64,000 nt of DNA, from the NCBI GenBank assembly GCA_034530615.2, contig JAVRCV020000022.1, forward strand, positions 1-64,000. The letters are read 5' to 3'. The notes under the pieces are model-generated. The model ran no database searches and was not told the origin of the DNA. It was given only the letters and a program-made list of their open reading frames with translations. A program made the position numbers and the translations under genes. How positions within the stretch are numbered: the first letter of the stretch is position 1; each line of letters begins with the position of its first letter. The DNA is from Aulosira sp. ZfuVER01. GTDB lineage: Bacteria; Cyanobacteriota; Cyanobacteriia; Cyanobacteriales; Nostocaceae. Shown here in pieces: positions 1-64,000 of this stretch.

Positions 1-123
1 TCTGAGCCTCATTAATGAACTTCTGAGCCTCATTAATGAACTTCCGAGCCTCATTAATGAACTTCCGAGCCTCATTAACGAACTTCTGAGCCTCATTAAT
101 GAACTTCTGAGCCTCATTAATGA
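1..123. repeat. Tandem 21-bp repeat (TCTGAGCCTCATTAATGAACT), about 6 copies, probably continuing beyond the window start
   Basis: Units at 1, 22, 43, 64, 85 and 106 with 0-2 substitutions each and no spacers. Confidence 0.9.
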
Positions 124-134
124 GGTTTTATAAC

Positions 135-611
135 TCACGAACCAGAAGCGGCTTTAGTCGTTCTACCTTTAATAGCTTTGAAGCGTTCGCCTAATTGTTC
201 CGCGACAGTTTTTAAGCCTGGAGTCTTTTTCGCTGCTGTTTTTACGTAGTCATAAACTGTCAAGCTGCTGCTCATCGCTTCACTACCGACTGCTAGTAGA
301 GTATCATCTACTTGTTCGGTAATTTGGCGCATTGAGGTTAAAAGTTCGGTGAGTGCGGAAGCTAATTAATAATCCCGAACAAGTTCTTCAACATCAAAGC
401 TGGCTGGGAGAATTTCACGGTTCGACTGAGCAGCAGTGACGCTATTATTTACAAACGCCAGGCTTTTATCACCCATTTTTAACAATCTCCGTCGTTCCTC
501 GTTGCTGAGAGTGACTAAAAAGGGTAGCTTTTTTTGGATAGTCTGTAGCGCGGCTTTAATTTCTTGGATATCTTGTGGTGAAATGGAGCCTGTAATGTTT
601 TGGTAAGCCAT
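135..611 (-). pseudogene. Hypothetical protein split by one in-frame stop
   Basis: ORFs 366-611 and 135-332 are in the same frame, joined by RDY*LASALTELLTSMRQ; TAA at 368-366 is probably CAA>TAA. Confidence 0.75.
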
Positions 612-808
612 CGTATTGTTACTGAGGTAATTCTAGGTTTAGGTAGCGATAAATGCTAAGTATAGAATGCCCAGTAAAGGATGCGATCGCACATCTTCTT
701 CTAATTTTCGGTAATAAAATCTAAATTTATCAATATAATTTGCGGATTTTACCAGGAGTAGATTGTGGTTAAGGGATAATAAATGCATTTGCCCATAAAA
801 GCACAGTC

Positions 809-2890
809 ATGACTTGCTGCCTAAATCCAGCTTGCCACAACCCACCCCATTCTGAGTCCACAACGTTTTGCTCTAACTACCAATTTCCTTTGGTAGTGCT
901 GAGAAATCGCTATCGCCCAATTCAATTAATAGGAAATGGGGGATTCGGGAAAACTTATTTAGCAGAAGATTTAGACAAGCTGAATGAATATTGTGTAATC
1001 AAGCAATTTGCGCCGCGAGTACAGGGAACTGCGGCTATAAACAAAGCTACAGAACTATTTGGGCAAGAAGCAAGGCGACTGCAACAATTAGGAGAACATC
1101 CGCAGATTCCCACGCTGTTGGCGTATTTTGAAGAAGAAAATAATCTGTATTTAGTGCAGCAGTTTATCAACGGGCAGAATTTATTAGCTGAATTAAAACA
1201 ACAGGGAACTTTCAACGCAGAAAAAATCTGGGAAGTTTTGCTTGATTTATTAAATATCCTGAAAACGGTTCATCAACACCAAGTTATTCACCGCGATATC
1301 AAACCAGAAAATATCATTCGTCGCAGCACTGACAACAAATTAGTCTTGATAGATTTTGGGATTTCCAAGCAACTCACCATGACAGTTATCAATAACCCAG
1401 GAACAATAATTGGTTCCCCAGGTTATGCGCCATTAGAACAAATGCAGGATGGTAAAGCTTATCCAGCAAGTGATTTATATAGTGTTGGTGCAACTTGCTT
1501 TCACTTATTGAGTGGAATTCATCCTTGGATTATGTGGGAACAACAAGGTTATGGGTGGGTTTCTTCTTGGCGGGAGCATTTGCAACAACCACAAAGCAGC
1601 GAATTAGAGAAGATTCTTGATAAGTTACTGCAAAAAGATTATCAGCAACGTTACCAATCTGCTGAGGAAGTTTTACAGGATTTTAGTTTACCGTTACCAT
1701 CACCTTCACCAGTACACCCAACTGAGGCAGTAGATGTAACTCAACCACCTTCATCATTCCCTGCTACATTACCCCATCAGCCTCAAACTGGAACATCACC
1801 AGCACCAGTAAAGCCAAAAGTAGCGCTACAAAAGGCATCTAGACAAAATATTAATTGGAAAACAAGATTCCTGGTAGGTGCTGCTATTACTTTAGTTGGA
1901 ACTCAAATATATGGTTATGTTCGTTATAGCTTGTTTCCAACTAATCCCATATCTATAATTGCTAGCAAAGATAGCGATGTTTTCTTACAAAAAACCCTCA
2001 TAGGGCATTCTAGCTCGGTTAATTCCGTCGCCTTCAGCCCAGATGGCAAAACCCTTGCTATTGGTAGTGACGACAAGACTATCAAACTGTGGAATCTGGA
2101 AACCGGAGAGCTAATCCGCACCCTTACGTGGCGGGATTTTGATTTTGACTTTGTTACTTCCATCGCTATTAGCCCAGATGGTAAAACCCTTGCCAGTGGT
2201 AGTTTTAACAAAACCATCAAACTGTGGAATTTGGCAACCGGAGAGCTAATCCGTACCCTTACAGGACATTCTAGCTATATTAATTCCGTCGCCATCAGCC
2301 CAGATGGCAACACCCTTGCCAGTGGTGGCAAAGACAAAACCATCAAACTGTGGAATCTGGCAACCGGAGAGCTAATCCGCACCCTTCCTGTGGAACGCTA
2401 CGTGAACACAGGGCATTCTGAATCGGTTACTTCCATCGCTATTAGCCCAGATGGCAAAACCCTAGCCAGTGGTAGTGACGACAAGACTATCAAACTGTGG
2501 AATTTGGCAACAGGAGAGCTAATCCGCACCCTCACAGGGCATTCTAGCTATGTTAATTCCCTGGCTATCAGCCCAGATAGCAAAACTCTTGCTAGTGGTA
2601 GTGATGACAAGACTATCAAATTGTGGAATCTGGCAACCGGAGAGCTAATCCACACTCTCACAGGGCATTCTTCGGAGCTTGCTTGCATCGCCATCAGCCC
2701 AGATGGTAAAACCCTTGCCAGTGGTAGTTGGGACAACACCATCAAACTGTGGAATCTGGCAACGGGAAAGCAAATTCGCACCCTTACAGGGCATTCCAAT
2801 GGGGTTCGTTCTGTCACCATCAGCCCAGATGGCAAAACCCTTGTCAGTGGTAGTGGTGACAAAACCATCAAAATTTGGCGGCTAAATTAG
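809..2890 (+). CDS. Ser/Thr protein kinase with N-terminal Cys-rich motif and C-terminal WD40 repeats
   Basis: CLNPxC N-terminus, GNGGFGKT, HRDIKPEN, DFG; about 7 GHS..V.SVAISPDG..LASGS.D.TIKLW repeats. Confidence 0.95.
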   Translation: MTCCLNPACHNPPHSESTTFCSNYQFPLVVLRNRYRPIQLIGNGGFGKTYLAEDLDKLNEYCVIKQFAPRVQGTAAINKATELFGQEARRLQQLGEHPQIPTLLAYFEEENNLYLVQQFINGQNLLAELKQQGTFNAEKIWEVLLDLLNILKTVHQHQVIHRDIKPENIIRRSTDNKLVLIDFGISKQLTMTVINNPGTIIGSPGYAPLEQMQDGKAYPASDLYSVGATCFHLLSGIHPWIMWEQQGYGWVSSWREHLQQPQSSELEKILDKLLQKDYQQRYQSAEEVLQDFSLPLPSPSPVHPTEAVDVTQPPSSFPATLPHQPQTGTSPAPVKPKVALQKASRQNINWKTRFLVGAAITLVGTQIYGYVRYSLFPTNPISIIASKDSDVFLQKTLIGHSSSVNSVAFSPDGKTLAIGSDDKTIKLWNLETGELIRTLTWRDFDFDFVTSIAISPDGKTLASGSFNKTIKLWNLATGELIRTLTGHSSYINSVAISPDGNTLASGGKDKTIKLWNLATGELIRTLPVERYVNTGHSESVTSIAISPDGKTLASGSDDKTIKLWNLATGELIRTLTGHSSYVNSLAISPDSKTLASGSDDKTIKLWNLATGELIHTLTGHSSELACIAISPDGKTLASGSWDNTIKLWNLATGKQIRTLTGHSNGVRSVTISPDGKTLVSGSGDKTIKIWRLN

Positions 2891-2998
2891 TGAGTGCTGA
2901 GTGCGCTGTTTTGAGTACCATAGCAGATTAATCAAGATAGTCTGGATCTATGGCATCTCAGTTCTATGATAGAAACAAGCCACTCTATGGTTTAACTT

Positions 2999-3592
2999 AT
3001 GTCTTCTCCTGTCCTGGAAAAACCTTCGATTTCTGAGACTTCCTACGTTCTTCTGTACAATGTCAGTTGGGAACAGTTAGAACAGCTTGATGTCGCCCTT
3101 GCAGGAACAAGCGCACGACTAACTTATTTAGATGGGATTCTCGAAATTATGTCCCCACTTTCTGACGACCATGAGGATTATAAAAAAACTCTGGCGATGT
3201 TGCTGGAAGTCTATATGCTGGCAAAGAATATCCGCTTTTATGGTCGGGGAAGTGCAACTATAGGTAAACAGGAAGACAAAACGCGACGGGAACCAGATGA
3301 GTCTTATAATTTAGGCACAAAAAAATCTATTCCCGATTTAATTTTGGAAATAACTGTTACGAGTGGCGGAATTAATAAGCTAGAAATTTATCAGCGTTTG
3401 CGAGTACCTGAAGTTTGGTTTTGGGAAGATGGTTTATTATCAGTTTATTGTTTGCAAGGTGACAGCTATATAAAAGTCTCTAAAAGTACTTTATTGCCTG
3501 ATTTAAATTTGGATATATTAGCAAAATGTGCGCTAATGGCTGACCAATATGATGCTGTGACTGAATATAGTCAGATAATAGCTAAGGAATAG
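2999..3592 (+). CDS. Uma2 family (PD-(D/E)xK) endonuclease-like protein
   Basis: LEIMSP, EPDESY, PDLILEITVTS and VPEVWFW motifs. Confidence 0.9.
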   Translation: MSSPVLEKPSISETSYVLLYNVSWEQLEQLDVALAGTSARLTYLDGILEIMSPLSDDHEDYKKTLAMLLEVYMLAKNIRFYGRGSATIGKQEDKTRREPDESYNLGTKKSIPDLILEITVTSGGINKLEIYQRLRVPEVWFWEDGLLSVYCLQGDSYIKVSKSTLLPDLNLDILAKCALMADQYDAVTEYSQIIAKE

Positions 3593-3705
3593 TAATTCAG
3601 GATTGAATAATCACAACATAAACTTAATCAAGATTAACCCAACAAAAACAAGACTTTGATCTGTTGGGTTTCGTTTTTCAACCCAACCTACATCTGAGTA
3701 ACTTT

Positions 3706-3933
3706 TTATTTATCGTCGCTATCTCCCGCATCAATTCTCTGTCTAATTGCTTCTTCAGCGATGCGAATATTTTCCTCTAGTTGTGTTCCATCTGCTGTAG
3801 CCAGTGGAGGCATAGTTTTCCATTTCAGACTAGGATGCTGAAACAGCACACGCATAGCTTCCATATCATCACGGTGTTCTAATACATATTTTCTTAACTC
3901 AGGTACACTCATCTGTTCAAAGTTCGGTTTCAT
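3706..3933 (-). CDS. DUF6887-like small protein (putative toxin-antitoxin component)
   Basis: MKPNFEQMSVPELRKYVLEHRDD N-terminus typical of this cyanobacterial family. Confidence 0.7.
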   Translation of the reverse strand: MKPNFEQMSVPELRKYVLEHRDDMEAMRVLFQHPSLKWKTMPPLATADGTQLEENIRIAEEAIRQRIDAGDSDDK

Positions 3934-3975
3934 CTACAAACCTCCAAGGTTCATGAGAGGGTACGATGATTTGTA

Positions 3976-4051
3976 TGTCTGTGGTAGTGGTGACAATACC
4001 ATCAAAATTTGGCGGCTAAAGTAGTGAGTGCTGCGATCGCAGTTTTGAGTA
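3976..4051 (+). repeat. Second copy of the kinase 3' end and downstream flank (direct repeat of 2842-2917)
   Basis: 76-bp near-identical sequence including GGTAGTGGTGACAA.ACCATCAAAATTTGGCGGCTAAA.TAGTGAGTGCTG. Confidence 0.85.
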
Positions 4052-4309
4052 TTGAGCTAAACACAGATGCAACTACAGCGAAATAATAGCTTCATTAGCA
4101 CGTTTACCGGAGATGCAAGGGGAGCGATCGCACTACAGCAAAATTATAGTTTCATTGCTGCCATACTCCGTGGTGGTGTTATGCGATATTCCTACGGAAC
4201 GCTGCGCGATCGCTTACTGAAAATTGAAATTGAGTATCAAAAGCGTCGCTACGATAATTACTATAAAATTTCAAGTTAGGATGAAATGAGCGAGAGAGAT
4301 TTTGTTGTC

Positions 4310-4627
4310 ATGAATAAGAGGACTCAACTGCTCGAAGTAATTGCAGCTTTACCAGAGGAATTAGTTGACCAAGCATTGAATTACGTGCAAATGTTGCAAA
4401 ATCCGATTCAGATTACACCTGGAATTTGCGGAGGACAAGCACGAATTAGAAATACACGAATTCCCGTATGGACTTTGGTCGCATATCGTCAACAAGGTGC
4501 TTTGGATGAAGAATTATTGGCAAATTATCCTGGATTGACTAGGGAAGATTTAAGTGCTGCTTGGAATTACTACGAACAAAATCCCGAACAAATCGACCGA
4601 GAAATTGCCCAAGATGATTTAGTTTGA
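4310..4627 (+). CDS. DUF433 domain protein (putative antitoxin)
   Basis: TPGICGGQARIRNTRIPV and YPGLTREDLSAA motifs; alternative start at 4286. Confidence 0.88.
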   Translation: MNKRTQLLEVIAALPEELVDQALNYVQMLQNPIQITPGICGGQARIRNTRIPVWTLVAYRQQGALDEELLANYPGLTREDLSAAWNYYEQNPEQIDREIAQDDLV

Positions 4628-5019
4628 TGGCATTACAATTTTACTCCAATGAAAACTTCCCGATCGCAATGGTAAATTTACTCAGAGCAGAGGGATATAA
4701 TGTATTAACTTCCTACGAAACAGGTCAAGCAAATCAAGGTATTTCTGACGATGTTGTTTTGCAGTATGCTACAAAGATAGGTCGCATCTTGATTACGGAA
4801 AATCGCCAGGATTTCATAGATTTGCATCGTATTGTATCAAATCATGCTGGCATAATTATTTTTAAAAGCGATCGTGATTATGCTGGGAAAGTCAAGGCAA
4901 TAATTGATTTTCTGAATGAAGATAGTCGAACCTTAGAGAATCGTTTGTTGCGGGTTATGAAGCAAAATATAAAAGCAGTCGGACAGATTTTTGTCATACA
5001 AGAGTATGGTAAAGGTTGA
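4627..5019 (+). CDS. DUF5615 PIN-like protein (putative toxin)
   Basis: YSNENFP, SDDVVLQYA, LITENRQDF and HAGII motifs; TGATG overlap with the DUF433 gene. Confidence 0.85.
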   Translation: MALQFYSNENFPIAMVNLLRAEGYNVLTSYETGQANQGISDDVVLQYATKIGRILITENRQDFIDLHRIVSNHAGIIIFKSDRDYAGKVKAIIDFLNEDSRTLENRLLRVMKQNIKAVGQIFVIQEYGKG

Positions 5020-5043
5020 TTGCAATCTCTTCGATGTCTCTAA

Positions 5044-6096
5044 TTGCAGGTTCCACAATTAATTCATTTTCAAACCAATCTTGAATATTCTTTTTTCGTA
5101 ATACCAAATGCAGATATTTACTTACGTCTAATATCAGAAATTGCTTTATACTTACGCCAAAATAAACCTAAAAATCCTTGGCGAGGAGTAGTGATTTATC
5201 CCAGCAGAGATATAGATGTCGGGGATAAAGAACATTTCTTAGAATTATTCCAAAGCCAGCGTATCAGTATAATTTACTTAGATGAATTAGGCGAATCTGC
5301 ATCCTTACCAATAGGTATTGCTACGATAAAATTAGTAATTGAAGGAGAAGATACAGCAATTAACACCGCTAGGGAATTAATCAACCGCACCCAGCAAGCA
5401 GAAAATTTACAACTTCCACAAAAACAATTACTAAATGGCGTATTTCTTCCCATCCAAGAAGAAAGCCCGATTTATTTTGTAGAAGTCCAATTTCAACCAG
5501 ACTCAGATATTTACTTACGCCTAATATCAGAAGTTGCTTTATACTTACGCCAAAATAAACCTAAAAATCCTTGGCGAGGAGTATTGATTTATCCCAGCAG
5601 AGATATAGATGTCGGGGATAAAGAACATTTCTTAGAATTATTCCAAAGCCAGCGTATCAGTATAATTTACTTAGATGAATTAGGCGAAGCCGCATCCCTG
5701 CCGCTAGGTATTGCTACGATAAAATTAGTAATTGAAGGGGAAGATACAGCAATTAACACCCCCAGGGAATTAATCAACCGCACCCAGCAAGCAGTAAATT
5801 TAGAACTTCCACAAAAACAATTACTAGAATTGATTGAGACAATCCTAGTTTATAAATTTCCGCAAATGAGCCAAAAGGAGATAGAAGCAATGTTTGGTTT
5901 AAGTGATTTAAAGCAAACGCGAGTTTACCAAGAAGCTGAACAAGAAGGTAAACAGAAAGGTCGTTTGGAAGCAAAATTAGAAGCTGTACCTAAGTTTTTA
6001 GCACTGGGTTTAACTGTAGAACAGATAGCGCAGGCGTTGGATTTGGATATTGCACAAGTTCAGCAAGTAGCACAGCAAACACCTCCAAATCAATAA
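5044..6096 (+). pseudogene. Rpn/DUF2887 family nuclease-like gene, 5'-truncated with an internal tandem duplication
   Basis: YFVEVQFQPD, ELIETILVYKFP and LKQTRVYQEA motifs; 5111-5433 repeated at 5504-5826; normal N-terminus missing. Confidence 0.7.
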
Positions 6097-6164
6097 ATTA
6101 AGATTAACGCGATCGCTATCTAAACTAGAAATATCAGCAAAACCCCATACTTGGAGGTGCAGCA

Positions 6165-6902
6165 GTGGTACAACAAGTCACACCAGAAACCACCATTAAA
6201 GTTATCTACCCGGAAAGCGACGGACAGCCAATGGCGGATAATACAGAACAATTTACCTGGATTGTCAAAATTAAAGAAAATTTAGAAATCCTCTTTGCAT
6301 CGCCAGCTGATGTATTTATCGCCGGAGATTTGTTTTGGTATCCAGTTCAAGGAAACTCGAATATTAAACAAGCGCCCGATACGATGGTAGTCTTTGGCAG
6401 ACCAAAAGGAAAACGCGGTTCTTATTTACAGTGGGATGAAGATAATATTCCCCCACAGGTAGTATTTGAAATACTCTCGCCTGGTAATACCCTCAAAGAA
6501 ATGACCAAAAAATTACAGTTTTATCAGCGTTACGGCGTAGAAGAATATTATATTTACGATCCAAATAAAAACGATTTAAATGGCTTACTCCGTTCTGGCG
6601 ATAGTTTTGAAGTCATTGAAGAGATGAATGGCTGGGTAAGTCCGCGTTTGGGAATCCGTTTTCAACTAACAGCAGAAACTCTGGAAATATTTTCACCCAC
6701 CGGACAAAAGTTTTTGACACCTGTAGAAATTGACTCCTTACGGGAACAGGAACGTCAACGTGCAGAACAAGAATCTCAACGTGCAGAACAGGAACGCCAA
6801 GCCAAGGAAGCGGCTTTACAAGAATTACAACAAGAGCGCGATCGCTATCAAGAATTGTTAGCTAAACTCAAACAGCAGGGAATTGACACAGATAATTTGT
6901 AA
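6165..6902 (+). CDS. Uma2 family protein with coiled-coil tail
   Basis: YPESDGQPMADNT, APDTMVVFGRPKG, VVFEILSPGN motifs and EQERQRAE repeats. Confidence 0.9.
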   Translation: MVQQVTPETTIKVIYPESDGQPMADNTEQFTWIVKIKENLEILFASPADVFIAGDLFWYPVQGNSNIKQAPDTMVVFGRPKGKRGSYLQWDEDNIPPQVVFEILSPGNTLKEMTKKLQFYQRYGVEEYYIYDPNKNDLNGLLRSGDSFEVIEEMNGWVSPRLGIRFQLTAETLEIFSPTGQKFLTPVEIDSLREQERQRAEQESQRAEQERQAKEAALQELQQERDRYQELLAKLKQQGIDTDNL

Positions 6903-6929
6903 TTAGCGATCGCACCTGGTCAATCGTAG

Positions 6930-7877
6930 CTACTTTCCGATAAAATTGATCGCAATTTTGCCAACTGCACGTTCTGTTTCACTTTCTGTATGAGCCGCTG
7001 CTAATTCTGATAACGGATATGTGCGGTGAATCACAACACGAATTTTACCCGCTTCAATCAACTCTTTTAAATAAAGCAAGTCTTTAGTATTGGGTTTTTC
7101 TAAGATAAATTTGACTTTTTGACCAGGTAGGAAAGTTGTTAAAATACTTTGCACGAAACTTTCAGCGCTGGGTAGGGTTGTGATATATACACCATTGGGT
7201 TTGAGGACTCGTTTGCATTCAGAAGGCGATCGCTTACCAACAGCATCGAAAATAATGTCATACTGCCCTGTTTCTTGGGTAAAGTCTTGTTGCTTATAGT
7301 CAATTACCCTATCTGCTCCCAAAGATTTGACTAAATCCACGTTTTTAGTACTGCAAACTCCCGTTACCTCTGTCCCCAAAGCCTTGGCAATTTGCACAGC
7401 AAAAATGCCCACACCGCCAGCAGCACCATTAATCAAAACACTTTGCCCAGCCTGGATATTACCCTGGTCGCGCAATGCTTGCAAAGCTGTGAGCGCAGCT
7501 AAAGGAACAACCGCTGCTTCTTCATAGCTCAAGTTCGTAGGTTTGGGAGCCGCTAAATTTTCCGGAATAGCAGCAAATTCTGCATAAGCGCCTCCAGGTA
7601 AAGCAGTACTACCGTAGATTGCGTCTCCAGGTTGAAAACGCCTGACACTAGCACCAACTTCGACAACTTCTCCCGCCAAATCAAACCCCAAAATCATCGG
7701 GAAGTTGTAACCTGTGAGCAATTGCAACATTCCCTGGCGAATTTTCCAATCAACAGGATTTACGCTACTGGCGTGAATCTTCACAAGTATTTGGTCAGGT
7801 TTAATTTTTGGTTGCTCCACATCCTCATACTGCAACACCTCAGCAGAGCCATATCGGCGGATGACAACAGCTTTCAT
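6930..7877 (-). CDS. NAD(P)-dependent oxidoreductase, MDR/quinone reductase family
   Basis: SVNPVDWKIRQG, VLINGAAGGVG and LGADRVIDY motifs. Confidence 0.92.
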   Translation of the reverse strand: MKAVVIRRYGSAEVLQYEDVEQPKIKPDQILVKIHASSVNPVDWKIRQGMLQLLTGYNFPMILGFDLAGEVVEVGASVRRFQPGDAIYGSTALPGGAYAEFAAIPENLAAPKPTNLSYEEAAVVPLAALTALQALRDQGNIQAGQSVLINGAAGGVGIFAVQIAKALGTEVTGVCSTKNVDLVKSLGADRVIDYKQQDFTQETGQYDIIFDAVGKRSPSECKRVLKPNGVYITTLPSAESFVQSILTTFLPGQKVKFILEKPNTKDLLYLKELIEAGKIRVVIHRTYPLSELAAAHTESETERAVGKIAINFIGK

Positions 7878-8445
7878 TCCTATTCCTCCGGCTACCCTGT
7901 TTTTCTCTCTGAATACAGTTTACTGGGGACTGGGAATTGAGGATTAAGGACAAGGAAGACAAGCTGATATCTTGTACTTCTCCGTACACTCCTTGGGTTA
8001 GGGAGACAATTAATAATAAAGTTACATTATTTTTATCGATTATTATCGCTAAATCAAAGACTTTGGTTTTTTTACTTAGTCCTTAAATAACATCAACTTT
8101 TTTTAGAAGATATTAACAAGGTAAAAATACTTCCTTGTCTTCCCCCTTTTGAAAGAAAGAAAAATTAAAGGTGAAAAATTAAATTTTTTGAAAATGATAT
8201 GCATTAGTTCACTTGCTCTTACTCATCTATAAGCTTGATATAGCAAGCTTTAGAAGCCTTATTGAATATCATTCTTAATGAAATATTAAAAAAATATAAA
8301 TTGCATTTTTCCCTCAAAAAAAATGATAGGTTGGATACAGAATTGAATTTCGCACGTATCTGGAGTAGAACAACGTAGCCTACTCCAGTTTTTCCCCTCT
8401 CAATCCCCTATCAGTACTAGCTTTGGGAGAGTTTCGGGGAAAGTT

Positions 8446-8651
8446 TGAGTACAAGCTCAAACATCTAAAAATAATATAAAATGTCGCCCAAAGTATTGCA
8501 GGGACTTAATTTTAGCTGAGTACAAACAAATCCTGTACCCCACTTCAAAAATACTTGTACCCCAATCAGAAAAGACTAGAACCCCTACCCGAAAAAAACT
8601 TTTTTAATTCTTGTAATGCCTAATTTATCAAGGTTTGAAGATTTGAGTACA
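8446..8651 (+). promoter_or_regulatory. nifB upstream regulatory motifs (TGAGTACA x3, likely CnfR-responsive)
   Basis: TGAGTACA at 8446, 8517 and 8644, plus inverted variants TGTACCCCA at 8534 and 8556; motif known from heterocystous nifB promoters. Confidence 0.7.
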
Positions 8652-9056
8652 AACCTAATAAATCCAATAAATTCTATTCCATATATACATATCGGCAACC
8701 TAAGAAACGGCTGATATAAATCATATATCGCCAATCACTTAACGCTTCTACACAAAATAAAAGCGAAGAGTGAGTGGAGGGATGAGATAGCACCATGCTC
8801 CTGTGAATAGAAGTCGCGGCGTTATGCACGAATTCTACCCACGACCCAAACGTTGACACACACCAGCCGAAAATCAAGGATTGTAAGCCTGCCCTACTCT
8901 AAAATTGGATGTTTTAATCAGCATCTACGCTACCGCAAAAGAGTAAGTTCCTGCGAGCAACATGAGTAGAAGCTGCGACTTCGATTCCTGGGCATCAAGA
9001 GTAGCAACGGCATCTCTCACAGTGGCAAGCCAGTCCACCGACCCTTGCGAAATTCA

Positions 9057-10505
9057 ATGACACTACCGTCTACAGGACTCCTCACCTCCTCCAGTCAGGA
9101 ACCGACCACTACCCAAGCCAAATCAGGTGGTTGCGGATGCGACAGCAAAAGCAGCGCCACCGTAGAAATGGATGAAAAACTTAAGGCACGCATTGCCCAA
9201 CATCCCTGCTATAGCGAAGACGCACACCACCACTACGCCAGAATGCACGTTGCAGTCGCTCCGGCTTGCAACATTCAATGCAACTACTGCAACCGCAAAT
9301 TTGACTGCGCTAATGAAAGTCGTCCTGGTGTAGTTAGCGAGTTGCTAACTCCAGAAGAAGCAGCGCATAAAGTATTGGTGATTGCAGGTAAGATTCCCCA
9401 AATGACAGTCTTGGGAATTGCTGGTCCTGGCGATCCACTGGCGAATCCAGAAAAGACATTTCGCACCTTTGAGTTGATTGCAGACAAAGCACCAGATATC
9501 AAACTTTGCCTTTCAACCAATGGTTTGATGCTGACCGAATATGTCGATCGCATCAAACAACTCAATATAGATCACGTTACTATTACCCTTAACACAATCG
9601 ACCCAGAAATCGGCGCACAGATTTATTCTTGGGTTCACTACAAGCGTAAGCGTTATAGAGGTGTTGAGGGAGCCAAGATTCTGCTCGAAAAGCAGATGGA
9701 AGGATTGCAAGCCCTCAAAGAAGCCGATATCTTGTGCAAAGTCAACTCGGTAATGATTCCGGGAATCAATGACCAGCACTTGGTAGAAGTCAATAAATTC
9801 ATTCGTGAAAACGGCGCATTCCTACACAACATCATGCCGTTGATTTCTGCACCAGAACACGGCACGCACTTCGGCTTAACCGGTCAACGCGGCCCTACAA
9901 CCAAAGAACTCAAAGAAGTTCAAGACAACTGCGCCGGCAATATGAAGATGATGCGTCACTGCCGCCAATGCCGCGCTGATGCTGTAGGATTATTAGGAGA
10001 AGACCGCAGCCAAGAATTTACCAAAGATAAATTCTTAGAAATGGCTCCCGAATATAACCTCGAACAACGCCAAGAAGTTCACGAAGGTATTGAGAAGTTT
10101 AAACAAGAAATTAAAGCAGCCAAAGAAAAGGCACTAACTGGCAAGAAATTTGCTAATAATCCCAAAGTCCTGGTTGCAGTCGCAACCAAAGGTAGTGGAT
10201 TAGTTAACCAACACTTCGGTCATGCGAAGGAATTCCAGATTTACGAAGTAGATGGTAGTGAAGTACGCTTTATCAGTCATCGCAAAATAGACCACTATTG
10301 CCAAGGTGGATTTGGAGAAGAAGCCACTCTAGACTACATAATTAAAGCGATCGCAGATTGCAAAGCGGTTTTAGTCTCCAAAATTGGGAACTGTCCCAAA
10401 GAAGAATTGCACAAAGCTGGCATACAGACTGTTGAAGCTTATGACGTAATTGAAAAGGTTGCTTTGGAATTTTACGAGCAATATGTCGAAGGACTAGGCA
10501 AATAA
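9057..10505 (+). CDS. nifB: Nitrogenase cofactor biosynthesis radical SAM protein NifB
   Basis: [13 protein letters not shown] radical SAM motif, CRQCRADA, C-terminal NifX-like domain (NQHFGHA). Confidence 0.98.
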
Positions 10506-10507
10506 GG

Positions 10508-10604
10508 TATGGGGCATGGGGCATGGGATCATAATGATTTTCGATGCCCACCCAAAAAGCCCAATCCCCAATGCCCATTGCCCAATCCCCAATGCCCAAT
10601 CCCC
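10508..10604. repeat. STRR heptamer repeats (GGGGCAT / CCCCAAT / TGCCCAA) between nifB and fdxN
   Basis: Tandem heptamers in inverted arrangement, characteristic of Nostocales. Confidence 0.8.
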
Positions 10605-10619
10605 AAAAGGAGAATAGTC

Positions 10620-10918
10620 ATGGCTTACAAAATCACTAGCCAATGTATTTCCTGCGATTTGTGTCTGTCTATCTGTCCTACTGGTGCAATCAAAATAGTT
10701 GATGGTAATCGCTGGATTGACCCCGAACTTTGCACAAATTGCGTCGGTAGTATTCATACAGTAGCTCAATGTAAAGCTGGTTGTCCTACCTGCGATGGTT
10801 GCGTTAAACAACCTAGCGATTATTGGGAAGGTTGGTTTGCCAACTACAACCGCGTTTTAGCGAAATTAACTAATAAAGAAGATTACTGGGAGCGTTGGTT
10901 TAACTGTTATTCTCAGAA
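10620..10918 (+). CDS. fdxN: FdxN bacterial-type ferredoxin, 5' part (interrupted by excision element)
   Basis: AGGAG RBS; CISCDLCLSICP and CTNC...CKAGCP motifs; frame continues at 50559 after excision. Confidence 0.93.
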
Positions 10919-11175
10919 GCTTTTACTATCAAATTAAAAAGATGCATTGAGGACAGTCCATCGCAAATGAAATGGCTACTCAACAATAAATGAAAATTGT
11001 AACTATTACTTACTGAAAAATGAATTTAACGCCAAAATGACGACTGGAATACTCATGCCGCCCATAAATTCTTGTATAACTAAACTGGTTAGCTGACACT
11101 CGCGGTACAAAAATATCTTGCTACATGACAACTGAAAGTGCAAATATAAGAACTAGAAATTTCAAAGAGGTAATT

Positions 11176-11454
11176 ATGGTTCCGCTGGAATGGGTTGTCA
11201 TGCTGGCGTGGAACAAAGAGTGTGGCGAAACTCTAAAATTATTGCGTGGTAAAAGGTCTAGACGCGAAATTGCAGATGCTGTTTCTCAGCAAGGTGTGGA
11301 ATGCTCACAAGAGTACATCAGAAAACTGGAAAACGGTGAAGCCGCCTCTGTTTCCACAAAAATTATCATTACAATTGCTAAAACCCTTGATGTTGAATTG
11401 ATTGAGATAATTTCTGACTTGCGTGTTGAAGTCACAAAAATAGTTTGTACTTAG
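11176..11454 (+). CDS. XRE-family HTH transcriptional regulator
   Basis: LKLLRGKRSRREIA...SQEYIRKLENG HTH pattern; GAGG RBS before ATG 11176. Confidence 0.8.
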   Translation: MVPLEWVVMLAWNKECGETLKLLRGKRSRREIADAVSQQGVECSQEYIRKLENGEAASVSTKIIITIAKTLDVELIEIISDLRVEVTKIVCT

Positions 11455-11570
11455 AGTTGCTTTTTGTACTCTGAGTTGTTATTTTAGATAATGTCAAAGC
11501 AAAAGGCGATCGCTCAGAGCCTGGAAAACTTGTGCGATCGCCTTTTAATCCTTTAACAGGAAATACCATT

Positions 11571-12242
11571 ATGACTCAAACCATCTATAGCTATCAACAG
11601 CTGCAACACAAATCCATAGCTCGACTTAAGCACATCTACAACGAAATGATCTGCAAGGTTGAGGTACTTGACAAGCGGTGCAAGGATGCTTGGATTAATG
11701 CCATAGCTGAGTATCAAGCTAGCAGAGTTCAGACAGTGGTTGATACTACCCTTGAAGAACATGCCACAGCCGAAGCTATTGCTCCGCAACTAATAACAGT
11801 AGCAATCAACTTCTGCCACCATGAAGTCTACGTAGGTAAAAAACTTATAGCTTACATGGTCTACGATGATGACGAATTTATTATGCAACCTTGGTTGGTT
11901 ATGGTTAAAGGCAAAGAAATTTTCCGCGCCACTACATCTGCCAAATGCTTGCGCTACATTCAATGGCATTACCAGGACGGCACACTCAACCCATTCGACC
12001 AAGTTGAATTGGCTGAAGTCCCAGAAGTCCCGACAATTATGAAAATTTCTTTTTACGAGCAAGAAGCATTTGTTGGTGAGCAACTGATAGCTAGGATTAG
12101 CTACGACTATGGAAATTATGAGAATCTATACTGGCGGGTGATAATTAACGCTAATGAGATTTTTCGAGACATTAGCCCAGCCAGATGTCACAGTTACATT
12201 AAACAACTGTACCAGCAAGGTAAACTCCCATTACAAGAGTAG
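11571..12242 (+). CDS. Hypothetical phage-like protein with a duplicated domain of about 70 aa
   Basis: Two copies of I.F...E..VG..LIA...YD.......W.V.....EIFR....A.C..YI...YQ.G.L; AGGA RBS. Confidence 0.7.
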   Translation: MTQTIYSYQQLQHKSIARLKHIYNEMICKVEVLDKRCKDAWINAIAEYQASRVQTVVDTTLEEHATAEAIAPQLITVAINFCHHEVYVGKKLIAYMVYDDDEFIMQPWLVMVKGKEIFRATTSAKCLRYIQWHYQDGTLNPFDQVELAEVPEVPTIMKISFYEQEAFVGEQLIARISYDYGNYENLYWRVIINANEIFRDISPARCHSYIKQLYQQGKLPLQE

Positions 12243-12490
12243 TTAGACCTAGAAAAACATTTGCTATCAAATAGCAATTTTTTGCCTACGACTGATATAT
12301 CTCTGCAATACTTGAACTCTTACCCCTAGAGAATAGCGATCGCTTCTTTCGGATGAGGCGCAAGTTCAGTAATTAGTAACAGTCTCAAACTAACTGTGAG
12401 CAGTAATACAAATTACTGCTTACTCCTACATGCATTTTTTCAAAAGTGATATTGCGTCAACGAAGTTTCACGTTGGCAAGGAGGTAAAAG

Positions 12491-13555
12491 ATGAGTGCTA
12501 TTGTCTCATCGAACAAAATATCTGTGCTTGTCATATTACGACGAGAGTATCTGGAAATTACTGGTAACTTCTGTGCTGCCAAGTTAATTGAATATTTCAG
12601 ACATTGGACAAAGTGGAAGCTGAAAAATCATCGCACTCCTTGGGTATATCAACCACTCAAGAAAATCTATGCTGACCTCATGGGTGAACATAGCTTACAT
12701 GTTATTAGGAGTGCGATCGCTTTGCTTGAGAGTATGGGTATTATCGAGAAACAGAAAAATCCAGGTAATAGGCAGGATAAAACTTGGCAGTATAAATTAC
12801 ACCATGATGTACTCAATCAGCTATTGGAACATCGCAAGGGCAAAACTGAACCTTCCAAATTCACTGTAGAATCACATCTTAGATCAGATCCTGAAACTTC
12901 TAAACCACAACAACATGCTGTTGAGGAAAAAAAGCATGAAAACGTGGAAGAAGAAGTTCTCTCACTCCAAACCGATATTTGCGATTACGATCAGGAGTCA
13001 GTTCGCCACGCTGCACAAGCAGAACAAACTAAAATTACTCACTTTGTTGATGAATCAGAACAAGATGACTCAACTGACGAAATAGATCCTGATAAAGACA
13101 TATTTTCCGAACCGGAAGTTGTTAGCGAAGCGGTAGCGAGTCTTCTCCCAAGGGGAGACGCTAAGAGCGAACGAGCGTCAGTCGATTCAAGTATGGATAA
13201 GCCCAGCAAGCGCGAGATTGCAGATATCTGCACTGAGTTGCGGCGACTGCGGATTAACCCTGAACCTTGTTTGGGGGTAATGAAGAAATATTGGAGGAAT
13301 GTGCAAGGTGCGATCGCTCGTGTAAAGGAAGCAATTCACGAGGAATGGTGCGATAATCCGACTGGGTTGTTTATCAATAGTTGCAAGAGTGGGGCTAAGG
13401 GGAAGAATACACTAACAAACGATGTGAGTGCTTGGTTTGAGTGGGCAAGGAAGCAGAGGATTGCGATCGCAATGTCACAGGGATTTGTGTATACACCTTC
13501 GGGGGATGCAGTGAAAATTGAGGAGATGATGAGTCAGTATCCGTTGCAAGAGTAA
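12491..13555 (+). CDS. Putative phage/plasmid replication initiator-like protein (N-terminal winged helix)
   Basis: AGGAGG RBS; ITGNFCAAKLIEYF...WVYQ...IRSAIALLESMGII resembles phage replication-protein N-termini; acidic linker; NPTGLFI C-terminal domain. Confidence 0.55.
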   Translation: MSAIVSSNKISVLVILRREYLEITGNFCAAKLIEYFRHWTKWKLKNHRTPWVYQPLKKIYADLMGEHSLHVIRSAIALLESMGIIEKQKNPGNRQDKTWQYKLHHDVLNQLLEHRKGKTEPSKFTVESHLRSDPETSKPQQHAVEEKKHENVEEEVLSLQTDICDYDQESVRHAAQAEQTKITHFVDESEQDDSTDEIDPDKDIFSEPEVVSEAVASLLPRGDAKSERASVDSSMDKPSKREIADICTELRRLRINPEPCLGVMKKYWRNVQGAIARVKEAIHEEWCDNPTGLFINSCKSGAKGKNTLTNDVSAWFEWARKQRIAIAMSQGFVYTPSGDAVKIEEMMSQYPLQE

Positions 13556-13797
13556 GCTCGTATGAGTGGGTAGTCAGTTTAGATCTGGTTAAACTTAACA
13601 AAATACTAAATGACATCAGACAATTGATATACCACAAACCGCAAGTGAGGATATCGATACGCAGCAACAGTTACCAGTATGGCTAAAATTTCCATCGTAA
13701 TAAATAGCAACCTGAACCCACGCCAAGAACTTGTTCAAGGCTTCCAGGCAATAAACTATCAACTGCCATCAAAGGTTCAAAGATTCACTCGGCTACA

Positions 13798-14298
13798 TCA
13801 AGAGCGAAAACTTGTATCTACTCTTTGTGTAACCTCTCCTCGCTCTACCTTCACCAAATTATCCCTGGCAGCAATAGTAATATACAAAGCAATTCCACAA
13901 TCAACTGCTGCCATGACCAAGGCTGCTGATAAAGTTTTAGTCCCTCCAGTGTAATCAGCCATAATCTCATAACTTGCTTCTTGCTGCAAATTACGGATGA
14001 AAGTGTAAATCTTGGGATAGCACTCGCTTAAATTATCTGGATTTTGTACCAGAATTAAATCTCGTTCTTGTTGAAAGCGATCGCCCAAGCTCACTTGTGT
14101 GGGAATATTGGGTAATCTTTCGATAACTTCTGTACCCCGACGCACTTCACAAGGAGTTCCTTCGCCGACGACTTGCGATTTACTACCTTTTTCACCATCA
14201 GAAGCAATAAAAATTACGCGATCGGGTTGCAAGCTGCGAATGGCTGTGATGATGGGTTGGAAGGAACCGCCAACGGTAACGAGCAGGATTTTGGGCAT
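13798..14298 (-). CDS. Stand-alone CARF domain protein (paralog of the N-terminus of the adjacent CARF-HEPN)
   Basis: TVGGSFQPI and ADYTGGTKTLS CARF motifs; no effector domain. Confidence 0.8.
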   Translation of the reverse strand: MPKILLVTVGGSFQPIITAIRSLQPDRVIFIASDGEKGSKSQVVGEGTPCEVRRGTEVIERLPNIPTQVSLGDRFQQERDLILVQNPDNLSECYPKIYTFIRNLQQEASYEIMADYTGGTKTLSAALVMAAVDCGIALYITIAARDNLVKVERGEVTQRVDTSFRS

Positions 14299-14315
14299 TT
14301 TTATAGATAATATTA

Positions 14316-15653
14316 TCAAATACTAATAACGTGAGGGAATTGCACTGACTGCAATTTTAAATTGCCAGGAACAACCGCAGCAATAGCAACCTCAATAAAT
14401 GGAATGACAACCTTGCTAAAACTTTGATAGTCACTATTATTAATAGGGCGCAAGCCATGAGCTAAAATTGAATAGTTACGGATTTTTAAAGCGTTAAGAA
14501 TAGCATTTTCTTTTTCTTGATACATTAGCCCCAATGTATCATTACTAAGTTCGCTTAAAAGTTCATAACTTTTTCTTAATGCAAGTTCAATTTTATTATT
14601 GCTTGGAGAACGCATAAATTTATATTTTTCTTGTACTAATTCTGGTAATTTTTCAATATTTACATCTCCAGTTTTGATTTGATATCTTTTCCACAGATGA
14701 ACCTGAGCTAATAGCTCTAAAGCACGGTATAATCTTGCCACAGCATCATCATAGCGTTCTAAAATAGCTCGACGTTGTGCATTGAGGAGTAAGTCTTCTA
14801 CAATTTCATATTCATGCCCTCTTATTTTATCAGGAGCTTGAAATTCATCATCAACAGCTTGGCAGAATGCTTCTCTACTACCCATGACTCGCTTGAGGAA
14901 TAGTGCTGCTGGTTTAATTTCTTGGTTTCCTATGTAACGACTCAAGTATGTCCAAGCTGTTGCATGATCAAATCTATCCCAAGCATCAAATCCACTACAA
15001 CAATCTAGTAATTGTTCTACTCTTTTGGTATCTTCAGGAGATAATTCAATTTTCTGTAATAGATATTTAAGTTCTGCGATCGCTGCTGGATAATTGTATT
15101 GTTCTAAATAACCTGGTAAAAATTGCTCTATTTTGCGTTGTACTGTAACTGAAGCAAGTGCAACCCTTCTGCTACGTTCTCCCCTTTCTACACGAATTAT
15201 ATTTTCACGAGTTGAGCTAGTAGTTAAATAGACAGTTAAAGCATAGTCTAGAGATGCTATAGCTAAAGCCACAGACATTGATTTAGTTCCACCTGTGTAG
15301 TCAGCAAAGATATCACTATCTAAAACTTCCACTTTTAAACTACGTATCTTTTCAGAGATAAGACGATAACATTCTGATAAATCATCAGGGTTATTTAACA
15401 AAACTAAATCTTTGTCTGCTTGAAAGCGATCGCGTAAATTGAGTTGTGTGGGAATATTTGGTAATTTTTCAATAACTTCGTTTCCACGTCTGACTTCGCA
15501 AGGTTTACCTTCACCAATTATTTGCGATTTACTTCCCTTTGAACCATCAGAACAAATAAACACAACTCTATTAGGTTTTAAGCTAGAAATAGCTGTAACA
15601 ATAGGTTGATGAGATCCACCAACAGTAATCATCAAAATTTTTGCCATACCCAC
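14316..15653 (-). CDS. CRISPR-associated CARF-HEPN ribonuclease (TIGR02710 / Csm6-like)
   Basis: TVGGSHQPI, DYTGGTKSMS, YDDAVARLYRALE and HEPN-like RNYSILAHG motifs. Confidence 0.88.
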   Translation of the reverse strand: MGMAKILMITVGGSHQPIVTAISSLKPNRVVFICSDGSKGSKSQIIGEGKPCEVRRGNEVIEKLPNIPTQLNLRDRFQADKDLVLLNNPDDLSECYRLISEKIRSLKVEVLDSDIFADYTGGTKSMSVALAIASLDYALTVYLTTSSTRENIIRVERGERSRRVALASVTVQRKIEQFLPGYLEQYNYPAAIAELKYLLQKIELSPEDTKRVEQLLDCCSGFDAWDRFDHATAWTYLSRYIGNQEIKPAALFLKRVMGSREAFCQAVDDEFQAPDKIRGHEYEIVEDLLLNAQRRAILERYDDAVARLYRALELLAQVHLWKRYQIKTGDVNIEKLPELVQEKYKFMRSPSNNKIELALRKSYELLSELSNDTLGLMYQEKENAILNALKIRNYSILAHGLRPINNSDYQSFSKVVIPFIEVAIAAVVPGNLKLQSVQFPHVISI

Positions 15654-15656
15654 ACC

Positions 15657-16430
15657 TTAACTTGTTGATTCTTTAAACTTCAACTCTGTATGTCCCATGC
15701 CCAAGCGTGTCTTAATTCCTGTCCCTGCAAATTGAGAATATTGCACCAACAAATTCGCTACATTCGCTAGTAAAGAATCTGATCTGTTAAAAATTTGCAG
15801 TGTGACATCACCTACAAAGCCATTGACATAACCTCTTTGTAATTGCCAACTACGTGTTTGAATCTTATGATTTTTCAGTAAAACTGCATTGCTTAAATAA
15901 GCAATTAGTTCATCACCGCCTAAATAAACAGGTGCAAAATTATTCCATCGCTCTAACCAATTGCGAAACATTAATGTTGGTATGGGAACTGGTAAGGTAA
16001 CACCGCCTTGAGCGAAAGCGGTAGGTGTGGTAAATTGCAACTTAAAGTTTCTAATCGCTTCTGGTTCATTTGCCACTAAGGTTGTGTAGAGTTCTTCATA
16101 ACTATTGATGTTATCTTCGCGGTTAATAACATTAAATTTAGCCCCAATAAATTCGAGTGATTTATCTAAATTAAGTGATAATATCGCTTTAGCAGCAGGT
16201 TCTTGTAATCCAGATAACGATAATTGATAAAATTCTTGTGGTTGAAATGTTAAAAAATCTCTAGAAGTACTATATAAACCGCAAATTGCCGAACAAGATA
16301 CGGAAGGAATTTTCTCTCCTATTTCTAAGTTCATTCTATTATGTAATAGCTTTACCAATTCCAAATGGTAGGAACGGGGTAATACTGTTGGTTCGGATAC
16401 TGTTAGCGTCCAAGTTGAGCGAATTATCAT
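15657..16430 (-). CDS. cas6: crRNA processing endoribonuclease Cas6
   Basis: F.TPTAF, GFVGDV and C-terminal GTGIKTRLGMG glycine loop. Confidence 0.95.
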   Translation of the reverse strand: MIIRSTWTLTVSEPTVLPRSYHLELVKLLHNRMNLEIGEKIPSVSCSAICGLYSTSRDFLTFQPQEFYQLSLSGLQEPAAKAILSLNLDKSLEFIGAKFNVINREDNINSYEELYTTLVANEPEAIRNFKLQFTTPTAFAQGGVTLPVPIPTLMFRNWLERWNNFAPVYLGGDELIAYLSNAVLLKNHKIQTRSWQLQRGYVNGFVGDVTLQIFNRSDSLLANVANLLVQYSQFAGTGIKTRLGMGHTELKFKESTS

Positions 16431-16444
16431 ATATATTATTAATT

Positions 16445-17725
16445 TTATAAAATTTTAAATTTAACCCATCCTGGTACAAAGCGAATTTCCCCATTGGAAT
16501 TAAGTACAGTTCGTCGTGACTTTGGAGCTTCAAATTTTGGAGCAGCAATACCGCATCGATTGCGAATTTCTGCGCGTAATTCATCGTCAAACAATAAATC
16601 AACTGTTGTTCCTGTCATCCCGCTACCCCAACCTAAGCGCAGAGTAAAAGGACATACTTCTGGATGATAAAATTCACGAACATAGTTAAAATCTAAGTTT
16701 CTTCCAGATGCTCTAGGATTATTTTTAATATCCTGCCAATAGTCATGTTCATGATCCCACTGGTCTTGACTGAAATCTTGACAAATTTTCAATAGTTCAT
16801 CTAAGGTATTAAAGGGTATTTTCATGCCTTGTTTATGCTTGAACCAAGCTAGCATTTCTGTATCTAATCTCAGAGTGAATTCGGTCTCTACATTACGTAC
16901 CATCTCTGCATAGATAGGAGCTTTATACTTAGCTAAAAAATCAGGAAATCTGCTAGAAACTATGACTTCAGGAACAATTGGTAAGTTTACAGGAATTTTT
17001 TGACCTTTTTTATTAGTTATCTTTTTTTCTATGAGTGCTTCACAATCGCTGATTTTTAGCGCTCGGAGAAAATCAGTATTTTGGCTGCGACCAGTGAAAG
17101 TTCTATCTTGATATGTTAATGTAAATTCTGAAAATAAACTCTCCATGAAGAGATGATCGTCAACAAATTTTTGGCTGTTTTTATTGCTCAGTTCTCCCAA
17201 GCGGGAGCGTAATTTTTTCTCTATCTCGCTTATCCGATTAGAAGCTGGAACTTGATAGCGATCGCTATATTTGAGAAGATGGTAAACAATCGCGGTTCTG
17301 ATCGCACCTTTAATAGAAGAACCTGGAATAAATAATCTTCCCATGCCATTGCGAATCATCGGCCTTAAATCTGTGATTCTATCTTCGGTGAGCTTTTGGC
17401 TAACGGCATATTTAGGGAAAATTAATTCACCATCTGTATCTGTTGCGTTCCACCACTGTTCGCCAAAGGCTTGTTTAAGAAGACTACTAATATCCTGACG
17501 TTCGTTAATTGCTTGGATATAATCATCTAAAAACCTTCCTCCCTGTTTCTTAAATGCTTTTGCTAGTGATTCTTGGTTAGGGAGATAGACTTTGTTGGCT
17601 GTCTGTACATATTCAAAGGGATTTAATCGGGATACTGCGGAGCCAATATGTAAAATCGGACTAGTCAGTCTGATTCTTTTTGACTCATAAACTGCTGGTT
17701 TTGTCAGGATAGGAGAAGCAAGCAT
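16445..17725 (-). CDS. csm5: Type III-A RAMP Csm5
   Basis: LHIGS, FIPGSSIKGAIRTA, RLGWGSG and PGWV motifs; gene order. Confidence 0.9.
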   Translation of the reverse strand: MLASPILTKPAVYESKRIRLTSPILHIGSAVSRLNPFEYVQTANKVYLPNQESLAKAFKKQGGRFLDDYIQAINERQDISSLLKQAFGEQWWNATDTDGELIFPKYAVSQKLTEDRITDLRPMIRNGMGRLFIPGSSIKGAIRTAIVYHLLKYSDRYQVPASNRISEIEKKLRSRLGELSNKNSQKFVDDHLFMESLFSEFTLTYQDRTFTGRSQNTDFLRALKISDCEALIEKKITNKKGQKIPVNLPIVPEVIVSSRFPDFLAKYKAPIYAEMVRNVETEFTLRLDTEMLAWFKHKQGMKIPFNTLDELLKICQDFSQDQWDHEHDYWQDIKNNPRASGRNLDFNYVREFYHPEVCPFTLRLGWGSGMTGTTVDLLFDDELRAEIRNRCGIAAPKFEAPKSRRTVLNSNGEIRFVPGWVKFKIL

Positions 17726-17729
17726 AGTG

Positions 17730-18821
17730 TTAGGAGTTTTCTACTTTAATTGGTAGGCTTAAACTAATACCACTGCGATATATAGGATGGGTTTTATAAC
17801 TACCATCTTGATTTTGCAGTTCGCTTGGTGTAACGTTAACGAGTCTCCCTCCGGGTTTTTCTGGAAAAACAGAGCCTTCAGTAAACATTCGCACCATTTG
17901 ACGGCGAATATTGCTTTGTATAATCCAGCCACCACGTTCTTGAATTTCGTAGTTACTTTTAGCGGTAATTAATTGCTCTAGTTGAGATATATCGTTTTCC
18001 CAAAATAAACTTATTAGGTAATGATGAGCAGATGCTTCTGAATATTCAACAATCTGCTGCCAATCCTCAGATAAATCTTGCCATTCAACTTTAAATCTAC
18101 CAGCACCACTAGAACGTTCGCCTCCCAAACCTTCATCGCCTAAAAGTTCCAATGCGTATTGCAATTTTGTTGCTAGCTCTGCATTTTCTTGAGAAAGTTG
18201 CAATAAAAAATATAGGCCTGATAAACTATTAATTTGGCTATTTTCTTGCTGCCATTCAAACTGGACAAATGCGGTGTGATAGAGGTTTGTTGCTCTTGTA
18301 ATTCGGTCTATAGCAATTTTGGGTATTTTCTCAATTTTAAAAGCTTGTTTGTAATCAAAAGTGCCTTCATCATCGAGTTCGCCACCGTTATCGCCGTTAG
18401 TTCTAGAAATCAGCTCATCGCGGTCTGCTGATGTAAATCCAACGCCTTGATACCAGCGCTTCCAGACTTTAAGTGGTAAGTAATTAAGTTTCTTGTAAGT
18501 CTTGAAAAATGCTAAATCATCACCCTGGGGATAATTAATAGGCGGTTTCAAAGGCCGAGGAAGATAATAAACTGTTCTTTTGTCAATTTGCCGATAAATA
18601 AAAGTGGAACTAATTCGCATTGGTGGGGGTGATTCGTGACAAAATCTGTTTAATAACCCATCAATTTCTTGTGAATACAACCTTGCATAGGCACTCATCC
18701 AAGCACTAAATAAAGTATCAGAATGTACTCGTTCAGTAGTTGATTCCATCCCGATACCCAATTCCCCAAAATGCGCTGAACAACGCTCAAAATTGAGTTT
18801 AACTAGTTTCCAAGTTGTCAT
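17730..18821 (-). CDS. csm4: Type III-A RAMP Csm4
   Basis: HFGE, HSDTLFSA, GLGGERSSGAG and FTEGSVF motifs. Confidence 0.92.
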   Translation of the reverse strand: MTTWKLVKLNFERCSAHFGELGIGMESTTERVHSDTLFSAWMSAYARLYSQEIDGLLNRFCHESPPPMRISSTFIYRQIDKRTVYYLPRPLKPPINYPQGDDLAFFKTYKKLNYLPLKVWKRWYQGVGFTSADRDELISRTNGDNGGELDDEGTFDYKQAFKIEKIPKIAIDRITRATNLYHTAFVQFEWQQENSQINSLSGLYFLLQLSQENAELATKLQYALELLGDEGLGGERSSGAGRFKVEWQDLSEDWQQIVEYSEASAHHYLISLFWENDISQLEQLITAKSNYEIQERGGWIIQSNIRRQMVRMFTEGSVFPEKPGGRLVNVTPSELQNQDGSYKTHPIYRSGISLSLPIKVENS

Positions 18822-18863
18822 ACCCTTAGTTTTTCTGTTGAGTTCGCGTTAGGCGTATTTAGA

Positions 18864-19913
18864 TTAATTGCTATTTCCGTCTGCTGGTGGTAAACGCCGT
18901 AGAATATCATCACGCACACGAACGAAGTTATCTAGTAATGCTTGGGTGTTAGCAACGGGTTCAATTGTGGCTAAATCTGAACTACCGCCAGGGGTGCTAG
19001 TAATACGGCGGTATTGATCTAAGCTACGGTAGGAGAAGTTAAAGTTTTGAAATTTGACTTTACCGTAACCGCGAGAACCATGTCCGCCAAGTGCATCGTC
19101 TTCTAGAATAGCGAGTGCGATCGCAATATTTTGTAAATCCTCTACAGCTTGTTCTCTATCTTCAACAGTATAAATTAATTCAAAGTTAAACTTTGAGCCA
19201 GCTGGCACACGTTCTAACTGACGAGGGTTAGCAGCCGCAGTTACACGATCGATGCCGTTTTCAAATTTCCACTCTGTCATAAACAAACCTGTGTCAACTT
19301 TCTTGAGTTGTTCGGCAGATTCGGTTAACAAATGACAATCTCGGATAATCAACCGTGCAGGACAGTTGCGTCCTTTAACTTTGAGAAACTCTTTGACAAC
19401 TTCTCCTGTATTTAGTTGTGCCTGATTATTTTCTACAAATCTGCCTATTTTAGCTTCATTAACCCAAGCAATATAACGGGATGAGCTATTTGGTATGCGT
19501 TCTAATGCTTGCAATTCAACTTGTTCTTTTTCTACCCAACAATTGCTACCAGTTGAACCAAACAGCCGAGATACTTGGCAGCTATTCGCGCCTTCATAAC
19601 GTATTAATAGCCTCTCAATCTCTGTAAATCCATGTTCTAAATCATCGCTTTCATAACGATAAGTACCACTACCTCCGGTACGATTTAGAGGTTTATTTAA
19701 TAACCGTTCTAAGATGGAGCGCAATTTGCCTTTGATAGATGAACCTGGGAGATAAGGATATTGAGTAATTGGGTCACGGATAACGGGTTTGTCTAATCCA
19801 CCAATATCCAAATTTTCACCACCACCACCAATGTGTAAGCCAGTTTCAACTACTAATTGAGTGTTGATTGTGACTTTACCAAGTAAAGGTTTTTGTTCGA
19901 TTGATGCAGGCAT
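18864..19913 (-). CDS. csm3: Type III-A backbone RNase Csm3 (with an insertion)
   Basis: TGLHIGG, IGGLDKPVIRDP (catalytic Asp), PGSSIKGKLRS, KFENGIDR and LGGHGSRGYG motifs. Confidence 0.93.
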   Translation of the reverse strand: MPASIEQKPLLGKVTINTQLVVETGLHIGGGGENLDIGGLDKPVIRDPITQYPYLPGSSIKGKLRSILERLLNKPLNRTGGSGTYRYESDDLEHGFTEIERLLIRYEGANSCQVSRLFGSTGSNCWVEKEQVELQALERIPNSSSRYIAWVNEAKIGRFVENNQAQLNTGEVVKEFLKVKGRNCPARLIIRDCHLLTESAEQLKKVDTGLFMTEWKFENGIDRVTAAANPRQLERVPAGSKFNFELIYTVEDREQAVEDLQNIAIALAILEDDALGGHGSRGYGKVKFQNFNFSYRSLDQYRRITSTPGGSSDLATIEPVANTQALLDNFVRVRDDILRRLPPADGNSN

Positions 19914-19915
19914 GA

Positions 19916-20332
19916 TTATCTTCCACCTTCTGCTTTATGATAGGCAATAATTGATTCAAGCAATTGAACTAGACGTTCAAAATCTTCTTTACTAGAAACT
20001 TTATCAATTGCTGCTGACATGACATCGCCTAATGGTTTAGCAGCCTTTTGTCTAGCAGCAGCATAAGCCAGTTTTGGTTTCAGTAAAACTACTTCTGTTT
20101 CAATGGCTGCAAAGTTATCTTTTTCTGTTAATTCAGCTTTTAAACGGTTGATTGCATCTAAAAATTTTCTGACCTGGTTTGTTTCTAGCCGTTGTTGTTT
20201 AAGATATGGGCCAAATTTCTCAGCATGTTGTACTAATTCACGAATAGGATAGGATTTCAGTCCATCATTCAAACCTTTAATTTTTGCGATAATTTCTTCA
20301 ACAATTGTTTTTTGCGTATTGGTTTCTGCCAT
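19916..20332 (-). CDS. csm2: Type III-A small subunit Csm2
   Basis: TNQVRKF, LKPKLAYAAAR and ESIIAYHK motifs. Confidence 0.93.
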   Translation of the reverse strand: MAETNTQKTIVEEIIAKIKGLNDGLKSYPIRELVQHAEKFGPYLKQQRLETNQVRKFLDAINRLKAELTEKDNFAAIETEVVLLKPKLAYAAARQKAAKPLGDVMSAAIDKVSSKEDFERLVQLLESIIAYHKAEGGR

Positions 20333-20334
20333 AA

Positions 20335-22668
20335 TTATGAATTTCTGTTTAAGAGTTCTATCCAAGTTGCTATTGCACGGAAATAGGGAGCATTATAAGG
20401 ATTCTTCAAGGAAGTCCGAAACTCTTCATCCTTTAATATACCCTGCGGTAATCGAGCGAGAGTATAAGCTATTTTTGGTAAATGTAAATAGTACCTTGTA
20501 CCCATTGCCTCCTCTGACTTCCTGTCTGTAAACTTTCTCAGCGATTGTTCTTGTATTTGGGCTGTAATTAGTAAATTACGGACAAAATTACGCGAATAGT
20601 TGATGCCGATATTCTCCTGTTCTAATCTATTGACAAAAGGTAGTACACCTAACAGTTTGGGCTGATTTTGTACTTTGAGATATTCTTTAATTTCAGAATC
20701 GAATAAATTAATATTTTCAATGCCTAACCACTCATGCCATTTAAATACTTCACCAAACAAGCCTAAACTATCCCGACCATTTTGTTTGGCTGCTTCTTCA
20801 GCTTCCCCTGATTCATCCGCAGCTTGATATAGGGGAAATTTATTATCTGCAATACTGATTCCTCCTGACAGAGTAATATCTGGGTTATATCCGGTGTAAG
20901 CACGGAAGCATTGATAAACATCAAATCCAAATTCTACAACTTGGTTCCATGCGCCACTGATAAATAGATCGTCACCACCTGCATAGATAAATAGCAAAAT
21001 TCTAGATGGATTTTTTGATGTGGATTCATTACTCTGAGTAGTTTGAGAGTCTTTATTTTGAGGTAACCGTTTAATATTTGTGGGTATATTTTTTTCATTA
21101 TTAGCTGCCAAGCTATTCAAATATACTTTGAAGAAATAACTCATTTGCCGAGAGAGTCCGGCTAATCGAGGTAATGTTTGGTTCTCACCTAATCCTTTAG
21201 CAAAAATTTGTCCCAGTCTATCTACATCCATTCGTAAATAGCCTAGTCTTTTGATACCATGCGAGAGTTCCGCCATTTCTTCAGCACGCATAAAACCTGT
21301 TTCTTCAGGAATTTGCGACTTGATAGCATAATTACCTAACAATAAAGGTGCAGAATTTAAATTACGAAAATGGCGAAATCTATAATGGTCTAATTCCCAA
21401 TCATTTACTAATAAAATAGTGTCTGAATCTGGAACTATTTGTTTCCAGTTGTCAAAAAGACAGTAGCGGACATTTACAGCCTTTAAATCTTCTGTGGCTG
21501 GTAGCTTAAACTCGATTGCATTATTGTCGTTTGCTTGTGCTTCGCTCAATTGCGATCGCACTATTGCATCTACTCGTAATAGCTGTCCCCCAAGTTTATA
21601 CATCCGGCGACAGGTTCCGCAAGCTTGTACCGCACCCGGTTCTTGATTCAAAGGTTGTAAATTTTCTTCATCATCGCGGTGGCAGACTTGGCAGGGTGTG
21701 TGTGCATAATATTTCTCTAGTAGGCGAGAAAGGTCTGAAAGCTGGTCGCCAAATTTACGGGATTTATACTTAGCTAGTGTTTTGGTAGCGTTTGACCAAT
21801 GATCGGCAAACTGTTTGGTGGCAATATCTTCTATAGGGGATGTTTCTGAACTATCTAACGCTAAATAAACTTTGCCTTGAAATTCATCTATTAGCCATTT
21901 ATTAAATTGTTGGCGAACTTTGCGAACAGTATTTTTCGTTTCCTCTGTTCCTGGTGCCAGAATATATAAGTTACCACCACCTGCATAAATAACGTTAGTT
22001 CGAGGTAGTTTTAATTTCTCTAGTAGTTGTTGTACAACTTCTTCCGTAACTAATTCTAAATAAAAACTCCGCGCACGTAATGATTTCAGCGCTCCATCAG
22101 AAGATATAGTGTAGATAAATTTTTGAATACCTGATAAGTCACCTGCAACAATGCTCAATTTGTAAGGTGCGGATAGATTAGCGATCGCCGCCGCAACCGC
22201 AGCTGTAGTTCTGGCTTTATCTATCAGTGCAACATCCGATTCCCCATAGCTGATGAATGAGCCAAATTTTTCTAGAATCAGCGTTAGCAATGAAAGATTT
22301 TGCCAATCTTGCGGACTTTCTTTTAAAAAGCTTATTTCTTTATGAATTTTTTCTTTTAGAGTCTCTAGTTCAGTTGTTGGTTCTTCAAGTTGGGGGTAGG
22401 GAATAGTAGGATTTTGAGATTCAATCTCACGCGATCGCCAAAAATATTGTTTATCTTGACCTAGCGACAGCTTTACAGAGTCAAATAATAATCGTAACGC
22501 CCTGGGTGTGCAATCGCTCGGCCACTGCAAATATCTTTTAGCTTCTTCAATAGCATCAGAATCATTAGGTCTATTTAACTCCAAGCCGGCCCAGTTAGCT
22601 AAATCTGATACCGCTTGCTGAATGACAGTTAAAGCTTCTTGATGTGACGAATTTTGCAAATTTGTCAT
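20335..22668 (-). CDS. cas10: Cas10/Csm1 with intact GGDD cyclase and apparently no HD nuclease
   Basis: GDLSGIQKFIY, LRARSFYLE, CQVC..CGTC, RMDVDRLG and IYAGGDDLF; no N-terminal HD motif. Confidence 0.95.
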   Translation of the reverse strand: MTNLQNSSHQEALTVIQQAVSDLANWAGLELNRPNDSDAIEEAKRYLQWPSDCTPRALRLLFDSVKLSLGQDKQYFWRSREIESQNPTIPYPQLEEPTTELETLKEKIHKEISFLKESPQDWQNLSLLTLILEKFGSFISYGESDVALIDKARTTAAVAAAIANLSAPYKLSIVAGDLSGIQKFIYTISSDGALKSLRARSFYLELVTEEVVQQLLEKLKLPRTNVIYAGGGNLYILAPGTEETKNTVRKVRQQFNKWLIDEFQGKVYLALDSSETSPIEDIATKQFADHWSNATKTLAKYKSRKFGDQLSDLSRLLEKYYAHTPCQVCHRDDEENLQPLNQEPGAVQACGTCRRMYKLGGQLLRVDAIVRSQLSEAQANDNNAIEFKLPATEDLKAVNVRYCLFDNWKQIVPDSDTILLVNDWELDHYRFRHFRNLNSAPLLLGNYAIKSQIPEETGFMRAEEMAELSHGIKRLGYLRMDVDRLGQIFAKGLGENQTLPRLAGLSRQMSYFFKVYLNSLAANNEKNIPTNIKRLPQNKDSQTTQSNESTSKNPSRILLFIYAGGDDLFISGAWNQVVEFGFDVYQCFRAYTGYNPDITLSGGISIADNKFPLYQAADESGEAEEAAKQNGRDSLGLFGEVFKWHEWLGIENINLFDSEIKEYLKVQNQPKLLGVLPFVNRLEQENIGINYSRNFVRNLLITAQIQEQSLRKFTDRKSEEAMGTRYYLHLPKIAYTLARLPQGILKDEEFRTSLKNPYNAPYFRAIATWIELLNRNS

Positions 22669-22727
22669 GATAAAGAGGGACTGTATACCTACATTTTCCG
22701 GGAATTCGGCTTAATCAATAAAAATAA

Positions 22728-23672
22728 TTAGCTTTTTGATACAAAAATTGACTTAGTACACTTAAGTATACTCTCGGAAACAGTTTTGACTTGTCCTCGC
22801 ACCCAAGGGCCACTAGTAATTTCCAAGTACGGTTGTACTTGATGTACCTCTTCTACTTCCGCTAGGCTACTGTGAATTACTGCTACAGGTACTAAATTCC
22901 CCCGATCGCGACAAAATTCATGCCATGCATTCACGGCTTCTGGCTTAGAACTAATAATCAAGTAGTGGGTACAAGCTTCTAAAATTGGTAATTTTTCTGG
23001 CTGCACCATTCCACCTACATCTACAATTACCAAAGATTTCTGCCGTCGCAGTTGTAATATTGCTTGAGCGTGATAAGGAAAAAACCTTTCTGTTAATGCA
23101 CCCTTATTGCGTAGTTTGAATGCTTCGATTTCTTCATCTGTTGCATCTTGCCCTAATTCTAAAACATAGTTTCCTTCTCCATCCCAGTGGGCGCGTTGCA
23201 GGTAAATATCAGGATGCTCAAGTAATAAAGCTTGAAACAAAGCATGGGATAGTACGCTTTTACCGCTATCTGGTGGCCCTACTATCATCAATGCTGGACA
23301 TAAGCTCACTTCTAAATTTTTTGGCTGAACCGACTGATGATTTTGCCTTCCGTTTGGTGGACTAATGGGAATTACTTGCCCAATGCAGACTTGACGAGAG
23401 TTAGTAGCAGATACCACTGCTCCCAATCGCGGATCGTAGCAAGCCACCCAAGCAGTAGGATGCAGTTCATGAGTTAAGTAGGAATAAAGCCACATGGGGG
23501 CGCGACCAGAAATTACCACCCCACCATTAGTATCAATACCAGGGGGTAGTTCCAGGTTTTTGATATCCTGTGGTTCTATGAGGCGATCGCTTTTGGTCAA
23601 CTCAATCGATAGTACTTGGTACTGTAAATCTTGTACAAGTAGCGATTCACTTAGCTGTAAGCGCAGAGATAT
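22728..23672 (-). CDS. csx3: Csx3 (Crn3 ring nuclease) fused to a P-loop ATPase domain
   Basis: GVVISGRAPMWLY..L.H..H...WVACYDPRLGAVV Csx3 signature; Walker A GPPDSGKS; frame extends to ATA at 23672 after AGGAGG (first standard start is TTG 23600). Confidence 0.85.
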   Translation of the reverse strand: MSLRLQLSESLLVQDLQYQVLSIELTKSDRLIEPQDIKNLELPPGIDTNGGVVISGRAPMWLYSYLTHELHPTAWVACYDPRLGAVVSATNSRQVCIGQVIPISPPNGRQNHQSVQPKNLEVSLCPALMIVGPPDSGKSVLSHALFQALLLEHPDIYLQRAHWDGEGNYVLELGQDATDEEIEAFKLRNKGALTERFFPYHAQAILQLRRQKSLVIVDVGGMVQPEKLPILEACTHYLIISSKPEAVNAWHEFCRDRGNLVPVAVIHSSLAEVEEVHQVQPYLEITSGPWVRGQVKTVSESILKCTKSIFVSKS

Positions 23673-23955
23673 AATCTTGTCCTCCTTAAAATCTCAGTCA
23701 TTTTTATTTCTCTGCCATTATGTCATTCTTAGTAGAAGACCCCTCTTCTATTACATTTGCTAGTGTTAGATGTAGCACTAATACAAAAGTAGCTACTGCA
23801 ATGATTCACTCAAAAATACTAAATTTAGATGATTTTCTCCAGTTTACCAGCTTTTTATAGCCGTAAATCTTTTTTATTAAGTATAATGAAATACTTTTGC
23901 TTAAGACAAATTCAAACTTGTTTGTACTGAGTATTTGGATAGGTAGGTTTTAAAT

Positions 23956-25431
23956 TTGACCAAGGAATTTTATCTATCGCCTACACCACAAACTTTACAA
24001 TGGCTGGCAGCCGGACAATTAGGGAATCGGCTAGTGCGATCGCTGCGGTTATGGGTGCTGATCGATAAACTCTATAGTAGTCAGACAAACTGGGCGAACG
24101 AACTACCAACGTCTTTCACATACTCACAGTTGCGCGATCGCTTGTTTGCCTATCGTCACCCTAAAAGCGATAGATTAAATGCTCAACAAATCACAGCGCA
24201 GTGTGGCGATGGCAGTTGTATTTGTTATCAAACCTTCTCGGACATACTATTTAATCGGAACTTCCAGCAAACTGAAAGTCAATGGCAAGATGAAATTATC
24301 TTGTTGACTGGGATAAATCAACAGGAACTAGAAAAAATACTGCTAGAACATCCCTTTGCTACTGTACATCGTTCTCTGCGTGATGACCTCAAACAATTAA
24401 TCCAGCTGGGATGGTTACAATCAGCCCAACAAAGGAAATATCAGTGTTTGGCAAGAGAACAGCTACCTACACCCCCAATTCCACAGACAACTTCCGCGAG
24501 TTTACCATCTAATTACTTGTCTCAGCTTACGGAAAAACAAACTTGGGAACTGCTGCGAGTCTTAGAATCTGTCTCCTTTGTACAGCCAAATTTATCGTCA
24601 ATAATTAATCAGTTATGGGAGCAAATAACAGACAGTTCTTCATCTAAACAGCAACTACATAACCAAGAACCACCGCCAAGGATATTTCTACATTTAGACT
24701 ATATTCTTTCTAAGCTGATGCAAGACCAGGTGGACAATTATCAAGAACAAATAGAACAGCTTTGGCACAAACCTCCTGGTGGTGTAGTGCAGTTTGAATA
24801 TTGGATAGCAGCAACTGAGAGTAAAGTAACAGTTACTGTTTACCCAGTCTGCTTACATTACGTGCGTCGTGCTAAATATCTCAGTGCTTATGGTATTGAC
24901 CCAAATGGTAATGTAGCATGGCATAACTATCGCTTAGATCGCATTGCCAGCAAGCAATTAAAAGTATTACCTTGGGGCGATCGCCTGGTTCCGCAACAAT
25001 TAAAACAGATGCGGAACACAGGAACTTTACCTACACCAGAAGATATTGCTAGGGAATTAAAAGCAGCTTGGGGTTTTAATTTCTATTTCCCAAAAGAATT
25101 GCTGATTCTCCGGTTTCCCGCAGATTTTGCTAGATGGTATGTAGATAACACCACAAGACATGAGACTTTTCGTGCAGTTCTATATGACGAATTACCACAG
25201 TTAATTGTTAAAAATATTCCAGATAAACAGGAGTGTGAGCATTTATTAAAAATTGTCACTCAATGCTCAAAAGAGGATAGCTATTACATGGCTTGGATAC
25301 GTATTAGAGATATCAATGTTTATATGCGTTTGCGAGAATGGCGACCCAATGGTGAAGTTATTGCCCCTTTGTCTATTCGTTACCAAATGAAAGCAGAAGC
25401 AGAACAAGAGTTAGAAAACTATCAAACATAA
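23956..25431 (+). CDS. CRISPR-associated WYL-domain protein (TIGR03985-like)
   Basis: YPVCLHYVRRAKYLSAYG...NYRLDRI WYL-type motif; N-terminal HTH-like RSLRDDLKQL; divergent from the csx3-cas10 operon. Confidence 0.85.
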   Translation: MTKEFYLSPTPQTLQWLAAGQLGNRLVRSLRLWVLIDKLYSSQTNWANELPTSFTYSQLRDRLFAYRHPKSDRLNAQQITAQCGDGSCICYQTFSDILFNRNFQQTESQWQDEIILLTGINQQELEKILLEHPFATVHRSLRDDLKQLIQLGWLQSAQQRKYQCLAREQLPTPPIPQTTSASLPSNYLSQLTEKQTWELLRVLESVSFVQPNLSSIINQLWEQITDSSSSKQQLHNQEPPPRIFLHLDYILSKLMQDQVDNYQEQIEQLWHKPPGGVVQFEYWIAATESKVTVTVYPVCLHYVRRAKYLSAYGIDPNGNVAWHNYRLDRIASKQLKVLPWGDRLVPQQLKQMRNTGTLPTPEDIARELKAAWGFNFYFPKELLILRFPADFARWYVDNTTRHETFRAVLYDELPQLIVKNIPDKQECEHLLKIVTQCSKEDSYYMAWIRIRDINVYMRLREWRPNGEVIAPLSIRYQMKAEAEQELENYQT

Positions 25432-25530
25432 TAGAACCATTTTCTCTTTCTTTCTTTTGCCTTTTAACTTTTTACTTTTGCCTTGTTCGGTCAACAATAT
25501 TCCCACTTGTATTAAGTCAAATTAATTAAA

Positions 25531-26385
25531 ATGCTTGTACCCAAACAAAACAAAGAACCTCAGCTAGAAAACATCTTTTCACCCCGTTCTCCACTAGATT
25601 TCTTAGGTTTTGCTGTAGTTGGAGTGATTATCAATCTTCTCTCAGGCGCTAATCCTATTGGATTTGTGGGAGTGGGTATTTTGTTTATTTACTGGTTTTG
25701 GTTAGACCGCCAAAAAGCCAAAAGAATATCTAAAAGATTAGCGTTAACTTTCGGTAGTAAAGAACCTGCTAAGGGTGCTAAAGGCTTGATTGTTTTGCTG
25801 AGTCCTTACTCACCTCGCCTACAGTCTTTGAAAGATGAAAAACAGCTAAAACCACTTGTCCAACATATTATTAATACACCTGCCGAAAAGTTAGAGCTTG
25901 CAGACTTTCAAAATATTGACCTATTTAACTCTAATCTTTTACCACAGATAAAAGCTGTAGAATATCATGTGAAGGAAGGTAATTTACGTGATGTTTGGTT
26001 AATTAGCTCTAAAAGCTACGATTTAGTTAAAGGCTCTGAGATTACTGCTAAAATTCTGTCACAGTATTTAACTTTTGAATACGGTCAACGCCTAGATGTC
26101 CAAACTCAAGATTATTGTGTGGAGGATTGGAATTATAAAAGGCTTTGGGAGATAGCAGATAAAATTTTCCGTGAATCAGATTATAAAGACGAGGCTGTAG
26201 TTGCTGATATCACTGGTGGAACTAAGATGATGACTATGGCGCTAGCTATGGCTTGTATCCTACCAAAGCGACGAATGCAGTATATGGATGCTCAACGTGA
26301 TTGGCAAGGCAATCCACTATCAGCAGGGGAAATAAAGCCTGTCGGTATTGATGTTAATCCAATTATCTACAGTAATAACAATTAG
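25531..26385 (+). CDS. Membrane-anchored CARF protein (Cam1-like effector)
   Basis: N-terminal hydrophobic segments FLGFAVVGVIINLLSG and IGFVGVGILFIYWFWL; CARF motif ADITGGTKMMT. Confidence 0.75.
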   Translation: MLVPKQNKEPQLENIFSPRSPLDFLGFAVVGVIINLLSGANPIGFVGVGILFIYWFWLDRQKAKRISKRLALTFGSKEPAKGAKGLIVLLSPYSPRLQSLKDEKQLKPLVQHIINTPAEKLELADFQNIDLFNSNLLPQIKAVEYHVKEGNLRDVWLISSKSYDLVKGSEITAKILSQYLTFEYGQRLDVQTQDYCVEDWNYKRLWEIADKIFRESDYKDEAVVADITGGTKMMTMALAMACILPKRRMQYMDAQRDWQGNPLSAGEIKPVGIDVNPIIYSNNN

Positions 26386-26411
26386 TTGTAAGTATCTATT
26401 AGCAATAGTAT

Positions 26412-26447
26412 AAAATGCAGTTCTGAAATATTTCAGAACTGCATTTT
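26412..26447. terminator. Perfect 36-bp palindrome, probable bidirectional terminator between TM-CARF and array 1
   Basis: AAAATGCAGTTCTGAAAT-ATTTCAGAACTGCATTTT. Confidence 0.75.
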
Positions 26448-26473
26448 TTCTTATTTTATGCCACTAAATAGCA

Positions 26474-27461
26474 GTTTTCATCCCCGTGAGGGGAATAGTT
26501 TAAAAACTGGAGGCTACGACATCGTTGATACAAAGACGATCGTGTTTCCATCCCCGTGAGGGGGAATGTTTTGAAAACATTGCGGATGCCCCGAAGGGGA
26601 GTGCTATGCTGAAATTCCTGAGTTTCCATCCCCGTGAGGGGGAATATTTTGAAAACTCGTGAAGATCAACAACTGGCAAGGGAAGGTGACAAGGTTTCCA
26701 TCCCCGTGAGGGGGAATGTTTTGAAAACAACCATGTCCATGGTGCGGGCGTGTGGGTGTCTGCGGTTGCTGGGAGTTTCCATCCCCGTGAGGGGGAATGT
26801 TTTGAAAACTTTCATCCCTATCCAGCAGAGACAAATCATTTCAATGTTTCCATCCCCGTGAGGGGGAATGTTTTGAAAACCATCTTGGTCTTTACGATCA
26901 ATGGACTGAACAGCAAAGTTTCCATCCCCGTGAGGGGGAATGTTTTGAAAACTTTGTGAGGTTGTTAATGCAATGCTACTATACCTTGTTTCCATCCCCG
27001 TGAGGGGGAATGTTTTGAAAACGTCAACTATGTCTGAGAAGTGGAGTAAGTGGCATATTGTTTTGTTTCCATCCCCGTGAGGGGGAATGTTTTGAAAACA
27101 GAATGGTTATGGAGAGATTCATGGTTTCTTAGCACAGCAGTTTCCATCCCCGTGAGGGGGAATGTTTTGAAAACTAGTCGCTGTAAAAGTAGTAGAGGGT
27201 AATTGCTCATGTTTCCATCCCCGTGAGGGGGAATGTTTTGAAAACCTCTTTAATGCTTTCGCAAGGTGGAAGTCATAGGAAGTTTCCATCCCCGTGAGGG
27301 GGAATGTTTTGAAAACTTATAGCCCCTAACATTGCTGCTGGTTTTTCAAATAGTTTCCATCCCCGTGAGGGGGAATGTTTTGAAAACTTATAGCACAAAG
27401 AAAAAAGTAAAACTTGCTAGCCATTTGTTTCCATCCCCGTGAGGGGGAATGTTTTGAAAAC
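26474..27461 (-). CRISPR. CRISPR array 1: 14 repeats, 13 spacers; repeat GTTTTCAAAACATTCCCCCTCACGGGGATGGAAAC (minus strand)
   Basis: 35-bp repeats counted by hand; degenerate terminal repeat at 26474; leader on the right. Confidence 0.98.
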
Positions 27462-27775
27462 CCTATCCTTTTAGAAGCCTTATCTAGAAAGGGTTACAGA
27501 TACCCATTTTCGCGGGGGGTCTAATTAACCTGTCAATAAAGTCAAATTATTGAGAATTGAACTAGGTTAAACCCTCCTCAAAGGCTTACATAGTAGTACT
27601 TTCGCGGGGGTCAACGAAAGAATAAGGGTTTCAGCCATTGGCACACCCCCGCGAAAAATTTGCGTGTGAAAGGTAAAAACTAATACTTTAACGTTCACTA
27701 GGAAACGGAATATTAAGTTTTCAAGGTTCTGCTTTCTTAAACTAGAGTATAGCAAACTACTTCTTACTCTTCAAA
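27462..27775 (-). promoter_or_regulatory. CRISPR leader 1
   Basis: Homologous to 32074-32390 and to the inverse of 35790-36100; TATACT -10-like box; three CCCCCGCGAAA motifs. Confidence 0.8.
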
Positions 27776-28134
27776 GCGCAACGTGCCAACTTTACATAAG
27801 TTTTCACTGTTTCACTTTCCGCCTTGCCAAGATTGTCGCCCATTTCCAGGCGATGCCTGCGGCAACCCCTTTGGCGATCGCATCTGCCTATTCTCCTCCT
27901 GTGCTACTGCAAAATAGACGTTGTGAGGCAAAATAAAAAATCCCCAGCAATCTGTTTAGGCGATCGCCAGGGATGAGTAATGATATTGTCATACCACTTT
28001 ACTAAATCTTGCCTCATATAATTCCTCTGTCCTTAGTAAAGGATTTGGAACAATATGATTTTTAACAAGAGGAAAGTAACTGGTATTTACAAAAACGCAG
28101 GTGTTTCGGTTAATGAACCTTCAGATCAAATCAA

Positions 28135-28383
28135 TCAACTCAAAGCCTCATTTTCGGGTAAACTTCGCACTCCTTGCACATCAAAAATAATCAAGAATTT
28201 GATATTTTTGCTTGAATGTTGCAACATTTGTAAGTAAGCAGCTGCATCATCTCGGCGGCGAAATCTTGCTACAACATTAGAAGATTGTTGAACATCACAA
28301 GTATCACTAGTATTATCCAACCTTTGTTGATTAGATAAACCACGGATAATGCACCAAGGATGCAATTGCTCTTGATAGGTCAT
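28135..28383 (-). CDS. Small conserved cyanobacterial hypothetical protein
   Basis: MTYQEQLHPWCIIR...VVARFRRRDDA pattern; AAGGTG RBS-like sequence. Confidence 0.6.
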   Translation of the reverse strand: MTYQEQLHPWCIIRGLSNQQRLDNTSDTCDVQQSSNVVARFRRRDDAAAYLQMLQHSSKNIKFLIIFDVQGVRSLPENEALS

Positions 28384-28520
28384 AATAATCACCTTACAAA
28401 TGCTGTTGAATACCCAAAGATTCGGCTTTGAAATTGACTATCATCAAAGTAGTAGATGAGTATTCCCTAAGACAGGGCAAGATGATATTGACAAATTACT
28501 TAAGCTGTGGTTCATCTAAG

Positions 28521-28826
28521 CTATGATTCATAAGAATTAAAGCGTAACCATTGCAAAACTTGTTCGGGAATCTCCTCAAAATGTTCGAGAAAAAAATCCA
28601 TTAAAGCCAAGCGGAGTAAATCATTGTTGGTAGGATAGCGTTGATGAGAACCATTTCTAAACCAGCCTCTAACTGTGGAATCAGAACGGGAACATATCAA
28701 GGCAATTAGTTCATAACTTACAGCCCATTTGGTATAAAATTCTGTTGGTGTCATGCCGAACTCCCAATTGCTGTAGAGAAAAATCAGATGGTGTTCGCGT
28801 GTAGTGAGGCGACGAAGATTAGACAT
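28521..28826 (-). CDS. Small HTH DNA-binding protein
   Basis: MTPTEFYTKWAVSYELIALICSRSDSTVRGWF helix-turn-helix pattern. Confidence 0.7.
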   Translation of the reverse strand: MSNLRRLTTREHHLIFLYSNWEFGMTPTEFYTKWAVSYELIALICSRSDSTVRGWFRNGSHQRYPTNNDLLRLALMDFFLEHFEEIPEQVLQWLRFNSYES

Positions 28827-28923
28827 GATCAATAAGTTAAAAGTAAAAAGTAAAAAAGCAAAAGAAAGAGGTAAAGTAGTAGGTTGGGTTTCGCAAAGCC
28901 TCAACCCAAACTACATTAATTAA

Positions 28924-29193
28924 TCAGTGCGAATCTAAATGCGTGATGATGATTCTTTGTTCCTCCGTATAATGCCAGTAAAACCGTTTCGCCATTGATG
29001 CGGAAGAACTCCAAATATCGCCATCTTTGCAGTGATATCGATGGGTTCTTAAACTGCGATATGTAGGCCCGTTATTAGCGAAACATTCAAAAGCTTTATC
29101 GTATTGCTTGCGGTCTTTTGAGGATAATGAATCAAGTTGCTTTTGGGCTTTTGCAGCAAAAATCAAACGGAATTTGACAGCTTGAATATGCAT
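28924..29193 (-). CDS. RelE/ParE-superfamily toxin-like protein
   Basis: FAAKAQKQLDSL...YRSLRTH...SMAKRFYW...IIITHLDSH fits the RelE fold pattern. Confidence 0.6.
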   Translation of the reverse strand: MHIQAVKFRLIFAAKAQKQLDSLSSKDRKQYDKAFECFANNGPTYRSLRTHRYHCKDGDIWSSSASMAKRFYWHYTEEQRIIITHLDSH

Positions 29194-29323
29194 TCAAAAG
29201 TTTCCGAATGTCCAACTTTGACCGAAAGCGTAGAAACTTTTGCACAGGTGGAGCGCGTGCTTTTTTCTCAGCGTTCATTTTGTTATGATTTATCTGGTTA
29301 ATACTTTGTCAGAATTGCGTAAC

Positions 29324-29605
29324 CTAAACGATAAACGCTGCGTCGTCTACTACAATCTCAGGTTGGGTTCCCAATACTGCTACTTTGCAACGATTGTGTG
29401 CAGACATGGGGTAGAATCTAACTTGGTCTTCGCGTTTATTGACGAGTCGGAAGAGGTATTTGGATAGGGTTTCGTACTGTTTTTCATCCAACACGCACTC
29501 GAAAACTGACTTTTGCACCCGCAACCCGTAAGCTTCTAGAAGTTTCGCCACTTTATTGCGGCGGGTATCGCTAACGATGTCATAGCAAACTAAGTAAAAC
29601 ATCAT
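29324..29605 (-). CDS. cas2: CRISPR-associated Cas2
   Basis: YLVCYDI, RVQKSVFEC and DQVRFY motifs. Confidence 0.96.
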   Translation of the reverse strand: MMFYLVCYDIVSDTRRNKVAKLLEAYGLRVQKSVFECVLDEKQYETLSKYLFRLVNKREDQVRFYPMSAHNRCKVAVLGTQPEIVVDDAAFIV

Positions 29606-30630
29606 CGTTTCACCAACTTTAAGGGAACAGTTTGCGCTTTATTGGTGTTGGTGAAGTCTGCATTTGCAGGACGAAACTTCAAAGCTAGGGGACGGTAAAA
29701 TTCTATATCACCCAACAAAGATGCAAGATATTCTCGTACTTGTAAATCGAGACATTGACGATAACTTACTTCTCCGGCGTAAGGATGTAAGACAAAAGTT
29801 CGCAATTTTCCTTCCCAATGTTGGAGAAACTTTTGCAGAATACTGTGTGATTTACCGTTACCATTACTGTGAGACAGATTGCGGACAAAATTTAACACCA
29901 AGTCATCAACGATAGGTGCGCTAAATTCTGCGGTAAAGTCCCATGCTAAGGGCAGTTCGTAATGATTGTTGTGGTGTAAAATTGCGTAGTCTGGGTTAAG
30001 TCCGGCGGTGTTTAGCAGTGTGTAAATATATTGATGTAGTAGTTGATTTCCCAGGTTTATTAGTCCGCTAATGCGCTTGGTGGTTGTCAGGGGAGATCCA
30101 TTGTAGAAGCTGAGTAGGGAAGTAACAGCACAGTAATAGATATTATCAGCTTCCTCGCTATATTCTTGCAGTTCTTCAATTCCTGGTGCTACTGGTAAGT
30201 TGTCCATCAACAGCGTTAAATAATTTAATGCGCGTTGGGTTGTGTAATTAGCATGATGGTGAGTCCAATTTTGCAAAAAAGTATGTTGATTGTGCAGTTT
30301 TGCCCAGATAATACTTTCGGCTGTAGCGCGGTTAAATTCAGTATCGCGTGCGCGTCTACGTTGGTAGGTGAGATATTTGGCTTGTAGTTGGGATGGGTTT
30401 TCTAGCCGTCCTAAATATTCTCCTGTTTGGGTGAGATATAAGGTAGGAATGCGATGTTGGCGAATGATTTGAATGACTTCTTTTGGTAAATTGATATTAC
30501 CAAAAATGATGAATTGGCTGAGATTACGAATGGGGATACAAATGCGTTGCTGTTGTTGATGAAACACCTTTAAATAATGGTGTTGAATTTGGAATGATAC
30601 GTCTTTTTCGGTGAGGTAAATTGTAGACAT
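29602..30630 (-). CDS. cas1: Degenerate Cas1 paralog (catalytic residues altered)
   Basis: Cas1 fold pattern (TIYLTE, AESIIWAKLHNQ, HPYAGEVSYRQCLDLQVREY) but EYSEEA replaces GYEGKA and WDFTAEF replaces SDLMEEW. Confidence 0.8.
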   Translation of the reverse strand: MSTIYLTEKDVSFQIQHHYLKVFHQQQQRICIPIRNLSQFIIFGNINLPKEVIQIIRQHRIPTLYLTQTGEYLGRLENPSQLQAKYLTYQRRRARDTEFNRATAESIIWAKLHNQHTFLQNWTHHHANYTTQRALNYLTLLMDNLPVAPGIEELQEYSEEADNIYYCAVTSLLSFYNGSPLTTTKRISGLINLGNQLLHQYIYTLLNTAGLNPDYAILHHNNHYELPLAWDFTAEFSAPIVDDLVLNFVRNLSHSNGNGKSHSILQKFLQHWEGKLRTFVLHPYAGEVSYRQCLDLQVREYLASLLGDIEFYRPLALKFRPANADFTNTNKAQTVPLKLVKR

Positions 30631-30707
30631 AAATTGAAGCAAACTAGGTTTAGTTGTAAGTGAGAAACTTTTATTTCCTTACCTATGCTTCTATTTTTTC
30701 ATGTTGA

Positions 30708-30759
30708 TATTTGAGTTCGTATTTGCGTTAAAGCTATTTTTATATGACTTCGTATATGA
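30708..30759 (-). promoter_or_regulatory. Putative tandem operator upstream of cas1-cas2
   Basis: TCATATACGAAGTCATATA (minus strand, 30741-30759) plus a 15/19 copy offset by 33 bp; same arrangement at 33451-33502. Confidence 0.6.
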
Positions 30760-30868
30760 GTTATATGAGTTGCTCAAAAAGCATAAAAAAAGCCGGAGAT
30801 ACTATCCCCGACTTAGTTATAGTTTAATTATTCCAGCCAATGCGATCGCACTTTCCTTACATCTCAAC

Positions 30869-32073
30869 TTTTCCATCCCCGTGAGGGGTAATGTTTTGAA
30901 AACAATCAAGCAGGCATAAGACTTCAGAACGAACAGTATGGTTTCCATCCCCGTGAGGGGTAATGTTTTGAAAACCCAATGCATTATGGTGCGTTGGAAC
31001 GGCCGTACTAAATGGTTTCCATCCCCCTGAGGGGTAATGTTTTGAAAACCCAAATGCTTGAATTATACTCAGCACAATATTCTCTTGAGGTTTCCATCCC
31101 CGTGAGGGGTAATGTTTTGAAAACAGTTGTATCCGCAGGGGAAGGATGGAGTAAAATTGATTTGGTGGTTTCCATCCCCGTGAGGGGTAATGTTTTGAAA
31201 ACATTTGAATGATATTTCAACAATGTCTTTTGATGATGTTTCCATCCCCGTGAGGGGTAATGTTTTGAAAACACTGGTATAAATGGTTGTGCGAACAGCA
31301 CAATCAAAAGTTTCCATCCCCGTGAGGGGTAATGTTTTGAAAACCAGAGCCGACACCGACTCCAACGCAACCTGCACCTGAGCCGGTTTCCATCCCCGTG
31401 AGGGGTAATGTTTTGAAAACTGTTAATTATCCAACAAACTAATGAGGCTGTTGGAAGGTTTCCATCCCCGTGAGGGGTAATGTTTTGAAAACCAAGTTGG
31501 CACTGAATTATGGTATCCACGACAAAAACGTTTCCATCCCCGTGAGGGGTAATGTTTTGAAAACCGGAAGTACCGACAGCTCCCCCGGCCAGCCTAATTT
31601 CAGTTTCCATCCCCGTGAGGGGTAATGTTTTGAAAACGACTGTGGTTTCTGCGTCGGTAGCCGATGCAAAAATTTGTTTCCATCCCCGTGAGGGGTAATG
31701 TTTTGAAAACTCTTCAGCAAGGTAAGTCCTGCTGTCCTGGAACTATTAGGTTTCCATCCCCGTGAGGGGTAATGTTTTGAAAACGGCTTCAACAACAAGC
31801 ATTGATGATTTTGGTAATTTATTGTTTCCATCCCCGTGAGGGGTAATGTTTTGAAAACAGAAATTTTGTGCAGGTAAAACAGTTCCTTCTGCAAAGTTTC
31901 CATCCCCGTGAGGGGTAATGTTTTGAAAACTCCTCTTAGCTGCTGGATTGAGTACTCGGTGCTCTAGTTTCCATCCCCGTGAGGGGTAATGTTTTGAAAA
32001 CTAGGCGACAGTTTAGAGATTGCCACTGGTAGATCCAAGTTTCCATCCCCGTGAGGGGTAATGTTTTGAAAAC
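30869..32073 (-). CRISPR. CRISPR array 2: 17 repeats, 16 spacers; repeat GTTTTCAAAACATTACCCCTCACGGGGATGGAAAC (minus strand)
   Basis: 35-bp repeats counted by hand; altered terminal repeat at 30869; leader on the right. Confidence 0.98.
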
Positions 32074-32390
32074 CCTACCCTTTTAGAAGCCTTATCCAGA
32101 TAGGGTTACAGATACCCATTTTAGCGGGGGGTCTAATTTACCTGTCAATAATCTCAATTTATTGAGAATTAAAGGCTAGTAGACCATCCTCAAAAGCTTA
32201 CTGTGTAGGCTTTTAGCGGGGGTTAACGAAAGAATAAGGGTTTCAGCGATCGCCTGACCCCCGCTAAAAATTTACGCACACAAAGTCAAAACAAGTACTT
32301 TGAGATTCAGCCGGAAACGTTATATTCAGTTTTCAAGGTTCTATGCTTTTAAACAGAAGTATAACAAAGTACTTAAACTTTTGAAAGCTT
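32074..32390 (-). promoter_or_regulatory. CRISPR leader 2
   Basis: Paralogous to leaders 1 and 3; three CCCCCGCTAAAA motifs; TATACT box. Confidence 0.8.
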
Positions 32391-32408
32391 AAAACATTAA
32401 CTTTTCTA

Positions 32409-33152
32409 TCAAGCAGTAATCATATAATCTGTATACCAAAGTTGATATTCGCCGTGTTCATGCACGTATTCTAGTAACTCCGTTAAATGAGTTGCATCTA
32501 GTTCCAAAACCTCATCATTCTCTTGGGTTAACCAGTCTAATGTAGGTACTTCTTTGGTAATGACTGCGATAATTTCTTCCTTACCGGGAGTTCCTTCGAC
32601 TGGGAAAGCTGTCATTGGTGAACCCTCTTGAGGCAAACTTGTTGTACCAGTATTCAAGTGTGGCTTTTGAGCAAAACATGAGGGACAAAAGCACCACATT
32701 TGCCCAGATGTATCTTTTTGCAGTAGCAATAAATATCCGGGAGTTGACAAATTGATCTCAACTCGAATGTAACTACCCAGTTGCACCGATTTTTCGTACC
32801 TTCCTGGAATTTTCTTCCCCCAGCCGAGAGTTTCTTCTTTGACTAAGACTAGTCCCATTTGTTCGGTGGGGGAACCTAATGATTGAAGTTGTTGCCAAAG
32901 ATTATCGAAGGGTGTGAGTTCTTGGGGTTCTTCCTCACCAAATACAGCAATATCTTGCCAGTTTAAACCCAGGAATACACAAATCTCTTGGAAATTGGTG
33001 CGATATATCGGTTTAGCGTTGAAGAAATTACTAACTGTTGTGTAACCTAATCTTACTTCCGCCGCAAAATCTGTTTGGGTTAAATTTTTGGCTTTTAGGG
33101 CTTTCCTTGCCAGTTTAACGCCTTCAGTTGATGCAACCAGAGTCCGGGACAT
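32409..33152 (-). CDS. XRE-HTH plus DUF4384-like domain protein (putative regulator)
   Basis: LTQTDFAAEVRLGYTTVSNFF HTH; PGYLLLLQKDTSGQMWCFCPS and GKEEIIAVIT C-terminal domain. Confidence 0.75.
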   Translation of the reverse strand: MSRTLVASTEGVKLARKALKAKNLTQTDFAAEVRLGYTTVSNFFNAKPIYRTNFQEICVFLGLNWQDIAVFGEEEPQELTPFDNLWQQLQSLGSPTEQMGLVLVKEETLGWGKKIPGRYEKSVQLGSYIRVEINLSTPGYLLLLQKDTSGQMWCFCPSCFAQKPHLNTGTTSLPQEGSPMTAFPVEGTPGKEEIIAVITKEVPTLDWLTQENDEVLELDATHLTELLEYVHEHGEYQLWYTDYMITA

Positions 33153-33450
33153 AAACAAGTAAAAAGTAAAAAGTTAAAAGGTAAAAGAGAAGCTGAGATA
33201 AAAGTTAGCACATAATGATATTGCGATCGCACTTCCAGCAAATCTCTGATGGTTTTGGCTACACAGTGATGGTGGTGTTCGGTGATGAAATTACGCAAAT
33301 AAGCAAGCAAACCGCAGTTTGAGAAAATAATACAGCCTTTTTCAGGTAAATGAATGTAGGGGCACAAGCATTGCTGTGCCCTGACGATAGATGTGGTTGA
33401 AATACGTGAATCTGCTGTAAACGACATCCTCTGACATCGACATCTCTAAG

Positions 33451-33502
33451 TCATATACGAAGTCATATACAAAATTAAATAACCCATACACGAACTCATA
33501 TA
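33451..33502 (+). promoter_or_regulatory. Putative tandem operator upstream of RT-cas1
   Basis: TCATATACGAAGTCATATA at 33451-33469 and a 16/19 copy at 33484-33502. Confidence 0.6.
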
Positions 33503-33730
33503 TAGCACTGCAACAATTAAATTAAACCTACTACAAAAAACCAAAAATTGTCGGTTGGGTTGGCGGCAGGAAATCCAACACTGATAATCATCTTGAGTTG
33601 TCAAAATATATGTTGGGTTTCGCCGTCGCTGTGTTAAGAAATTTGCGGTGCCGTACTCTCACCGATACACACCCTACACATATTTCTTTTACCTTTTACC
33701 TTTTACCTTTTTACTTTTTACTTTCATACC

Positions 33731-35752
33731 ATGTTCACTCTAGAACATCTCAATTTCGCATGGCTACAAGTCCGTGCGGGTAGTAAGACTGCGGGAATTG
33801 ATGGGATTTCTGTTGAATTATTCGAGTCTATGGCTACCGAACAATTACAGCATATCGCCTATCAAATCCAGCATGAAACTTATACTGCAAGTCCCGCTAA
33901 AGGGTTTTATATACCCAAGAAAAACGGCGATAAGCGCTTAATTGGTATCTCTACTGTGCGGGATAGAATTGTGCAGCGCTTGCTGCTTGATGAATTGTAT
34001 TTTCCCTTAGAAGATACATTTCTAGATTGTAGCTATGCCTATCGTCCGGGACATAGTATCCAGCAAGCAGTACAGCATTTATATGGATACTATCAGTATC
34101 AGCCAAAATGGATTATTAAAGCCGATATCGCTGATTTTTTTGACAATCTTTCTTGGGCGTTGCTGTTAACAGCATTGGAAGAATTATCGCTTAATTCCAG
34201 TGTCATGCAATTACTCCAAGGACAGTTGCAATCGGGAATCATCATTGCTAAACAACATATCAACCCAGGTAAAGGAGTATTACAAGGTGGGATACTTTCT
34301 GGTGCTTTAGCAAATTTATATCTGACTAATTTTGATCGAAAATGTCTCAGTCAAGGTATTAACTTGGTACGATATGGGGATGATTTTGTTATCGCCTGTA
34401 ATAGTTGGCTAGAAGCAAACCGTATCCTCGACAAAATTACCGCTTGGTTGGGCGAGGTTTATTTAACTCTCCAACCAGAGAAGACACAGATTTTTACTCC
34501 CAATGATGAGTTTACTTTTTTAGGTTATCGCTTTGCTGGTGGTGAAGTTTATGCGCCACCACCACCTAAACCTGTACGCCCAGGCGAATGGGTAATTAAT
34601 GATTCGGGTTCACCTTATTTTCGCACCAAACCAAGACCGAGAAAACCAGTTTCTCATCCTCCCAAAGCTTGCAGTATCGATAAGCCGATTAATTTCCCAA
34701 AAGCATCTCTATCCCATTATTGGCAGGAAAGTATGACTACTTTATATATAACCGATCAAGGTGCATATTTGAGTGTCAAAAATCAGCAGTTTCAGGTATT
34801 TTATCAGCGAGAGTTACGAATTAAAGTTCCAGTTTCGCGGGTGAGCAATATTGTTCTATTTGGTTCTTGTAATGTATCGCATGGCGCTGTGAGTATGGCG
34901 TTGCGGCGACGGATTCCGATTATGTATTTATCGCAGAAAGGCAGATATTTTGGGAGGTTACAAGTAGAAGGTGATGCCAAAGTTGAATATTTGATGTTAC
35001 AGGTTGAACGTTGTCAAAATCCTGAGTTTGTCAAAAAGCAAGCTGAAGCGATAGTTAAGGCAAAGTTGCATAACTCCCGAATTTTGCTAATGCGATTAAA
35101 TCGTCGTCGGAAATCTAAAGATGTAGATGAAGCAGCTATTAAAACCGCCGTTCATGATTTAGAGATTTTGATCAGCAAGCTACCTTTTGCAGATAGTATG
35201 GATATGCTGCGGGGCTATGAAGGAAAAGCGGCGACAATTTATTTTCAAGCGCTAGGAAGTTTATTTTCTGGTGCATTTAAATTTGAAAAGCGCACCAAGC
35301 GTCCACCCACTGACCCGATTAATAGTATGCTCAGTTTAGGGTACACTCTATTAAGCCAAAATGTTTATTCGTTCATCCAATCTGTAGGATTGCATACTCA
35401 TTTTGGGAATTTACACGTTCCCCGCGATTATCATCCAGCGCTAGTTTCTGATTTGATGGAAGAATGGCGGGCTGGCTTAGTCGATACTTTGGTAGTTTAT
35501 TTAGTCAATTCTGAAGTTTTTACAATTGATGATTTTACCTTACCTGACGAACGCGAAGGGGTGTATTTTCAACCTCACGCACTCAAGAAGTTTCTGAAGC
35601 ATTGGGAAGAGAAATTGCAATCAGAAGTGACGCATCCTCATACTGGACAAAAAGTAGTATACCGTCGCGCTCTTGAGTTGCAGGTACGGGAATACATTTC
35701 TTGTTTAAAGGGTGAAGTAGAAATTTACCGCCCGATGACTTGGGAGAGATAG
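33731..35752 (+). CDS. cas1: Reverse transcriptase-Cas1 fusion (RT-Cas1)
   Basis: RT motifs AGIDG, RDRIVQR, ADIADFFD, QGGILS, RYGDD; Pro-rich linker; Cas1 with GYEG, GNLH and DLMEEWR catalytic motifs. Confidence 0.96.
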   Translation: MFTLEHLNFAWLQVRAGSKTAGIDGISVELFESMATEQLQHIAYQIQHETYTASPAKGFYIPKKNGDKRLIGISTVRDRIVQRLLLDELYFPLEDTFLDCSYAYRPGHSIQQAVQHLYGYYQYQPKWIIKADIADFFDNLSWALLLTALEELSLNSSVMQLLQGQLQSGIIIAKQHINPGKGVLQGGILSGALANLYLTNFDRKCLSQGINLVRYGDDFVIACNSWLEANRILDKITAWLGEVYLTLQPEKTQIFTPNDEFTFLGYRFAGGEVYAPPPPKPVRPGEWVINDSGSPYFRTKPRPRKPVSHPPKACSIDKPINFPKASLSHYWQESMTTLYITDQGAYLSVKNQQFQVFYQRELRIKVPVSRVSNIVLFGSCNVSHGAVSMALRRRIPIMYLSQKGRYFGRLQVEGDAKVEYLMLQVERCQNPEFVKKQAEAIVKAKLHNSRILLMRLNRRRKSKDVDEAAIKTAVHDLEILISKLPFADSMDMLRGYEGKAATIYFQALGSLFSGAFKFEKRTKRPPTDPINSMLSLGYTLLSQNVYSFIQSVGLHTHFGNLHVPRDYHPALVSDLMEEWRAGLVDTLVVYLVNSEVFTIDDFTLPDEREGVYFQPHALKKFLKHWEEKLQSEVTHPHTGQKVVYRRALELQVREYISCLKGEVEIYRPMTWER

Positions 35753-35789
35753 GCGAGAAAACTTATGTTAAGTTTGCGGCTGACGCTGT

Positions 35790-36100
35790 GAAAAGTCCAG
35801 AGTACTTTGTTATACTGTCTAACAAAATCACAGTACCTTGAAAACTTAATTTTTCGTTTCCAAGTGAAAGCAAAAGTATTTGTTTTGACTAGACACACGT
35901 AAGTTTTTAGCGGGGGTAGAGCGATCGTCAAAACCCTTATTCTTTCGTTGACCCCCGCTAATCGCTTACTGTACAAGGTTTTGAGTAGGGTCGATGAGTC
36001 CCCTATTCTCAATAATTTGTGCTTATTGACAGATAATTTGACCCCCCCGCTAAAATGGCTATCTGTAACCCTTTCTGGGTAAGGTTTCTAAAAGGGTAGG
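35790..36100 (+). promoter_or_regulatory. CRISPR leader 3
   Basis: Inverted paralog of leaders 1 and 2; TATACT box at about 35812; CCCCCGCTAA motifs. Confidence 0.8.
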
Positions 36101-37226
36101 GTTTTCAAATCATTACCCCTCACGGGGATGGAAACGAGTTCTGAGATTGTCTCATTACTAGGCCCAACACCAAGTTTTCAAATCATTACCCCTCACGGGG
36201 ATGGAAACGTCTAATCTTTACATCAGTTAAATCAGTTACAAGAAATTGTTTTCAAATCATTACCCCTCACGGGGATGGAAACGCGTAGTAGTCTTTCGTA
36301 ATTCGATATACCTGTGGTTTTCAAATCATTACCCCTCACGGGGATGGAAACGTGTTTGGGCTTGCTTCGCCAAGGCTTCGGCTTGAGCGGGTTTTCAAAT
36401 CATTACCCCTCACGGGGATGGAAACGAGACATCACTTGGTGGAGTACCTACTCCAACTGCTATTAGTTTTCAAATCATTACCCCTCACGGGGATGGAAAC
36501 TGTCTGGAAACTGGGTAATCACATTGAACCCATATTGTTTTCAAATCATTACCCCTCACGGGGATGGAAACTTTCCAGTGCGCCTGGAACAATATAGGTC
36601 GGTAGAAGGTTTTCAAATCATTACCCCTCACGGGGATGGAAACTGGTTGGTGAGAAGTTTTTGCTTCTGAAACAATAGGGGTGGGTTGTTTTCAAATCAT
36701 TACCCCTCACGGGGATGGAAACATTCTCTGCATAAGTAATCTTATGCAGAATATATTGTTTTCAAATCATTACCCCTCACGGGGATGGAAACTGGTGTTA
36801 CTAATGCCATCGGATTCGACTTTATTAACTGTTTTCAAATCATTACCCCTCACGGGGATGGAAACCCTTGGCTTTCTTCGTAACTCAATTCGATATTTGT
36901 TTTCAAATCATTACCCCTCACGGGGATGGAAACTCTACAGGAGTGGGGATGAAAATAATGATAGGGTATGAAGTTTTCAAATCATTACCCCTCACGGGGA
37001 TGGAAACTGTATAGGGCTAATTGCAAACGCACTCATAACAAGCGGTTTTCAAATCATTACCCCTCACGGGGATGGAAACAAACAAAAAGAAATCCGAAAG
37101 CAATTTTATCCTGATGGGTTTTCAAATCATTACCCCTCACGGGGATGGAAACTTTTTCAAAGCTAAGGATTCTGAATGTCTCAGACCCATCGTTTTCAAA
37201 TCATTACCCCTCACGGGGATAATAAA
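36101..37226 (+). CRISPR. CRISPR array 3: 16 repeats, 15 spacers; repeat GTTTTCAAATCATTACCCCTCACGGGGATGGAAAC
   Basis: 35-bp repeats counted by hand; last repeat (37192) degenerate at its 3' end. Confidence 0.98.
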
Positions 37227-37280
37227 TTTTAGATAAAATAAGTAATTGATAAAAAATATCCAAACATCTGGAATTAGCAG

Positions 37281-40200
37281 ATGAAAAAACTTATAAAAAA
37301 ATTAAATCAACTAAATTTACAAGTTGTAGAATTAGCTGGAGAAGGCAACCTAGAACAAGCAATAATCGTTGCCCAACAAGCTGTAAATATTGGCGAGACT
37401 CACCAAATAACCGAAAATCCTGAATACTGCGATAGCTTAAATAACCTCGCCGAACTATATCGGATACAAGGAAGTTACTTATTAGCTCAACCTTTATACT
37501 TACAAACCCTAAATCTCAGAAAAAAACTTCTAGGTTACGAACATCCTGATGTCGCCCAATCTCTAAATAATCTCGCCGCCTTATACCATGCACAAGGCAA
37601 TTATGTAGAAGCAGAAAAACTCTTTCTAGAATCACTAGAATTGTGGAAACATATCTTTGGCGAATCACATTTTCAAATTGCCACTAATTTAAATAACCTC
37701 GCCGAAATATATCGAGAACAAGGCAAATATTTCCAAGCTGAACAAGTACACTTAGAAGTGTTAGCAATGCGAAAACGCTTGTTTGGTGAGTCACATCCTG
37801 ATATTGCCCAAACTCTAAATAATTTAGCCAATATTTACACCACACAAGGCCGCTATGCTGATGCAGAAAGAATGCATTTAGAAGCCTTGGCGATGAAACA
37901 AAGCTTATTTGGCGATACACATCCAGAAATTGCTGTTAGCTTAAATAACTTAGCTGCATTATATGACTCACAAGGGCGTTATTTAGAGGCAGAAGAAAAG
38001 TTTCTCGAAATCTTAGATAAATGGCAAAAAATCCTCCCCAACGAACATCCATACATCGCCTCTACCTTAAATAATCTTGCCAGCAATTACAAAGAACAAG
38101 GACGTTACCGAGAAGCAGAACAGATATATCTCCAAGCTTTGGCGATGCGGAAATGCTTACTCGGAAATCTACATCCTGATGTCGCAGTAAGCTTGAGTAA
38201 CTTAGCCGAAGTTTATCTCAGCCAAGGACGCTATGAACAAGCTGAACAATTGTATTTAGCAGCCCATGAAATGAGAAAGCAATTATTCACTGATGAACAT
38301 CTTGATATTGCTGATAGTTTAAGGAATATAGCCGTAGTTTATACATTTCAAGGACGCTATGACCAAGCCGAACAAAAATATTTGGAAGTCTTACCCATTC
38401 TAGAAAATTTTCTAGGGTTAGAGCATCCAGTCATTGCCGAGCATTTCATTAATCTAGCAGCACTTTATGAAGAACAAGGACGTTATTCGCAAGCCGAACA
38501 GAAATATTTAGCTGCTTTAGAAATTCAAAGAAATATTTTTGGTCATGAACATCCAGAAATTGCCCATACTTTCAACCAAATAGCCGTACTTTATCGCCTC
38601 CAAGGACGATATGCAGAATCCGAACAACTGCATCTAGAATGTTTGGCAATGACTAAACGTCTGTTAGGAGAACAACATCCATTTGCGGCAGTTATTCTGA
38701 ATAATTTAGCAGTATTATATGATGATTTAACTCAATATCAAAAAGCCGAATCATTATTTTTACAAGCTTTAGCAATTGTTAAAACTGCCTTCGGTACTGC
38801 ACACCCCCAAGTAGCAACTACAATGAATAACTTAGCTGTTATTTATGATTTTCAAGGGCGTTACCAAGAATCAGAAAAACTGCATTTAGAAACCTTAAAA
38901 CTGAGAAAATCATTATTAGGGGAAGAACACCCAAAAGTTTCTATAAGTCTGAATAATCTTGCAGAACTCTACTTTTCACAAGGGCGCTTTGCGGAAGCAG
39001 AACAGAAGTATGTCGAAACTTTGGCGATGCGAAAACGCTTATTGGGAGAAGAACATCCCGACGTAGCTTTTAGTATGAATAATCTCGCTACTGTCTTAGC
39101 TGCTACTAACCGCCCAGAAGCAGCTTTAGATTATCGCATCCAAGCAAGCTTAATTAATGACAAGATTATACGTAACATATTTGCCTTCAGTTCGGAAAGC
39201 GATCGCCTGGCTTTTCTGCAAAAAATTAGAAATAATTTCGATTTATTTCTCTCCTTAGTCTACAACCACCTATCTGACTCGAATCATGCCAAACTTGCAG
39301 CAATCGATTTTGTCTTGAAACGCAAAGGACTAACAGCATCAGCACTGGCGGCGCAAAACCAAGCCCTATATAGTGGACGCTATCCCCAACTCCAAGAAAA
39401 GTTCCGTCAGCTAAGTGATTTAAATACGCGACTGGTACACCTCACTTTCTCTGTCCCCCAAACCGATGAGACAGCCACACCAGAGAAAACCTCGCGCCAG
39501 TTCACAGCCTACCGAGAAAACTTAACCCAACTGCAAGCACAGTATAACTACTTGCAAAAACAACTAGCATTGCAAGTACCAGAAATTCAGTTATCTGAGC
39601 AAACTTTTGACCGTGAAGCTATAGCCACAGCATTACCCCCTGATTCTATTTTAATTGAATTTGTCCGCTTTGATGTCTTCGATTTTCAGGCGATCGCCGC
39701 CAATGGAGAAACCCAATGGTATCCACCTCGGTATCTAGCATTTATTCTCAAAGCCGGACAACCAGATGCAGTGCAAACGATCGACTTAGGAGCAGCCGAC
39801 ACAATTGATAGCCTAATTCAGATATTTCGCTTAGAAGCATCCGATTATGCACAGCCAACATTAGCTCTTAGGAAAACTAAAGACAAACCAACGCTGCATA
39901 TTAAAGCTTATGATTCCACTGCTGCTATTCAACTGAGTCAATTGCTGTTTGCACCCATCCGTGAATTCGTCAAAGATTGCAGACATCTGATTATTGCACC
40001 CGATGGAAACTTAAACTTAGTCCCGTTTCAGATTTTGCCTATTGATAGTACAGGTCAACGTCTACTAATGGATGAATATACCATCAGTTATCTCAGTGTC
40101 GGCAGAGAAATTCTCCGCACCAAAGTTCAGCCATTGACACGTTCCATCTCTGCACCACTCATCCTTGCTGATCCTGATTTTGATTTAACAGCAGACTTAG

Positions 40201-41090
40201 ATAGAGAAACTATCAACAACCAGGAATTACCTCCAGCTAATCTACCTAGAAAATTAACAGCAGAATTACTTCATACTCTCACAGGGAAAAGCCTCAGTCG
40301 TGCTGCGGGTACAAGATTTTTAGGTGAAAGTGTCGCGAAAAAGTTGCGAGATGCACAACTGTACTTGGGTACAGAAGCAGTAGAAACCCGTTTAACAAGT
40401 AGTGAGTGTCCCAGTATCATGCTAATTGCCACTCACGGCTTATTTTTAAGCGACTCTGAGCGAGAATTAGGCGATCGCAAACGTAACTTATTGACTATAG
40501 ATCGTCTGCGAACAACCAAGGTAGAAAATCCCATGATGCGTTCTGGATTGGCTTTAGCGGGTGCTAACACATGGCTATTCGGTGGAACTCTCCCCCCAGA
40601 TGCAGGTAAAGGCTTTGTTTTTGCCCAAGATATCGCTAGTTTAGATTTGTGGGCTAATGAATTAACGGTTCTCTCTGCTTGTGATACCGCCAGAGGCGAT
40701 ATTAAAATTGGCGAAGGTGTGTTTGGTTTACGTCGTGCTTTTGCCGTAGCAGGATCGCAAACCCTGGTGATGAGCCTATGGCCAGTCCCTGATAAAGTAA
40801 CCGCCCTGTTGATGGAACGTTTTTTTGATAATTTACAGTCTGGTATGGGGCGTTCCACTGCGTTACATCAGTCTCAGGATTATATACGTATAATTACTGT
40901 AAAACAATTACGGCAATCGACCTTGGGTATTGAGGTACTAAAAGAACTTTTAAAAGTCAATGAATTATCAGCAGACACTCAGATTGATTGTCAAGAAGAA
41001 GACACGCCCTTGCAGCATCCTTTTTACTGGGGAGCCTGGATTTGTCAAGGAAATACGGAGTCACTAACAGTTAGGGCTATTTTCAGATAA
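37281..41090 (+). CDS. TPR-repeat plus CHAT (caspase-like) protease
   Basis: Many HP.VA.SLNNLA.LY..QG.Y TPR units; CHAT dyad LIATHG and VLSACDT; HPFYWGAW terminus. Confidence 0.93.
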   Translation: MKKLIKKLNQLNLQVVELAGEGNLEQAIIVAQQAVNIGETHQITENPEYCDSLNNLAELYRIQGSYLLAQPLYLQTLNLRKKLLGYEHPDVAQSLNNLAALYHAQGNYVEAEKLFLESLELWKHIFGESHFQIATNLNNLAEIYREQGKYFQAEQVHLEVLAMRKRLFGESHPDIAQTLNNLANIYTTQGRYADAERMHLEALAMKQSLFGDTHPEIAVSLNNLAALYDSQGRYLEAEEKFLEILDKWQKILPNEHPYIASTLNNLASNYKEQGRYREAEQIYLQALAMRKCLLGNLHPDVAVSLSNLAEVYLSQGRYEQAEQLYLAAHEMRKQLFTDEHLDIADSLRNIAVVYTFQGRYDQAEQKYLEVLPILENFLGLEHPVIAEHFINLAALYEEQGRYSQAEQKYLAALEIQRNIFGHEHPEIAHTFNQIAVLYRLQGRYAESEQLHLECLAMTKRLLGEQHPFAAVILNNLAVLYDDLTQYQKAESLFLQALAIVKTAFGTAHPQVATTMNNLAVIYDFQGRYQESEKLHLETLKLRKSLLGEEHPKVSISLNNLAELYFSQGRFAEAEQKYVETLAMRKRLLGEEHPDVAFSMNNLATVLAATNRPEAALDYRIQASLINDKIIRNIFAFSSESDRLAFLQKIRNNFDLFLSLVYNHLSDSNHAKLAAIDFVLKRKGLTASALAAQNQALYSGRYPQLQEKFRQLSDLNTRLVHLTFSVPQTDETATPEKTSRQFTAYRENLTQLQAQYNYLQKQLALQVPEIQLSEQTFDREAIATALPPDSILIEFVRFDVFDFQAIAANGETQWYPPRYLAFILKAGQPDAVQTIDLGAADTIDSLIQIFRLEASDYAQPTLALRKTKDKPTLHIKAYDSTAAIQLSQLLFAPIREFVKDCRHLIIAPDGNLNLVPFQILPIDSTGQRLLMDEYTISYLSVGREILRTKVQPLTRSISAPLILADPDFDLTADLDRETINNQELPPANLPRKLTAELLHTLTGKSLSRAAGTRFLGESVAKKLRDAQLYLGTEAVETRLTSSECPSIMLIATHGLFLSDSERELGDRKRNLLTIDRLRTTKVENPMMRSGLALAGANTWLFGGTLPPDAGKGFVFAQDIASLDLWANELTVLSACDTARGDIKIGEGVFGLRRAFAVAGSQTLVMSLWPVPDKVTALLMERFFDNLQSGMGRSTALHQSQDYIRIITVKQLRQSTLGIEVLKELLKVNELSADTQIDCQEEDTPLQHPFYWGAWICQGNTESLTVRAIFR

Positions 41091-41280
41091 AAAGATTATT
41101 TCTGCTTCTAAGTACTTTGGGAGTAAATCAAGTAGTTTATTATTTTAAGCAATATTACGTAGATAAGCAAGGAGATTAAGCTTTTTGTTTATTCAACCTT
41201 GACATTTCAACTTTTTCTACAGATATAATTATAGATGAAATTAAATAAAACCAGAAAAGTGAAAATTAAATATTCAACCT

Positions 41281-41310
41281 AAGCCGGGGATGTAAGTCTC
41301 CGGCTTTTTT
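41281..41310 (+). terminator. Intrinsic terminator-like hairpin
   Basis: AAGCCGGGGA-TGTAAG-TCTCCGGCTT followed by a T-run. Confidence 0.55.
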
Positions 41311-41401
41311 GGTAAGTCAACAAAAATCCTAATAAATGTCAAATTAATTGAGGATATTAGCCCCATAACTACTTGCAACAAATTAGTAATTTATTAAGAA
41401 A

Positions 41402-42268
41402 ATGAATCAAAAAACAATTCCCCTACAGGCAGAAGAACTTAAACCAGGTATTTACAATCCAAAAATCTGGAGATTGAATGTACAAGGTAAAGAAAAGCCT
41501 AGCCAAAACGACTATATTCAAGCGTTTGGACTTTTACCAGATTTTGTTCTCCAGGCTAATGCAATTTTAATCTCTGAGCAAAAGGAGAGGGATTTAGGAG
41601 TATTAATTTCGTCTCATCGAGATGCTTTTAAGGCTATACATAAGTGGTTAGTTCACTTTGATAGCACTATCAATAATAGCTCTTCCGTTGATCCACCAGA
41701 GCTACATTTTAGTTGGGAGTTTGACTATAAACCCCATGCTAAACAATCTTGGGCTTTGCTAAATCTTTGCAGAGAAATTCTCAAACGCGACCAATTTGGA
41801 TGGAAGGAGTCAATTAAACATCTTTCTGCTGCTGAACTTTGGTTTAGCTGCGAATTTGAGAAATTGGAGAATACTTTGACAAGAACAGGAATTTTAGGAA
41901 CAAGTACTTGGAGGGGAAAAAATTCTGACTGTGATGCAATGTCAAAACGAATCGCCGAAAACTTTAATTCTCTTCCTTCACGAAGATTTGCAGAAGCTTG
42001 TAACTTTCCGGAACATCAAATTCAAAGTTGGGATTCTACAGACGAAGCTATCAGAGTACACGCTGAAAAAATTGCACAACAGGATATTGAGTTTAGTATT
42101 ATCTACCATGACTACATCAAGATTCGGAAACAGACTCTCAGAAGTATTCGCAATAATCCCAATCTACAGTTTGCTGCTTTAGGAGAAAATGGTCTTCTAT
42201 CTGTCGGTGGAAAGGGTAAGCGAGGCAAAGGTCGAAAACCTTCAAAGGGGTTTTGTAAACAAAAGTAA
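41402..42268 (+). CDS. Hypothetical protein with basic C-terminal tail
   Basis: 288-aa ORF with no recognisable motif; followed by hairpin AAATCTGCTCTGA...TCAGAGCAGATTT. Confidence 0.65.
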   Translation: MNQKTIPLQAEELKPGIYNPKIWRLNVQGKEKPSQNDYIQAFGLLPDFVLQANAILISEQKERDLGVLISSHRDAFKAIHKWLVHFDSTINNSSSVDPPELHFSWEFDYKPHAKQSWALLNLCREILKRDQFGWKESIKHLSAAELWFSCEFEKLENTLTRTGILGTSTWRGKNSDCDAMSKRIAENFNSLPSRRFAEACNFPEHQIQSWDSTDEAIRVHAEKIAQQDIEFSIIYHDYIKIRKQTLRSIRNNPNLQFAALGENGLLSVGGKGKRGKGRKPSKGFCKQK

Positions 42269-42583
42269 CAAGTTTCAAAAAAGATGCACAAAGGATGAAA
42301 TTTAAAATCTGCTCTGACAAGCTAGTTTCAGAGCAGATTTTTTTAGGAGGTGACACAAACGAGTAAATAATAGTTTTTGTTTTCTAATTTCTATTTGGAA
42401 TTGACGGACAAAATAGATTGTAAAGGAGTAGTTTAAACATGAAATAATCCCTTGACTTGACTAGCTTTTGTGCATAACCAGCAGGAAGTGGATAAGCACA
42501 AAAATCTGCTAATATTTTCGTATTAATTAAGCATCAATATGAATGGATACCGAATAAACTTAACTCAATGAGAAAGGAGGAAA

Positions 42584-44125
42584 ATGATCATTGAATTAGA
42601 AAAAACCAAAATAATAGTTGGTTATGCTAGAGTTTCTTCTCGTGAACAAGCCGTTGATTCTCATGCCTTGGAACAACAGATAGCAAGACTTAAAGCAGCC
42701 GGAGCAACCGAAATATTTCAAGATATTCAATCTGGTAGTAAGGATAACAGACCTGCTTTGAAAGAATTGATGAAATCAATCATCGAAGGGAAGACGGATG
42801 AAGTCATCATCACTAGAATAGATAGGATTGCAAGGTCTTTACCAAAGCTACGAGAATGTATAGAAATTTTTGTAACTACTGGAGTAAATCTCCAAATTCT
42901 AGACCAGCAAATTGATTTGACGACATCCCAAGGCAAATTAATGGTTAATTTATTAGGCTCTCTTGCCGAATGGGAAACTGACCTTCTATCAGAACGAGTA
43001 CGTCATGGTAAAAAGTACCGTCGCGATAAAAAAGCAGCTAGCGAATCGTATCCTTGGGGCTATAAAACTGTTAACGATCAATATCAACTCAATGAAGCTC
43101 CATTTCTCTGTCTCATATCCAATAGACCATCTAATTATCGCGAACTTTACCAGGAAACAGATGTAACAAAACTAAATGGTTTAACAGTCAAGGAGATTGC
43201 CAGAGATTGCATTGATATTTTTTTTGATGCTAAAGGAGCTACTAGAGCTTTAAAAGTCATATTTCAAAAATATGGTTTAGCTAAAATCAATTATCGGAGA
43301 ACTGGTAGCGATGGGAAATTGCATTGGACAGTTACAGGATTTATTTGGTGGTTAAGTAATCCTGTGTTATGTGGTCATACTGCCTATCGGCAACGAATTA
43401 ATCTAGGGAAAGGTAAAAGAAAGAAGAATCAACGCGAAAACTGGGAATTTATCTATAATACACATCCTGAACACAGACTCATTACTGATGAAGAATACTT
43501 AGAAATTCAGCGCATACTCAAGTTTAATAACAAGAAAGGGCCAATCGCAAATCCAGAAATTGATGGGACTAACTCATATCGAGAATATGCGTATCAAAGT
43601 GGGCTTGTTTTTTGTGCTGAATGTGGTTCTAAATGCATTACTAAAAGTGCTAAACGTAGAGACGGAGGAAAATATTACTACTTTGCCTGTAGATACGCAG
43701 GTATGGGATGTAAAAATCTCATATCTACTCGGAAACAAAATATTGAGGATGTTCTGATTCAGACTTTAGTGCAACGTTCTCAGACTCTCGCAAGTGAGTC
43801 AGAACAATCTCCCTTACCACAGGAAAAGTCAGAGAAGTTAAAGGAATTGGAGTCTAGACTAGATGCTCTCAACAGAATTCCGGGTTTTGATCCAGACTTG
43901 GAAAACCTTAAGGCTAAGGTTCGTCAGCAAATAGAGGAGGAAATTAATCCTTTTATCTCTGATTCTATTTTGAATAAAAGTACAGAGGAAATTATTCGTG
44001 CAGGGAATAATTTGGCAATCTGGCACACACTTTCGCCTGATGATAAGGTCAAAATTTTTCCGCAGATTGTCCATAGGATCGCCGTCCAGAACAAAGAAGT
44101 TAAAGAAGTTACTCTCAAAATTTGA
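42584..44125 (+). CDS. Large serine recombinase (XisF-like paralog)
   Basis: GYARVSS catalytic Ser, TRIDRIAR, PWGY, recombinase domain, Zn ribbon CAEC...YFAC...C; AGGAGG RBS. Confidence 0.93.
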   Translation: MIIELEKTKIIVGYARVSSREQAVDSHALEQQIARLKAAGATEIFQDIQSGSKDNRPALKELMKSIIEGKTDEVIITRIDRIARSLPKLRECIEIFVTTGVNLQILDQQIDLTTSQGKLMVNLLGSLAEWETDLLSERVRHGKKYRRDKKAASESYPWGYKTVNDQYQLNEAPFLCLISNRPSNYRELYQETDVTKLNGLTVKEIARDCIDIFFDAKGATRALKVIFQKYGLAKINYRRTGSDGKLHWTVTGFIWWLSNPVLCGHTAYRQRINLGKGKRKKNQRENWEFIYNTHPEHRLITDEEYLEIQRILKFNNKKGPIANPEIDGTNSYREYAYQSGLVFCAECGSKCITKSAKRRDGGKYYYFACRYAGMGCKNLISTRKQNIEDVLIQTLVQRSQTLASESEQSPLPQEKSEKLKELESRLDALNRIPGFDPDLENLKAKVRQQIEEEINPFISDSILNKSTEEIIRAGNNLAIWHTLSPDDKVKIFPQIVHRIAVQNKEVKEVTLKI

Positions 44126-44147
44126 AGGTTTATTCCAATTTGGCATT

Positions 44148-44528
44148 ATGAACACTCAAAAAATTTTCGATTTCAATAAACTTAGATGCGAAGTTGCTAT
44201 GCAACAAGCTCTACAGGAATGGCAACCACAGCCTAGAACTTATGGTATTGGATGTCCCAGGTGCAATCCCACTCGGCTTGTGAAAATTGGTAGACTTGAT
44301 GGAATACAAAAATATGTATGTAATGACTGCGATCGCACTTTTAAAGAAAAACCAAGATTTGTATGTGAATGTTTAATCCCAGGAACTCAGGTAAAGTGCC
44401 AATCATGTCCTCAGTTCAAGGAGTTTTTAGGCATAGTCAAGCAACAGATAGATGAATTGCGTTCTTTGAGCTTTCAGGAGTTAGAAAACCTCCAATCTTC
44501 TTATACTGTGGCTGAAACACTTGATTAA
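44148..44528 (+). CDS. Zn-ribbon protein (IS1 InsA-like ribbon plus extra Cys cluster)
   Basis: CPRC...KIG...G.QKYVCNDC.RTF, then CEC...CQSC. Confidence 0.65.
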   Translation: MNTQKIFDFNKLRCEVAMQQALQEWQPQPRTYGIGCPRCNPTRLVKIGRLDGIQKYVCNDCDRTFKEKPRFVCECLIPGTQVKCQSCPQFKEFLGIVKQQIDELRSLSFQELENLQSSYTVAETLD

Positions 44529-44815
44529 TATAGTTACTCAAGTACAATTCATGACTCAATTGTTTAAAGTCGCTACGTAACACCTAGTTCTTTAACAGGG
44601 TTGCATCTCCTCGAAAAATTTCTGCAACGCAAATACTTCTACTATTAAACTGCGCATTACCCTATCTCAAGTGCTGTAGTCCTGTGGTTATCTCTTCAGT
44701 TCCTCTATCTCAGCTACTTCTAACATTTTGTTCTCTCCAAACATTCTGCTTGCAAGCGATCGCTTGCGATGAACAAAAAAAATTTCAACTTTCGCTATCC
44801 TCAAATTAACAAACA

Positions 44816-44956
44816 ATGATACTTATGGCTTACGAATCTTGGTCACAAGTGGTAATTCGCACAGTTTTGGAATGGGAGAAACGTAAAGCCGAGCTACAAT
44901 CAACCTCGGCTATTCCAGAACAAGAAAAAACAAAGTCCAAAAACAAAACTGCATAG
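44816..44956 (+). CDS. Possible small protein (46 aa)
   Basis: MILMAYESWSQVVIRTVLEWEKRKAELQ...; below the ORF-track cutoff; amphipathic helix-like. Confidence 0.35.
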   Translation: MILMAYESWSQVVIRTVLEWEKRKAELQSTSAIPEQEKTKSKNKTA

Positions 44957-44995
44957 TAACGATACTGGCGTTGCTGAATGAAGGGATGAATCGAT

Positions 44996-45067
44996 ATGTC
45001 ACAGAGATTCGTGTATACGCCTTCGGGGGATGCGGTCGAGATTGGGGAAATGATGGAGAGGTATCCT
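44996..45067 (+). pseudogene. Remnant of the 3' end of a paralog of the Rep-like gene 12491-13555
   Basis: 57/72 nt identity to 13472-13543; MSQRFVYTPSGDAVEIGEMMERYP vs MSQGFVYTPSGDAVKIEEMMSQYP. Confidence 0.75.
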
Positions 45068-45386
45068 ATTATGGGCTTGGTTTGCCAGTCTTAAGCGATC
45101 GCATCAAAAATCACTAGCGAAACATCATTACCCACCATCCCATTTGAGAGACGCGATACATTGCCTATTCCAAAAAATGCAGCGTTATCTCAGTTGCGAT
45201 CGCATATTTGATAAACTGGTTTTAATGATGAGGTACACCCAAAAGCAATCGCATTTTCACTCCATCTTAATTGCGATCGCCAGCAAACTGAATCCTTCTG
45301 GCTAGCTCTTCCAAAAAGAAGTTACAATCAGATGATTGTCTGACAAAGCTAATTAGTTCTCATCTGGAAACAGACTGGAGACTTTT

Positions 45387-45983
45387 ATGACCCCAGCAAC
45401 AATAGCAACACTTACAAAAGAATTACCCCTGTTGTTTGAGGTACTGACCTGGAGAGAGTTTAAAGCCGTTGAGCAGTTGTTAGACCGTCCAGGATATCGG
45501 TTGTCTTTCCTGGATGGTGTTTTGGAGATACGCAGAATGCCTGGAGAACCACACGAAACCGTTAAGGAAAGGATCGGCGCACTGTTGGAGCTTTACCTTT
45601 TGATGGCAGGATTTGACTTTACTCCAACTGGCTCAATGACTTTGGAGAGTGAATCGGGTGCTGTCAAGCGAGAGGCAGATAAATCCTATAAACTGGCTCC
45701 AGGTCGAGTGCGTCCTGATTTAGTAATTGAGGTGGTGTTTACCAGTGGCGGAATCGACAAGCTAGAGGCATATAAGCGGCTAAAGATTCCAGAGGTATGG
45801 TTTTGGGAAGATGGTGTGTTAGAAGTCTATCACCTGCGCTATGAGGGCAATGCGCTTCACTATGAAAGAGTTACCAATAGTGAGGAATTAAAAGGGATTG
45901 ATCTAGATTTGTTATTACGCTGCATTAATATGGTGAATCATGTGGATGCGATCAAGACTTTTCAACAGGCGCTGGTGAAATAG
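45387..45983 (+). CDS. Uma2 family protein
   Basis: DGVLEI, EADKSY, PDLVIEVVFTSG and IPEVWFW motifs. Confidence 0.9.
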   Translation: MTPATIATLTKELPLLFEVLTWREFKAVEQLLDRPGYRLSFLDGVLEIRRMPGEPHETVKERIGALLELYLLMAGFDFTPTGSMTLESESGAVKREADKSYKLAPGRVRPDLVIEVVFTSGGIDKLEAYKRLKIPEVWFWEDGVLEVYHLRYEGNALHYERVTNSEELKGIDLDLLLRCINMVNHVDAIKTFQQALVK

Positions 45984-46009
45984 CAATCTGTTGTTTGATA
46001 TCAAAAACT

Positions 46010-46588
46010 CTATTCTGCTTCTGATTCCAATACAACCCCTTCATACAGAAGTGCGATCGCAAATTCAAATTCGATGCTGGATAGGGTAATAATATCTCCC
46101 TCAGTGTAGGGGTAGTAAAGCCACATTCTTCCCTCTCCGCGACAGTAGCGTTCAATGGAGATTGTTTCGGAATCTATCAATAAATATTCTTGTAAAGAAG
46201 GCATTTTCAGATAATTAGTGAATTTTTCGCCCCTATCTTTACTGCTTGTACCAGGGGAGAGAACTTCGGCAATTATTTTTGGGTTTTGAATAAATTTCCG
46301 AGCATTGAGGTCTTGAGGGTCGCAGCTGACAACAACATCAGGATAATAATAAGGACTTTGAGGTGTAACTTGCACTTTCACATCCAACACATTTACTCGG
46401 CAACCTCTAGCACTTAAATGTGGATATAAGGCTCTATAAAAATTAAGTGCAATGTCATTGTGGGGAATTGTACCACCTGTCATCGCAAAAACTTCGCCGT
46501 TGACGTATTCGTAGCGAAGGTCTTGCTGGGGTTCCCATGCGAGATATTCCTTGATGGTCATTTTTTGTGGTTGTTGGGAGCCTACCAT
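46010..46588 (-). CDS. Uma2 family protein
   Basis: RYEYVNGEVFAMTGG, YYPDVVVSC, EVLSPGT and LQEYLLID motifs. Confidence 0.9.
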   Translation of the reverse strand: MVGSQQPQKMTIKEYLAWEPQQDLRYEYVNGEVFAMTGGTIPHNDIALNFYRALYPHLSARGCRVNVLDVKVQVTPQSPYYYPDVVVSCDPQDLNARKFIQNPKIIAEVLSPGTSSKDRGEKFTNYLKMPSLQEYLLIDSETISIERYCRGEGRMWLYYPYTEGDIITLSSIEFEFAIALLYEGVVLESEAE

Positions 46589-46886
46589 AGCAAGATTTTT
46601 CGAGTTTGTTTTGATTTTAGCTTGGAGGGTATGGGAACAAGCACGAACTGCCTGAGTTTGCCTTTTGGTAGCGCATGACCTTGGTTAAAATTCAGATGTA
46701 TACCTGAAGTAGTTCTTACAACAAGGCTAGAAAAAGCGATCGCTATGACTACAGCAACCAAAAAGCTCGACTGTATCCTATGCATTTTCGATATGCTGGA
46801 TCTAGAAAAGCAGTCAGCAGATTTATTGGGAGGTATGTTTGACAAAGATCAACTTTCCTTTATGTATCTGGTTAAAACAGTACCGT

Positions 46887-47417
46887 ATGGTTGTTAGTGG
46901 TATGCTACTAGCGATAGCCATCACAGGCTGTAATAACTCTGGCACATCACAACTATCTTCTGTGAATAGCCCATCGGTTGCCCATATATCAGACACATCT
47001 AGTCCAACTTCCTCACCAGTGTCTCCCACACCAAACACTGCTGATAAGCCACTTAAGCAAGAAGCAGTTCGAGTCATTCGTGACTATTACAGTGCAATCG
47101 CTCGTCACGACTATAAACAAGCCTACTCAGCTTGGCAAGGAGATGGCGCTGCTAGCCAACAATCATTTGAGCAGTTTCAGCAGGGTTTTGCTAATACCGC
47201 ATCTGTTGCTGTAGAGGTTGGAGAACCAGGTATATTAGAAGGGGCAGCAGGTTCACTGTACATTAATATTCCGGTTACTGTTACTGCCGTCACTGCTAAT
47301 GGAACGCCGCAGCGATTTCGCGGTAGCTATGTGTTACAGCGAGTGAATAATGTTCCTGGCTCAACTCCAGAGCAGCGTCAATGGCATATATACTCAGCGA
47401 AGATTACTCAAGTGTAA
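46887..47417 (+). CDS. Putative lipoprotein
   Basis: Lipobox-like AIAITGC after a hydrophobic stretch; Ser/Pro linker; YYSAI..DY..AY..W and EGAAGS domain; alternative start at 46839. Confidence 0.7.
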   Translation: MVVSGMLLAIAITGCNNSGTSQLSSVNSPSVAHISDTSSPTSSPVSPTPNTADKPLKQEAVRVIRDYYSAIARHDYKQAYSAWQGDGAASQQSFEQFQQGFANTASVAVEVGEPGILEGAAGSLYINIPVTVTAVTANGTPQRFRGSYVLQRVNNVPGSTPEQRQWHIYSAKITQV

Positions 47418-47740
47418 TTAGGGAACTCCAAAAAATAAATTATTTCCATTTCTGCACTACATCACTGTTTCGCTCCTCTAAGACTACTTAAACAATTCAA
47501 GAATGAATTTCGCACTTTAACTAAGCCAGTGGCGTAATGGCAAAAGCCGATCAATTGAGTAAATCTGTTTACAGATATTGTTTAATATACTTAATGGAGT
47601 TATCCACTTTACCTTTATCATTAGCAACGCTTAATGATAAAGGTAATTGCACATTGATTGCACTTTTATACTTACTTAATTCCAAAATTGAATTGTCCGA
47701 TCAGTTTAAAGTATTACTCGTCCGGTCATTTAGGTATCTT

Positions 47741-48556
47741 ATGAAAAAATTGATTAGAGGCTTAAGAGAATTCAAAAGTAGTTATTTTAGTGCTAATGAA
47801 GAACTGTTTGAACAACTTTCTCATGGTCAAAAGCCTAGGGTACTATTTATTACTTGTTCAGATTCGCGTATAGATCCAAACCTGATTACACAAGCCGGGT
47901 TAGGTGAATTATTTGTTATTCGCAATGCAGGCAACATTATTCCACCATTTGGTGCTACTAATGGCGGTGAAGGTGCAACAATTGAATATGCTATTCAAGC
48001 ATTAGATATTCAACAAATTATTGTCTGTGGCCACTCACATTGTGGTGCCATGAAAGGGTTAATGAAGTTAGACAGCTTGCGGGTAGAAATGCCGCTTGTA
48101 CATGACTGGCTCAAGTATGCAGAAGCAACCCGACGGCTGGTGAAAGACAACTACAGCCACTACGAAGGGGAAGAACTTTTAGAAATAATTATTGCTGAAA
48201 ATGTACTCACCCAAATCGAAAATCTACGGACTTATCCGGTGATTCGCTCTAAACTCTACCAAGGAAAACTTAGTATTTATGCTTGGATTTACCAAATTGA
48301 GGCAGGAGAAATTTTGGCATACGACCCACAAAAGCACGCCTATGTTTTGCTCCAACATCAGCTTCCTCCATCAGAGATAGATGATACGTTACTTAGCCCA
48401 TCTTTAACTGGCAATGTGGAAATAGATTCTGTTGAAACTCAACAACAAGCGTATCTATTACCCCGGGAACTCCCTAGTTCGGAACATGAATGGTTTCCAA
48501 TGACAGTGCTATCTCCAGAACAAATGGAGCGAATTTATCGAGGCTCAACAACATAG
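47741..48556 (+). CDS. ccaA: Beta-class carbonic anhydrase, CcaA/IcfA-like
   Basis: CSDSR, RNAGN and HSHCG zinc motifs; C-terminal LSPEQMERIYRGS resembles the CcmM-binding tail of CcaA. Confidence 0.85.
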   Translation: MKKLIRGLREFKSSYFSANEELFEQLSHGQKPRVLFITCSDSRIDPNLITQAGLGELFVIRNAGNIIPPFGATNGGEGATIEYAIQALDIQQIIVCGHSHCGAMKGLMKLDSLRVEMPLVHDWLKYAEATRRLVKDNYSHYEGEELLEIIIAENVLTQIENLRTYPVIRSKLYQGKLSIYAWIYQIEAGEILAYDPQKHAYVLLQHQLPPSEIDDTLLSPSLTGNVEIDSVETQQQAYLLPRELPSSEHEWFPMTVLSPEQMERIYRGSTT

Positions 48557-48569
48557 TAGTAATTTCCAA

Positions 48570-48909
48570 ATGGCTACAAGCGATCGCAGTTGCAGATGGA
48601 AATGTTACTTGGCAATTTGCTTAGTGATCGGGGAAGCGATCGCCTTTTGCAATTCTGCACTAGCCCAAATCGCACCTGATCGCCAATGGTTCTCAAATAG
48701 AGGCAAGTACTTTGGGGTCACAAGCTGGCGGAACTTTAGCGATCAATGCTAGTGAGCGGTTGGATGTTAGTGGTACATCTGTTGAAGGTCATTCCACTGG
48801 CTTAGGTGCTATTGTTTACCCAGGAGCAACTGGGAATGCCGGAGATTTGAAAATTAACACAGGTGAGTTGCTGATTCGAGATGGGGCAGAGGTAGGGGAG
48901 GAAATGTGA
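48570..48909 (+). pseudogene. Internally deleted remnant of a filamentous-haemagglutinin-like exoprotein gene
   Basis: Signal-like N-terminus ending ALAQIAPD, then out-of-frame AGGTLAINASE..GATGNAGDLKINTGELLIRDGA repeat. Confidence 0.65.
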
Positions 48910-48966
48910 CAGTCACAGCAAACAAAATTCAATTGATTGGTACGTTTAGCAGTGCGATCGCAATAT

Positions 48967-50511
48967 TTAGTAACGATACTCAATTGCTGTAACGAAGTTC
49001 CCATCTACGCAGATTTTTTTAACGCAGCCATTGAGGATTGCTCTTTTATCTTGAGCATTAAGTCCTTGCCAGTAACTTTTATTTGCAAAAGCCCTTATAA
49101 TGCGTTCCTTCGCAATCAAGGATTCTCTGGATGCATTATTGATTGCTCCCAGTGCGATCGCAATTTGTTCTTTGAGATCATTTTTGATTTGTTCGATGGC
49201 TGAACTTGGTGGTAAGGTTTCCAGATTATTCAGCGATGCGCGGAGAGTTTTGACTTCTGGGGGTTCCTCTACAATAGGTGGCTCATCTGTTTCCACCAAG
49301 TTCGCTAACCTTTCGGCTTCTTGTGCCAATAAATCTACCACTTGGATATCTAATATTTTTGATGAAATCATAGTTTTATTGCTACAGTTGCCAGCTTTAT
49401 ACAAACGGCACTGAAAATAATAGATAGCTTGTCCCTGCTTATCTACTCGTTTTGCATGGCGCGTCATTGAACCTCCACAATGAGCGCATTTGATTAAATT
49501 AGAAAATGGGTTGATTTCGTTATCTTCTCTGGAAGCCCATCGGTTATGACGATTACTGCGGATCGTTTGTTTTATTTGCTCGTGTTCGGCGCAAGTAATG
49601 ATGGCTTCATCGTCGTGGGTTCCCCATTTTACCTTCCACTCATCAAAATGTTTGCGCTTTCCCTTTGATTTCACATAAGTATCAAAAGGTAAGCCTCCTG
49701 CATAGACAGGGTTGACTAATAATGCTTTTAAACCTGGAATTGACCATCTCAATCCAGACCAAGGATAACGCAAGGGGTGGTTAGCTTTAGCTGGTGTAAA
49801 TACAATTGTATCTAAGTCGTCATCGCTGATAATTCGTGAAGATTTCTCTGGTTTATGCCAATCAAAAGCTTTTGTTTCTATGCCAAAATCTGAGTGCAAT
49901 TTACGAACGGTAGCCGCAACGGAACCACACTCAAAAAAAGTATTAAAAATATATCGAGCTACGTCAGATACAGTTAACTCTCTTCGCTCTTCTAACAAGC
50001 AAACGCATGGTGAATCATCGCGGACATATTTATCGTTGTGGATGCGGTATCCTAATGGCGCAACTCGGTGACTTTTTCCTTGAGTTACACGATGACGGCG
50101 TTCGCTCTTTAACCTCTCCGTCACCATTTTGACCTCAAATTTGGCAGCAGCAAGCAACATATCAATAGTTAATTCTCCGCCCAAACTGTCTGGATCGACT
50201 CCTTGATCTAAAGCGATGAGTTTAATTCCTTTGGAACGCAATACTTCCAACAATGAATAAAACAACCTTGATGATGAACCAATGCGATCAATCCGGGTAA
50301 ATTGCAGAGATACTATCTTACCCTTTGCAGATGTCTTCAAGTCATTGATTAATTGTTGTAGTCCTTCCCTGACTTCGGTTGTCCGTGACTGAATATCCCA
50401 GTATACTTTTGAACAACCAGCATTTTGCAAGCGTTCTATTTGTTTACGCAACGCACCTTTATCTGTTTGCTGCTCCTCACCGCTGACCCTTGCGTAACCC
50501 CAACTTTCCAT
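48967..50511 (-). CDS. xisF: fdxN element excision serine recombinase XisF
   Basis: MESWGYARVSGEEQQTDKGALRKQIERL N-terminus; 514 aa; start 48 bp from the right recombination site. Confidence 0.96.
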   Translation of the reverse strand: MESWGYARVSGEEQQTDKGALRKQIERLQNAGCSKVYWDIQSRTTEVREGLQQLINDLKTSAKGKIVSLQFTRIDRIGSSSRLFYSLLEVLRSKGIKLIALDQGVDPDSLGGELTIDMLLAAAKFEVKMVTERLKSERRHRVTQGKSHRVAPLGYRIHNDKYVRDDSPCVCLLEERRELTVSDVARYIFNTFFECGSVAATVRKLHSDFGIETKAFDWHKPEKSSRIISDDDLDTIVFTPAKANHPLRYPWSGLRWSIPGLKALLVNPVYAGGLPFDTYVKSKGKRKHFDEWKVKWGTHDDEAIITCAEHEQIKQTIRSNRHNRWASREDNEINPFSNLIKCAHCGGSMTRHAKRVDKQGQAIYYFQCRLYKAGNCSNKTMISSKILDIQVVDLLAQEAERLANLVETDEPPIVEEPPEVKTLRASLNNLETLPPSSAIEQIKNDLKEQIAIALGAINNASRESLIAKERIIRAFANKSYWQGLNAQDKRAILNGCVKKICVDGNFVTAIEYRY

Positions 50512-50558
50512 AACAGCGCATAGACACAACCTTTATTATATTTGATAGAGGATACTTC

Positions 50559-50624
50559 TATTCTCAGAAATTCTCTGAGCAGTTGCAAAAGCGTCAGCCC
50601 CAAGTGATAGAAGCAAAAGCATAA
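50559..50624 (+). CDS. fdxN: FdxN 3' part (YSQKFSEQLQKRQPQVIEAKA*)
   Basis: In frame with the 5' part after recombination at TATTCTCAGAA; directly upstream of nifS. Confidence 0.85.
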   Translation, partial: YSQKFSEQLQKRQPQVIEAKA

Positions 50625-50778
50625 TATAGAGGCCCTTTGGGATGCTTGCCGCAACCTAGGATGAAGCCAGATAATTAGGCTTCATCCTACAGTCCGACGA
50701 ACGCCCTACAGACTTCACACTTCATATTATTGGTATTACCTCAAAATTTTGGCTCTTATCTCATCAAAATTGGAAGCA

Positions 50779-51987
50779 ATGCAAAATAGCTGCATTTATC
50801 TCGATAATAATGCCACCACTAAGGTAGACCCAGAAGTTGTAGAGGCGATGCTGCCCTACTTAACTGAATATTACGGCAATCCTTCTAGTATGCACACCTT
50901 CGGTGGGCAAGTTGGCAAAGCGGTGAAAACAGCAAGAGAACAACTTGCAGCCCTTTTGGGAGCCGATGAATCGGAAATTGTCTACACTAGTTGCGGAACT
51001 GAAGGCGATAACGCCGCCATTCGCGCCGCACTGTTGGCGCAACCAGACAAGCGACACATTATTACTACCCAGGTTGAACACCCCGCAGTACTGAATGTCT
51101 GCAAACAATTAGAAACCCAAGGTTATAGTGTTACCTATCTTTCGGTAAATGGTCAGGGACAGATAGATCTAAATGAACTAGAAGCTTCTTTGACTGGTAA
51201 CACCGCCTTGGTGACAATTATGTATGCCAATAACGAAACTGGCGTGGTTTTTCCAATCGAGCAGATTGGATTGCGAGCAAAAGAATATGGCGCTTTATTC
51301 CACGTCGATGCGGTGCAAGCAGTAGGGAAAATTCCCTTAAATATGAAGACTAGCACCGTAGATATGTTGACACTATCCGGTCACAAGATTCACGCACCCA
51401 AAGGAATTGGGGCTTTGTATGTCCGACGCGGGGTGAGATTCCGTCCCTTATTGATTGGTGGACACCAAGAACGTGGTCGCCGTGCGGGAACAGAGAACGT
51501 TCCAGGAATTATTGCTCTCGGCAAAGCTGCCGAATTGGAACTGTTGCATTTAGAAGAGGCGATCAAGAGAGAAAAAAGGCTGCGCGATCGCCTAGAAAAA
51601 ACCTTACTTGCTACAATTCCTGAGTGTGAAGTTAACGGCGATATTACGCAGAGATTGCCAAACACCACTAACATCGGCTTCAAGTATATCGAAGGTGAAG
51701 CCATCTTACTCTCCCTGAATAAATACGGTATCTGTGCCTCATCTGGTTCTGCTTGTACCTCTGGCTCTTTGGAACCTTCCCACGTATTACGGGCAATGGG
51801 CTTACCCTACACCACCTTGCATGGTTCCATCCGCTTTAGCCTCTGTCGCTACACCACAGACGCCGAAATCGACCAAGTAATTGCAGTGATGCCGGAGATT
51901 GTAGAACGTTTGCGTGCCCTGTCGCCCTTCAAGAATGATGAAGCGGGTTGGCTGCAAGCGCAAGAACAAACACTGGCTCATCGCTAA
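50779..51987 (+). CDS. nifS: Cysteine desulfurase NifS
   Basis: YLDNNATT, SGHKIH (PLP Lys) and SSGSACTS motifs. Confidence 0.97.
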   Translation: MQNSCIYLDNNATTKVDPEVVEAMLPYLTEYYGNPSSMHTFGGQVGKAVKTAREQLAALLGADESEIVYTSCGTEGDNAAIRAALLAQPDKRHIITTQVEHPAVLNVCKQLETQGYSVTYLSVNGQGQIDLNELEASLTGNTALVTIMYANNETGVVFPIEQIGLRAKEYGALFHVDAVQAVGKIPLNMKTSTVDMLTLSGHKIHAPKGIGALYVRRGVRFRPLLIGGHQERGRRAGTENVPGIIALGKAAELELLHLEEAIKREKRLRDRLEKTLLATIPECEVNGDITQRLPNTTNIGFKYIEGEAILLSLNKYGICASSGSACTSGSLEPSHVLRAMGLPYTTLHGSIRFSLCRYTTDAEIDQVIAVMPEIVERLRALSPFKNDEAGWLQAQEQTLAHR

Positions 51988-51988
51988 T

Positions 51989-52150
51989 TAGGGAATGGGG
52001 CATGGCGCATGGGGCATAGGAAATAAAACCAATGCCCAATGCCCGATGCCCAATCCCCCAATTCAAAATCCGTCTTGGAAAGTTTGCTCAAGTCGGCAGA
52101 GCCGCCCACGCAACTTTCCGCAAAATCTAAAATCCAAAATCTAAAATCGG
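51989..52150. repeat. STRR heptamer repeats between nifS and nifU
   Basis: GGGGCAT / TGCCCAA and AAAATC(T/C) tandem heptamers. Confidence 0.7.
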
Positions 52151-52152
52151 TT

Positions 52153-53064
52153 ATGTGGGACTACACAGATAAAGTATTAGAATTGTTTTACAATCCCAAA
52201 AATCAGGGAGCTATTGAAGAAGCTGAGGAATCTGGAGTGAAGGTAGCCACTGGAGAGGTAGGTAGCATTGCTTGTGGTGATGCTCTGAGACTCCACCTGA
52301 AGGTTGAAGTTGCCAGCGATAAGATTCTCGATGCTCGCTTTCAAACTTTTGGTTGCACTAGTGCGATCGCATCTTCCAGCGCTCTCACTGAAATGATCAA
52401 GGGTTTAACCTTGGATGAAGCCTTAAATGTCTCCAATAAAGATATTGCAGATTACTTGGGTGGTTTGCCAGAAGCAAAGATGCATTGCTCTGTGATGGGG
52501 CAAGAAGCGCTAGAAGCGGCTATTTATAATTATCGTGGCATTCCCCTAGCTGCCCATGATGACGATGATGAAGGCGCACTCATTTGTAGTTGCTTTGGTA
52601 TCAGCGAATCCAAGATTCGGCGCGTGATTTTGGAAAATAACCTTACTGATGCCGAGCAAGTAACAAACTACGTCAAAGCTGGTGGCGGATGCGGTTCTTG
52701 TCTAGCAAACATTGATGATATTATTAAAGATGTACAGCAACAAGCCGCAACACCTGCAATCAATAACTATGGTGTGAAAGTTGCAACCGATATTGCTACT
52801 GCTAAACAATCACAACGCGCATTAACTAATGTGCAGAAAATCGCACTCATCCAAAAGGTCTTAGATGAAGAAGTCAGACCAGTACTGATTGCTGACGGCG
52901 GCGATGTGGAACTGTACGATGTAGATGGCGATCGCGTTAAGGTTCTACTGCAAGGAGCGTGTGGTTCTTGTTCTAGCAGCACAGCAACTCTCAAGATTGC
53001 CATAGAAGCCAGGTTGCAGGATCGAGTCAGTAAGAACCTGATAGTAGAAGCGGTTGAGCCATAA
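52153..53064 (+). CDS. nifU: Fe-S scaffold NifU
   Basis: MWDYTDKV, GSIACGD, KMHCSVM, CSCFG, GGCGSC and GACGSC motifs. Confidence 0.97.
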   Translation: MWDYTDKVLELFYNPKNQGAIEEAEESGVKVATGEVGSIACGDALRLHLKVEVASDKILDARFQTFGCTSAIASSSALTEMIKGLTLDEALNVSNKDIADYLGGLPEAKMHCSVMGQEALEAAIYNYRGIPLAAHDDDDEGALICSCFGISESKIRRVILENNLTDAEQVTNYVKAGGGCGSCLANIDDIIKDVQQQAATPAINNYGVKVATDIATAKQSQRALTNVQKIALIQKVLDEEVRPVLIADGGDVELYDVDGDRVKVLLQGACGSCSSSTATLKIAIEARLQDRVSKNLIVEAVEP

Positions 53065-53260
53065 CTCTAGATTTTACGCACTGCCCAAATACTTCCTCAT
53101 GTGCATCAGCTACGACACAGAAAGTAGGATTTGACTCCTAAAATTCGCTTCGCATCAATAATTCAGTCCTACAGACAACAGACAGCTAAAGCACATAGGC
53201 AAGGTATTCAACGCCTAATTGCGAATTCCATAATCCAACTCGCTTCAAAGGAATAAGGAT

Positions 53261-53617
53261 ATGAGCGCACTCTACGAAAAAATTGGCGGACAAGCAACTC
53301 TCGATAAAATAGTTGCAGATTTGCACAAACGCATTCAAGCAGACAGCAGCGTGAATACATTCTTCGCTAAGACAGATATGGCGAAGCAACGCGGTCACTT
53401 TGTTGCTTTTGTATCTCAGTTACTTGAGGGACCAAAGCAATATGCCGGTCGACCAATGGACAAAACCCACACAGGTATGAATATACAGCCCCAACACTTC
53501 GATGCAGTTGCAAAACACCTGAGTGATGCAATGGCTGCAAATGGAGTGGCTGCTGATGACATCAGCGCTGCAATGGCTCGCGTCGCCAATGTTAAAGGCG
53601 CTATTTTGAACAAGTAA
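53261..53617 (+). CDS. glbN: Cyanoglobin (group I truncated haemoglobin)
   Basis: LYEKIGG, FF..TDM.KQR.H, GP..Y.GR.M...H; 118 aa; nifU-nifH position known from Nostoc. Confidence 0.93.
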   Translation: MSALYEKIGGQATLDKIVADLHKRIQADSSVNTFFAKTDMAKQRGHFVAFVSQLLEGPKQYAGRPMDKTHTGMNIQPQHFDAVAKHLSDAMAANGVAADDISAAMARVANVKGAILNK

Positions 53618-53671
53618 TTGGACTTGAGGATTGATAGTGAAAGCAGACATCAGTCAAGTCCTACTGGGTAA

Positions 53672-54802
<1,131 letters not shown>

Positions 54803-54954
54803 ACCATGTTTTAGGAAAAGGGAATACCTGCATCACTTCCCTTTTACCTTTGATCTAACTTTTATCCCCCACGGGGACTTAGAGTCCCCAACCCCATAGG
54901 GGAAATCCCCTTCCCTGACTATCCCGGTTCCTTAGGAGCAAGAGAGACTTAAAG

Positions 54955-56317
54955 ATGACTCCTCCAGAAAACAACAACATCATTGAAGAAAGAAAAGAAC
55001 TAATTAAAGAAGTTCTCAACGCCTATCCCGAAAAAGCAGCGAAAAAACGGGAAAAGCACTTAAACGTATACGAAGAAGGTAAGTCCGACTGCGGCGTTAA
55101 GTCTAACATTAAGTCCCTTCCTGGTGTAATGACCGCCCGTGGTTGTGCTTATGCAGGTTCCAAGGGTGTGGTTTGGGGTCCTATTAAGGACATGATCCAC
55201 ATCAGCCACGGGCCTGTTGGTTGCGGTTACTGGTCTTGGTCTGGTCGTCGTAACTACTACATTGGTACAACTGGTGTTGACACCTTTGGTACCATGCACT
55301 TCACCTCCGACTTCCAAGAACGTGACATCGTTTTCGGTGGTGACAAGAAACTATTTAAGCTGATTCAAGAACTCGAAGTTCTCTTCCCTCTCAGCCGTGG
55401 TGTTTCTATTCAATCTGAATGTCCCATCGGTTTGATTGGGGATGACATCGAAGCAGTTGCTAAGAAAGCTGCGAAAGAAATTAACAAGCCTGTTGTACCT
55501 GTACGTTGCGAAGGCTTCCGTGGTGTTTCTCAGTCCTTGGGTCACCACATCGCTAACGACATGATCCGTGACTGGGTATTCCCCAGAGCAGATCAAGCCA
55601 AGAAAGATGGCACACTCAAGTTTGAAGGTACTCCTTATGATGTAGCCATCATTGGTGACTACAACATCGGTGGTGATGCTTGGGCTAGCCGCATCCTCTT
55701 AGAAGAAATCGGCTTGCGCGTAGTCGCTCAGTGGTCTGGTGACGGTACTATCAACGAAATGTTGATGACCCCCAATGTGAAGATGAACCTCATCCACTGT
55801 TATCGGTCGATGAACTACATCAGCCGTCACATGGAAGAAAAATATGGTATTCCCTGGTTGGAATACAATTTCTTTGGTCCTACCAAGATTGCTGAATCTT
55901 TACGGGAAATTGCTTCTAAATTTGACTCGAAGATCCAAGAAAACGCTGAGAAGGTTATTGCTAAGTATCAGCCGACAATGGATGCGATCGTTAAGAAGTA
56001 TCGCCCCCGTTTGGAAGGTAAGACCGTCGCTATGATGGTTGGTGGTTTGCGTCCTCGCCACGTTGTACCCGCTTTCCAAGATTTGGGTATGAAGATGATT
56101 GGTACAGGTTATGAGTTCGCTCATAATGACGACTACAAACGTACGACTCACTACATCGAAAACGGCACCATCGTTTATGACGACGTTACCGCTTACGAAT
56201 TTGAAGAGTTTGTTAAAGCACTCAAGCCAGATTTGATTGCTTCCGGTGTGAAAGAGAAGTACGTCTTCCAAAAGATGGGTCTTCCTTTCCGTCAAATGCA
56301 CTCTTGGGATTACTCCG
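54955..56317 (+). CDS. nifD: Nitrogenase MoFe protein alpha chain, 5' part (interrupted)
   Basis: RGCAYAG, HGPVGC, SECPIG and [10 protein letters not shown], after which homology is lost at the GGATTACTCCG site. Confidence 0.97.
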
Positions 56318-56642
56318 AACCTAGCGATCGCCCTTAGAACTCTCGATTCTAGCAGGTTTTTTGGTGGCGGTAGAAAAAAGCTTCTATTTATAGCCTAAAT
56401 GCAAGTTGCAGCGTTATCGACTAACAATCTTTTTTGATACTTTAGACAATACAAATCTTATTCTGTATGGTTTTGAGATTTTGCTTGCATGAGTTTTAAA
56501 GGAAAACTGTTAAATTAAAAACTATTTTGAATGACATTTTTTAGATTAAATGATGCGAGCGCTACTCATTTGGGTTGTTAACCTGCGGTTTATCATAATT
56601 TATTTTGCAATCAGGTTTTCAGAATTTTTACCAGAATTTGGT

Positions 56643-58799
56643 TTATTCTACATCTTCACTTAGACCTTCGAGAAAGGCGATCGCTCCTTTACCCCAAACA
56701 CTCTGTTCAACAAAATGTTCTCCCATTTTGAATGTCGCTTTTTTACCACCATTCCAGAGGCGTTTAAGATTGAGAAGGCTTTGCCAACGCTTTGGGTCTT
56801 TAGCTTCAATAAGTTTAGCTTCTACATCAATTATTTGTGTGACAGCAGCTTCATCATTTAGTTTAGGGTATTTGGTTTGAAGACTGTCAATAAATTGTTT
56901 AAATTCAGAGAACAGGATATCAAAGTTTTGCTCAGTAATCTGGTTATTCTGTGTGACAAGCTGATTTTGTTGAACAGTGTCAGCTATGCCGCCTACATAG
57001 GCATTACGTAAATCATATTTGGGTGCTTCTGCCATTTTTCCTATCCTCTCTATTAATTTATCTATCTGTCCTTTTTGGTCATCAATCTGCCGACGTTGAG
57101 CGTGATTCTCTCCTTCAAGATAGCTAATTTGGTGTACAGCTGCCTGTAAGCGTTGTTCTGCAACAGCACTTTCTGTAGCTTTAAAGGTTCTAGCTACCTC
57201 TAGTTCCGCAGCTTTTGGAATTCCTCCTATTGAAACATTTAACGACTTATCACTTAGCTTAGATAATCCTTTGATTTCAGCCTTAGGATTGTTTTGAAGA
57301 AGTTGAGCAAGAGCAACACGAAAAGCTACAGGATCGCTGCCTGTGTGAAACAGCAAATCGAGAGTATCACCAAATGTTTTATATACTGCTGAAAAATCGC
57401 CATCGGCAAATTCTCCAACAAGAGGACGGCGGCTTTCGGGGGTGCGATCGCTCGAAAGATAAATGAAATCACATTTAACATCATCAAACTTTGTTTCCAA
57501 GTCAATCAGCCAACTTTGAATACAAGCTCCTGTTAAATTAGCACCCCTCAAATTTGCTTGAGAAAGTGTTGTATGAGTCAGATTGGAGTGTGATAAATCT
57601 GCATTTTGCAAGTCTGCTTCATGTAGATTAGCATTAACAAAGCTTGCATTCGATAGATTACAACTGCTTAAGTTTGTAAACCTCAAGTCCATATTATTAA
57701 AAATCCCATACTTTCCCTCCCCTGTAACAGCTATATTGAACACATCAACCTCGTTTTTATCCAAGGAAATAGAGGGAAAATCATAAAAATCACTTTGAAT
57801 AAAACAGTCTCTCCAATTTGTCTGATAGCAACATGCTTCTTCAAATTTAGTTCGGGCTAAATAAGCTCTAGTAAAATTAGCTTTTCTTAAATTAGAACCT
57901 TTGAAAGTTGTATAAATGCTAATATAACCTCCATATAATCCTATAGTCAGCAATATAATCAAAAATGTAACAACCGCTATCATCAAATAGCCAGTGTTAG
58001 ACAAAATATAACCATCTTCTTCATTTATAAGTATAAGATTTTTCGGAAAAATATTATTTGACTCGAGAGATGTCCAGATTGTAAATATGCTAAATAATAA
58101 ACAAAACAAAGGAATTGTAAAAACAAAAATATAGCTTTTTCTACCATCAATATTCCTTAGAATATTGATAGACAATTTTTCTGCTTTTTTCTCATGTGAA
58201 TATCCAAGGAATAAAGAATTAAAAACTCCTAAAAAAACTACGTCTACAATAAATTTCTTGTTGAATAATGAAGATAATTCTTTTTTTTGTGAAAGAAAAT
58301 ATTGTTTGGCGGACTGGACAATATCTCTACTTGATTTTGAAGAAAAGACAACAGATGGAATCTCAATTATAATTGAATGGGCTGTCAAAATGATTGAGAT
58401 GGCAATAAAGAGCACAACTGAACATAAATAACAGATGATGCCTAATCCTACTAAAAAAAGAGTTAGATTAAAAATATCATTAGCACACAAAACTATTATA
58501 TATACCCAAACAATTCCTGAAAAAACTACCCAAGCTTCTTTATAGCCTGCTTTCGCTTTCGTAAAGTCAGCTTCTTCTAGAAAAGAATAGCTGAAATTGG
58601 TACCTCGAATGTCAGCACCAATAAATTTTGTTTGTCTTAAAGTAGCCTTAGTAAAATTTACCCCTCGAAGATTCGCGCCACTAAAATCTGAACCTGACAA
58701 GTCTTTACCCTTAAAAGACAGTCCCCGCAGATCCATACCTCTGAAGGAGCGATCGCGTAGATCCTGAGACAAGAGTTGGGCTTTAAGCTCACGGTTCAT
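56643..58799 (-). CDS. Pentapeptide-repeat membrane protein with C-terminal coiled coil
   Basis: A(D/N)LxG pentapeptides flanking several hydrophobic helices; ANLTGACI..W..D..T motif. Confidence 0.85.
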   Translation of the reverse strand: MNRELKAQLLSQDLRDRSFRGMDLRGLSFKGKDLSGSDFSGANLRGVNFTKATLRQTKFIGADIRGTNFSYSFLEEADFTKAKAGYKEAWVVFSGIVWVYIIVLCANDIFNLTLFLVGLGIICYLCSVVLFIAISIILTAHSIIIEIPSVVFSSKSSRDIVQSAKQYFLSQKKELSSLFNKKFIVDVVFLGVFNSLFLGYSHEKKAEKLSINILRNIDGRKSYIFVFTIPLFCLLFSIFTIWTSLESNNIFPKNLILINEEDGYILSNTGYLMIAVVTFLIILLTIGLYGGYISIYTTFKGSNLRKANFTRAYLARTKFEEACCYQTNWRDCFIQSDFYDFPSISLDKNEVDVFNIAVTGEGKYGIFNNMDLRFTNLSSCNLSNASFVNANLHEADLQNADLSHSNLTHTTLSQANLRGANLTGACIQSWLIDLETKFDDVKCDFIYLSSDRTPESRRPLVGEFADGDFSAVYKTFGDTLDLLFHTGSDPVAFRVALAQLLQNNPKAEIKGLSKLSDKSLNVSIGGIPKAAELEVARTFKATESAVAEQRLQAAVHQISYLEGENHAQRRQIDDQKGQIDKLIERIGKMAEAPKYDLRNAYVGGIADTVQQNQLVTQNNQITEQNFDILFSEFKQFIDSLQTKYPKLNDEAAVTQIIDVEAKLIEAKDPKRWQSLLNLKRLWNGGKKATFKMGEHFVEQSVWGKGAIAFLEGLSEDVE

Positions 58800-59072
58800 G
58801 GGCAGCAAGTTAAGGATCGACCAAGTTTAGGAAGCAGCGTTCAAATAAACTACTAGTTAACAACCATTATTAAAATAATATACAGAAATTTTCCGTTTAA
58901 TTACTTAATTATCCTGCTATCTTGCTGAAATGCTGATGATTGCGTGTTAATAAAATTAATTTACGGGATAGTGCGATCGCGCCTAGTACCTGTTATTAAC
59001 GCTTTGAGGCTCAACCCTCACCAGTAGCTTTCAGCTAAGATATGATACTTGATATTAATTTTTGCCTGATTC

Positions 59073-59735
59073 ATGACAATCTTAACTGTAGAAGGTCTCT
59101 GCTCAGAAGCAGCAATATTTTCAGCCGCAGAGTCTCTACACCCAGAACCCTTACTCTACGGTGTGACTGATGGTAAAGCTGTCGGAACATACTTAGAACA
59201 AAAGTTTAGACTGTATCTCAAAGAGCGATATGAGTTTGTAGAAGGGAATTCTGCAAGCGGGATTGACTTTCCAGGGTTGCTTGTAGATATCAAAGTAACA
59301 AGCATTAGACAACCACAGTCATCCTGTCCTTTCAAGTCAGCACGCCAAAAGATTTTTGGGCTTGGCTACTCGCTGCTGATTTTTGTATACGATAAAACAG
59401 ACAATAGCACCAACCGCACAGCAACCCTAAATATTTTGCATACCATTTACGTGAGTGCTGAAAGAACAGCAGATTTCCAAATGACTCGGGGAATTCGCAA
59501 CATTTTGGCGAATGAGGGTAATAAAGATGATTTAATTGCCTTTATGAGCGATCGCAATTTACCCGTTGATGAAATTGAGGTAGGTAACATCGCCGATGAA
59601 ATACTGATAAATCCGCCTGTACAAGGATTTTTGACTATTTCTAATGCTTTACAATGGCGACTCCAGTATGGAAGAGTAATAGAACGCGCTGGCCAAGAAG
59701 ATGGCATAATTGCTGTTTATAGAATTAGCCCATGA
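59073..59735 (+). CDS. Putative type II restriction endonuclease
   Basis: TDGKAVGTYLE...GIDFP..VDIKVTS PD-(D/E)xK motif; ATGA overlap with the methyltransferase. Confidence 0.75.
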   Translation: MTILTVEGLCSEAAIFSAAESLHPEPLLYGVTDGKAVGTYLEQKFRLYLKERYEFVEGNSASGIDFPGLLVDIKVTSIRQPQSSCPFKSARQKIFGLGYSLLIFVYDKTDNSTNRTATLNILHTIYVSAERTADFQMTRGIRNILANEGNKDDLIAFMSDRNLPVDEIEVGNIADEILINPPVQGFLTISNALQWRLQYGRVIERAGQEDGIIAVYRISP

Positions 59736-61174
59736 CTCGTATTGCACATAAAGCACAAATAGAATATGGAGACTTCCAGACACCACTAGAACTAGCTCAG
59801 AAGGTATGTCAAAAGCTGGTAGAACTTGGTGTTAAGCCAGATGTTATAGTTGAGCCTACCTGTGGAGTGGGTAATTTTCTTGAAGCTGCTTCCTCTTCAT
59901 TTCCATCAGCCAGCAAAATTATCGGTGTTGAAATAAATTCTAATTATCTAGAAGCACTTAAAAGAAAAAGCCAATTTTTGCATGATGAAAGAATTGAAAT
60001 TAAATATGGTAATTTTTTTCAATTTGATTGGTCATCACTAACAAGCCAATTCCAAAAGGAAACATTAGTGCTTGGTAATTTCCCTTGGGTTACCAATTCA
60101 CAGCAGGGTATTATTGGTGGGGGAAATATACCTGAAAAGAGAAATTTTCAAAATCATAGGGGATTAGATGCAATTACTGGTAAGAGTAACTTTGATATAT
60201 CAGAGTGGATGCTAATCCAAGTTGTTCAATGGTTACAGAACCGTAATGCTTACCTTGCTATGCTTTGCAAGACTTCTGTTGCTAGAAAAATATTGGGCTA
60301 CCTTCATGCTAAAAAATTAAATGTTGCTTATTGTGCGACTTACAAAATAGATGCTAAAAAATATTTTGATGCAACCGTTGAAGCTTGTTTGTTGTTCTGT
60401 AAATTTGATTTAAATTCAAAAAATTATTTTTGTGATGTATTCAGTAACTTTGAAAGTTCAGATTATTATCGAATAGGATATCGAAATAATATTCTTGTTA
60501 AAAATCTAACAAGTTTTGAAAACTTAAAATACTTATATAATGTAAAATCTGAAACAAGGTGGCGTTCTGGTATTAAGCATGATTGCGCGAGTGTGATGGA
60601 ATTTTGCAAAGTGAATAATACTCTCATCAATGGATTAGGAGAATCTGTTGATATTGAAGAAACCTATGTTTTCCCTTTACTTAAAGGTTCTTATGTTGCC
60701 CAGAACCAAGTACAGGCTACTGACAGATATATTTTAGTTACCCAGAAATTTGTTGGTGAATCTACTGAACATATAAAAGATTCGGCTCCTAAAACATGGA
60801 GCTATCTGGAAAGTCATGCAAAATATCTAGATAAAAGAAAAAGTAAGATTTATCAAAATAATCCTCGATTTTCTATTTTTGGTGTCGGTTCATATACTTT
60901 TGCACCCTGGAAGATTGCAATTTGTGGACTTTACAAGAAATTAGATTTTAGATTGATAAGTCACATAGAAGCAAAACCTGCGGTTTGTGATGATACTATT
61001 TACTTCCTCAGCTTTGATGATGAGCAAGTTGCATATAAAAATTTTCAACTTTTAAGTTCTTCCTTAGCGAAAGAATTTTACTCTTCTTTAATATTTTGGG
61101 ATGAAAAGCGTCCAATCAAGTCCAGTATTTTAAATTGCTTAAATTTGACTGACTTAAGCGAAGCAAGATTTTAA
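59732..61174 (+). CDS. Amino-DNA methyltransferase (gamma-type motif order)
   Basis: YGDFQTP, motif I VEPTCGVGNF, motif IV variant GNFPW. Confidence 0.85.
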   Translation: MTRIAHKAQIEYGDFQTPLELAQKVCQKLVELGVKPDVIVEPTCGVGNFLEAASSSFPSASKIIGVEINSNYLEALKRKSQFLHDERIEIKYGNFFQFDWSSLTSQFQKETLVLGNFPWVTNSQQGIIGGGNIPEKRNFQNHRGLDAITGKSNFDISEWMLIQVVQWLQNRNAYLAMLCKTSVARKILGYLHAKKLNVAYCATYKIDAKKYFDATVEACLLFCKFDLNSKNYFCDVFSNFESSDYYRIGYRNNILVKNLTSFENLKYLYNVKSETRWRSGIKHDCASVMEFCKVNNTLINGLGESVDIEETYVFPLLKGSYVAQNQVQATDRYILVTQKFVGESTEHIKDSAPKTWSYLESHAKYLDKRKSKIYQNNPRFSIFGVGSYTFAPWKIAICGLYKKLDFRLISHIEAKPAVCDDTIYFLSFDDEQVAYKNFQLLSSSLAKEFYSSLIFWDEKRPIKSSILNCLNLTDLSEARF

Positions 61175-61218
61175 TTTGATAGTTAAAACTGCGATCGCCT
61201 GACTCTCAAAGCCTGACA

Positions 61219-62034
61219 TTATATTTTATAGCTACGTTTAATGATAGAAAAATACCAGCTATCGGGTAGTAGTTTACGCAGCATCAGCAACAGTGGCGCA
61301 GGTTGACCCACAGAATAACGCATCTTGCTGCTGCGATCGCTTGCCGCTTGAAAAATCACCTTAGCAACTACTTCCGGTGGTTCCCCATTTCGCCCAGCTT
61401 CCTGGGAAACCTTTTCTACTGTATCGACTAACGATTTATACATGGGTAAATCATCACTCATGATAAACTGCCGACTGCTACCGTAAAACTCGGTTTTAAT
61501 CGCGCCTGGTTCGATAATTTTAACTTTAATATTGAAAGGTTCTAATTCATAGTGCAATGATTCGCTAAATCCTTCTACTGCCCATTTAGAACTGTGATAA
61601 ATGCTGTATAACGGGAAAGTAACTCGACCTCCCATACTGGCGATTTGAATAATTGTACCGCCACCTTGTTCGCGAAAATGGGGAATGATGGCTCGGGTGA
61701 CTCGCATTAATCCAAACAAATTGGTATTGAATTGCTGCTCAATGATTTCATCGTTCATGGCTTCAAATACGCCATCTACACCAAAACCTGCATTGTTAAC
61801 TAAAACATCAATTTGACCGAAATCTTGGATAGCAGATGCGATCGCACTCTGAATACTGTTATTGTCTGTAACGTCTAAGGAATATAACTTGACGTTGGAT
61901 AAGTTAGACAAATCTTTGTCTTTGCTGGGGTTACGCATGGTTGCAGCAACGTTCCACCCTTGTTGAGCAAAGTACATTGCAGTCAGTTTACCAATACCAC
62001 TGGATGTTCCGGTGATGAGGACTGTTTTAGGCAT
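61219..62034 (-). CDS. SDR family oxidoreductase
   Basis: TGTSSGIG, NNAG and YHSSK motifs. Confidence 0.93.
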   Translation of the reverse strand: MPKTVLITGTSSGIGKLTAMYFAQQGWNVAATMRNPSKDKDLSNLSNVKLYSLDVTDNNSIQSAIASAIQDFGQIDVLVNNAGFGVDGVFEAMNDEIIEQQFNTNLFGLMRVTRAIIPHFREQGGGTIIQIASMGGRVTFPLYSIYHSSKWAVEGFSESLHYELEPFNIKVKIIEPGAIKTEFYGSSRQFIMSDDLPMYKSLVDTVEKVSQEAGRNGEPPEVVAKVIFQAASDRSSKMRYSVGQPAPLLLMLRKLLPDSWYFSIIKRSYKI

Positions 62035-62139
62035 TGTTTCCGGGAGATTAAGTAAAATGTAGCGTAAACAAAAATACTATCTGCTTTGGTAATTGCGTTA
62101 AATATACTTAAATGATTATCTTCGATGCGATCGCTATTG

Positions 62140-62723
62140 TCAGCGGCTCAATGGATTTTTGTTCTGTGCTGCTGATGTTATGGTTTGCTCAATTCTCCTC
62201 AACCTTGTCTCTGGACGTTTAGCGCTATCAATCCAAGATAGGATATTTTTCTTGGATGAGTTACTAAACGCCTCAAAATACCTATTAGCAGTTTCATTTG
62301 CTGCTAATGCTAGTTTTAAATCTGTTGGGATTGTTAATGCTTCAATCGCATCTAAGCTAGTCCATGAACCATCTTGTTTTGCAGCTTCAATCTTTTTTAA
62401 ACCAGCTTCAGTCATCAAATCTTGGGTAATGAGTTCTTCAATATATTGCTTATTTAATTTTGACCATACACTTTTTGGTTTTCGAGGTGTAAATATTTGT
62501 CTATATCGTTCTTCGTCCAATGATTTTACTTTACTATCAATCCAACCAAAGCATAAGGCTTCTTTTACTGCTTCACTATATTTGATGCTTGGCTTTCCAC
62601 TTTTTACTTTGTAGTAAATCAGCCATACTCCGATAGAACTATGATGATTTTTTCCAACCATTCTCGCCATTCTTGACGGTCTTGGGCATAAACTGTTTCT
62701 AGTTGGTTCTCAAATTTTGGCAT
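62140..62723 (-). pseudogene. YdeI/OmpD-associated family protein with a 1-bp frameshift
   Basis: MPKFENQLETVYAQDRQEWREWLEK from 62723 shifts frame at an A6 run (62648-62653) into NHHSSIGVW...ALCFGWIDS...AKRPETR. Confidence 0.75.
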
Positions 62724-62783
62724 AGCAGAAATTTAACAGAGGAAACTTAACCATTAATAATAATTTGCCTCAAACTAATAGTT

Positions 62784-63113
62784 TCAAACTTTTGCCATAC
62801 AATCTCCAATCGCTTGAACAACAAATGGTGCGCCTAAAATTTTTGGTTTCCAGCCAGCTTGTATTGCTTGCAATATCCATCTGGCTGCATCTGAAGGTTT
62901 CACTGGTTTAACTTCAGCTATCCAATTTTGGGGGTGAGGTTTATCGGTGTAGATGACTAATACTGAACCAGGTACTTGAGCATGTTCTACTGCAACATGA
63001 ATATACCCACAACCATAATCTGCTTGAGAGTTGGTAGCTTGTCTTCGGATTAGCCAAATAAAAGGCTCTCCATCAACTACAATTTTTCTTGTGCCTCGCT
63101 TTGGTATTGACAC
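62784..63113 (-). CDS. Hypothetical protein
   Basis: 109-aa ORF with GAGGAG RBS; RKIVVDG..F.W and AIQAGW.P pattern. Confidence 0.6.
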   Translation of the reverse strand: MSIPKRGTRKIVVDGEPFIWLIRRQATNSQADYGCGYIHVAVEHAQVPGSVLVIYTDKPHPQNWIAEVKPVKPSDAARWILQAIQAGWKPKILGAPFVVQAIGDCMAKV

Positions 63114-63183
63114 TTGCTTAGGCTCTCCTCAGTTCTCCAACATAGCAATTGTTTTCAGGTTTCAAAAATCTAAATGCATTGAG

Positions 63184-63711
63184 CTACGAAGATATTTCAA
63201 TTAATTGCATATTTGCCTTGATTGGATCAAAACCCAATCGGAACTTTGTACTAGAGCTATACTTCGCTCCTGTAAAGTTAGCCTCAGTAATGACTGCTTC
63301 GGATAGGTCAGATCCACTTAAATTTGCTTCACTCAAGTCTGCTTCTCTCAGACGGGTTTCCCTCAAATTCGTTCGCAAAAGTGTAGCACCACATAAGGTT
63401 GCTCTCAACAATATGGTTCTCGTTAAATTAGCCCCTGACATGAATGAATAACTCAGATTAGCACCTGTAAGATTGGCTCGGCTCAATTCAGCTTTATTCA
63501 AAATAGAGGTGCTGAAATTGGTTTGAAACAAAAGTGCGTCGCTCAGATTAGCTCCAGTAAAGTCAGTTTTTCTCAGGTCTGCTCTACTAAAATTAATTCC
63601 TGTCAATATGACTCCACTCAAATTCATTCCACTTAAATTAGAACCTTCAAAATTGCGTTCTCCAAGGTTGTACTGTTCTAGCAATTGTTCAGCACTATTG
63701 ACTTTGGGCAT
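63184..63711 (-). CDS. Pentapeptide-repeat protein
   Basis: LLEQY..GERNF followed by continuous A(D/N)LS pentapeptides. Confidence 0.9.
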   Translation of the reverse strand: MPKVNSAEQLLEQYNLGERNFEGSNLSGMNLSGVILTGINFSRADLRKTDFTGANLSDALLFQTNFSTSILNKAELSRANLTGANLSYSFMSGANLTRTILLRATLCGATLLRTNLRETRLREADLSEANLSGSDLSEAVITEANFTGAKYSSSTKFRLGFDPIKANMQLIEISS

Positions 63712-63815
63712 TCAGCTATCCTTTGGTAATTGCACACCGCTTCCAAATTAACCGCTCAATGCGCCTAATGTCCAAAATCAGCGGCGGTAAATAATCTTAG
63801 TATCTCCGACGCCTT

Positions 63816-64000
63816 TCAACTGTCCGCTACGTTGATAACAGGTAGCCAGGGAATATCTGTAACGCCTGGTTCGTAGCCCAATTGCTTGATTAGGGTTGTG
63901 GCTTGTCCTCAATGATGAGTTTGATGGTTGAATATATGGGTAACTAAAACCCAAGTTGGTAATATGCGCTGCTGACGATCTACATTGCTGATATATTCAA
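63816..64000 (-). pseudogene. DinB-family protein C-terminus with a nonsense codon (5' part outside the window)
   Basis: THIFNHQTHH*GQATTLIKQLGYEPGVTD; TGA at 63911-63909 replaces R of the HHRGQ motif. Confidence 0.75.

Follow-up and report, generated by a model that had tools for sequence, protein, structure and literature searches.

Can an adaptive immune system be carried on DNA that is lost when a cell differentiates, and if so, how did it come to be there? These questions are raised by a 64-kb stretch of a contig of the cyanobacterium Aulosira sp. ZfuVER01 (here G000; we call the whole stretch the window), in which a type III-A CRISPR-Cas locus with a reverse transcriptase-Cas1 fusion (RT-Cas1) interrupts fdxN. 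We conclude that positions 10908–50569 very probably are an XisF-family fdxN element that is old and mostly vertically inherited, and that the CRISPR-Cas system is ordinary accessory cargo on it.

Ends of the element and the interrupted fdxN gene

The element is 39,651 bp long (positions 10908–50569) and lies between nifB and nifS. Exact repeat search and att-site alignment show that it is bounded by TATTCTCAGAA, which occurs as two exact 11-bp copies in the window, both on the + strand (attL core, 10908–10918; attR core, 50559–50569). Only 0.06 matches would be expected in the window by chance, and none of 100 shuffles held two or more. On its element side attL bears CTATCAAAT, and the inverted partner, ATTTGATAG, is at the opposite end. 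Nearly every att site that we examined retains the first five bases of the core, TATTC, and TATTC cores together with inverted terminal motifs are common to all nine elements compared. TATTC is also the core of the fdxN element of Anabaena PCC 7120, and the sites that we determined in G381 agree with this.

The left repeat copy is inside an fdxN-like open reading frame 3' of nifB. This 5' part of fdxN (10620–10918, +; 96 codons plus the core repeat) was recognized from a Pfam Fer4 match, its translation and an FdxN alignment, and in the integrated state the frame runs on into the element as far as 10937. The right copy, found by repeat search, translation and alignment, opens the 3' part (50559–50624, +; 21 codons and the stop), and is 190 bp upstream of nifS, after which come nifU, glbN, nifH and nifD. 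Both halves are open and conserved, and the two cores are identical. Rejoined at the repeat, they predict an FdxN of 117 aa that is open across the junction, and the uninterrupted FdxN proteins of three relatives (G036, G039, and G034; 114–117 aa) align through the same junction, bearing out the proposal of the initial annotation that joining the sites restores a 117-aa FdxN upstream of nifS. The empty sites of these three genomes consist of the left flank and the right flank overlapping by exactly the 11-bp core.

Recombinases and excision

An XisF orthologue (48967–50529, −) is located at the nifS-proximal end of the element, divergent from nifS, and scores 523 bits against the NF041201 cut-off of 375. 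Its catalytic motif GYARVS is intact, the catalytic serine is present, and translation likely starts at an ATG six codons into the listed open reading frame. Among 22 named loci, 20 match it at 88–98% identity and the remaining two at 53% and 80%; in 18 of the 22 the recombinase adjoins nifS. With the repeats and the empty sites, this intact recombinase places the CRISPR-Cas locus inside an XisF-type fdxN element, as first annotated. A second XisF-family large serine recombinase, LSR2 (42584–44125, +), was identified by profile match and also has the catalytic GYARVS.

The element of G381 (59,428 bp), whose recombinase is 90% identical to XisF of G000, has both xisH and xisI. The G000 element has neither gene: the genome has 15 PF08814 matches, all of them on contigs other than that of the window. 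Across nine elements searched by tblastn with XisH and XisI of G142, matches were found in two only, those of G142 and G381. In PCC 7120, xisH and xisI are reported to be required for excision (Hilton et al. 2016, PMC4874684), and elements of the XisF fdxN type are described as excised (Hilton et al. 2016, PMC4874684; PMC4192349). Most elements of the family are without xisH and xisI, and a second XisF-like recombinase is often present; both points are relevant to the control of cell-type-specific excision.

From orthology with the PCC 7120 element, we infer that the G000 element is excised in heterocysts. By analogy with that strain, late in heterocyst development its own large serine recombinase would act on the cores that contain TATTC, restoring nifB-fdxN-nifS-nifU; the excised circle would stay behind in a cell past its last division. 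Vegetative cells, as the germ line, keep the CRISPR system chromosomal, and we know of no effect of excision in heterocysts on immunity. Logan contigs of three sequencing runs held no excised junction or loose end at attL; such contigs drop rare forms.

The type III-A system and its arrays

The initial annotation of a complete type III-A and RT-Cas1 locus with three arrays holds, and the estimate of about 23.5 kb for its cas genes, effectors and arrays is close to the measured 23.4 kb, which spans 13798 (csm6 fragment) through 37229 (end of array 3). Cas10/Csm1 (20335–22668, −; 777 aa), csm2 (19916–20365, −), csm3 (18864–19913, −), csm4 (17730–18821, −), and csm5 (16445–17725, −) all exceed the NCBIfam equivalog cut-offs for type III-A (588, 69, 223, 304, and 71 bits, respectively). 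The endoribonuclease Cas6 (15657–16430, −) is above the cut-off of Pfam PF10040 (63 vs. 25 bits) and below that of NCBIfam (30 vs. 58.65 bits). Next to it is a Csm6-type CARF-HEPN effector (14316–15653, −; TIGR02710, 233 bits) with an RNYSILAH (R-x6-H) motif at residue 392, and then a CARF-only csm6 fragment (13798–14319, −), a paralogue of the Csm6 N-terminus at 60% identity, whose copy in G237 is 89% identical. On the other side of Cas10 are a Csx3/Crn3 ring-nuclease domain protein (22728–23600, −; profile match), with the domain in residues 1–80 and a C-terminal extension of ~200 aa, a CRISPR-associated WYL regulator (23956–25431, +; TIGR03985, 347 bits; PADLOC WYL, 563 bits), and a membrane-anchored-type CARF protein (25531–26385, +; PADLOC CARF_2M).

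Cas10 has a GGDD cyclase motif at residue 564. However, unlike in canonical III-A systems, it is without the HD nuclease domain: its match begins at profile position 87 of 753, and no HD dipeptide occurs within the first 150 residues. Given a Cas10 with the cyclase motif and without the HD DNase, defence would act mainly through cyclic-oligoadenylate signalling. The Csm complex would recognize target RNA, with RNA cutting by Csm3 alongside, and Csm6 and the membrane CARF protein would respond to the signal, which Csx3 would damp.

The three arrays hold 43 spacers of 33–46 nt. Array 1 (26474–27461, −) has 14 repeats including a degenerate distal copy, array 2 (30869–32073, −) has 17, and array 3 (36101–37226, +), inverted relative to the other two, has 16; 13, 17, and 16 copies, respectively, are within six mismatches of the repeat consensus. 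The repeat, with a hairpin and then an 8-nt handle, reads CCCCTCACGGGG followed by ATGGAAAC. Each array has a degenerate repeat at its far end and a conserved leader at its near end: leader 1 (27462–27726, −) is ~265 nt long, leader 2 (32074–32338, −) is 83% identical to it, and leader 3 (35753–36100, +) is similar to both. Megablast of the 43 spacers against phage records gave no match, and no spacer match in the host genome exceeded 21 nt, so array activity draws no support from targets.

Adaptation genes lie among the arrays. The genes cas2 (29324–29605, −) and stand-alone cas1 (29602–30642, −) are above curated cut-offs, as are Csm6, Csx3, and RT-Cas1, and two small genes (28521–29193) are conserved with them. 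The RT-Cas1 fusion (33731–35752, +; 673 aa) has an RVT_1 domain (residues 61–268, 121 bits) N-terminal to Cas1 (residues 338–627, 295 bits), with the catalytic YxDD intact as YGDD at 215–218. Spacers would be acquired by both Cas1-Cas2 and RT-Cas1, the latter in principle from RNA. RT-Cas1 is flanked by an HTH-DUF4384 protein (32409–33158, −), which adjoins it in relatives too, and, beyond array 3, by a TPR-CHAT protein (37281–41090, +; 1269 aa), found beside RT-Cas1 in seven of seven relatives examined.

Comparison with known systems

CRISPR-Cas on an fdxN element is already known from PCC 7120; G000 is a further example and, with the same arrangement on record, is not new in kind. Hou and colleagues (RNA Biology 16:518, 2019) reportedly state outright that the PCC 7120 fdxN element carries CRISPR-Cas. 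In that strain, alr1468 encodes an RT fused to Cas1 (PMC1462988), alr1482 is given as a type III-D cas6 and the RT-Cas1 gene as splitting two arrays (bioRxiv 2020.04.14.041012), and nifS, xisF, and nifB are listed as all1457, alr1459, and all1517 (bioRxiv 2024.05.17.594646); taken together, these sources put the RT-Cas1 gene and the type III-D cas6 on the fdxN element. Our G381 element fits the published one, with a 377-aa Cas6 and with xisH and xisI adjoining xisF.

Judged from G381, G000 and PCC 7120 share the fdxN site, the TATTC core, an XisF that is nifS-proximal and divergent from nifS, an RT-Cas1 between arrays with the same repeat core, and HTH-DUF4384 and TPR-CHAT genes alongside. They differ in the effector, which is III-D (Csx10/Csx7) in PCC 7120 and III-A (Csm1–5, Csm6, Csx3) in G000. 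Unlike PCC 7120, G000 has a stand-alone Cas1-Cas2 pair, an element of 39.7 kb rather than ~59 kb, a second XisF-family recombinase and no xisH or xisI, and its HTH and RT-Cas1 segment is inverted. The G000 element is a second kind of example, with Csm effectors and in another genus, of adaptive immunity on DNA deleted from somatic cells.

A closer counterpart is the 36,660-bp element of G237, from another genus. Its order is near-identical, from the csm6 fragment by way of Cas6, Csm5–2 and Cas10 to Csx3, WYL, CARF and an array, and then through Cas2-Cas1, an array, RT-Cas1, TPR-CHAT, the 41402-type gene, LSR2, and the zinc-ribbon gene to XisF, with protein identities of 60–97%. In contrast to G000, the three backbone genes are absent from G237 and the block directly adjoins attL; RT-Cas1 and the HTH gene point the other way, a different repeat makes up the third array, and the Uma2/carbonic-anhydrase stretch is missing.

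Marinomonas mediterranea MMB-1 likewise combines a type III effector with an adjacent RT-Cas1 fusion, in a system that Silas and colleagues are said to have described in 2016. The catalytic YGDD motif of the RT is intact in G000; unlike in MMB-1, the protein sits on an element of the XisF type, which is developmentally excised. In splitting a heterocyst gene and carrying its own recombinase, the G000 element resembles the other heterocyst interruption elements (nifD/XisA, hupL/XisC, nifK, nifH, and others; PMC4874684). A survey of 101 such elements describes length and cargo as varying greatly within one variant and counts three fdxN elements in 38 genomes, and the word CRISPR does not occur in its text (Hilton et al. 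2016, PMC4874684).

A conserved core with a variable cargo bay

Element comparisons resolve G000 into backbone and cargo. At the left are three backbone genes (11125–13555, +) common to the same-genus elements of G069 and G142: an HTH regulator found by profile search (11125–11454), a gene of no assigned family (11532–12242), and a gene with a weak match to a phage replication-initiation family (12491–13555). At the right is a conserved core module (41402–44528, +) made up of a gene of no assigned family (41402–42268), LSR2, and a zinc-ribbon gene (43998–44528). A variable cargo bay lies between the left end and this right core, to which XisF also belongs, and in G000 it is filled by the III-A (Csm) system: the CRISPR-Cas and TPR-CHAT block extends over 27.7 kb (13477–41189, blastn breakpoints), and G069 has a 13.5-kb element with the same backbone and, by blastn, without the block. 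A second variable stretch (44967–48966) contains a fragment like the C-terminus of the 12491 gene (44990–45066), two Uma2 nuclease-like genes (45387–45983, +, and 46010–46588, −; the PADLOC pair PDC-S17/PDC-S03), a gene of no assigned family (46839–47417), and a beta-carbonic anhydrase (47537–48556).

Cargo comparison was among the checks that the initial annotation had proposed. The elements of G237 and G381 also carry CRISPR-Cas, as a near-syntenic III-A and a III-D system, respectively; a further six complete elements are free of cas genes and differ in cargo, and what other fdxN elements carry is signalling, lipid, NRPS or polysaccharide genes. The family thus combines a conserved recombinase core with a cargo bay that differs widely between lineages.

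Origin of the CRISPR-Cas block

The suggestion that the immune system moves horizontally with the element as defence cargo finds no support. Recombinase identity to G000 declines roughly in step with nifB identity, and profile and PADLOC-type searches of the element found no phage, conjugation or transfer genes; the six cas-free elements point the same way. We regard the element itself as an old island in the fdxN frame of many Nostocaceae that was probably inherited mostly vertically.

For the block, we lean slightly towards recent arrival by horizontal transfer into an element that this lineage already had, perhaps through recombination with a homologous one in which the block was present, so that the element as a whole was not the vehicle. 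Among 14 other genomes of the genus, RT-Cas1 was found at E ≤ 1e-200 in G069 only, where it is 75% identical and 1.3 Mb from the nif genes, and five named close relatives (XisF 88–98% identical) are without a full-length copy. The G000 protein is 89–91% identical to copies in three other genera; it is likewise 89–91% identical to non-element copies in G036, G241, G299, and G218, and 85% identical to element-borne copies, whereas nifB is only 84–87% identical to the g50 genomes among these RT-Cas1 relatives (G345 left out; nifB of G036, 95%). The right-hand backbone, by contrast, is closest to G069 (LSR2, 91% vs. 88% for G237; XisF, 96% vs. 91%). The adaptation half of the block is syntenic with non-element loci at 73–91% nucleotide identity in five of five genomes tested, and the csm genes match elsewhere only at ~70%. 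However, loss in 13 members of the genus could also account for this distribution, and the block edges have no flanking repeats or transposase.

Could LSR2 instead mobilize the block, as part of a smaller element inserted within the fdxN element? We consider this doubtful. LSR2 is itself a complete member of the XisF family, catalytic serine included, and a 77-nt repeat (13466–13542 and 44990–45066, 79% identical) brackets the block and LSR2; the second repeat copy encodes the 12491-like C-terminal fragment, of a kind that integrating elements often leave. Yet the LSR2 module also occurs in G069, G096, and G237, where either the second repeat copy or the 12491 gene is missing, and in G096, G018, and G030 the sequence to 44966 meets XisF directly, which sets off the sequence from 44967 as a variable stretch of its own. 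G142 is without LSR2, but without a clean empty site.

It is equally unlikely, in our view, that the association was selected, with the RT-Cas1 type III module an ancestral passenger kept for a change of dosage, expression or targeting in heterocysts on excision. The module does recur in fdxN elements from three genera (G000, G237, and G381), and its neighbourhood is constant: HTH-DUF4384, RT-Cas1, and TPR-CHAT occur together in all three, and the recombinase core comes directly after them in G000 and G237. For PCC 7120, three HetR ChIP peaks are reported (all1467/alr1468, asr1469/alr1470, and all1471/all1472), as is transient upregulation in heterocysts of an asr1469 promoter fusion (PMC4192349). 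However, these three are the only ones of 389 family genomes with RT-Cas1 between nifB and nifU, and in 11 of the 14 genomes with RT-Cas1 and nifB on one contig the two are at least 108 kb apart or RT-Cas1 is on the wrong side. The six cas-free elements and the greater likeness of G000 RT-Cas1 to non-element copies also argue against selection, and a hetP-type HetR site has no match in the window at up to three mismatches. Furthermore, heterocysts are non-dividing cells, and events on the circle are therefore not passed on. A bolder version, that the XisF family and the RT-Cas1/TPR-CHAT module are old partners under selection, with excision as an immunity switch and LSR2 in place of XisH/XisI, seems to us just as improbable; if true, excision would, for instance, alter cas dosage or expression or uncouple the arrays from chromosomal transcription, and LSR2 would set recombination direction or cell type in elements without xisH and xisI.

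Least probable of all is a misassembly, or a dead insertion incapable of excision: although G000 is a draft of 83 contigs and its element is missing xisH and xisI, the fdxN halves are open, the cores are identical, the recombinase is intact and 88–98% conserved in named relatives, and G237 has the same layout on one 8.2-Mb contig. Logan contigs of 20,677 nt in two runs and 16,243 nt in the third, runs that may be the source reads of the assembly, span attL and the block boundary, joining fdxN to the cas genes, and cover 9000/10199–26441 with zero differences.

Ends of the element and the empty fdxN site

The 64-kb window holds exactly two copies of the core repeat TATTCTCAGAA, one at 10908-10918 and the other at 50559-50569; 0.06 would be expected by chance, and two or more were seen in none of 100 shuffled sequences. 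The left copy (attL) lies inside a ferredoxin ORF (Pfam Fer4) immediately 3' of nifB, the right copy (attR) lies 5' of nifS, nifU, a globin gene, nifH, and nifD, and scripted joining of the two copies gives an FdxN of 117 aa. The strongest check on the ends of the element is the empty site in relatives: in G036, G039, and G034, fdxN is intact, and the window flanks map there with an overlap of exactly the 11-bp core. The FdxN proteins of these three genomes are 114-117 aa long, and their junction reads ...WF(N/D)CYSQ(K/T)FSEQLQKR..., the same as in the predicted rejoined protein. Motif count, joining, and empty sites thus confirm the paired repeats and the rejoined 117-aa FdxN 5' of nifS that the initial annotation had put forward. 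TATTC, the published core of the PCC 7120 fdxN element, starts the core at both ends in nine interrupted genomes, the exception being G096, where one end reads TAGTC. The element ends also carry an inverted pair, CTATCAAAT and ATTTGATAG. Between nifB and fdxN, a tract of CCCCAAT-type heptamers is found at 10547-10606 (Tandem Repeats Finder: period 7, 6.7 copies).

Support for the assembly was sought in Logan contigs of three public runs, which may be the assembly's own source reads. A 20,677-nt contig from two runs and a 16,243-nt contig from the third agree with the window at every position between 9000 (or 10199) and 26441. They run unbroken from nifB-fdxN through attL and the left edge of the cas block (13477-41189) and across every csm gene, stopping only when array 1 is reached.

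CRISPR-Cas cargo and arrays

On the minus strand, the cas block encodes a CARF-only fragment, Csm6 (CARF-HEPN), Cas6, Csm5, Csm4, Csm3, Csm2, Cas10/Csm1, and Csx3, and on the plus strand a CRISPR-type WYL regulator followed by a membrane-type CARF protein. Next, in order, come array 1, two small unknown genes, Cas2-Cas1, array 2, an HTH-DUF4384 gene, RT-Cas1, array 3, and a TPR-CHAT protein (1269 aa). All five Csm subunits score above their NCBIfam type III-A equivalog cut-offs (588, 69, 223, 304, and 71 bits), and the type III-A label is therefore right. Together with RT-Cas1, the XisF equivalog, and the att sites, this makes the earlier reading of a type III-A/RT-Cas1 system on an XisF-type fdxN element a sound one. 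Cas10 keeps the GGDD cyclase motif but lacks an HD domain, its profile match beginning at position 87 and its first 150 residues containing no HD dipeptide, so that interference should use cyclic-oligoadenylate signalling and Csm3 RNA cleavage, not a Cas10 DNase. The reverse transcriptase motif of RT-Cas1 is YGDD.

The preferred reading of the repeat is GTTTTCAAA(A/T)CATTACCCCTCACGGGGATGGAAAC, in which a hairpin precedes an 8-nt handle; the predicted 5' handle of the crRNAs is AUGGAAAC. In that orientation, a degenerate repeat marks the far end and a ~300-nt conserved leader the near end of all three arrays, an arrangement that assigns arrays 1 and 2 to the minus strand and array 3 to the plus strand. 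The three arrays hold 43 spacers of 33-46 nt. Searches for their targets were uninformative: no spacer matched the host genome over more than 21 nt, and 26400-37300 gave no megablast match among 50,697 phage records. The same repeat core recurs outside the element in two arrays of the studied genome (G000), at C52:100839-101709 (12 copies) and C73:56565-58029 (19 copies); tblastn found no second Cas10/Csm set elsewhere in this genome, and the two outlying arrays probably rely on Cas6 and Csm genes supplied by the element.

Arrays 2 and 3 (30869-37226) are mutually inverted, have similar leaders, and enclose the HTH and RT-Cas1 genes. In two other carriers, G237 and G381, the HTH/RT-Cas1 segment is turned the other way round, and the repeat type of the third array differs; both features suggest an inversion through recombination between arrays.

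The TPR-CHAT (caspase-like) gene, at 37281-41090, directly adjoins RT-Cas1 arrays in all seven relatives checked, and this neighbourhood is kept both on and off fdxN elements. The protein is reminiscent of the TPR-CHAT partner in type III-E systems, and paralogues lie on contigs C33 and C52 of the same genome. Several Uma2-family nuclease-like genes are also present, in the element (45387-46588) and outside it (2999-3592 and 6165-6902); the two within the element match PDC-S17 and PDC-S03, which PADLOC lists as defence candidates.

fdxN elements and their cargo across the family

Among 151 sampled Nostocaceae genomes, G000 included, nifB is present in 144, RT-Cas1 (E<=1e-80) in 38, and a recombinase at least 81% identical to the terminal XisF in 11. 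This recombinase lies beside nifS in 18 of 22 named public loci; among the other four, contig ends truncate three, and the last encodes a recombinase of only 53% identity. Six other sampled elements have both ends on one contig, with sizes of ~13.5, 24, 27, 40, 41, and 52 kb, and no CRISPR array or cas homologue was found in any of them (the 52-kb element has 11.7 kb masked). Their cargo is varied: two-component and sigma genes with xisH/xisI in G142; lipid and polyketide-like genes, RTX proteins, and a porin in G060; a VWA/PP2C/kinase/dynamin-like set in G018; NRPS and ABC genes in G096; and a polysaccharide cluster in G030. G069, of the same genus, has the backbone of the G000 element, but with ~480 bp in place of 13477-41189. 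A second variable stretch, 44967-48966, is missing in G096, G018, and G030, where XisF abuts position 44966.

A second search covered all 389 family genomes with RT-Cas1 at E<=1e-200, nifB positions being added for the 33 newly found carriers. RT-Cas1 was found in 67 genomes, but in only one of the 14 other genomes of the genus. It shares a contig with nifB in 14 genomes and lies between nifB and nifU in three: G000, G237, and G381. G056, with RT-Cas1 153 kb from nifB, was rejected as an element case because nifU lies directly 3' of nifB. The G237 element (36,660 bp, another genus) has nearly the same genes and order as that of G000, from the csm6 fragment to TPR-CHAT, then an unknown gene, a second XisF-family recombinase (LSR2), a zinc-ribbon gene, and XisF, with protein identities of 60-97%. 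The G381 element, from a third genus and 59,428 bp long, has type III-D genes, namely Csx10 (638 bits), Csx7 paralogues, Cas10, and a 377-aa Cas6, with an RT-Cas1 85% identical to that of G000, an HTH-DUF4384 gene, part of TPR-CHAT, and arrays of the same repeat core; xisH and xisI adjoin its XisF, which is 90% identical to that of G000.

Relation to known elements

Hou et al. in 2019 reportedly described a CRISPR-Cas system in the PCC 7120 fdxN element, an element excised during differentiation, with analogous arrangements in other strains said to lie likewise on differentiation-excised elements; their supplements might already name strains like this one. Among the papers covered by our literature search on fdxN elements and CRISPR (and heterocysts), none stating the link was found. 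The arrangement is of a kind already known from PCC 7120; as a variant, this element has Csm in place of the III-D effector, no xisHI, and two recombinases. The features of the G381 element fit published descriptions of Anabaena PCC 7120: a 377-aa type III-D Cas6 (Alr1482) and a pair of arrays with the RT-Cas1 gene between them (bioRxiv 2020.04.14.041012), alr1468 as a reverse transcriptase fused to Cas1 (PMC1462988), and nifS, xisF, and nifB as all1457, alr1459, and all1517 (bioRxiv 2024.05.17.594646). Hilton et al. 2016 (PMC4874684) surveyed 101 interruption elements and made no mention of CRISPR. In another study (PMC4192349), three HetR ChIP-seq peaks map to the part of the PCC 7120 fdxN element where RT-Cas1 and the arrays lie. 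The beginnings of both CRISPR repeat types can be read in the primers for its 'asr1469 promoter'. CRISPR is not mentioned there, so the 'small peptide gene' of that study may sit in or beside a CRISPR array.

Descent of the element and of the cas block

Our statements on vertical and horizontal descent rest on percent identity to G000. Across ten genomes, XisF identity drops roughly in step with nifB identity, with respective values of 97 and 96% in G142, 96 and 97% in G069, 96 and 98% in G060, 92 and 93% in G018, 91 and 91% in G096, 91 and 84% in G237, 90 and 88% in G381, 88 and 88% in G030, 83 and 86% in G081, and 81 and 85% in G017. No phage structural or conjugation genes were found in the element. 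From these sequence comparisons, we read the element as old, mainly vertically inherited, and easily lost via germ-line excision. The suggestion that the immune system travels horizontally with the element finds no support here, as XisF tracks nifB and such transfer genes were not found.

The cas block itself gives another picture of identities. RT-Cas1 of G000 shares 89-91% identity with copies in three other genera, and at least four of those copies (G036, G241, G299, and G218) are on a different replicon from fdxN or a long way from it. Identity drops to 85% with the two element-borne copies and to 75% with the single copy from the same genus. The adaptation half and TPR-CHAT are syntenic with non-element loci in all five genomes tested (73-91% nucleotide identity), and in G030 the syntenic adaptation locus lies 0.5 Mb from that genome's own fdxN element. 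The csm genes match elsewhere at only ~70%. The RT-Cas1 identities and the off-element synteny therefore make it more likely that an existing element captured the block than that the whole element was transferred.

Recombinases and predicted excision

XisF is encoded at 48967-50529, divergently from nifS; on the XisF equivalog it reaches 523 bits against a cut-off of 375, and its catalytic GYARVS motif is intact. For LSR2 (42584-44125), the same model gives 536 bits; this protein shares 29% identity with the terminal recombinase, and its catalytic serine is likewise preserved. LSR2 belongs to a conserved three-gene module (41402-42268, LSR2, and 43998-44528), which adjoins XisF in G000, G069, G096, G030 (51% identity), and G237, and also in four named relatives (L025, L031, L036, and L037). 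Most elements bearing this module are without xisH/xisI, and LSR2 might be a partner recombinase, like CcrA and CcrB in SCCmec. A nested element moved by LSR2 was also considered and set aside: a 77-nt repeat is real, but comparison with G069, G096, G018, G030, and G142 gave no clean nested ends.

In PCC 7120, excision needs xisH and xisI, according to Hilton et al. 2016 (PMC4874684). Both are absent from this element, and the 15 PF08814 matches in the G000 genome include none on this contig. No hetP-type HetR site was found in the window at up to three mismatches. No excised junction or loose end at attL was seen in the Logan contigs of the three public runs; such contigs drop rare forms, and the missing joint therefore says nothing about excision. 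By analogy, we infer on good grounds that this element would be excised in heterocysts.

Two further large serine recombinases in G000, at C56:39593-41134 and C12:13718-15259, are 50-52% identical to XisF and may mark other interruption elements.

A candidate nifD element

Downstream in the window, nifD ends after 460 codons, and the 11-mer GGATTACTCCG, the PCC 7120 nifD-element repeat, lies at 56307-56317. Its second copy lies on this contig 19,063 bp further downstream, at C22:75370, outside the window. Pentapeptide-repeat, SDR, and other non-nif genes follow 3' of nifD, and this looks like a ~19-kb nifD interruption element beginning in the window.
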